DNA of 37,825 nucleotides, from the NCBI RefSeq assembly GCF_004010195.1, contig NC_057719.1, forward strand, positions 47,477,501 to 47,515,325. The letters run 5' to 3'. The notes below the pieces were generated by a model, which was given only the letters and a program-made list of their open reading frames with translations, did no database searches and had not been told where the DNA came from. The stretch comes from Chiloscyllium plagiosum (Eukaryota). Positions 1-37,825 of this stretch are shown here, piece after piece; the first letter of the stretch is position 1; the number at the start of each line of letters is the position of its first letter. The position numbers and the translations under genes were made by a program.

Positions 1-27
1 CTCTCTCTCTCTCTCTCTCTCTCTGTG

Positions 28-58
<31 letters not shown>

Positions 59-110
59 GTGTCTCTCTCTCTGTGTCTCTCTCTCTCTGTGTCTCTGTGT
101 CTGTCTCTCC
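1..110. repeat. (CT)n/(CTGT)n compound microsatellite
   Basis: Directly visible ct/ctgt tandem run at the window start. Confidence 0.95.
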
Positions 111-589
111 TATAATGTGTATTCACAAACTACATACAGTACTCTAGTTGTGACCTCACCAATGTTTCATCTACTTCTAGCAAAATGTCCCTTCTCTTAA
201 ACTCTGACTTGGCTGATAATATATTACACCATCTGCCGCCTTATCCCTTTGGTGCCAATAGGTATCAAACTAGGTGGGTAGTGTGCATGTGCATCAAGGT
301 CCATTTGATCTTCAGTGTTTCCCAGAGCCCTGCTGTAGAGTCCTATTTTTTAGTAGACCTGGTTTGAGGAACCATGTACTGTTGTTTTATGTATTGTGTA
401 CATGCTTATAAGTTCATATGTCTGTGCAGTTGGAAAATTGAAATTATTATTCAGCTATTTAGAAATGTATTTTGCTGTTCAGATGTGCACCTTTACTCCC
501 AAGTTTCTATTTACTGTCAATGGAGCAATGTGTTAATTTCAAATGAAGTGCGGGGAGGTTAAATCTAAGGTTTGAGTACAATTCAAGAA

Positions 590-1435
590 GGGAGCAAGTG
601 ATAAAGTGGGAAATTAAAGGCCGATCAGTCTGAACTTGGTGGTGGGAAAGCTATTGGACACTATATTCTATGTAGGACAGAATTAATCTGCATTTGGAGT
701 GGCAGGGATTATTGAAGAACAGTCGTCATAATTTTGTTAATGGGAGGCCCTGTCTGACCAACTTGATTGGAAGTTTGAGGTGACCAGGTGTGTAGATTAG
801 AGCAATGCTTTTGATGTAGTTTACTTTGACTTCAGCAAGCCTTTTTGTAAGGTCAGCAGGAGACTGACAGCAAAGAAAAGAACCCATGCGATCCAATCCG
901 TAATGGCAAAATGGATCCACATTTGGCTGTGTGGAAGGAAGCAGATGGTGATGGCTAAAGGTTGTATTTCCAACTGGACTTGTGTGTCCAGTGGGAACCA
1001 CAGGAGTGATGCCTTTGCTGTTTGTGATTTATATAAATGATTTAGACTTGTATGTAGGAGGTTGACCAATAAGTTTGCAGATATAAAAATTGATGGGGTA
1101 GTAAATAGTGAGGAGGATTACCTTAGTCTGTGAGAGGATATAGATGGGCTGATTGGTAGCAATTGGAATTCTATCTGGGTGACTGTAAGGTGGGCAAGGA
1201 AACAAAGTAAGGGAATACATTGTTCAAGCCTCAGAGGGATCTTGGTGTGTACACCGGTTATGCTGAAACAGTACAAAACCTTGGTTATGCCACAGCTCCA
1301 GTATTGAGAGGCATTATTATGTGCGCTTACAATGTGAAGATGACAGAGTCTTTGAGCTAAGTGTGGAAACATGGTATAGAACAATTAATTTTTTTTTGTT
1401 TGGTGCGCACTCTGCTGAAGGGGCTGTTCTGTGCT
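590..1435 (+). mobile_element. Degenerate CR1 LINE ORF2 (RT) fragment
   Basis: Broken frames read RPISLNLVVGKLL, DVVYFDFSKPF, LYINDLD, KFAD; many stops/frameshifts; CR1-like 3' end (ctgaaggggctgttctgtgctgta). Confidence 0.8.
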
Positions 1436-3494
1436 GTAGTTCTGACCCTAATTCAGAGTGAAGTTCAGTGCACTATTGAATGGGCCCTGTATTGTCATAA
1501 CATTTATGGATGAGATGTCAAACTGAAACTCTATCTGTAACCAGCTGATCCACCAAGCTTGTTTTTGCACTTTGGTCACTGAAACTACAGTAACAACTCA
1601 ATGGGAGTACAATTTAAGCTTTCCTTATTGTATATATCTCTATCAGATTTCCTTGAAATTTGCAAGGCTTTGAAATAAATGAAGCCAGCTCTTTTAAAAC
1701 CTATCTGAATAACTAAAGTTCCTACGTGTTTGCAAATTCTTGGGACTCCCTCTGCACTTTTTCCAAGGTCACTTTATCTCATGAGAGGATCCAAACTGAG
1801 TGCTAAGTTTAAATACGGTCAAATTAAGGAGCTGTCGAATGGTGTGGTTTTCATCTCTCTGCTTGTAGGATAAACCCTACACTACTTTGTATGGTATGGA
1901 TCTTTTATTCTCATGATTTCTGTAGAGTTCCTGGTAAATGAGAGTGAATTAGTCTTAGTCCTGTACCACACTGCATTTGTCCAGGTTAAGATGCCCTTTG
2001 GAAATTACATTTCATCTCTCAGAAGTTTATATTCTTCCAGTCTTAATATTTCACACATTATTTCATTTGCAAACATGTTTATCATCCTTCCAATATCACA
2101 TTTGGGCCCTTTAATGGGAATAGTGGACAGTATTAGCTCCTAACGTTGATCACTATGGGATGCCAATGGTAATAATCTCCAAATAGTGACCTGAGCCATG
2201 AATTGCTTGGCACAGGGTCAGTAAAATCTATGGCACAAAGATTACAGGAGAAATAGATTATAATTCATGGAATACTGGCACCAATACTGGGGAAAGACTG
2301 ATCTGGTCAGATTCGAACAGGTTCCACTTGAGTCAAAAACAAAAACACAACTGGCTGGAAAAGCTCAGCAAGTCTGGCAGAATCTGTCAAGAGAAATCAA
2401 AGTTCGTGCTTCGGGTCTAGTGACCTTTCCTCAGAACTGATGGAAACTTTGGAAAATGTTGGTTTATATGCAGAAGATAGGGTGGGGGACAGGGTAAAGA
2501 GCAAACAATAGGTAGGGTTAGAGCCCAAAGAGATCAGACAAAGGAGTCGATGGCCATCTGGCTGGGAGGGTGAATAGCTGTTAAGAGACGGTTAGTGGCT
2601 AATAATAGTCTCTCATTACACACTGATGTGGTGGGAGGCTAGGACATGGGAGGTTCAGGCCCTAAAATTATTGAACTTGATAGTCCAGAGGGCTGCAGGA
2701 TCCCCAAGAGGAAGATGAGGTGTTTTTCTTCTAGCTTGTACTGAGCTTTACTGGAGCACTGTCACAAGATTGACAGATATTGGCCAGAGATTGTGGAAGT
2801 GCAGGTTCACTTGGAGGATATGCTTTGGGCCCTTAGATACAGAGGAGCGAGAAGGTAAATGGGGAGGTGTTCAACTTTCAGCAGTTGCAGGTGAAGGGGA
2901 AGTTGGGAGTGAAGGAAAAGTCTACAAGGGTGTCCAACTGGGAACGGTCCCTGCAGAAGGTAGACAAGGGAGGGGAATGGAATAACTGTCTGCTGGTGGC
3001 ATCTTGCTGAAGGTGGGAATAGCGACTTATGATCTTCTGGACGTGGATGCTGGTGGGATGTTAGGAAAGGACAAGGCGATTTTTGTTGTGGGAGGGAGGA
3101 TGGAGGGGGGGGTGGGGGTGAGGGCAGAAATGTGGGAGACTGTCGACAGGCCTCTTAACCGGGTCCAAACAATGGTGCTGGGGAATCCTTGGTGAAGAAA
3201 AGGTGGACATTTCAGAGGATCCCTTGTCTAAGTTGGAACATATGCAATGGGGACTGCGGAACTGGGCAAATGGAATGGAGTCTTTTTCCAGGAAACTGGA
3301 TGAGAGGATGTACAATTCAGGTAGCTGTGGGAGTTCATAGTGGATATTAGTGGCCAGTCTATCCCCAGGAGAACAGTTGGAAGAACAACACCTCATTTTC
3401 TGTTTGAGGATGCTGCAGCCTTCTGGACTTGATATTTTAGGGCCTGAACTCCCCTATGTCCTAACCTCTTAACACGTGCACCAGGCCTCACATT

Positions 3495-3738
3495 GGGAGA
3501 AAGTGAGGACTGCAGATGCTGGAGGTCAGAGTCGAAGAGTGTGGTGCTGGAAAAGCACAGCAGGTCAGGCAGTATCAGAGGAGCAGGAGAATTAATGTTT
3601 CAGGCATAAGCCCTTCATCAGCCAATATTCCAACCACCCTGTCAACATGACTGTTTTGATCCTTAGGAAAGCCTATCCACCGGCCTGCTCCTCGGATGCT
3701 GCCTGACCTGTCCTCTTCCAGCACCACTCTCAACTTAC
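3495..3738. mobile_element. Short fold-back PLE-terminus element (family B) nested in the family A element
   Basis: Arms ~3533-3590 and ~3684-3735 are inverted copies; flanked by cacatt (3489-3494 / 3739-3744); same sequence family as 12711, 17237, 22397, 27198. Confidence 0.75.
3590..3621 (-). ncRNA. Minimal hammerhead ribozyme motif, family B (degenerate)
   Basis: Reverse complement CTGATGA-A-GGGC-TTAT-GCCT-GAAAC-AT-T; core boxes present, stem I 5' strand lost and stem III mismatched. Confidence 0.55.
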
Positions 3739-3911
3739 CACATTCTGTCATTACATGCTACCTATTGTTTATCCACTAACAGCCTCCATTAGCACTGTTC
3801 ACCCTCCCAGCCAGATCATTGACTCCTTTGTTTATCCAGCTGTTCTTCTGTCTCTTTGGGCTCTATCTCCCTACCTAACGTTTACTGACCAACATTTGCC
3901 TGGCTACCATC

Positions 3912-3949
3912 AGTTCTGAGGAAGGCTCACCGGACCCGAAAGATTAACT
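3912..3949 (+). ncRNA. Minimal hammerhead ribozyme motif, family A (degenerate)
   Basis: AGTT-CTGAGGA-A-GGCTC-ACCG-GACCC-GAAA-GA-TT-AACT; stem I AGTT/AACT. Confidence 0.55.
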
Positions 3950-4059
3950 TTATTGTTTCTTCTCAGATGCTGCCAGACTGACTGAGCTTTTCCAGCAACT
4001 TCTGTTTTTGATTTTACAGCATGCACAGTTCTTTTAGTTCCATTTGGGGACTAGGATCT

Positions 4060-4745
4060 TGGTGACTTGCATAGCTAGGGTGTAGATAGACTTTAAACTA
4101 AATAGTGGTAGGGGAGATTCAGTTGCATGGAAAGTTGGTAACAAAAAAAATAAAGGATTGTAGAGGTTGAGTGCAGTTCAGATGAGGCTGATTGTTACCA
4201 GAAGTTGAAAGGATAGAGCATGTGAATATCATATTGCACCAAGAAATCATTGACTAGACAAAATTGATATTTTAGACATTATTCTAAAGTTTAACAGTGC
4301 AAATGGAGACCAATAGGTATGATTTTAGTGATGAGCACGGAGATGTGGTTACATGGGGACCAGGACTGGGAATTAAATATCCAAGGATACTCCATGTTTT
4401 GGAAGTAAGAAAAGGAGATGATGTAGCTTGCTTAGTAAGGGAAGAGGTCAGAGCTATATAGTGAGAAATGGTTACAGACGTTGGGGGTTAAGATGGAGCA
4501 TCATTCTAGACAGAAATAAGAAACTGGGAAAGAAGACCAGAGTGAAAGCATCCATGGCTGAACAGTCAAGTTAAAGACAACATGTTGCTAAAGTCAGTGG
4601 CAGGCTGGAGAATTGGGAAACTCTTAAAGACCAAAGGATTACTGATAAGTAATTTTAAAAAAAAAGCAAAGTTAAAATAAGAAAGTTAGTTGAAAATAAA
4701 AAAAAAGGCCAAAGTGAGTCCCTTTTATGGATGAGGCTTGAGGGT
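4060..4745 (+). mobile_element. Old CR1 LINE fragment (endonuclease region)
   Basis: 4318-4395 reads approximately YD-LVMSTEMWLHGDQDWELNIQGYS, matching the CR1 APE motif (D-x-x-A-I-T-E-T-W-L); heavily decayed. Confidence 0.65.
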
Positions 4746-4769
4746 TAAATGGGAAACAGCTGAAATACC

Positions 4770-5125
4770 TTTTTTAATCCTTTCAAGGATGAGGGTATTG
4801 CTGGCTAGGCCGGCATTTATTGCTCATACCTAACTACCTATAGGGCATTAAGAGTCAACCACATTGCACTGGGTCTGGAGTCACATGTAGGCCAGACTAG
4901 GTAAGGATGACGGTTTCCCTCCCAAAAGGACATTTATTCAATCAAATGGGTTTTTGTAATAAATGACTATGGATGTGTGGTTGTCATTAGATTATTAATT
5001 CCAGACTTCTTTTGAATTCAAATTCCAACATCTGATATGGCAGATTCAAACCCAGGTCCCCAGAACATTACTTGGGTCACTGGATTAACAGTCAAGCAAT
5101 AACGCTACTAGGCTATCACTTCCCC
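4770..5125 (-). mobile_element. tRNA-derived SINE, apparently full length
   Basis: Reverse complement starts gggaagtgaTAGCCTAGTAG (A box) ... GGGTTTGAATC (B box) and ends in an A-rich tail (tttttt at 4770-4776 on +). Confidence 0.8.
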
Positions 5126-5504
5126 TAAACTTGTTTGTACAGAGGGTGCTGAACTATTCCAATAGTAACAGAAAATGCAGAGATAATAGAAAAGCACAAA
5201 CTTGATACAATTGCCATCATTTGGGAGGAAAAGATTAAAGCACATTTTTGTGTGGTTTTTGAGTAGACATTAGGAGTGATGTGACTGAGGAAAGAGGGTG
5301 TGCAGAAGAGATTTATCAGGATGTTACCGGGGCTGGGATGTTTACTTGTGAACAGAGATTGGATAGCCTGGGATTGTTTTATTTAGAGAGATGAAACTGA
5401 AGGGGGCATCATGAGTTTAATGTAGAGAAGCATGAGGTTATCCATTTTGGTCAGAAGAATAAATAGTCTAAAGGAGAGCAACTTCAAATTTTTTTTCCTG
5501 GGAA

Positions 5505-6835
5505 TCCATAAGACACAGGAGCAGAAATCAGACTTTTTTGGCCCATCATGTCTGCTTTGCCATTCAATCATGGCTGACGGGTTTTGCAATCCCATTTTCT
5601 GGCTTCCTCCCCCTTGGCAAGCAAGAACTTATCTATTGCTGTTTTAAATATACCTGATGACCTGGCCTCCACAGCCTCCTGTGGCAACGAATTCCACAGA
5701 TTAACCATTCTCTGGCTAACGAAGTTTCTCCTTATCTCCATTCGAAAAGGTCTTCCCTCTACTTTAAGGCTGTGCCCTCTGGTCCTAGTCTCTCCTACCA
5801 ATGGAAACATCTTCCCAACGTCCACTCTGTCCAGGCCATTCCACATTTTGTAAGTTTCAATCAGATGCCCCCTTATCCTTCTAAATTCAGAATATAGTTC
5901 GAGTCCTAAAATTTTCCTCATGTTAAGCCTTTCATTCCTGGGATCATTCTCGTGAACCTCCTCTGGACCCGCTCCAGGGCCAATACATCTTTCCTGAAGT
6001 ATGGAGCCCAAAATTGCTCTCAATACTCTGAAGCTCTGGTCAGACCACATTTAGAAGTACATCCCTGCTTTCATATTCTAGTCCACTTGAGATGAATGAC
6101 AACACTGTATTTGCCTTCCTAACTACTGACTCAACCTGCAAGTAAACCTTGAGTCCTACTCCAGGTTTCTCCTTTTTGCACTTCTGAATTTTCTCTCCAT
6201 TTAGAAAATAGTCCATGCCTCTATTCTTATCAAAATCCATGATCTGTCACTTTCCCATGTTGTATTTCATCTGCTGCTGCTTTGTCCACACTCCTAACCT
6301 GGTTAAATCTTTCTGCAGCCTGCCTTCCTCCTCAATACTAACTGCCCCTCCCCCTATCTTTGTACTATCTGCAAACTTAGCCAGGATGCCTTCAGTTCCT
6401 TCATCCAGATTATTTATGTATAAAGTGAAAAGCTGTGGTCCCAACACTGAACCTTGTGGAACACCACTAGTCACCAGCTTCCATCCTGAGAAGAACCCTT
6501 AATCTTCAGTCCATGCTAGTACCTGGCCTCTAACACCATGGGTCCATATCTTACTCTGACGTCACTTGTGCAGCACCTAATCAAAGGCTTCTGGAAGTCC
6601 GGATAACATCCATTGGCTCTCCTTGGTCTAACTTGCTTGTTATCACCTCCAAAGAATTCTAACAGACTTGTCAGGCATGATCTCCCCATCCTGACTTTGC
6701 CCCATTTTACCATACATTTAAAAGTATTCAAAAATCTCATTCTTCGCAGTGGACTCCCAAAATCTTACCAATAATGAGGTCGGACTAATCGGCCTATAAT
6801 TTCCTAACTTTTGCCTTGCTCCCCTCTTAAACAGG
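5505..6835 (-). mobile_element. 5'-truncated CR1 LINE (RT to 3' UTR)
   Basis: Minus ORFs: NYRPISPTS, GRSCLTSLLEFF, VTSGVPQGSVLGPQLFTLYINNLD, KFADSTK, TRGHSLK..RNF..QRMVNLWNSLP; 3' end near 5505. Confidence 0.92.
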
Positions 6836-6879
6836 AGAATCATGTACAGGGACACCCAATGCCTCAGCAACAAAACTAG

Positions 6880-7500
6880 TATGCAATTACAGCAAGTAAT
6901 AAGGAAAGCAAATGGAATTTTGACATTTATTTCTAAAAGGTATGAAAGTAGGGAGATGTTACAATTGTAACCATATCTGCATTGAGACCATATCTTGAGT
7001 ACTGCGAACAATTTTGATCCCTTTACTTGAAGGGTGTAATTGCATTGGAGACAGTTCAGAGATATTCACTCGATTAATTCAAGATTAAACACTTGCTTTA
7101 AGCAGAGGTTGTTTAGTTTAGGTATATACTCCAGCGTTTGGAGGAATGGGAGGAAATGTAGTTGAGGCGCATGAGATGCTGAAGGAATCCACCAATGTGC
7201 TGTAGAATGTATGTTTCTCCTTGTGGGATAATTTAGAGCAGGAGTTTTAGACTAAGGGTTGGCAGATTTAAAACAGAAGAGGAGGAACTACTTCTCAAAG
7301 GATTATAATCTGTGGGATTTTCTACCAGAGGGTGCGGTGGATGTCAGGACACTAAATAAATTTGAGCAATTTTTAATTAGTAATGGGTTGAAGGGGAATG
7401 GGCATGAAAGTGAAGCTGAGGCCAAGATGTGATCAGCCATGATCATGTGAAGTGGCAAATGCAGGCTTGCGGGATTGAATTCTCTACTCCAGCTCTTAGT
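6880..7500 (+). mobile_element. Older CR1 LINE 3' part, continuing from 5410-5490 and interrupted by the minus-strand CR1
   Basis: QQVIRKANGILTFISK, LRPYLEYCEQF, later NLWDFLP and CR1-type 3' UTR; 5424-5460 reads EKHEVIHFGQKN, the segment immediately upstream in CR1 ORF2. Confidence 0.75.
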
Positions 7501-7809
7501 TATTTTCCAACCTGCCTCCTCAGATATTGCTAACCATTTTGTACAATGGATTGGAGCCAATTTTTTAATCTAGCAACATCGCTGTATCTTAGGTGAGCTA
7601 CTGAGAAGCACCTTGTCTTTTCTAATGATCATGAGAAGCATCTCTTACATTCCTCCGTTTAAGCATGTTGCGTAAGATGGATGGAAAGTGTAGTTCTGAC
7701 TCTGAACTTTCCTCTTTGCTTGGTTTCTGTGCAGTGTGATGGCAGACTTTATTCTGTTTCTCTAATTAGTGTTGTTGTGTAGATTTCCCCTGCATGTAAA
7801 GTGTTATCT

Positions 7810-8160
7810 CTGCATCAGTGGGCATTATTCTTGCCCCTCAGTGCTTTCTACTCCAGGACTTGATCTCAATCTAGGCTGCCCTGTGGGAGTGCTATGTGGT
7901 TGGAGGTTTCATCTTTCATTAGATGGAATAAACTTTCCAGTAGATGCAAAGGATCCGTGGAATAATTCGAACAAAAACTATCATTATCCTTTTGTCCTGA
8001 CCAATATTTATCCTTCAGTCCATATCATAAAATCAGATTATCTGATCTTTATCACATTGCTTTTTATGGGAGTTTGCTGTGCTCAAATTGGCTGCCACGT
8101 TTCCTACATTTCTAAACAATAATTAGACTTCAACAACTGTAAATCTGTAATCTGAGGTCA
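7810..8160 (+). mobile_element. Deu-domain SINE (SacSINE1/AmnSINE1-like)
   Basis: Contains tgtcctgaccaatatttatcc..cagattatctgatctttatcacattgct..gggagtttgctgtgctcaaattggctgccacgtttcctacatt, matching my recollection of the DeuSINE consensus. Confidence 0.75.
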
Positions 8161-9112
8161 CCCTCTTTGCTGTCCACTACACCTCCAATTTTGGTGTAAT
8201 CTGCAAACTTACTAACTGTACCTCTTACGCTCGCATCCAAATCGTTTATGTAAATGACCAAAAAGTAAAGGACCCAGCACCGATCCTTGTGGCACTCCAC
8301 TGGTCACAGGCCTCCAGTCTGAATGAACAAACCCCCCACCACCCTCTGTCGTCTTCCTTTTGAGCCAGTTCTGCATCCAAATGGCTAGTTCTCCCTTTAT
8401 TCCATGAGATCTAACCTTGCTAATCAGTCTACCACGGGGAACCTTATCGAATGCCTTGCAGAAGTCTATATAGATTCATCTACTGCTCTGCCCTCATCAA
8501 TTTTCTTTGTTACTTCTTCAAAAAAACGCAATCAAGTTTGTGAGACATGATTTCCCATGCACAAAACCTTGTTGACTATCCCTAATCAGTCCTTCCTTTC
8601 CAAGTACATGTACATCCTGTCCCTCAGGATTCCCTCCAACAACTTGCCCACCACCGAGGTCAGGCTCACTGGTCTATAGTTCCCTGGCATGTCTTTACCG
8701 CCCTTCTTAAACAGTGGCACTACGTTTGCCAACCTCCAGTCTTCCGGCACCTCACCTGTGACTATCGATGATACAAATATCTCAGCAAGAGGCCCAGCAA
8801 TCACTTCTCTAGCTTCCCACAGGGTTCTCGGATACACCTGATCAGGTCCTGGGGATTTATCCACCTTTAACCATTTCAAGACATCCAGCAGTTCCTCCTC
8901 TGTAATCTGGACATTTTGCATGATGTCACATGTATTTCCCTATGGTCTATATCTTCCATATCCTTTTCCACAGTAAATACTGATGCAACATATTCATTTA
9001 GTATCTTCCCCCATTTTCTGTGGCTCCACACAAAGGCCACCTTGCTGATCTTTGAGGGGCCCTATTCTCTCCCTAGTTACCATTTTGTCCTTAATATATT
9101 TGTAAATCCTTT
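8155..9112 (-). mobile_element. CR1 LINE internal ORF2 fragment
   Basis: ORF 8586-8921: KSPGPDQVYPRTLWE..VPEDWRLANVVPLFKKG..NYRPVSLTSVVGKLLEGI; continues into the VTSGVPQGSVLGP region. Confidence 0.92.
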
Positions 9113-9367
9113 CTAGAGAAAGGATAAGAACTAAATATTATTGGTCTGCATTTTTAAAATTAGTTTTTACAGGGAAAATTATTTTATGTAAAGTATTTGT
9201 GAATATTTATGCTTTTGTATTTCAATCTAAACGCTCTGATTTGTATCTTTGTTGAATAAATCTTGTTTTAATATAAATCAATTATTCTTTATTTAAGAAA
9301 TCTGAATTGGATTTTATAAGAATCCTAATATTAAAGTATATGTTAGCCATATCAGTACTTGGGTTAA

Positions 9368-9450
9368 GCCTGTTGGACTATAACCTGGTGTTGTGTGACC
9401 TTCAACTTTGTACGCCCCAGTCCAATACTGGCATCTCCAAATCATGACTA
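9368..9450 (+). mobile_element. PLE family C 3' terminus fragment
   Basis: cctgttggactataacctggtgttgtg..cccagtccaa shared with 19580-20021, 20064, 29940, 32515. Confidence 0.7.
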
Positions 9451-9911
9451 TCTTTAAGGGGACAATCCTATTTGACCAGATAATAATTATTTGAAAGGAT
9501 GGCAGGGTAGAAGAGTATGTCATGCAGTAAACAATCTTTTTAAATGAGATTTCCAAAAGTCTTGAATAAGTTGCCTCAATAGACTAATGAACAAGAGTCA
9601 AAAATGTGGGTTGCCAAGGAGCAGAAATGGTGGATATGTAATTATTTGCAGGACAGAATGCAGGTGGCACATGGTGAAAAGTGAGTTCCCATAAAGGTCC
9701 TAATGTTGGGTTCACTGTTCATAATGAGACCATTTTTTAAAATAAAACTTATTGAAGTTATTTCTAGCAAGAGAACTGAAAAGTGTAAAAGAAACCGTGA
9801 CACCTGTTCATGTCCTCAACCGTTTTATCCCACCCCCAAAATTTTTTTCTAGTAGTTATTTCAAATACCACACCATGTGAATAGCCTCCGTCTTAGACTG
9901 TTTGCCCAACA

Positions 9912-11270
9912 TCATAGGGACGTAGGAATTAGGAGCGGGAGTAGGCGATTCAGTCCTTTTGAGCCTACTCCGCCATTTAACATGATCGTGGCTGATCTTA
10001 TCCTTGTCTTAACTCCACTCTTCTGCCTGCTTCCTAAAGCCCTTTATCCCATTTTTTCATCAGAAGCATGTGTTTCTTTCTTTACTCTGTTGTTTAATTC
10101 TGCCTCCACTGAACTCTGAGGCAGTGAGTTCCATTGATTCTCAACCCTCTGTGAAGTGGTTTCACCTCATCTCAATTTTGAACCTACCTCCTTTGACCTC
10201 TTCTTTGAGACTATTCTACAAGGGGGATAATCTGTTAAACGTCCACCTCAACAATCCTCTTTAGCATTTTATATACCTCAAACAGATTTCCTCCCCTCAT
10301 TCTTCTGGACTGCAGCAAGTACAAGCCAGAGCTATTTAACTGCTCCTTATACAACAACCCTCTTGCATTTGGAATTAATCTGGTGAACCTCTTCTGAACT
10401 GCCTGCAGTGCCACCACATCCTTCCTCAAGTAAGACCAAAACTGGACATACCATTCCAGGTGTGGTCTCACAACACCTTGTAACTTTTATAATAAATGCC
10501 ATGATTTCATTTGCCTTTCTTATAAGCTGCACCTGCATACTTTCTGCAATTCATGCACAAAGATGCCCAGATCCCTCTGCATTGATGTATTTCAATCTGC
10601 TTCCCATTTAAATAATTTGCCCCCTTCTTTTCCAGCCAAAAAATGGACAACATTGCACATATCAGCATTAAACTCCATCTGCTAGATTCTGGCCAATTCT
10701 CCTATCCTATCAGGATCTATCTGTAAACTTATTTTATCTCATTGCCACCTTCCCACCTATTTTAGGACCATCTGTGAACTTTGCTCTGTTGTACTCTGTC
10801 CCTGCTTGCAGATCTTTTATGCAGATTGTAAATATTCGAGGTCTGTGAACTCAACTCTGCCGCACCCAACTAGTTATAGTTCACTGTCCAGAGAAGGCCA
10901 TGTTTATCCCAATCTTCTGCTTTCTGTCATTCAGCCAATTTTCTATACAAACCAATACACAAGCCCCTGGAATCTAACCTTCTGGAGCAGTTTTTTTATG
11001 TGGCACCTTTGTCAAATGCCTTCTGGAAGTCTCTATATAACACAGCCATCAGTTCCCCATGATACACCTTGCTGGTTACATCCTCAGACCTCCAGGAAGT
11101 TTGTCAAGCATGACTTCACCTTCCTGAAACTGTGCTGACCCTAGTGAATTGAGCCTTGGTTTCCCAAGTACAATATTGAGGTTTTTTTGTGATTGACTCC
11201 AGCAACTTCCCCACTACAGAGGTCAAACTAATTGGTCCATAGTTCTCCACTTTACTTTTTTGAATAAATA
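9912..11270 (-). mobile_element. 5'-truncated degenerate CR1 LINE
   Basis: Minus ORFs: NYGPISLTSVVGKLLESI, IRKANEIMAFI, RPHLEWYVQFWS..VQKRFTRLIP; 3' UTR near 9912. Confidence 0.88.
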
Positions 11271-11499
11271 AGGGTTCTGGATGAGCTGCGGTTTCCTCCA
11301 AATAAACATTATTTTGCTTTGTCATCACAGCTCCGTTCCTTTGCTTTCTGTCTCAGATTAAGTGTGTGTGTGTGTTTGTGTGTGTTAAAAAGCTGCTCTT
11401 TCTATTTGACTCTCATTTCAGACTTTGAATTTTAATATATCTGCTTCCCCACATATATTAAGTACTTCCAACTCTCTGCTTATTGACTGCTAAAACCCT

Positions 11500-11870
11500 T
11501 CTCGATGCTTTTGTTATCACTAAGCTCTATTATTCAAGGTCCCTAGCTTAACACAGTCTTGCAGAACTTTAGGTCACCAGATCCTGCTATCCATGTCCTA
11601 AATTGTGCCAGTTCCCATTCACCTATTGCCTATATGCTTGTTGCTGTTTGTGCCGTTTATCGCTAGCAGTTCAATTTAAGAGTCATTATCTTCATCTTCA
11701 AACTTATCCATGGCATGGTCCTGCCCTCTTCTATTTCTAAACAACAACTTACTAGTTCCTGTGCATCTTCCAATGTCTGTCTCTGTTACAACTCCCACTC
11801 ATTTGATGTCACCATTGGCGACCATATCTTTTAATCTTCCAGGATCCAAGCTTTGGTCACCTATCAAAAG
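11500..11870 (+). mobile_element. Very old L2-like LINE 3' fragment
   Basis: Near 11674-11735 reads like FK..IIFIFKLIHGM.., resembling the L2 C-terminal FKILxLxFKxLHGLAPxYL motif. Confidence 0.4.
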
Positions 11871-12289
11871 AGCGTCTCCTTTAGTTCCATGTTACTGTTT
11901 AAATGTGTATGTATATATCATTTCATTACATAGAAGGTTTGAATACCACATATCTCAAGGTATTGCATAACTGTTATTTAAGACTTCTTGAGGCTTTCAT
12001 TTTAACAATACAAAAATATTTTGCTCTTAATATACAAAAATAGACTGACCCAAATTTTTATCAGGGTGGCCTAATGATGTAACTAACAATTGTAGTCACA
12101 AAATGGCAAAACTGGTAAGATTCTGGACTTGAACCAGCTGATTATGGTGATTATTTTTTAATTTAAAAGGTATTTTGTTGCAATGGGTTCATTTTTGGAG
12201 GCAGTGAATAGTATAGCGCAGAAAGAGGCCTTTTGAGGTACTTAAAATTGAACTTGAATAAATAAAATGTTCTAATCACTATAAAGTGG

Positions 12290-12420
12290 ATAACCAGGGG
12301 ATGCAAATTTCAAATGATTGACAAAAGAACCAAATGTAGCATAAGGAATTCTTTTTATGTAATAAGTGGTTAGGATCTGAAATGTGTTTATTTGGTGAAG
12401 CAGGACTTTATTTCAGGGAC
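12290..12420 (+). mobile_element. Short CR1 3' fragment
   Basis: ITRGCKFQMID..RNSFY..VVRI, the decayed TRGH..RNFF..RVVxxWN motif. Confidence 0.5.
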
Positions 12421-12707
12421 ATTGGCTTCAACCTTTTTATTCTGAAATGAAAAAGAATGAGTCCTATCCAGTTATCTCTCTAATCATGTACAGTGTCTCT
12501 TATTAATGAAAGAAATGGAAATGGCCACAAGGGGGTGATCTGTGCTTTTTGTCTTGCAAATGATGGCTATGCAAATTACTTTTGTCATATTTGCTTCTTC
12601 TAAGCTTCAATTGTGATATAAAAAATAAATTGCATTTTGGGTGGCCAACTTAATGACACGGTTTCTTTTTGGAGTTTGTGCATCACTCCATATTACCCCC
12701 TCATATT

Positions 12708-12743
12708 ATTCCTGAAGAAGGGCCTGTGCCCGAAATGTCGAAT
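12708..12743 (+). ncRNA. Minimal (PLE-type, type I) hammerhead ribozyme motif, core intact
   Basis: ATTC[stem I]-CTGAAGA-A-GGGC-CTGT-GCCC[stem II]-GAAA-TG-TC-GAAT[stem I']; predicted cleavage after C12739; loopless stem III. Confidence 0.7.
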
Positions 12744-12836
12744 CTCCTGTTCCCTGGATGCTGCCTGACCTGCTGTGCTGTTCCAGCAATAAAGTTTCAA
12801 CTTTGATCTCCAGCATCTGCAGACCTCACTTTCTCC
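12711..12836 (+). mobile_element. ~126-bp PLE family B terminus insertion with target-site duplication
   Basis: Flanked by the direct repeat cccctcatattatt (12697-12710 / 12835-12848); begins with a hammerhead motif and ends with cagcatctgcagacctcactttctcc. Confidence 0.85.
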
Positions 12837-13884
12837 CCTCATATTATTGCCTATTTGAGCTATCTGAAGCTTCAGTTTAAAATATGGTCTCAACGTTTTG
12901 GAATCAGTAAGCAGGCATCAGCCCTTCTAATTGAGATGAGGAATTGAACTAAATCTGTTTTACTACTCTGAAAACACAATCAATTCAACAGAGCATTCAG
13001 TGATAACTCTACAAAGTATTTTTTAATGAAAATTCTACCCTAACAACTAGTTATTTTTGTTTCAATTTGTAGACCTGTTCGTACCTTATGTGGAGAATTA
13101 TATTTGGGAATCTAGAAATTTCAATTCTGTATTCAAGAGCAATATCTGGTAAAACAAATTATTTTGGGATTATAGTCTTATACTTGGGTAGTGATTAGTT
13201 ACGACTGCATATTTGACCGTCATGGGTAACTGATCAAAGGGTAACAACTTACTTTTGGGCCAATTCACAGGCAACACCGGTTTCTTTTCTGGAATCAGAT
13301 TTTGGAGAGAGATCAAGATCAGGGACAAGTATTTAGCTACTCTTCTGGATATTGCAAGCAGCCTGATGAAAAGCCAAAGTTGGATACCTAAAAGTGATTT
13401 AGGCAAATCCTTTTCAGCCATGCTTTGGGTTCAGACTCTGTTGACAAGATGGTTTTGATGTTCCCTTGTTGGAAGCCACTAAGGTTTATAATAGATAATA
13501 GTGGAGTCATTTCAGCCACGTTGAACCATATTGAGTTTCGGAACACATACTGTGTTCAGAATTGACTGAAGTAGACATCTAACCTCCAAGGTTTGGTCAT
13601 CTGGAATATTCATGATACCAAGACTGCCAAAAGGTGCTGCATTTGTTTTTTGTTTGATGTTTCTGGAAGCAGTCACCATCCTCCTTCTGTGTTCTATGGT
13701 AACCATTTTAAAACAGTCAGTTTAAGAAAAGTTCTGGGAAACAAACTGCCCCTGACTTCTGGAAATTACAGATCTGTAACTTAAAGATATCTACATTAAT
13801 TCTATGCTTGTAATCTGTCTCAATTGGCTTTTCATTAAGATAAGCTTTGAATTATTGTAATTCTGCTTTGCTATGGATACAGAT

Positions 13885-14540
13885 CTCCTAGTAGTTGTCA
13901 GGATGTGGGGTTGAAAATTAAATCAGGAGATATAAAAGGTATGTAAGAAAGACACTATTACAATAATCATGGGGGATCTTCCGTATTAGGTGAACAGGGA
14001 AAATTGGGTTCAGTCCCAATCGAAGGATTTCATTGGATGTCTGAGATGGTGTTTTTATTTCTTTCTTGATTGATTCATTGGTCAGTCCATCCATGGAATA
14101 ACCAATTTTGGATTGGATGTGTCGTGAGACAGACTTGATTAAGACCTGACAGTGAAGGAACCCTAGAGGGGAGAGGTCCTAATATGGATTGAATTCACTC
14201 TGCAATTTGAGAGGAAGAAGCTTGATACCGATGTCATTAGAATTGAGTAAATGAAACTAAAGACATGGAAGAGTTGGCCAGAGCTGATTAGACGGGGAAC
14301 CCAGCCGGGAAGACAGTTGAGCAGCAATGGCAGGAGTTTATGGGGATAATTTAGGAGACATAGCAGAAATTCAGAAGAAGAAACATGCTAAGGGGAGGGC
14401 TAGGCAACCATTGCTGAGTAGATAAATCTGAACATAAAAGCAAAAGAAACAAACATACAATGTGGTGAAGGTTAGTGGGAAGCCATTAAAAATCAGGAGA
14501 AGCCAAAGAAAAAGGTATTTGGTGGTTGGGGGGGCAGAAA
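13885..14540 (+). mobile_element. Old CR1 endonuclease-region fragment
   Basis: TITIIMGD.., ILDW..C, VKEPL.G..PNM.EFTLQFE, TVEQQWQEFMG, typical of the CR1 ORF2 N-terminal half. Confidence 0.7.
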
Positions 14541-14556
14541 TAAAGAATTGCCTGTA

Positions 14557-14665
14557 GCAAGTAATATTTGTGCCACTCAAATGACAGGCAATAACCATCT
14601 CCAATAAGAGACCATATATTCACTGCCTCTTGACATTCAGTAGTGCTCCCATCACTGAACCCATC
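14557..14665 (+). mobile_element. Short LINE RT fragment (CR1/L2 group, different family)
   Basis: QVIFVPLK*QAITISNKR resembles the post-RT W-x-x-x-F-x-x-x-K-C-Q-A-M-T-I motif. Confidence 0.5.
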
Positions 14666-15009
14666 AGTCTGGCCTCGACTGCTTGTCTAACAACAATTCC
14701 ACTATGCCAGTGTTCCCAGCAGAATAATCAATAACTTATTTAAGCTTCAATTCTGTGTAATTTCAAGTTATTGTTCAGTGAACCTTAGGATAGTGGTTCT
14801 TCAGTGGAGATCCACCAAAATTAACCAGATAATGTGTAGACAAAAATATATTAACTGCTTTCTACCTGGAAAAAATGCCTATAGCTGTTTGAATCTGTTT
14901 ACAAATCTCCATGAGATCACTATATTCTGGAAGTGATTCACTCTCTGAATAATTTGAAACATTTTGAATATGTCGAATGGTGGTTAATTCTTCTCTGCTA
15001 TTATCAGAC

Positions 15010-15170
15010 TTTGATTGGATCTCTCAAATGTTAATTCTGATCTCTCTCTGGCTGTAACACTATATTCTGCACTTTATTCAGCTACCCTCATGCACTTTCT
15101 ATGGTACGATCTGCCTGTCGAGCATGCAATAAAACATTTCATATGTGACAACAATAAATCAGTCAATCAA
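15010..15170 (+). mobile_element. Probable LINE 3' UTR fragment (Rex1/Babar-like)
   Basis: Ends in gtgacaacaataaatcagtcaatcaa, a short-repeat tail; family assignment from memory only. Confidence 0.35.
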
Positions 15171-15818
15171 GTTAAGGGGCCTTATGTGTCAACATGAGAT
15201 CAAATAAACTGAATCAGGCATGAGCACTCCACTGTGGAGATGAGTACCAGTGAGGCATTCAGCCATCTGAAGTTGTTTCTTCATGGCATTAAATAGTACA
15301 AATACTTTGAAGTAATATGTGAACATTTTTTTATTAATGTTTTAATTGACATGCAAATTTTTCTAATAGGTTTTTGATTTTGTATTGTTGCTCATTACTA
15401 GCAACAAGTTTTCCTTTACAGCAAAAGTAATAACTATATCTTTAATTATAAAATTTAATTCTTATACAAAGGTTTGTGCTTTGGAGTTTTTGGTGGCAAT
15501 CTTTGTAATGAGGGAGTGGGGTCTCAGAAGCAAAATATTGAGAACTGTCACCTTTAGAAGTGAACTTTTAATCCTCATCCAACTTAAACATTATCAAACC
15601 AGTGCACAGCACTTTATGCATACTTGTAATACTTAACAACAGGATGGAGAAGTTATCTTTAATAAAAAGACACATTATTGAATACTGAGTTAGAATTCAC
15701 ATCATCCAACCACTAATCAACATCACCAGAAATAAAACTTAAGCTTTGATCATTTAAGTGCTTTTTAAGTGAACCAGAACCAAAAAAATTAATGTTTCTA
15801 TGTTTTCACATTTTGCAG

Positions 15819-16334
15819 CATTCATTAACCAATGGCATCAAGAATCCAAGGACAAGGTGGTGATGCTTTTGCTGACCCATCTCCCATTATTGAAGCCAGG
15901 AAATATTGAGGCAAAAATAGAATACATGAAGCTTTTACCTAAGATCCTGGCTCATTCAATTGAGAACAATCAGCATATAGAGGAAAGCAGACAACTCTTA
16001 TCCTATGCTTTGATCCATCCAGCCACCTCATTGGAGGACAGAAATGCACTAGCCATGTGGCTCAACCATTTAGAGGACCGCACCTCTAACTATGGAAACC
16101 AGACCAGAGGACGTCCAGATTCGATGGATTTTGGGCAAACTCTTTATTATCACCAAAGACAGAACTCTGATGACAAGCTCAATGGTTGGCAGAGTCTACG
16201 TGATTCTGGGATCTGTGTGTCTGCTTCTAACTGGCCAGATAAGAACCAGGCTTGTGAAAATGGACATTTGCCACTTTATTCTTCTACATCTGTACCTACA
16301 ACAATTAACACTATTGGAACTAGCACAACCACAA
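15819..16334 (+). CDS. SAMD4A: Internal coding exon of SAMD4A (Smaug homolog 1), equivalent to mammalian exon 3
   Basis: Translates (x)[128 protein letters not shown], very close to vertebrate SAMD4A and more like A than B. Acceptor ttttcacattttgcAG (15817-18), donor GTAAGT (16335-40); 516 nt, phase 1-1. Confidence 0.97.
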
Positions 16335-16899
16335 GTAAGTATAAAATGCTGTTGTTTTTAAACATTTTGTAGTTTAACGTTTTACAGGCTTTTGAGAAAA
16401 TATATTCTAGAACTTTTAAAGGCAAAAGCTCTGTTTTAGGTAAATGTGGAATGTTGCTGAAGATTTTCATCTTGCACTTGTCAGGAAAATTTGCAGGAAT
16501 ACCAATGTAAGGGGGAAGCAACACTTTTACTATATAAAGTGAGAATGCAGATTGGTTGGCAAAACTACTCTGGTAGAAACGTTGCTAAAAAAAATATGCT
16601 AGTTAATAACTCTTAGCTGCCAAGCTTTGTTTAAATTTTAAAATTGGGTAGGTTGACTGTGGCTAAGGCATTGCCTTGAGAAATCAACCAGTGGCTTCCA
16701 CCATTTTGTTTTTATTTTTGAGTTGAAACAGGCAACTAGTATATACAAGTTTGTTCCATCTGCAAAGAACAGCATCTTGTATGTTAATATATGTAGCCCC
16801 CATACATTTTTGGCATGATTGCAGTATTTTTTGGGGGTGAACTACTCATCTGCATAGTAGTAGTGTGACATGGCTTGCATCAACTGTTGCTCAAATTTT

Positions 16900-17236
16900 G
16901 AAGATCCCTTACTCTTCAGAGTAATGAGTTAGCTAGTTCAACTCTCTTTCACGCTGTCACCATGCAGCACCAACACAGTTGGTGTTCACTGACAGGATGA
17001 CACCATCAAGCCCAAGGGCATTCTGAGCTCTTCACAAACTAATCCTGTAGTTTATGAATTTCAATGCTGGTGTGATGCCTGGTTAAACGCCCATATCCCA
17101 TAAATAAATTGAATGACTTATCCCTTTTGGCTGCTCACAGCAAGCAATGTACTGATTATGCCTAATCTATCTGACATTTGCAAAACCCACAATACACAAT
17201 ATCTGATGTGAGATGTGATGTTGCGATTAGTCAAAA
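16900..17236 (+). mobile_element. Old PLE GIY-YIG fragment (different family), resumes at ~18476-18560
   Basis: VVYEFQCWCDAW at 17048-17083 (GIY-YIG first strand), RCDVAISQ at 17210-17233, and HLLDNPV after the insertion at 18480. Confidence 0.6.
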
Positions 17237-18475
17237 ATTGTGGTGCTGGAAAAGCACAGCAGGTCCGTCAACATCCAAGGAACAGGAGAGTTGATGTTTA
17301 GGGCATCAGCCCTTCAGGGATGTGGGGGGTTTCCAAGGAGGCTGAGAGAGAACTGAGGTGGGGTTGTGGTTGCAGGGGGGTAGAAGACCAGGGAAAATTG
17401 AATATTTGAGAAGACAACTGCCAAGCCACCAGCATGTAAAAGGACTGCCTGAAAAATAGCTCTCTTAAAAAGGTACGTGTATCAATCAGTAACATGTGAA
17501 GCAGAATCCCCAAGAAGATTCTGAATCCCCAATATAAGGAGAAGGTAGATTGGAAGGTGATAGGTAGATGAAGATGGAGGGGGTGATGGGTTGGAGTGGG
17601 GGATGGAGCAAATAGGTGGGAAGGAAGGTGGACAGGTAGGACTGTTCAAGAGGGCAGTGAAGTAGACATTGATGCTGTGTACTTGGTGGGTCTCAAGGCG
17701 GGAGATGAGGCGTTCTTCTAGGCTTTGGGTGGCTTAGGATTTGATGGTGGAGGTGGCCCCGGACTTTGCATGTCCTTGGCAGAATGGGAGGGGGAGCTGA
17801 AGTGGTCTTCCACAGGGCAGTGGCATTGTTGGATGTGTCCCCCTGGAGATATTCTCTGAACTGTTCTGTAAGTTTGGCATCCTGTCTCCCCAACATAGAG
17901 GAGACCACATTTGAGAGCAACGGATATAGTAGGTGAGTTGTTTGGATGTGCAGGAAAATCTCTGGATGTGGAAGGATCTCTTGGGACCTTGGATGGAGGT
18001 GAAGGGGAGATATGAGCACAGGTTTTATACTTCTTGCAGTGGCAAGGGAAGGTGCCAGGAGTGGAGGGTAGGTTGGTGGGGGTGTGTGGCCCTAACGAGG
18101 GAATGGCGGAGGAAATGGTCTCTGCAGAATGCTGATCGTGTGGGGAGGGAAATTATATCTGTTTTGGTGGGATCAGACTGTTGGTGGCAAAAATGACGGA
18201 GGATGATATGTTGTATCCTGAAGTTGGTGAGGTGGAAGATGAGGACCAGGGCATTCTATCCTTGCAGTTGGAGGGACGGGATTCAAGGTGCAGGAACTGG
18301 CGGAGATGCATTGGAGGGTATTGTTGACCATGTGGATGGGGAAATTGCAGTCCTTGAAGTTGGAGGCCATCTGGGATGTTCTGGAGTGGAATTGCTCCTT
18401 CTGGATGGAGATGCAGCAGTGGTGGAGGAATTGGGAGTAAGGGATAACATTTTTACAGAAGTAGGACGGAGGGTG
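17237..18475 (-). mobile_element. Penelope-like element remnant (family B)
   Basis: Minus ORFs: HPPSYFCKNVIPYSQFL..EQFHSRTSQMASNFKD.NFP (PLE RT thumb) and KLTEQFREYL / LEERLISRL (GIY-YIG); family B terminus with decayed hammerhead at 17240-17320. Confidence 0.85.
17379..17516. repeat. ~140-bp dispersed repeat, inverted copy of 27826-27964
   Basis: Reverse complement aligns base by base; the ORF track gives near-identical peptides (MGILLH.LLIDT.TF.RELFF.QSFYMLVAWQLSSQ) at both sites. Confidence 0.9.
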
Positions 18476-18835
18476 CAAACATTTGCTGGATAATCCAGTG
18501 TATGAACAGTTGCACTCGCAATCAGTTTAGGATTATAAACCATTCAATGATTCGCCTTTCAGACAACCTCTTGACTGTTTAGTATTAACTACTTGGTTTT
18601 AAAATATAAGTAAAGCTTGGAATTAGTTGTCAGTCATCATTAACATCTCTACAATCCAAATCCTCTTATCTATCAATCAGCATTTTCCCTTCATAAAGGA
18701 TGTTGGTTTCCTCTTTCATTGGTTTTCTTGTAAATTGTCCTAATGAGTGCAAGATGAAAAACTTTAACAAACTGCTTTTTTTTTCAGGAATACTTCAGTT
18801 CTGTGCTACCAATTGACTAAGTTAACCACTTCAGA

Positions 18836-18970
18836 AATTCTGAAGAAGAGACATACTGGACTCAGTGTCAACTCTGTTTCTCTCCACATATGCTGCCAAG
18901 CCCACTGAGTTTTGACAGCAATTTGTTTGGTTTAGATTTCCAGCATCTACAGTATTTTGTTTTTATTTGA
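18836..18970 (+). mobile_element. PLE terminus fragment (family A-like) with decayed hammerhead
   Basis: ttCTGAAGAaGAGACatactgGACTC..gtcaactctgtttctctccac..atgctgcc..ttccagcatctacagtattttg. Confidence 0.65.
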
Positions 18971-19577
18971 CTACATTAATCCATTGCTAAAAGAAAATTT
19001 CAGACATCTGCATTTTTCAGAATCTTGTGTGTTCAACAAATTCGTCCTGAGAGGATAAATGTTAGAAAAGCAAACTCAAACTGTTTTGCACTTGTTTATA
19101 AATGGTACACAAGTGCCATATTGTTCACTTAATGTATTTTTTTAAAATGCTTATGACTGCATGTATATTTTCCTGCTGATACTTTTGGTTTGTATTCCAA
19201 AGACTGCTACATGATATAAACACCTTCGTTCTTCTGGTTCTAGTTTTTGCCAAGGAAAATTTGAGTGATTTGAATTGGAGATAATCATGGTTTTTCCTTC
19301 CTGCTTCAGGTTGTGGCTTGGAGTTGCAAAAACTTCACATTTACACAAGTGCAATTTCTATAGTTTACAAGACCTCTGGTCCAACAAAATAATGCAATCT
19401 TTGATTAGTTTGCCTTTTGTAATTAATATCTAATGATTCAAACCTGGTATGAAGAGTTACTGGATTTTTCAGTTAAAGTTTGCATTGCACTACAGATGTG
19501 CACAGTTAGGTACTTGAATGTGAAATGAATAAATATCCTAGTAATTCAAAGGTTGAAATTTATAGAGTAGAGGCCCT

Positions 19578-20021
19578 ATGTTGGACTGGGATGAACAAAG
19601 TCAGAAATCGCATGACCCCAGCTATAGTCCAACAGGTTTATTTCAAATCACAGGCTTTCAGAGCATAGCCCCTTTGGGTGAAGTGAGAGGGAAGTACACA
19701 AAACACCCCAAAGTATGGGCAGAGAGATCAAAAGATCATACAAATGGTGTGAGTGGAGTGTTGAATAATAAGTCTCTGCAGGTGACCAAAGGTGTTAGTA
19801 TGAGTAAAATTTCAATAACTGAATAACAACCAAAGGGATAACCAATAATCCAAATAAATGGTGCCTCCGTTCACACCATTTGCATGATGTTTTGATCTCT
19901 CTCCCCATAAACTGTTGTATGTGCTCCCCTCTCACTTCACCTGACAAAGAGGCTATGCTCTGAAAGCTAGTGCTTCCAAATAAACCTGTTGGTATATAAC
20001 TGGTGTCGTGTCATTTTCTGA
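19578..20021. mobile_element. Fold-back PLE family C mini-element
   Basis: Arms ~19599-19758 and ~19865-20021 are inverted repeats; hammerhead-like motif CAC-CTGACAA-..-GAAA-GC-TA-GTG at 19938-19972. Confidence 0.8.
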
Positions 20022-20059
20022 CAAGATTTATGGAGCAACTTCCTTCAAAGATAATGAGT

Positions 20060-20150
20060 TAAAAAATCACAACACCAAGGTATAATCCAACAGGTTTATT
20101 TGGGAGCACTAGCTTTGGAACACTGCTCCTTCATCAGGTGGTTGTGGAGT
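20060..20150 (-). mobile_element. PLE family C terminus with hammerhead motif
   Basis: Reverse complement CAC-CTGATGA-A-GGAGC-AGT-GTTCC-AAAG-CTA-GTG (20107-20140); G of GAAA missing. Confidence 0.75.
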
Positions 20151-21119
20151 AATGGTGCTACGTCCCCATAGAGACTGAACTTTGAAAAAGAGAAAGTGAC
20201 ATAAGCTTTTCAGTGGTACAAAGAATTGTAGGAGACTTCAATTGCAGCACACTAAAGTCAATGCTGTCTTAACATTTCTCAGGGAGCTAATACAAGCTCC
20301 AGAGAGGGTTTTCCTTCTAAACTTATTCACATAACTGAAATCCCTGTGCCATGTTTTACACATCACTGCCCACTCAGCAGAAGCATAATCTTGTGTATGA
20401 AGTCCCAAGATTCTGTTAGGATCTCTTTTCCTCTTCTCACGAGATTGAATCCAAATATGTCCTTAAAGCCTTTTACTTAACCTTCTAAAAAATAGTGAAC
20501 CTCCAGTAAAAAAAAAACAGACTGGCAATTCCTTAGTTTTTAGCTCTGCATAAACTTTGTTTCTCCAAACTTTGAATCCAACTTCATCAGCATCCTGCTT
20601 GGTGACCAACCAAAAGCAGTTCTGTTCTCCTGCCTGATATAGCAGCACCTAATTCAGTTGTCTTTCTTAAAACAGTCAATCTGGCTACCTCTGTCTGAGG
20701 ATAGCTTGCCTCTTCTTTTATGTTGTGGTGTTAAAGTTTGCACATTGTTCCAGGCCTCCATACCTATGAAGTCCAGGTCAGGTTATTTCTAAATAGATTT
20801 CTTAGGTCACATCCTATCTTCAATCTACTTCATTTTACCTTTTTAAAATATAACAGTCTTGAGTCCAGCATTCATAATAGCGGAAACAGTTAATTTGCAT
20901 TTTAATGAATCAATATTATATCTATTTCTGCAGATAAGAGAATTAATGGTAAATTATTAATTTTAAGGCTTAGTATGCTCGAATACTTAGTGACTGTAAC
21001 CATGCTTCCTGAAGCTTTGCACAACTGCGCTGGTTCCTGGGCATGAATGGATCTGTATTCGTGACCATTCAGTTTGAAATGATTAATCAGCAACTTTCCC
21101 CTCATACTACATGTGACTT

Positions 21120-21990
21120 GGTAGCATTGTGAACTATGAGGATAATAGTGATAGATTTAAAGAGAACTTAGGTTGAAATGGATGGATGTGTGGTGCCATT
21201 TAATGGAGAGATATGTGAAGTGGTGCGTTTTGGAAGTGAGATCAGGAATTATGGAATAAAATATTTATTTTAAATCTACCTGATCACGGTGGACTTGAAC
21301 ACTGGTCTCCTGGCTCAGTAGGGATACTGCCCACTGTGCCACAAAAGCCCTCTGAATAAATGGTGCAATTTCAGAACTAGCAAACCCCATCAGGAGTGTG
21401 TGCACAAAGTAGAACAGACTGAAAAGATGGGAAAATAGACCTAGGATCGAGGGCTTTCTAGAGATTTGGTGAGCAAAACAAAGCCATTTTGCTCATTTTT
21501 ATAAATCATTTGTTCGATCCCACCAGAATCAGTGTTCGATTCTAGTAGTGCACTTGAGGAATGATATGAAGATCTTGAGCCTTTTCTGCACTCTCTCAGC
21601 AAATTGGTCAAAGCTTGAGAGACTTCAGTTGCTTGGAGAGAGTAGAGAAGCTGGGGCTGCTCCCTAAAAAGAAAAAAATTAAGAGGTGATTTGATAGCTG
21701 TGCTCAAAATCAAAACACAATGGAGGGAACTGTTACGTTGGCAAAATGTTAGAGAGCCAGAGCACACGGAGGTGAATAGCAAAAACACTAACTGCGATAT
21801 AGGGAAGAACTTCTTTGCAGTAAATGGTTAGGATCTGGAATGCATGGCCTCCGTGTTGGAAGCAGATTCAATCATATCTTTCAAAAGGTAAATTGCTCAG
21901 CACATGGTTTCAGGACTATTGGGAATGGAATGGAATGGAAAGAGAAGGAGAGTGGGAATAGCTGAGCTGAATTTCTGAAAATCTGGCACA
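21120..21990 (+). mobile_element. Old fragmented CR1 3' region
   Basis: EICEVVRFG, LEKLGLLP..KLRGDLIAVLKI, KNFF..MVRIWNA. Confidence 0.6.
21265..21350 (-). mobile_element. Short tRNA-like SINE head
   Basis: Reverse complement gggcttttgTGGCACAGTGG (A box) ... GTTCAAGTC (B box). Confidence 0.6.
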
Positions 21991-22396
21991 GAAACAGTGA
22001 TGTTATACAATCAGTGGTGGTAGAAGGTGAGCTACATAGGTCTTGTCTATTTATTCCTGTGCTCTACTCTTATGAAATAGCCCACCACCAAATTTGCAAT
22101 CTAATTTGATCAAAATGTTTTGCACTAAGTTATAATCACTGATAAGAATATAATCATAGTTAGACACACAAACAACCCCACAAATTGGAAGTTTCAATAT
22201 TAGGGTTATCTATATTTAATCACCAGAACCCTTCAGCACCCATGATTTTGCTGATGACTACTGTGCTTTTAGTCATCACTTGTAATCCTATCTTCTGCAC
22301 AATGTCTAAAATTCCCTTTTCTTTCTCTTGATCAGCCAAAACCTGCATCTTTTTCTGAGCTCTCAGTCACTCTATGGTAAACAAACTAAAACCTGC

Positions 22397-22590
22397 TAGG
22401 AGAAAGTGAGGACAGATGTTGGAGATTAGAGTAGAGAGTGTGTTGCTGGGAAAGCACAACAGGTCAGGCAGCATCCGAAGAGCAGGAGAATTGACGTTTC
22501 GGGCATAAGCCTGATGAAGGGCTGATGAAACGTTGACTCTCCTGCTCTTCAGATGCTGCCTGACCTATTGTGCTTCCCAGCAACACAACG
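22397..22590. mobile_element. Fold-back PLE family B mini-element with TSD
   Basis: ~60-bp inverted arms 22439-22500 / 22527-22587; centre made of two truncated head-to-head hammerhead motifs; flanked by aaaacctgc (22388-96 / 22591-99). Confidence 0.85.
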
Positions 22591-22687
22591 AAAACCTGCA
22601 GCAGTTTAAAACATCAGCCCTTCCTTTCGCAGAAAGTCAGTTGGCGTAGTGAATGTCATTGTCATTAGCCTTGAAATTAGTCAGTTT

Positions 22688-24272
22688 ATAAGACCATAAG
22701 ACATAGGAGTGGAAGTTAGGCCATTCGGCCCATAGAGTCCACTCCGCCATTCGATCATGGCTGATGGGCATTTCAACTCCACTTTCCCACATTCTCCCCA
22801 TAGCCCTTAATTCCTTGTGACATCAAGAATTTATCAATCTCTGCCTTGAAGACATTTAGCGTCCCGGTCTCCACGACACTCTGCGGCAATGAATTGCACA
22901 GACCCACCACTCTCTTGCTGAAGAAATGTCTCCGCATTTGTTCTGAATTTACCCCCTCTAATTCTAAGGCTGTGTCCACAGGTCCTAGTCTCCTCGCCTA
23001 ATGGAAACCATTTCCTAGCGTTCACCCTTTCCAAGCCATGTATTATCTTTTAAGTTTCTATTAGATCTCCCCTTAATCTGCTAAACTCCAATGAATACAA
23101 TCCCAGGATCCTCAGCCGTTCCTCATGTTAGACCTACCATTCCAGGGATCATCCGTGTGAATCTCCGCTGGACATGCTCCAGTGCCAGTATGTCCTTCCT
23201 AAGGTGTGGGGACCAAAACTGGACACAGTACTCCAAATGGGGCCTAACCAGAGCTTTATAAAGTCTCAATAGCACAACGGTGCTTGTATATTCCAACCCT
23301 CTTGAGATAAATGACAACATTGCATTCGCTTTCTTAATCACTGACTCGACCTGCATGTTTACCTTTAGAGAATCCTCGACTAGCACTCCCAGATCCCTTT
23401 GTACTTTGGCTTTATGAATTTTCTCACCGTTTAGAAAGTAGTCCATGCTTGTACTTTTTTTTTCCCCCAAAGTGCAAGACCTCGCAATTGCTCACATTGA
23501 ATTCCATCAGCCATTTCCTGGACCACTCTCCCAAACTGTCTAGATCCTTCTGCAGCCTCCCCACTTCCTCAGTGCTACCTGCCTGTCCACCTAACTTCGT
23601 ATCATCGGCAAACTTCGCTAGAATGCCCCCAGTTCCTTCATCCAGACCATTAATATATAAAGTGAACAGCTGCGGTTCCAACACTGAACCCTGCGGGACA
23701 CCGCTTGTCACCGGCTGCCATTCTGAAAAAGAACCTTTTATCCCAACTCTCTGCCTTCTGTCAGACAGCCAATTCTCAATCCATACCAGTAGCTCACCTC
23801 GAACACCATGGGCCCTCACCTTGCTCGCCAGCCTCCCGTGTGGCATCTTGTCAAAGGCCTTTTGGAAGTCTAGATAGACCACATCCCCTGGGTTTCCCTG
23901 GTCTAACCTACTTGTCACCTCTTCAAAGAATTCCAACAGGTTTGTCAGGCACGACCTCCCCTTACTAAATCCATGTTGACTTGTTCTAATCCGACCCTGC
24001 TCTTCCAAGAATTTAGAAACCTCATTCTTAATAATGGATTCTAGAATTTTGCCAACAACTGAGGTTAGGCTAATTGGCCTATAATTTTCCATCTTTTGTC
24101 TTGATCCTTTCTTGAACAAGGGGGTTACAACAGCGATCTGCCAATCATCTGACTCCAGTGACTTTTGAAAGATTTCAATCAACACCTCCGCTATTTCCTC
24201 AGCCACCTCACTCGGAACTCTAGGATGTAGCCCATTGGGGCCAGGAGATTTGTCAATTTTAAGACCTGTTAG
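22688..24272 (-). mobile_element. Relatively young 5'-truncated CR1 LINE (RT domain to 3' tail)
   Basis: 260-aa ORF 23424-24206 with NYRPISLTS, QHGF..GRSCLTNLLEFF, YLDFQKAFD, GVPQGSVL, FADDTK; frameshift at the T-run 23454-23463; tail ataagaccataagacatagg. Confidence 0.96.
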
Positions 24273-24754
24273 CTATATATTTATTTGTTATTTATCTATT
24301 AAAATTGACACCTAAAATCCAAATAAGGTTAGCTTTTGGTTTGGTTCTCAACCTTTTTCAAATGGTGGTTTTTCTGTGTGTTGTGGGTAATATGAAGGTA
24401 TAAACGTGATATTGTGAAGTAGTTAAAAATTGTTTTTTATTTAATTGCCATGAAAACTAGGTCACTGCATTAAATTTGATTATTCAAAGGACTACATACC
24501 GTTTAGTTTGTAGTAATGTTTGACTGTGACTGAGAACCACGGTGTATTCAATTACTGCAACCGATGCCAGTGTGAAATTGAAAAACAAGTATTGTCATCC
24601 CTACAAAATGTGTTCTCAACCAAATAATTCCCTTTTGGGGAAAAAAGCAGCTTTATGACAAATGCATCTTTAAAAACACTTGTCAAGATAACTCGTTTTG
24701 ACTTCTGTTTCTCATCTAGGAAATGAAAATTGTTTACTTAAGAAATATACTATG

Positions 24755-24976
24755 GAGTACAAAAACAGACATTGCTGGAAAAGCTCAGCAGGTCTGGCAG
24801 CATCTGTGAAGAGAAATCAAAGTTATGTTTTGGATCTGGTGACCCTTCCTCAGAGCCTGGACCCAAAGCGCTAACTCAGATTTCTCCTCTCTGATGCTGG
24901 CAGACCAGCTGAGCTTTTCCAGCAACATCTGTTTTTGTTTGTGAATTACAGCACCTGTCGTTCTTTCACTTTTTAC
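24755..24976. mobile_element. Fold-back PLE family A mini-element with TSD
   Basis: Inverted arms ~24760-24835 / ~24860-24938 match the 2340 and 3940 termini; flanked by atactat (24747-53 / 24977-83). Confidence 0.82.
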
Positions 24977-25889
24977 ATACTATTAAGTAGTTTTGTGATT
25001 ACTATTTTAACAAAGTTATTTTCAGAGCATGAACGTAATGTGCTTTATTTTTGTGAATTTAGATCTTAACGTATTCTAGTCAGTAAGGTTTTAAGATCAG
25101 TAATTGTTAAAGATATTTATTGTCTGTGTCAGGACAATTTCCTTCCTTGTTAGTCTGGACTTGTCGTTCCTGATGGAAATAATTTTTAACCAGATATGGT
25201 AATATTCAAATGCCTGTGTCTTATTACCTATACTATTAAATGTGTTCATTTTCCCTTGTTTGGGTTTTCTAAATGTCCTGAGATATTGGTTTGTCATCTC
25301 TAAGAAGTTTTATCTGATTCATATTTTATCTTGCCTATTGGACCTTAGACAGCCCATTTCGGTATCCAAAATTTGTCATTATTATTCTTGATTTAGGCAA
25401 AATTCTTACTCAAAATACAGTGACAAATCGTCATATCTACTGAGGAGCATAGTACAAACAAACACCCACAAATCACCAGTTAAAAATTAGCAAAAATAAA
25501 TTCAGGTGGGAGTTGTAGAAAGGCCTAGCACCAAGAAAATACTCCAGTTGTCCAGTTATGTTTCGAAAATCTTGTGGCTTGACGTGTTTCTTTGAAAAAG
25601 TGTAATGAAAGTTGTACTGTTACACATCCAATGTACAGTGAAGTAGCTGTTAAGTAGGATACCCAAACTGTGGACTTGACATTTTGGAGTCACAAGCACC
25701 TTTAGCCAGCAAGGCTTCCTTTTAAATCCATGCAGTTTTTTGAAAATAAGTGCATTCCTTGCTCCACCCAAAAAGCCTTCGATCTGCAGTTCAAGCATCA
25801 AAGTGGAGTTGCACTGGTGAAAAGTTTGGGAAGCACTGGTTAAGAGTCATGAATAGCTTTTTTTCTCTCAGCCCCTTTCAGAGCCTTGG

Positions 25890-26135
25890 CTCGAGTCATC
25901 GAGATGTACAACACGGAAACAGACTGTTTGTTCGGTCCAACCTGTCCATGCTGACCTGATATCCCAACCCAATCTAGTCCCACCTGCCAGCACGCACCTG
26001 GCCCATATCCCTCCAAACTCTTCCTATTCATATTCCCATCTAAATGCCTCTTTAAATGTTGCAATTGTACCAGCCTCCACCACTTCCTCTTTCAGGTCAT
26101 TCCATATACGTACTGCCCTCTGTGGAAAAAGTTTG
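25890..26135 (-). mobile_element. CR1 3' end fragment
   Basis: Reverse complement reads RAVRIWNDL..KRHLDGNMNRKSLEGYGP plus 3' UTR; same subfamily as 33931-34950. Confidence 0.85.
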
Positions 26136-27197
26136 TTCAAGGAGCAAAATTCCAAAATCAGAATAGCTGCAATAAATAGTTGAAGCAATTGTTGTTGAGT
26201 TCCTTGTCAATGCTGCTTTGCTAATTTTTGTAAAACAACTTTAGCATGAACATAAAGCAATGAATAAAACTCATGACTGTGTCATTCTGGCACATGTTCA
26301 CTCTTATCCATTCTATCAATATTTGTTTGATGCCTGTCCATCTTTGTTTCTGTCTGTCTCTTTTTAAATTTTGTTGCTCCCTCTATCCTCCTGGCTCTTG
26401 TCTGCTTTGCAGGTGTGTGTGAACCCAAATGCTTTGGTGTAGGTATGTGAGCTAGACGCCAAATATCCCACCACCTCGTGTGCACAAAGCACTAGCACCC
26501 TTTGGTCATCCAAACTTCCCAGGACATACTGATATGAACTACTAATGCATTTGTGTAAGACCCAAGCTGCTTGCTCACCACCACCCTCCCATCTTCCTCC
26601 TAGCATTTCCCTTTGAATGCTACAACCCATTGTAATTTTCATTTCATATCTGGATCGGTACTTTGTTTCTAAACTGTGTGTTCCTGCTCTAAAAAGAGGC
26701 AACATTTCTCATTTTGAGTTATCATCTTTTAATGTGAGATCACTGAAGTCTGGAAGTCCATCACTTGGTTTGTTTGTCTTTGCCTAGAAGCCTGGGCAAG
26801 CAGTAAATCAGAAATTTTAATTTGTGGGTAGTTGTGAGGGTGCCTGTATGTGATAGTTGTTAACTGTATAGGTAAATTTAATCTTAGAACAATTTTCTTT
26901 TTCCTTGTGTTACACAAAAACACCTTTCAAACTGAAGTGGAGTTCAGCAATTTTCAATAGGTGATTTAATTTAGTTTAGTTACCTTTTTTTAAAGTAGCC
27001 TTTCTAATTGGTTACTTTAACTCTTGTTATTTGTTCAAAGCCATGTTCAGTTGTAATTGAGTTTGGCCAGGTATTTTCACAATTCTACTCCAAATGTAAT
27101 AATATAAGATGTAGTACATTTCAAATGCAACATTTAATATAGAATATTGTATTCTAAATGTGTATTTAAATTAGCAGCAGACTACTTAAAATTGGTG

Positions 27198-27273
27198 AGG
27201 AGAAAGTGAGGTCTGCAGATGCTGGAGATCAGAGCTGAAAATGTGTTGCTGTAAAGCGCAGCAGGTCAGGTAG
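27198..27273 (-). mobile_element. PLE family B terminus running into an assembly gap
   Basis: gaggagaaagtgaggtctgcagatgctggagatcagag..gcagcaggtcagg is the reverse complement of 12765-12836. Confidence 0.8.
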
Positions 27274-27773
27274 NNNNNNNNNNNNNNNNNNNNNNNNNNN
27301 NNNNNNNNNNNNNNNNNNNNNNNNNNNNNNNNNNNNNNNNNNNNNNNNNNNNNNNNNNNNNNNNNNNNNNNNNNNNNNNNNNNNNNNNNNNNNNNNNNNN
27401 NNNNNNNNNNNNNNNNNNNNNNNNNNNNNNNNNNNNNNNNNNNNNNNNNNNNNNNNNNNNNNNNNNNNNNNNNNNNNNNNNNNNNNNNNNNNNNNNNNNN
27501 NNNNNNNNNNNNNNNNNNNNNNNNNNNNNNNNNNNNNNNNNNNNNNNNNNNNNNNNNNNNNNNNNNNNNNNNNNNNNNNNNNNNNNNNNNNNNNNNNNNN
27601 NNNNNNNNNNNNNNNNNNNNNNNNNNNNNNNNNNNNNNNNNNNNNNNNNNNNNNNNNNNNNNNNNNNNNNNNNNNNNNNNNNNNNNNNNNNNNNNNNNNN
27701 NNNNNNNNNNNNNNNNNNNNNNNNNNNNNNNNNNNNNNNNNNNNNNNNNNNNNNNNNNNNNNNNNNNNNNNNN
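27274..27773. other. Assembly gap (500 N)
   Basis: N run. Confidence 1.
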
Positions 27774-27825
27774 GACTTCTCTCAAAACCAGGCAGCTTTT
27801 GGTTCTGCTCTGATTTCCTGTCTTT

Positions 27826-27964
27826 TTCTTGGGGATTCTGCTTCACAGGTTACTGATTGATACAGGTACTTTTTCAAGAGAGCTATTTTTCGGGCAGTCC
27901 TTTTACATGCTGGTGGCTTGGCAGTTGTCCTCTCAACTATTCACTTTTTCCTGGTCTTCTTACC
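27826..27964. repeat. ~140-bp dispersed repeat, inverted copy of 17379-17516
   Basis: Direct alignment by eye. Confidence 0.9.
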
Positions 27965-29369
27965 ACACCCCCGCTCCCCCCACCAAAGTATTGGATTGTG
28001 TCATTGGCTTTTAAGATTGTCAACATACTCAATTTGCACTTGATCAGAATTTGGTATTTTTGGGGTATAGTTTAAACTGGCCAAATTTTAATTTGTCTCT
28101 TAGCAACTCATCCAGTGTTATCTTTTCTGAACCAAGTGTTACATTGTAAAATCTCCAGCACTCGGTGTTTGCCAAGTCCTTCACTCTCTCTTAAAGATAC
28201 AGTACACTTGTACACCTTCATAACACTATCAATTAGCACAAGACTACCCTAATTTAAAAAGTCATTTTTCAATGTGAATAACAGTTGGGGACAAGAAATA
28301 TTGTTGTGCTTTGAATATACTCATGAACAGAATTTTATAATCTCCCACTGGTGTGCTTGAAAGTGGGGTGCTCAAATGGAGAGGGTGGACTTCTTACCCC
28401 ACCCATCAATTGTGGGAATTGAGCTGCTTTAGCTAAGCCAGTTGACCTTCAGTAAGGGGGAAAGGCTTCTCCTTCTAGAATCCACTTGACAAACCCCTCG
28501 TGCAAATACTTGATATATTTTCTGTCCAGTCAGAAGACTTCAGCCAAACCTGAGGTGAGAGGATCTGATCATAGAACTGTTGGTCTTGGCTGTTATTGCT
28601 GTAATGGCATATTAATAAGGATATGCCATATGCAATAATGATCAAAAGAAGGGCTACATTGAAACAGTTTGCTTAGTAAAGGCCAAAGAAGGCAGAGAGC
28701 TCACTCCAATGATAATGAGAACTGGAATTGCCACGAGGGCAGAATTTGCAGTTATGAAGTGAATCCAGAATGCAGCTATGATGATATAGCATTAATGAGA
28801 GCAATTCAAATAAGATTTTTTTTTGTGTAAAGTTGATGAAAGATCAGCAGTGCATCACCATATATACTGGTAAACTGCATATTATTCCATTATGAATAGG
28901 GAATATGCAATAGCAAACGCAGTAACATGCCTATTCTTATGAGGTGTCAAAATGGATGAATGAAATGCCATGTCCATTTAAGGGCAAGTTCAGTGGTGTA
29001 GCAAGATATAGTAAGCAACCAACTGATTTAAGACTGGTTTTGTAAACTGAAGTTGGATTGGAAGCTGTTTTTCAAGTAATTAACTTTTGAATAGCTACAG
29101 TGATGTTTTTGAGGACAGTTATGAAGGCATAATTGCCATGGAAGCACAAATCTGCATCAAATTTGTATATCTGATCAATATATTGCCAGATAAGGTCAGT
29201 TCCTTTAGTTCCATTAAACCTCCAATTTTAATAATATAAAGAATCTAATGACCATTGGTGCATTAATGAAAACTTAGTGCAGTGATTGGATACTGAATCT
29301 GTAATTATATCCAAGTTTGACAAAAGTATCTGACTTATCGTGGATAACAAAGGCGCAACAGTGGACCAG

Positions 29370-29790
29370 AAGACAGTAGAAGTAGGCCATTCAGTCTACT
29401 GAGTCTGCTCTGTCATTCAGTGATATCATGAATGATTTGATGTTCCTCAACTCCACTTTCCTGCTTTTATACCATAACCCTTGATTCCCTTACTCTTTGA
29501 AAAATCAGCCTAATGAACCTCCTATGGACTGTCTCCAATATCCGTATAATCTTCCCTTTTGAGGGGCACCAAAAAGTTCACAGTATTCCGGCTGTGATCC
29601 AACTAATGCTGTATATAGCTTTTATGAAGACCTCCCTACTTTATCTTTTCATTCCCTTTTGAAATAAAGGCCAACATTCCATTTGCCTTCTTGCTGAACT
29701 TGGATGCTAGCTTTTTGTGATTAGTGGACAAGGACTCCCAGATACCTCTGTTCTATAGCTTTCAGCATGTCTTTCCTATCTAAATAATAT

Positions 29791-29833
<43 letters not shown>

Positions 29834-29915
29834 TGTAAAGTGCATAACCTCACATACTCCATCTGCCAACCGTTTGTCCATATACTTAATTTGTCTATAA
29901 CCCTCTGGAGACCCT
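29370..29915 (-). mobile_element. Degenerate CR1 3' fragment containing a (CT)n microsatellite at 29793-29830
   Basis: agaagtaggccattcag 3' UTR; minus strand KANGMLAFISKG, PEYCE. Confidence 0.75.
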
Positions 29916-29936
29916 CATGACTCACTTTCCATCATG

Positions 29937-30125
29937 TGTTGGACTGGGATAGGCAAAGTGAGAAGTCACAACACCAGGTTATAGTCCAATAGGTTTATTT
30001 GCAATCATGTGCTGTCAGACTGCTGCTCCTTTGCCAGGTGAACCCTATGACTGAGCAGCGCCTCTAAAAGCTTGTGATCTTAAGTTAAACCTATTGGACT
30101 ACAACCTGGGGTCATGGGACTTCTC
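29937..30125. mobile_element. Fold-back PLE family C mini-element
   Basis: gagaagtc..ccaggttatagtccaataggttta versus taaacctattggactacaacctgg..gacttctc inverted arms around decayed hammerhead halves. Confidence 0.75.
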
Positions 30126-32509
30126 TCGTTTTCCCACCAGGCCAAATAAGCTTTATTAGTTTAAAAGGTCAGGCCTGGGGGCTAATTGGAGGCTGAACCA
30201 TGATAAAGGTTTGTATGCTCACAGTGACCCTAGGAAGGGCATTGAGTTTAAACAGAGCACAAGTTGGCTATTAATGGGATCAGTACCTGGGAATTTATTC
30301 TGTCAAATCTGGAAGAGACCCTATGATCAATGAGATGGCAGAGAGAGAAGAACCAGAATTCAAGTATTTTTTAATTATCTCTTCTGGTGAGATGAGTTTG
30401 GCCACTGACAACACAAGATGGAGATTTCAAAGCTCCCTGCTGAATCTTCTGTACCAGCTTTCAGAAACTTTGAAAACATGAGTTGGACGTATTGCTGCCT
30501 TTATCTGGTTGAACTGAGAAGGTGACCCTGATCGGTTCTGGAAAAGTAATCAAGGTATCCACATCCATGCCTGTGAAACAATGTTTAATGAAAACCATTT
30601 AGGTGGCCAGATCTATTATTTTGGTGTGTGTGTGTCTATCTCTTATGTAAATAGGAGCTGAGACAAATGCTTTTTTTTAAAGTATCAACATTAATCTGTT
30701 TATTTTCTGTGCTAAAGTTGTGTATTTTATAAATAAAGCCTTTATATTTGAGATACAGTATAAATGTCTAGAATTAATTATTCACTAAGTGAGGGATTGA
30801 TTATCCAAAAGTCTGGTTAGGAACTATTTGGGGTCTTCAGTTTAATTTTACTGTGGTGCAAATGCATTACATTGGTAGGTTGATTTTTTTTTTTTGGTTC
30901 AGCTGCATCTCTGTCGTAACAACATCTTGCCAATTTTTGCCTGAAAACAATGACTTTGCTGTCTCCCAGTATTTGTTTGGAAAACACTTTTTTGCTCCTT
31001 GAATACTAAGGTGTCAAACGAAGATGTCAAATTTTCTGAAAACCCAACCAGAATGAGAGTTGGGAGAACTGATGGTGAGGTAGCGCTGCACTCATGTACA
31101 TTTGGAACAAATTCTTCATGAATTCTGAAGATCGACATGTGCAGTATGCTGTCACACTCAACATGTATTAGAGGATATCATAACCAAACTGTTTAGTACA
31201 GTTGTCATTGCAAGTCTCCAAATATTGTATTTCTGCCTATGAGTTATGAAAACACATCTATGAAAAATCATAATTAACCAACCGCTTGGATTCTCTAGGG
31301 TAGAAAATTGGTTGGATGACATAGCTCCTATCTTTGACAATTGGAGAAAAGAATTCTCACAAAATCTATATGATTTTGTTTCCCATGTAGGTTATTCACC
31401 TGTAATGAGCATTGAGATCAACATGTGTAAAATGGAGATTAATGTTTATTTATGGTTCCCTTTTTGAAATTGATTTTGCTTGATAGGTTGAAGTATGCTG
31501 TCAGTTTTTCAGGCTCACAGCAGCCAAACTGGTAGTCTGGAATGGGAACAATATAAAGGAGAACTAATAGTACATCATATTTAAAATTAAAACATCCAAA
31601 GGATTAAATCTTTACCAATAATTAATCTTCTAATCAAATTTTAATAGGAGCTTTACTGCAGCAATTTATGCACATTCTGACCTGAAAATGTATATTATTT
31701 TTGCAGTCCTGTCAAGCTTTAAAGAGGCCAGTTTTGTTTCATTCCGAAATCCCAGTTTCTGAAGCCATAGTAGCTGTTGTGATAAGAGGATTCAAATATC
31801 ATTTGTACATTTATTTCATACCCTCAAGTTTGTTTTTTCAGTTTATCATGGAATACATAATGTGCCTGTCATCACCTTTAGAAAGAGGTGATTTATTTCA
31901 GAATTGGTGAAATATTGGACAATTGTGACCAAGGAGCTATGTGAATTTTCTCCTTTAGTTGAAGCTGTTCTGTATTGCCAGGATTTTCTATTCTTTTGCC
32001 AAAAATCTGACATTGGCATTTTTTCAGAGGGTTTACTATTTAGATTCTCCAGGGTACATAAGTTCATAAGATTTAGCTTGTTAAGTAAATATTGTCAGCT
32101 ATGAGCATAATACTATGGAAGCTAGATATCTGAAAGAATGAATGTGGAAATATTGAACAGGTCAGGCTACACCCATGGAGAGATGAAGAATTGATGTTTT
32201 CAAATTGGGGCTTAATGTTTGAAAGTACTGCAAAACAGGCAGGGTCAAGGACCTTGCACCTGATTTATCATTTCTGATTTAAAATATTATCTACTTGGGG
32301 AATGCCCATTTTAATTAGTCATTCACAGTATGGTCTGTTTACAAGTAAAGGATTAAAAGGTACTATGTTGATGTGCCAAGTGAGGTATAAAGGTAGCATT
32401 AAAGTTCCAATAACAGGAGATACTTATTTTGGTTTTATGAATTTCACCATCACCACTCCAAATAGTATGGGGGTTCCCTTTTAAAAATGAACAAAATGTA
32501 CCAAAGGAT

Positions 32510-33930
32510 GATAAAACACCAGGTTATTGTCCGACAGGTTTATTTGGAGGCACTAGCTTTCAAAGCACTACTTCTTCGGGTGGTTGTGGAGCAGAATCAT
32601 GCGACACAGAATTTATAACAACAGGATTGTAGTTTCACAAAATGTAATATTAAACAAATTTACCTTGATCATTCTAAAAGATGAAAGACTCATGTTAATT
32701 TCGATTCCTTAATATGTAAATCCCAGAACTTAAAGTTACATTCTCAGGGTAGCTTTTAACAATAGGTGCCATCTCGGCTCAAATTATGCATTGAAGGTAT
32801 GAAGTTAGTCTGTCTGTATCCCAATGTTAGGTCAGACTGATTCTACTTCTAAAGTGGGATTTAGAGAATTTTTTACACTGATTTATGCAGTTTTTGAGCA
32901 AAATAAAATGTAATTCTGCAAGTGCAAATTCACCTCTCAAACTTGTATGTGCGCGTGTGCACCAGGGAGCCTGAGGGAGTGTGTAATGGGGTAGTGTGGG
33001 GATGTTTGTGTGAGCGCATGCTCGTGAGTAAGTGTAAAGTGCAGTGTGGTCACCTGTAGTGTGACATGAACGCAAGGTCCTTATTGAGGCCATCCCCACG
33101 GATATCAAACTTGCCTATCAGCCTCTGCTCGGCCACTTTTTTTGTATTGTTGCCTGTCCTGAAGTCCACCTTGGAGGATGGTCACCAGAAGCAGTCCAGG
33201 ACATTTAGCCTCTGACCGGAGGTGTTCCCTGACTGGAAGGGAACATTCCTAGATGGTGACTTTGTCATGTCCATCCATCAGTTTCTGCAGCCTCTGCTTG
33301 GTCTTGCCTAGGTACCATGCCTCAGGGCATCCTTATGCAGCGTATGAGAGAGACAACATTGGCAGAGTGACAGACTACCTGTCACGAAATGGTGGTGGTG
33401 ACCCCATGTGTAATGGTGGTACCCATATTGACACTCTGACACATCTTAGTGTCTGCCATGTCAGGATTGTATGGTGTTGTCCTGAAGGTTAGGCAGTTTG
33501 CTGCAAACAATGATCTGTTTGAGATTCAGTGGTTCTTTAAAGACAAAGAAGTGGAGGTGTCGGGAAGGTCTTGGTGAGGTGCTCATCCTCATCAATAATG
33601 TGTTGCAGGTCGCAAAGAACATAGGGTACCTTTTTCAATACTTCCCGGGAGCCAAAAAACTACACTCAGTTGCAGCTCATGTCGGTATCTTGAGGTCATT
33701 ATGGTTTCTCACTGTGACACATCAAAACTGGCGGTTGATGAGTAGAGCATTGTACCCCGTTCTTATGAGGGATCCTTGAGTACTTTCAAATGTTCATCAC
33801 GTTCCTCCTCATCCGAAAAGATCCTGTGTATGTGTGGGGCTTGTCTGTAGGGGTTGGCTGTTTTACTATGTTTAGGGTGGAAGCCTGATGAAGAAGCAGC
33901 ACTTTGAAAGTTAATGCTTTCAAATAAATT
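32510..33930 (-). mobile_element. Penelope-like element remnant (family C) with GIY-YIG and inverted termini
   Basis: Minus strand 33270-33381 reads CHSANVVSLIRC / GCPEAWYLGKTKQRLQKLMDG (GIY-YIG); family C terminus at 32515-32590 (-) and inverted copy CTGATGA..GAAA at 33885-33928 (+). Confidence 0.85.
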
Positions 33931-34950
33931 GCGTGCAATTCTGGACTCCTTCCTATCGGAAAGATGTGAAACTTGAAAGGGTTCAGAAAAAATTTACAAG
34001 GATGTTGCCAGGGTTGGAGGATTTGAGCTCCAGGGAGAGGCTGAACAGGCTGGGGCTGTTTTCCCTGGAGTGTCGGAGGCTGAGGGGTGACCTTATAGAG
34101 GTTTACAAAGTTGAGGGGCATGGATAGGATAAATAGACTCTGGCGTCTTTTCCCTGGGCTCGTGGAGTCCAGAACTAGAGGGCATAGGTTTAGGGTGAGA
34201 GGGGAAAGATATAAAAGAGACCTAAGGAGCAACTTTTTCATGCAGAGGGTGGTACGTGTATGGAATGAGCTGCCAGAGGAAGTGCTGAAGGCTGGTACAA
34301 TTGCAACATTTAGGAGGCATTTGGATGGGTATATGAATAGGAAGGGTTTGANNNNNNNNNNNNNNNNNNNNNNNNNNNNNNNNNNNNNNNNNNNNNNNNN
34401 NNNNNNNNNNNNNNNNNNNNNNNNNNNNNNNNNNNNNNNNNNNNNNNNNNNNNNNNNNNNNNNNNNNNNNNNNNNNNNNNNNNNNNNNNNNNNNNNNNNN
34501 NNNNNNNNNNNNNNNNNNNNNNNNNNNNNNNNNNNNNNNNNNNNNNNNNNNNNNNNNNNNNNNNNNNNNNNNNNNNNNNNNNNNNNNNNNNNNNNNNNNN
34601 NNNNNNNNNNNNNNNNNNNNNNNNNNNNNNNNNNNNNNNNNNNNNNNNNNNNNNNNNNNNNNNNNNNNNNNNNNNNNNNNNNNNNNNNNNNNNNNNNNNN
34701 NNNNNNNNNNNNNNNNNNNNNNNNNNNNNNNNNNNNNNNNNNNNNNNNNNNNNNNNNNNNNNNNNNNNNNNNNNNNNNNNNNNNNNNNNNNNNNNNNNNN
34801 NNNNNNNNNNNNNNNNNNNNNNNNNNNNNNNNNNNNNNNNNNNNNNNNNNNNNNNNNNNNNNNNNNNNNNNNNNNNNNNNNNNNNNNNNNNNNNNNNNNN
34901 NNNNNNNNNNNNGGTTGGACCGAAGGGTCTGTTTCAATGCTGTACATCAG
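33931..34950 (+). mobile_element. Young CR1 3' portion spanning an assembly gap
   Basis: [60 protein letters not shown]; 3' UTR resumes at 34913. Confidence 0.93.
34352..34912. other. Assembly gap (561 N)
   Basis: N run. Confidence 1.
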
Positions 34951-35649
34951 ACTGATATAATCTGGCGAGAGACCAGCAACCTTTTATTTTTAAAACAGAC
35001 TGTGAACCTAGTGAGAGAGTAAAGCCACTTTGTTTGAGTAACTAGCAAACTTAACTATACAAGATTAGAACAATAATACAACCTAGAATACATGTGCTAA
35101 CATCCAGAATTAACAACAGATGATAAATATGGGTAATAGTGATCAAAACACCCCGATAGTGCACGTCAACTAACAAATGCAATTGAGACTGATCTGACAG
35201 TTTTTTTCCATGGGTTGGAAAGAGATAATGTTATAACATAAAATGTCAACAAATCTCATTTAAGCTTTAGGTTTGTAAGTTTTTACCTTGAAAAACGTTC
35301 TCAAAAGCTTTTCCATGTACTGCCTCCACTGTTTCTCTCTGGTTGCTCATTCTCCTTTCCTATACCTGTTGCTCCCTTGATTGCAAAGCTGCATTCCAGT
35401 ACTTATTTCGGGCTGCAATTTCAGCTTGTCTGCAGCTTCCAAGCTGTCGTCTTGCCCAGCTACATGAAGCAAATACTACTTGAGCTTTTCAACCCCCCCA
35501 TTCTCGGCTGCATTGAAGTTTGACGTACAGGTTCTGCTGAACTGCCAGTGTTTCCAGGACTCTCTTGGGCTCTGACTGACTCCAATACCTAGCTGTCTGT
35601 CAGCTGCTAATATTTCATACTGTTCTAACAGCAACAGAGATATTCATCT

Positions 35650-36300
35650 TTTCCATGTTGATCTGTACTTTTCCAGGTGATGTTTAACCTTGTCCTGAAT
35701 AACTATTCCTACATGTTCCCCCAGCATCAAAGTTAAACTGTTCTGTAAATGCTGGGCTTACCTTTATATTCCTGTTCAAAAAAAGTTGCTATGTTTGCAA
35801 TTCTCCAATCCTCTGGCACTACCCCAAGTCCTTGAATCCTCTATTACTTTGTTTCTCCAGCACTGCAGTGCCCTTCTTGATTTCATGCACCTGTCCTCTT
35901 CCCTTTTTTCCCATCTTTTCAGAATACCTTGCTAATGCCTTTCTTTGAGCCAGGACTTTATCGCCACAGCATCATGACCATTTATGTCTGTAATTCACTA
36001 ATCTTATTAACTATACTACGTACATTCACATGCTGTGTAGTATTGAATTGGACCTTACTTTCTCTTATTTAGACTTCATCTATTATCTTGACATTCTCAG
36101 TTGTAGAACTAGATTGCACAATGATTTTATGCATCCTGGTGTTACTACTTTCATGTATTTTCCAGAGTATCAACCCCTGCTGAGTTTGTATAATCCATCC
36201 CAAACAACTTTAAAGCCTCTTCAGGGAACGCTCTTGTGGTTCTGGTCAGGTGCAACCTGTCTGACTTGTATCAGTGCCACTTCCCCGAGCCTGTCTCAGT
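35650..36300 (-). mobile_element. Highly decayed CR1 fragments
   Basis: gcaattctccaatcctctggcact reads VPEDWRIA on the minus strand; other CR1-like pieces nearby. Confidence 0.5.
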
Positions 36301-36989
36301 AATCTAAAATCTGAGTTTTAAAATTCAGATTGTTGGTTTGGTTTGCCCTGTACACTCTCGTCCTTAAAAAAAAGAACTTGTAACAGCTTAATCTGTATTG
36401 TCACCCCTTCCCTTTGTTCTTCCTTTCCTGCTTACTGAACACCACCTATCCTGGAAGATTTAATACACAAATTTGCCCTTGTTTGACGAGGTTTTGTTAT
36501 CTCACATTATCAATAGGCAATGCGATGGGATTTATTAACAAATTCAGTATGCGTGTGATCCATAGTAACAGTGATGATCATTTGACTATCACATTTATTT
36601 TGAGGGCAAGAAAAGTAGATCTAACATCAGTGTTTGAATTTCAATAAGTACAATTACTTGGGCATGAGGACTGAATTCACTGAAGTGAACTGGCAAGTTT
36701 AAGTTATGGGAATACTCTGTACAGTATACTAGAGAATCGCCTTATACTCAAAGTGCACCTAGTGGAAAAGAAGGATTTACAAGGGAAAAGTATGTAGTCT
36801 GTGGCTAAGTAATGATATTAAGGATAGTATCAAATAGGAAGAAAAATAATTGTGCAATGATCAGTAGAAAATCAAAATTGAACCACAAAGTTGATCTATC
36901 AGATTAATAAGGGTGTAATTAAGGGTAGTATAAGAGAACTAACTAGAAGTATAAAAACAGAGGTAGATAGGTATTGTGCAGGCATTTGA

Positions 36990-37300
36990 AAAGAATCATG
37001 GAATCTCTATCTGTGCAAAGAGGTCATTCAGCCCATCGAATCTATACCAACCATCAGAGCCTCCCACCCAATTCCCACAACCCCACATTTACATGGCCAA
37101 TCTACATGATTTACACATCCTTGGGAGCTACAGAGCAATTGAACATGGCCAATCCACCTTACTTGGACGTCTTTGGAGACTGGAACACCTAGTACAAACC
37201 CACACATTGGAGGAACGTACAAACTCCACACAAACGTGCACATAAGGCTGGAATTGAATTTAATTCCCTGATGCTGAGGCAACACTAAGCCACTGTGGAC
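36990..37300 (-). mobile_element. HE1/V-SINE-like tRNA-derived SINE
   Basis: Reverse complement has cacagtggcttagtgttgcctcagc head, tgtgtggagtttgtacgttcctcc and aggtggattggccatg V-domain-like blocks, and a CR1-type tail. Confidence 0.75.
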
Positions 37301-37556
37301 CTGTTGTGCTGATTGGAGACTCTAGTTAGAAGGAGCAATCTTCTGTCCAGGTTTATACATGATGAATTTAATCTGGAGAGTTAAAGGTTTAGATGGAGAG
37401 GAATTAGTGTGTACAAGACAATGCCACTGTGGACCTGTTGTGCTGATTGGAGACTCTAGTTAGAAGGAGCAATCTTCTGTCCAGGTTTATACATGATGAA
37501 TTTAATCTGGAGAGTTAAAGGTTTAGATGGAGAGGAATTAGTGTGTACAAGACAAT
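37289..37556. repeat. Perfect 134-bp tandem duplication
   Basis: 37289-37422 is identical to 37423-37556. Confidence 0.95.
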
Positions 37557-37825
37557 TTTCTGATTCAGTATGTGGATGTACCTACTAGAGAAGGTGCAAA
37601 ACTCGACCTACTCCTTGGGAAATAAGGCAGGGCAGGTGACTGAGGTGTCAGTGGGGGAGCACTTTGGGGCCAGCGACCATAATTCTATTCGTTTTAAAAT
37701 AGTGATGGAAAAGGATAGACCAGATCTAAAAGTTGAAGTTCTAAATTGGAGAAAGGCCAATTTTGACGGTATTAGGCAAGAACTTTCGAAAGCTGATTGG
37801 AGGCAGATGTTCACAGGTAAAGGGA
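37514..37825 (+). mobile_element. CR1 ORF2 endonuclease region running off the window end
   Basis: VKGLDGEE..QDNFLIQYVDVPTREGAKLDL / GNKAGQVTEVSVGEHFGASDHNSIRF (APE SDH motif); small frameshifts. Confidence 0.92.

Follow-up and report, generated by a model that had tools for sequence, protein, structure and literature searches.

The window analysed here, a stretch of 37,825 nucleotides from the 3.56 Gb genome of the shark Chiloscyllium plagiosum, contains dead end-pieces of three Neptune-type families of Penelope-like elements (PLEs), each with its own minimal hammerhead. This motif probably makes up the opening ~33 bases of a transcript that is capped and usually copied uncut, a reading to which we give a probability of roughly 0.6. 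The argument comes from the 5' ends of the genomic copies, which pile up at the base of stem I, often with an extra G, rather than at the cut site of the ribozyme.

Terminus pieces in the window

The host gene context of the window is provided by one exon of Smaug homolog 1 (SAMD4A), located by protein search within the frame at 15773-16372, which shows 100% identity over 86% of the query to a Chiloscyllium plagiosum protein and 99% identity to other bamboo and carpet sharks. It is the single host exon confirmed, and the first-pass placing of all the motifs in the introns of one gene goes further than this. A homology scan carried out with real copies as references identified 20 terminus pieces (5 A, 7 B, and 8 C), several of which are arranged as head-to-head pairs, with the remaining copies solo. 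All 13 positions cited by the first-pass annotation proved to be recognisable termini of the type given there, on mixed strands, but as a reading of the motifs in the window it was overstated: only one piece (C3 at 12712) passed the full descriptor, the others having broken boxes or stems, or consisting of a tail only. A search of the window with the Rfam covariance models gave no matches at E values up to 1; the motifs are minimal ones without stem III. As the descriptor passes a single piece and Rfam gives nothing, the window is a set of relics and not a cluster of working ribozymes, nearly all of its copies being dead. Nor is the density of termini special, at approximately one per 1.8 kb here (by a slightly looser search) compared with one per 3.4 kb for the 342 pieces found in a 1.16 Mb sample of the genome.

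The three ORF remnants that had been proposed are present, all on the minus strand and in the same sense as their own termini (tblastn); the positions of termini given below come from the homology scan. In family A, a 3' UTR/pLTR with a decayed minimal hammerhead (2438-2401) and a tail occupies 2333-2608 on the minus strand, and a frameshifted ORF remnant comprising the reverse transcriptase (RT) end, the Cys linker and the GIY-YIG region lies at 2678-3363 (minus; E to 4e-16 in tblastn with pieces of the family A ORF). A TATAAA at 2463-2468 (minus) is a predicted promoter; counted from its first T, the distance to the A (2438) of TCAGTT, i.e., the first base of stem I, is 30 nt, a spacing kept in long copies. 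The inverted partner of the 2333-3363 copy is found at 3751-4039 (plus), with a stem II mismatch in its hammerhead (3912-3949), and the family is completed by a short copy without the GAAA box (18838-18953, plus) and a head-to-head pair at 24771-24975 (24771-24854 minus, 24857-24975 plus).

Family B is represented by a short copy with a long tail and a decayed core, which starts ~6 nt before C3 (3496-3628, minus), a tail-only fragment (3685-3728, plus), and the short copy at 12708-12836 (plus), which starts at the first base of stem I and holds the sole motif to pass the full descriptor (12708-12743). A terminus whose first catalytic box carries a deletion (17229-17372, minus) and a frameshifted ORF remnant with the Cys linker and GIY-YIG region (17487-18475, minus; tblastn E 7e-36) were also identified, as were a head-to-head pair at 22398-22587 (22398-22511 minus, 22510-22587 plus) and a tail adjoining an assembly gap (27198-27273, minus). 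Family C comprises a tail-only fragment absent from the first-pass annotation (9364-9447, plus), a C-type terminus (19579-19664, minus) that is the inverted partner of a decayed one at 19938-20017 (plus), a short copy in which stem II and the GAAA box are decayed (20057-20149, minus), and an old C-type head-to-head pair at 29936-30112 (29936-30040 minus, 30047-30112 plus). The family C 3' UTR/pLTR at 32516-32763 (minus) has a decayed hammerhead with C3 at 32579 and a TATAAA (32617-32612, minus) 30 nt before a predicted start at 32587; its frameshifted ORF remnant (RT thumb, Cys linker, and GIY-YIG) is at 33056-33888 (minus; tblastn E 5e-28), the 5' break of which is abutted by an inverted terminus at 33884-33928 (plus; tblastn and homology scan).

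Family motifs across the genome

The descriptor consisted of a stem I of at least 2 bp, CTGANGA, 0-1 base, a stem II of at least 4 bp, GAAA, two bases and TH, and the unbiased sample was made up of 60 blocks, each of 20 kb and placed at a round coordinate, from 39 large contigs (1.2 Mb, 1.16 Mb non-N). There were 64 matches in the sample, against none for the reversed control and 1, 0, and 0 for shuffled controls; if the sample is typical, this would correspond to roughly 190,000 descriptor-positive motifs genome-wide, and extrapolation from the 342 sampled terminus pieces gives about 1 million such pieces. Exact intact motifs were counted by pattern in the whole genome (A 255, B 76,157, and C 12,467), with no match to the reversed pattern of any family, and the layout first read from the window, stem I-CTGANGA-A-stem II-GAAA-2 nt-UH-stem I', is correct for the family motifs. 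The division into three families with a motif each also stands, but the genome has more than three motif types.

Comparison of the motifs bore out the suggestion that the catalytic boxes are fixed and the stems differ between families. Stem I is AGTT/AACT in A, ATTC/GAAT or GATT in B and CAC/GTG in C, stem II is 5, 4, and 5 bp long, respectively, the stem III palindrome is ACGU in A and B and AGCU in C, and H17 is U (A), C (B), or A (C). An extra base between positions 9 and 10.1 is present in 63 of the 64 descriptor matches and 15.2-16.2 pairing in 53; both the G10.1-C11.1 pair and the palindromic 15.2-16.2 that define the PLE minimal hammerhead were found. Stem covariation, proposed earlier as a check, is seen in the family motifs as a compensatory pair in B stem II, which genome-wide is G-C in 1,704 cases, A-C in 155, G-T in 162, and A-T in 352, the double change being 24-fold above chance (14.7 expected if independent), although this count shows one parent lineage with both changes and not many events. 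Single compensatory examples were found in stem II of A and stem I of C. The commonest B subfamilies have a stem I mismatch (ATTC/GATT), five motifs had folding energies (z -1.0 to +0.4) no better than those of their shuffled versions, and folding two strands together failed to produce the dimer hammerhead. We nevertheless regard it as nearly certain that the family motifs are PLE minimal hammerheads; self-cleavage of the shark motifs is predicted from their sequence, and cleavage as dimers would follow by analogy with the literature.

Linkage to open reading frames and clade assignment

Each ORF remnant of the window was searched in the genome and the best 20 of 40 scored candidates were considered, the window's own copy included. 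Going downstream from the remnant, the terminus met first in the same sense belonged to the remnant's own type at 17/20 (C), 17/20 (B), and 16/20 (A) loci, thus at 15-16 of 19 when the window's own copy is left out, and the misses were either loci at which no terminus was found (2 C, 3 B, and 2 A) or at which another type came first (1 C, 0 B, and 2 A). The check asked of the termini, that they be linked to PLE ORFs genome-wide, therefore gave a positive result, and this linkage, the fixed boxes and the covariation together support the interpretation of the termini as pLTR minimal hammerheads of three Penelope-like families.

Genomic copies encode an RT with DKG and YIDD motifs and, C-terminally, a GIY-YIG endonuclease (EN) with CCHH, and between RT and EN a CX4CxxC linker occurs in copies of all three families. 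The homologues bear PF00078 and many of those listed also PF01541; for the family C frame they comprise proteins from sharks, at 61-85%, together with unnamed ones in which RT and GIY-YIG domains occur. Identity between the A and B protein pieces is 35-43%, and between either of them and C it is 21-31%. Pfam applied directly to the decayed genomic copies gave weak matches (E 0.015 for RT and 0.045 for GIY-YIG), the 11 in-window frames gave no PLE domain, no homologues were returned for the frameshifted B frame of the window, and a genome-wide search with the Pfam GIY-YIG model, which is too insensitive for these copies, gave one weak match only. Among the in-window frames there was one Pfam match to a CR1/L2-type RT, unrelated to the termini. 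At three loci the tail reads on into a common ATG-led downstream frame, two of them as partial tandems; no full-length pLTR-ORF-pLTR copy was among those retrieved.

The linker points to the Neptune clade, of which CX2-5CxxC is a mark (PMC8557442; PMC3846280), and we refer to the elements as Neptune-type, a placement made from the linker, which is also found in Nematis. Only Neptune and Poseidon are reported from vertebrates (bioRxiv 10.64898/2026.07.22.740005). The shark elements resemble Neptune-clade EN+ PLEs in the order of RT, Cys-rich CX2-5CxxC linker and C-terminal GIY-YIG with CCHH, and the EN+ features of 5' truncation, inverted partners, an optional 30-40 bp tail and target-site duplications were all found (PMC8557442; PMC3846280), the head-to-head pairs being among the insertions with target-site duplications.

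Where the copies begin and end

The ends were analysed in 303 of the 342 sampled pieces (score of at least 50 and no N at the 5' end), among which there are at least two duplicates, with positions numbered from C3 = 0. The 5' ends pile up within 2 nt of -4 in B (47/183) and A (12/63) and within 2 nt of -8 in C (8/57), centres which were picked once the data and the motifs upstream had been viewed. The cut site, taken with 2 nt on either side, has only 2 (B), 3 (A), and 2 (C) ends, at or below the backgrounds per 5 nt of 5.9, 3.4, and 2.4, respectively. Approximately 30 nt upstream of the pile-up, long copies have TATAAA (A and C) or a conserved TTTATC-like box (B, which is without a true TATA box), and the sequence at the pile-up itself is TCAGTT in A, TCATTC in B and CCACAAC in C; we read the upstream box and the pile-up word as a putative TATA and initiator from the consensus of such elements. 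A splice acceptor was considered as the cause of the pile-up and rejected: CAG is present there in A, but there is no AG in B and C. The shark boxes have a counterpart in the TATA box and initiator suggested for the pLTR of a rotifer element (PMC3846280), and the RNAs of Penelope and Chlamys start within the pLTR (PMC8557442).

The 3' ends in B and C form two clusters, at ~+82 to +95 and at +120 to +128, the outer limit being set by hand-cropped reference copies, and these match the optional tail and the two internal RT starts of the anole element (PMC11167929). One single-cell poly(A) run with the same species label gave 965 reads over one B copy, on both strands and with no clustered begin or end site, and a second gave 0; 89 reads with loose ends at -4 are stub junctions inside host transcripts and are uninformative on starts or cleavage. 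Our literature search for a placement of the start site or a report in sharks found none, although work on the Penelope promoter (Schostak 2008) and the supplementary material of PMC4209133 may bear on this, and the passages of the review PMC6155905 on which we draw add nothing further on sharks.

An extra G before stem I

The base preceding stem I was examined in one young subfamily, B-CTGT, in which the template base before ATTC is C. Genome-wide, position -5 is C in 6,484 copies, G in 1,109, A in 730, and T in 189, compared with 68 G, 280 A, and 104 T at the control position 0, where the template is also C; G thus makes up 55% of the non-template bases at -5 versus 15% at the control (chi-square p 3e-52), with A at -5 inflated by palindromic AATT joins. 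The flanks of 30 G loci are unrelated target sites, which rules out a point mutation or a subfamily as the source of the extra G. At two of these 30 loci the target duplication is separated from ATTC by a single G that matches neither target nor template, and at four there is one G between two complete inverted arms; at nine the G may belong to the inverted partner arm, at two it is inside the target duplication, and the remainder have filler or no clear target duplication. By the script's test, 16 of the 30 have an inverted partner. The extra G was observed in A and C too, the genome-wide count covering B-CTGT only. Capped full-length LINE-1 insertions are likewise marked by an extra G (PMC11702581).

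Starts at the cut site

A tail beginning at +28, the cut site, and preceded by A/G was found in 125 copies, compared with 50 in which it begins at the next base, +29, and is preceded by C/T. By eye, ~27 of 30 of the former and ~19 of 30 of the latter are true breaks, which makes true breaks 3- to 4-fold commoner at the cut site. About half of the cut-site breaks (~14) are joins to an inverted partner through short homology; the complementarity of stem I itself supplies short homology for partner joins. Non-template starts at -4, of which there are 2,028, outnumber starts at the cut site more than 10-fold, a comparison in which the two sets of counts used different patterns. As the excess persists, though about half of it is made up of partner joins, a small cleaved fraction is possible.

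Discussion

The motif is located at the genomic 3' end of the ORF remnants but likely functions as the 5' leader of a pLTR transcript. With a predicted TATA/initiator promoter in the pLTR, capped transcripts would begin with the first stem I base in A and B, and ~5 nt before stem I in C. The element protein would then nick the target and start reverse transcription inside the RNA, at ~+85-95 or +126, by analogy with the anole Poseidon element, for which internal starts have been shown in vitro (PMC11167929). Copying back to the cap would leave stubs of 90-135 bp, and priming from both DNA ends would create the head-to-head pairs. Without a stem III loop the hammerhead would be active only when a second copy pairs with it or the element protein folds it, consistent with the need for a partner copy (PMC4209133) or for protein (PMC11167929) reported elsewhere, and would be mostly off during the DNA copying step; cutting, where it occurs, would take off the leader with its cap or trim the 3' copy. 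We consider this capped-leader mechanism reasonably probable, and the most likely role of the hammerhead is as a switch on the element RNA, rather than as a generator of the template's 5' end.

It has been proposed that hammerheads cut a tandem precursor into unit-length or circular RT templates (Cervera and De la Pena 2014), in which case the short copies would be ordinary truncations. That the motifs are kept, with covariation, agrees with this proposal, as does the weak in vitro cleavage of S. mansoni dimeric and trimeric constructs (PMC4209133), and a small excess of cut-site starts is possible; circular templates, moreover, would leave no cut-site end. However, a sharp 5' boundary at the stem I base, marked by an extra G, would not be expected from circles, there is no cut-site peak in the 303 unbiased copies, and in the anole element hammerhead mutants left insertion in vitro unchanged and no RNA-seq ends were reported at the cut site (PMC11167929), so that we consider processing of the template unlikely to explain the shark copies. 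Slightly less unlikely, yet still improbable, is that no transcript starts at the pile-up and that it is a by-product of integration, through drop-off of the RT after the motif, ATT short-homology joining or self-priming. The anole enzyme prefers cutting at ATT (PMC11167929), with which family B begins, palindromic AATT joins are common, and self-priming on an antisense template has been proposed for head-to-head junctions (PMC3846280). Against this, A (AGTT) and C (ACAAC-like) peak at an equal distance from the TATA box, G is enriched at -5 but not at the control position, and a stall would be expected 3' of the structure.

The weak stem I of most B subfamilies, the lack of thermodynamic support and the apparently uncut templates would also be compatible with a motif kept as a protein-binding or promoter element which no longer cuts RNA in these families. 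We give this very little credence, since all catalytic-box bases, the UH triplet and the palindromic stem III pair are kept while the proteins are only ~25-45% identical, and in the anole element the motif does cut in the presence of protein (PMC11167929).

The motif class, its family-wise variation and the presence of several families in one genome are already published: Cervera and De la Pena 2014 described a minimal motif with the extra base and a palindromic stem III, with several families per genome, in hosts that include fish, coelacanth, frog and reptiles (PMC4209133). The shark motifs share with it the CUGANGA/GAAA/UH core, the extra base between 9 and 10.1, G10.1-C11.1, the palindromic 15.2-16.2 without a loop 3, several consensus families per genome and mostly solo truncated copies. 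The main text of that paper, as far as we draw on it, names no shark, stem II is 4-5 bp here versus 7-8 bp in S. mansoni, and the copy number in the shark is far above the 4,000 of coelacanth and 9,000 of Xenopus, the descriptors being different. The paper, in the part on which we draw, does not put the motif at a transcription start, and the new lead here is that many copies begin at the stem I base, often with an extra G, so that their templates were likely capped and uncut.

The Poseidon element PAc of Anolis (Frangieh et al. 2024, PMC11167929) is alike in having uncut RNA as the main template and two 3' end points matching internal RT starts; however, it belongs to another clade, is without the Cys linker, and has an ORF that starts inside the hammerhead, whereas the candidate ATG of the shark elements probably follows the tail. 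Non-LTR retrozymes (bioRxiv 10.64898/2026.07.22.740005) are likewise non-coding, hammerhead-bearing pieces derived from PLE pLTRs, and related ones are reported from one cartilaginous fish, but these are head-to-tail tandem arrays and the copies in the shark window are solo or head-to-head.

The role of PLE hammerheads has been described as unclear (PMC8557442). On slightly better than even odds, the shark Neptune-type hammerhead is the capped 5' end of an mRNA, the million or so stubs record copying of uncut RNA from an internal start to the cap, and the ribozyme is a decapping or end-trimming switch and not a template-processing enzyme. The capped-leader reading gives a precise CAGE prediction and is the part worth a bench test. 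If the motif is a capped leader of templates copied uncut, the genomic copies would amount to a test made in vivo, in agreement with the single in vitro study, the very abundant SINE-like stubs in sharks would need no separate non-autonomous elements to account for them, and the role of PLE hammerheads would be explained in part.

Arrangements that imitate the product of a cleaved template were found among the head-to-head copies, in which the 5' end of one arm is joined to the position of the predicted hammerhead cut site in the other (L302-L331). These joins run through 4 nt of homology, which is present because the complementarity of stem I supplies it, and they thus mimic a cleaved template. 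At three further genomic loci, the family B tail, the stretch 3' of the hammerhead motif, is continued by a shared ATG-led frame, followed by a jump to the 3' end of the element (L051, oriented 1087-1627, minus strand; L136:1-623; L184); these arrangements are short, incomplete tandems in which much of the interior is missing. The long tail of family B is closed by a pyrimidine run, often with AAG next, an end which in its sequence resembles a splice acceptor ahead of the ORF.

The C-type copies at window positions 19938-19945 and 29936-30112 have CTGACAA or CTGGCAA as their first box, and some carry UU at the cut site; they are likely to represent an older C subfamily, in which a CTGACGA box has undergone CpG decay. 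Family C RT sequence was also found inside P0013, a protein from a shark whose annotation names it an isoform of epn2; this may be an exonised element or an annotation error.

Other repeats in the window include two LINE RT remnants (23424-24272 and 5506-6833), which are 68% alike and presumably CR1/L2-like, with a Pfam RVT_1 match (E 1.8e-27), and a 134-bp direct repeat of 98% identity (37280-37556), which may be an assembly duplication.

Descriptor matches in the genome sample revealed a fourth motif type, CTGATGA-T-GTTAC..., with a stem II of 5-7 bp, at L170 and L190; none was seen within the window. Its tail is unrelated, and an additional PLE family is likely.

What the first reader, a model, noticed from the sequence alone, without database searches (positions are those of the whole stretch)
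12717..17315. Candidate shark circSAMD4A: lone exon bracketed by inverted Penelope/hammerhead termini
Seen: one 516-nt exon between very long introns. Inverted family B repeats lie at 12717-12788 and 17244-17315 (about 59/72 identical by hand alignment), ~3 kb upstream and ~0.9 kb downstream. A second inverted pair of family C lies at 9368-9430 versus 19580-19637 and 20064-20093. Known, from recollection: the orthologous mammalian exon 3 yields the circular RNA circSAMD4A/circSamd4, and inverted intronic repeats promote back-splicing. Inference: circularisation of this exon may be conserved to chondrichthyans, with PLE termini playing the role Alus play in primates.
Basis: partly seen in the sequence, partly recalled or inferred. 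Interest (0 to 1): 0.8.

Follow-up and report, generated by a model that had tools for sequence, protein, structure and literature searches.

The report
Shark SAMD4A exon amid Penelope repeats
This is the shark counterpart of the SAMD4A exon that forms a circular RNA in mammals, flanked by two opposite-facing ends of a very common jumping gene; the shark exon likely circularises too (untested), but this repeat pair is probably a recent coincidence rather than a conserved cause.

Summary
A 516-nt SAMD4A exon (15819-16334) lies between introns of about 84 and 24 kb, bracketed by an inverted repeat pair that is 59/72 identical. The repeats are Penelope-like element (PLE) ends with a minimal hammerhead motif.

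The family occurs about once per 5 kb. Of 54 control loci, 16 have an equal or better inverted pair within ±4.7 kb, and 6 one as tight. The upstream arm is a very young insertion (perfect 14-nt target duplication; all 39 other loci scored are 100% identical), so the pair cannot be an old conserved device. It ranks 20th of 24 cross-intron matches, though it is the nearest. One paper reports no complementary sequences within 5 kb of human circSAMD4, which weakens the Alu analogy.

No RNA evidence was obtained either way. A circle is plausible (about 0.7): it is reported in mammals and a teleost. Against that, it is absent from a newt list and classed 'non conserved' in a primate list. The scan noted these PLE ends earlier elsewhere in this genome. 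At best a new member of a known kind; low interest.

The parts
15819..16334 (+). SAMD4A (Smaug homolog 1) second coding exon, orthologue of human exon 3. 516 nt, phase 1-1, 172 codons; read as a ring it has no stop in the coding frame.
12711..12836 (+). Upstream arm: solo 126-nt PLE end (family B), sense to the pre-mRNA, from a very young subfamily
12708..12743 (+). Minimal hammerhead-like motif in the upstream arm: helix I 12708-12711/12740-12743, CUGANGA box 12712-12718, helix II 12720-12731, GAAA 12732-12735. 12736 is T where the family majority has C.
   Evidence: fold of 12700-12760 gives helices I and II; Rfam no hit
12697..12710 (+). Left copy of a perfect 14-nt target-site duplication; right copy at 12835-12848
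17229..17322 (-). Downstream arm: old family-B end with a broken hammerhead core, closing a decayed PLE
   Evidence: best other copy in the sampled DNA 88.6% identical
17323..18480 (-). Decayed 5'-truncated PLE body with frameshifted linker and GIY-YIG fragments (frame piece 17718-18152); far end approximate
3495..3621 (-). Family-B copy in the same upstream intron; best-scoring partner of the upstream arm (127 nt, 81%, -194 kcal/mol)
22399..22587 (.). Head-to-head family-B pair in the downstream intron; its minus copy pairs with the upstream arm better than the named partner does (116 nt, 100 bits)
9363..9432 (+). Family C end fragment (second hammerhead-type family), upstream arm of the weak second pair
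19581..20140 (.). Three family C copies (19581-19680 minus, 19941-20020 plus, 20061-20140 minus); the first two can pair locally
16454..18770 (.). Inverted pair of another repeat (16454-16554 and 18674-18770, 76%, -97 kcal/mol) that encloses the downstream arm within the downstream intron

Best explanation
This is the SAMD4A exon orthologous to mammalian circSAMD4A, set between 84-kb and 24-kb introns full of Penelope-type repeat ends; it is likely back-spliced at some level because the long introns would delay linear splicing, and the named repeat pair is likely an incidental, recent arrangement that would add little. Shown: exon identity, intron lengths, repeat identity and abundance, the youth of the upstream arm, and the competing partners. 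Inferred: back-splicing by the long-intron route (slow downstream splicing, helped by RNA-binding proteins and by many interchangeable repeat pairs). Also inferred: the hammerheads are inert passengers (single copies, one base off the family majority upstream, broken core downstream).
For: Orthology: the first 93 residues are 100% identical to a protein named Chiloscyllium plagiosum Smaug homolog 1 and 86-92% identical to tetrapod Smaug 1; the genome's one paralogue is 62% identical. Human circSAMD4A is exon 3, 519 nt (PMC9893680; PMC12594570), and the mouse junction shRNA quoted there runs into the same first codons as the shark exon. Circles are reported in human, mouse and rat (PMC6909180) and in miiuy croaker (review PMC9941745; exon not stated in the passages seen). 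Conserved circRNAs are mostly of the long-intron, distal-Alu class (69-72%; PMC7819710) and have long downstream introns (PMC8516421). Human circSAMD4 reportedly lacks complementary sequence within 5 kb and is regulated by SRSF3. Pair incidental: 117 family-B copies in 577 kb of control DNA and 56 in 333 kb around the gene; 16 of 54 controls have as good a pair; the paralogous exon has a better one within 5 kb (79.7 bits); the pair ranks 20th of 24 cross-intron matches of 60 bits or more; the upstream arm is 100% identical over 125-126 nt at all 39 other loci among the 40 candidates scored of 978. A single minimal hammerhead from a Schistosoma PLE showed no detectable cleavage (PMC4209133).
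Against: There is no junction read or contig for the shark circle (laid nothing), so the existence of the circle is inference. A newt catalogue of 9,799 circRNAs has no row named SMAG1 or SAMD4, only one multi-exon SMAG2 circle (PMC11872487 Table S7; depends on gene naming). A primate study classes the 519-nt human circle as 'Non Conserved' by its criteria (PMC8516421 supplement). In favour of the pair: it is the nearest cross-exon match and the only one within ±4.74 kb; 0 of the 8 other internal SAMD4A exons have one of 60 bits or more within 5 kb; the duplex is stable on its own (-109.6 kcal/mol) and forms in the minimum-energy fold of 12600-17450. Young transposons are the usual pairing partners at mammalian circRNA loci (PMC8516420).
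Confidence: 0.55

Rival explanations
1. The named pair drives or clearly boosts back-splicing. The young upstream PLE end pairs with the older downstream end as soon as it is transcribed, loops out 4.4 kb and brings donor and acceptor together. This would be a recent, lineage-specific gain or boost (convergent, as described for mammals), not a device conserved from early jawed vertebrates.
For: Nearest cross-exon match, and none of 60 bits or more at 8 other internal exons. A pair this tight occurs in only 6 of 54 (any repeat) or 3 of 54 (family B) control loci. The helix is present in the fold of 12600-17450, with 92 upstream-arm bases paired to the downstream arm. Young species-specific transposons flank shared mammalian circRNA loci (PMC8516420), and repeat-associated circRNAs are reported in newt (PMC11872487).
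Against: The arms are only 82% identical over 72 nt. The upstream arm has stronger partners, including one transcribed earlier in the same intron (-194 against -110 kcal/mol). The helix disappears from the minimum-energy fold when 1.45 kb more intron is included (12600-18900). The downstream arm lies inside another inverted pair, and its PLE body has a 93% partner in the same intron.
Confidence: 0.15
2. The shark exon is not back-spliced to any meaningful extent. It is an ordinary constitutive exon in a repeat-rich intron, and the mammalian and teleost circles arose separately.
For: Few circRNAs are shared across mammals and many appear convergent (PMC8516420). No SMAG1 or SAMD4 row in the newt list; 'Non Conserved' in the primate list. 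The one shark circRNA paper found does not mention SAMD4 or Smaug in its main text, but it prints only about ten of its 4,558 circles. Within-intron inverted matches of 60 bits or more (45 upstream, 5 downstream) outnumber cross-intron ones (24).
Against: Same exon, phase and long-intron layout as in mammals (human downstream intron about 34 kb from coordinates, shark 24 kb). A circSamd4a is reported in a teleost. Back-splicing is shown to occur in this shark species (PMC7759564).
Confidence: 0.3

Closest known systems
circSAMD4A / circSamd4 (hsa_circ_0004846, mmu_circRNA_005305; also rat and miiuy croaker circSamd4a)
   Same: Orthologous single exon, same acceptor position and phase, 172 against 173 codons, long flanking introns.
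   Different: No junction evidence in shark. The human circle reportedly has no complementary intronic sequence within 5 kb, whereas the shark exon has one 72-nt pair.
Inverted-repeat-driven exon circularisation (Alu pairs; young-transposon dimers of Gruhl et al. 2021, PMC8516420; hAT/LTR/nMITE pairs in newt, PMC11872487)
   Same: Opposite-strand copies of an abundant transposon family in the two flanking introns, one of them very young.
   Different: The family here is a PLE end of about 125 nt rather than a SINE or DNA transposon. The paired stretch is short (72 nt, 82%), and no enrichment over background or dependence was shown.
[not shown]
   Same: Very long flanking introns; an early coding exon conserved between human and mouse.
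   Different: A proximal inverted pair does exist in shark; SFPQ/NONO binding is unknown.
Minimal hammerheads in pLTRs of endonuclease-bearing PLEs (Cervera and De la Pena 2014, PMC4209133; clade features in Craig et al. 2021, PMC8557442)
   Same: CUGANGA and GAAA boxes, short helix I, helix II, palindromic 15.2-16.2; mostly solo copies; position 3' of an RT/GIY-YIG frame with a Cys linker (Neptune-like).
   Different: Neither arm has the full majority core. Here they matter only as complementary sequence; cleavage was not tested.

Membership tests
circSAMD4A orthologue | Host exon orthologous to human SAMD4A exon 3 | tested here: met
   best hits are Smaug homolog 1; the paralogue is 62% identical; same position after the first coding exon
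circSAMD4A orthologue | Same boundaries and phase as the mammalian circle | tested here: met
   516 against 519 nt; 171 against 172 residues between landmarks; the mouse junction shRNA enters the same first codons
circSAMD4A orthologue | Back-splice junction present in RNA | tested here: inconclusive
   laid 0 contigs in 4 of 4 runs, which the tool says can be a filter effect; one search found no tail-to-head protein among 26 short hits
circSAMD4A orthologue | RNase R resistance; absence from genomic DNA PCR | not testable with these tools
   Bench test
Inverted-repeat-driven circRNA (Alu-like) | Reverse-complementary repeats in both flanking introns | tested here: met
Inverted-repeat-driven circRNA (Alu-like) | Pair stronger or closer than background | tested here: inconclusive
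   16 of 54 controls as strong, 6 of 54 as tight; family B alone 10 and 3 of 54; 0 of 8 sibling exons
Inverted-repeat-driven circRNA (Alu-like) | Cross-exon pairing preferred over within-intron pairing | tested here: not met
   Upstream arm's best partner is in its own intron (118 against 72.5 bits); the helix is present in one fold and absent in the longer one
Inverted-repeat-driven circRNA (Alu-like) | Circle level depends on the repeats | not testable with these tools
   Needs a minigene or an allele comparison
Conserved cis-element for back-splicing | Both arms old enough to be shared across chondrichthyans | tested here: not met
   Upstream arm 100% identical at 39 other loci, perfect target duplication; presence in other sharks not checked directly
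[not shown]
   84,036 and 23,639 nt
[not shown]
   One 72-nt pair spanning 4.6 kb
[not shown]
   Needs CLIP or knock-down
Endonuclease-bearing PLE (Neptune-like) | RT followed by C-terminal GIY-YIG | tested here: met
   Window fragment matches P0133 (E 2e-14), which has RVT_1 (E 9e-5, below cut-off) and GIY-YIG (E 9e-5, above cut-off). Genome copies show both motif sets by eye. Pfam gave no hit at E 0.1 on the window fragments or on 8 of 8 genome frames.
Endonuclease-bearing PLE (Neptune-like) | CX2-5CxxC linker and CCHH motif | tested here: met
   Read by eye in L118, L119, L121, L123, L124 against the description in PMC8557442; degenerate in the window copy
Endonuclease-bearing PLE (Neptune-like) | Family B is the repeat 3' of the ORF | tested here: met
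   17 of 21 other loci carry family B downstream of the GIY-YIG match in the same orientation (counted)
Endonuclease-bearing PLE (Neptune-like) | Clade placement by RT phylogeny | not tested
   No tree was built
Minimal type I hammerhead | Core boxes, helices I and II, palindromic 15.2-16.2 at family level | tested here: met
   Majority sequences of families B (116 copies), C (40) and D (31) keep both boxes with different helix II sequences; 26 of 116 B copies have the full core; Rfam found nothing at E 1
Minimal type I hammerhead | Intact core in the two arms | tested here: not met
   Upstream arm differs from the majority at 15.2 (shared with its 39 identical copies); downstream arm lacks three bases of the first box and differs in the second
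Minimal type I hammerhead | Self-cleavage (as a dimer) | not testable with these tools
   Bench test; both arms are single copies

The most novel reading that the evidence does not exclude
Hammerhead-tipped Penelope ends, at roughly 700,000 copies, are the shark's Alu equivalent for back-splicing. At SAMD4A a brand-new 126-nt insertion switched on or boosted a 516-nt circle whose coding frame has no stop, giving a natural presence/absence experiment on an ancient circRNA locus.
Probability: 0.12. Interest if true: 0.5.

Novelty: new member of a known kind. Interest (0 to 1): 0.22.

Why it matters
A confirmed shark circle would extend circSAMD4A from mammals and a teleost to all jawed vertebrates, a modest step in the debate on whether shared circRNAs are inherited or convergent. 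If PLE ends proved to be the main pairing elements in sharks, a retroelement class not linked to back-splicing in the searches made here (listings only) would join Alu, B1/B2, ID and hAT elements. The very young upstream insertion makes that easy to test. As it stands the window shows a known circRNA exon in a repeat-dense intron, which a specialist would expect.

Tried and rejected
RNA evidence. One search listed 18 runs holding the exon, none on record as RNA ('no RNA holder listed'), plus 2 raw-read poly(A) single-cell runs that I did not lay. laid 4 of the 18 contig runs on the acceptor side of the exon and returned 0 contigs in all 4; the tool says this can be a filter effect, so it is no evidence either way. 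The donor side of the exon and the two repeat arms were never laid. One search searched short proteins with the tail-to-head region of a turtle gene model: 26 hits. None of those whose sequences I read joins the exon's end to its start. This is uninformative, because a stop-free ring may yield no called gene (inference).

Family libraries. Rfam found nothing in the window at E 1. Pfam missed the decayed PLE frames at E 0.1. The exon peptide alone had no Pfam hit.

Literature. The shark circRNA paper's only held supplement gave 294 characters of text, so its full list could not be seen and may settle the question. The supplements of PMC8516420 (26,479 characters searched) had no SAMD4 hit. Two primary papers (circSamd4 in myogenesis; croaker circSamd4a) are not held.

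Rejected ideas. (1) A conserved repeat device: the upstream arm is too young. (2) Family C as a second clamp: weak, with local partners. (3) Ribozyme-made circle or ribozyme-assisted back-splicing: single, non-majority or broken cores, and the downstream one is antisense. (4) QKI-type motifs: 2 in about 3.5 kb against 0.49 per kb in controls, no enrichment. (5) Checking the repeats in other sharks: no related genome is held.
Full report
Exon and gene. The window holds one SAMD4A coding exon at 15819-16334 (516 nt), preceded by a pyrimidine tract and AG and followed by GTAAGT. Its first 93 residues are 100% identical to a protein named Chiloscyllium plagiosum Smaug homolog 1, 95-99% identical to other chondrichthyan Smaug 1 entries and 84-92% to other vertebrate entries (best 120 of 842 hits shown). 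The genome has one paralogue at 62%. Mapping full-length proteins onto 358 kb of contiguous genome placed the previous coding exon about 84 kb upstream and the next 23.6 kb downstream. Human circSAMD4A is exon 3, 519 nt (PMC9893680, passages; PMC12594570, passages). The mouse junction shRNA quoted in the latter enters the same first codons as the shark exon, so the acceptor is orthologous. The exon is phase 1-1; read as a ring, the coding frame has 0 stops in two turns, against 18 and 26 in the other frames. One paper scored rat circSamd4a as of low coding potential by a database (PMC6909180, passages).

Repeats. The named pair is exact: 59 of 72 identical, with 4 of the 13 mismatches able to form G-U pairs, and a duplex of -109.6 kcal/mol. 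Family B is the 3' end of a Penelope-like element. In 17 of 21 other loci picked for similarity to the window's decayed frame, it follows the GIY-YIG-like region in the same orientation (counted). The window fragment matches a whale-shark protein (E 2e-14) that carries weak RVT_1 and GIY-YIG hits. The Cys linker and CCHH motifs, read by eye, point to a Neptune-like element (PMC8557442, passages); no tree was made. The majority sequences of families B, C and D all keep the two hammerhead boxes around different helix II sequences, matching the minimal hammerheads of PLE ends (PMC4209133, abstract, results and discussion). Rfam found nothing. Of 116 B copies, 26 have the full core. The upstream arm differs from the majority at one core base and the downstream arm is broken. 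That paper reports no cleavage by a single minimal motif, so ribozyme activity here is unlikely (inference).

Age. The upstream arm is a solo 126-nt insertion with a perfect 14-nt target duplication. All 40 candidates scored, of 978, were 100% identical over 125-126 nt: the window copy and 39 others. The family as a whole averages 83% identity to its majority. The downstream arm's best other match in about 0.9 Mb sampled is 88.6%. The pair therefore exists only since a very recent insertion. I could not check other sharks directly, and I give no absolute date.

Background. Family B occurs 117 times in 577 kb from 60 control loci (0.2 per kb, about 7 x 10^5 copies if extrapolated) and 56 times in 333 kb around the gene. 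The control loci were taken at round coordinates on 34 large contigs and were not restricted to introns; 6 of 60 were dropped for gaps. Within ±4.74 kb of a mock exon, 16 of 54 have an inverted match of at least the pair's 72.5 bits, and 6 of 54 one spanning 4.6 kb or less. For family B alone the counts are 10 and 3 of 54. In tiles across the gene region (6 of 35 dropped), 11 of 29 reach the score and 3 the tightness; one of these in each count is the pair itself. The paralogous exon has a 79.7-bit match within 5 kb. In the pair's favour, none of the 8 other internal SAMD4A exons has a match of 60 bits within 5 kb, though several of their introns are shorter than that.

Competition. Across the two full introns there are 24 cross-exon matches of 60 bits or more. 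The named pair is the nearest but ranks 20th; 45 more lie within the upstream intron and 5 within the downstream one. The upstream arm scores better with 3495-3621 in its own intron (-194 kcal/mol), with 22399-22511 and with 27199-27273. The downstream arm lies inside another inverted pair (16454-18770). Minimum-energy folds disagree: the helix forms in 12600-17450 and is absent in 12600-18900. Folds of this length are rough. The family C pairs are about 40 bits each and have closer local partners.

RNA evidence. None was obtained. Eighteen runs hold the exon but none is on record as RNA; laying four of them returned no contigs, which the tool marks as possibly a filter effect. A protein-database route was uninformative. 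Back-splicing does occur in this species: 4,558 liver circRNAs (PMC7759564, parts 1-2 of 4 read and the whole text term-searched). SAMD4 is not mentioned there, and the full list was not visible.

Comparison with the literature. For conservation: circles in human, mouse and rat and in miiuy croaker (review PMC9941745, passages; primary paper not held). Against: no SMAG1 or SAMD4 row in the newt list (PMC11872487, passages and Table S7 search), and 'Non Conserved' for the 519-nt human circle in a primate list (PMC8516421, passages and supplement rows; the gene id linking that row to SAMD4A is recalled). On mechanism, PMC12594570 states that no complementary sequences lie within 5 kb of human circSAMD4 and points to SRSF3; this is one group's statement, which I could not check. 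Conserved circles are mostly of the long-intron, distal-Alu class (PMC7819710, passages). Shared mammalian loci are flanked by young, species-specific transposons, read as convergence (PMC8516420, passages); this leaves room for the young arm to boost the circle, but not for a conserved device. PMC6155905 and bioRxiv 10.64898/2026.07.22.740005 were seen as passages. The search listings for shark circRNA, PLE hammerheads and PLE with back-splicing showed no title on a shark circSAMD4A or on PLE-driven back-splicing; most subscription papers are not searched.

Verdict. Most likely (0.55) the exon is back-spliced at some level through the long-intron route and the pair is incidental. The pair may be a recent driver or booster (0.15), or there may be no meaningful circle (0.3). 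Earlier notes of this scan describe the same hammerhead-tipped PLE ends as very abundant elsewhere in this genome, in agreement with my counts; none concerns back-splicing. Novelty: at best a new member of a known kind. Interest 0.22.

Noticed in passing
window 12711-12836 and L125-L134: The upstream arm belongs to a PLE-end subfamily with at least 40 identical copies genome-wide, several with adjacent inverted partial copies; it looks currently or very recently active and may be polymorphic.
   Followed up: partly
P0001 (turtle) and P0002 (sturgeon, Smaug 2-like): Two database gene models carry this exon twice in tandem. These may be assembly or annotation artefacts or real tandem exon duplications; they are not evidence of circles.
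   Followed up: partly
next exon, about 2.1 kb beyond the window end (window-relative 39974-40237): A 264-nt exon present in about 706-aa and absent from about 619-aa chondrichthyan Smaug 1 models: cassette skipping just downstream of the candidate circle exon.
   Followed up: partly
L024, near 590-815 (window-relative about 48414-48639): A head-to-head pair of young family-B copies, with a full minimal-hammerhead core on the sense strand of a later SAMD4A intron; 2 sense and 3 antisense full cores in 162 kb of the gene.
   Followed up: no
window 17382-17516 and 27826-27960: A 135-nt, 93% inverted match between the PLE's 3' region and a stretch just after a 500-N gap (27274-27773); a recent copy or an assembly effect.
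   Followed up: no
window 22399-22587 and 24759-24938: Palindromic head-to-head PLE ends of families B and D.
   Followed up: no
window 23123-24272, 5568-6764, 8212-8939: Decayed LINE-like fragments on the minus strand; 23424-24272 hits RVT_1 at E 1.8e-27.
   Followed up: no
window 37280-37547: Tandem duplication of 134 nt at 98% identity.
   Followed up: no
window 15712 and 17038: One ACUAAY (QKI-type, motif recalled) site on each side of the exon; not above background.
   Followed up: yes
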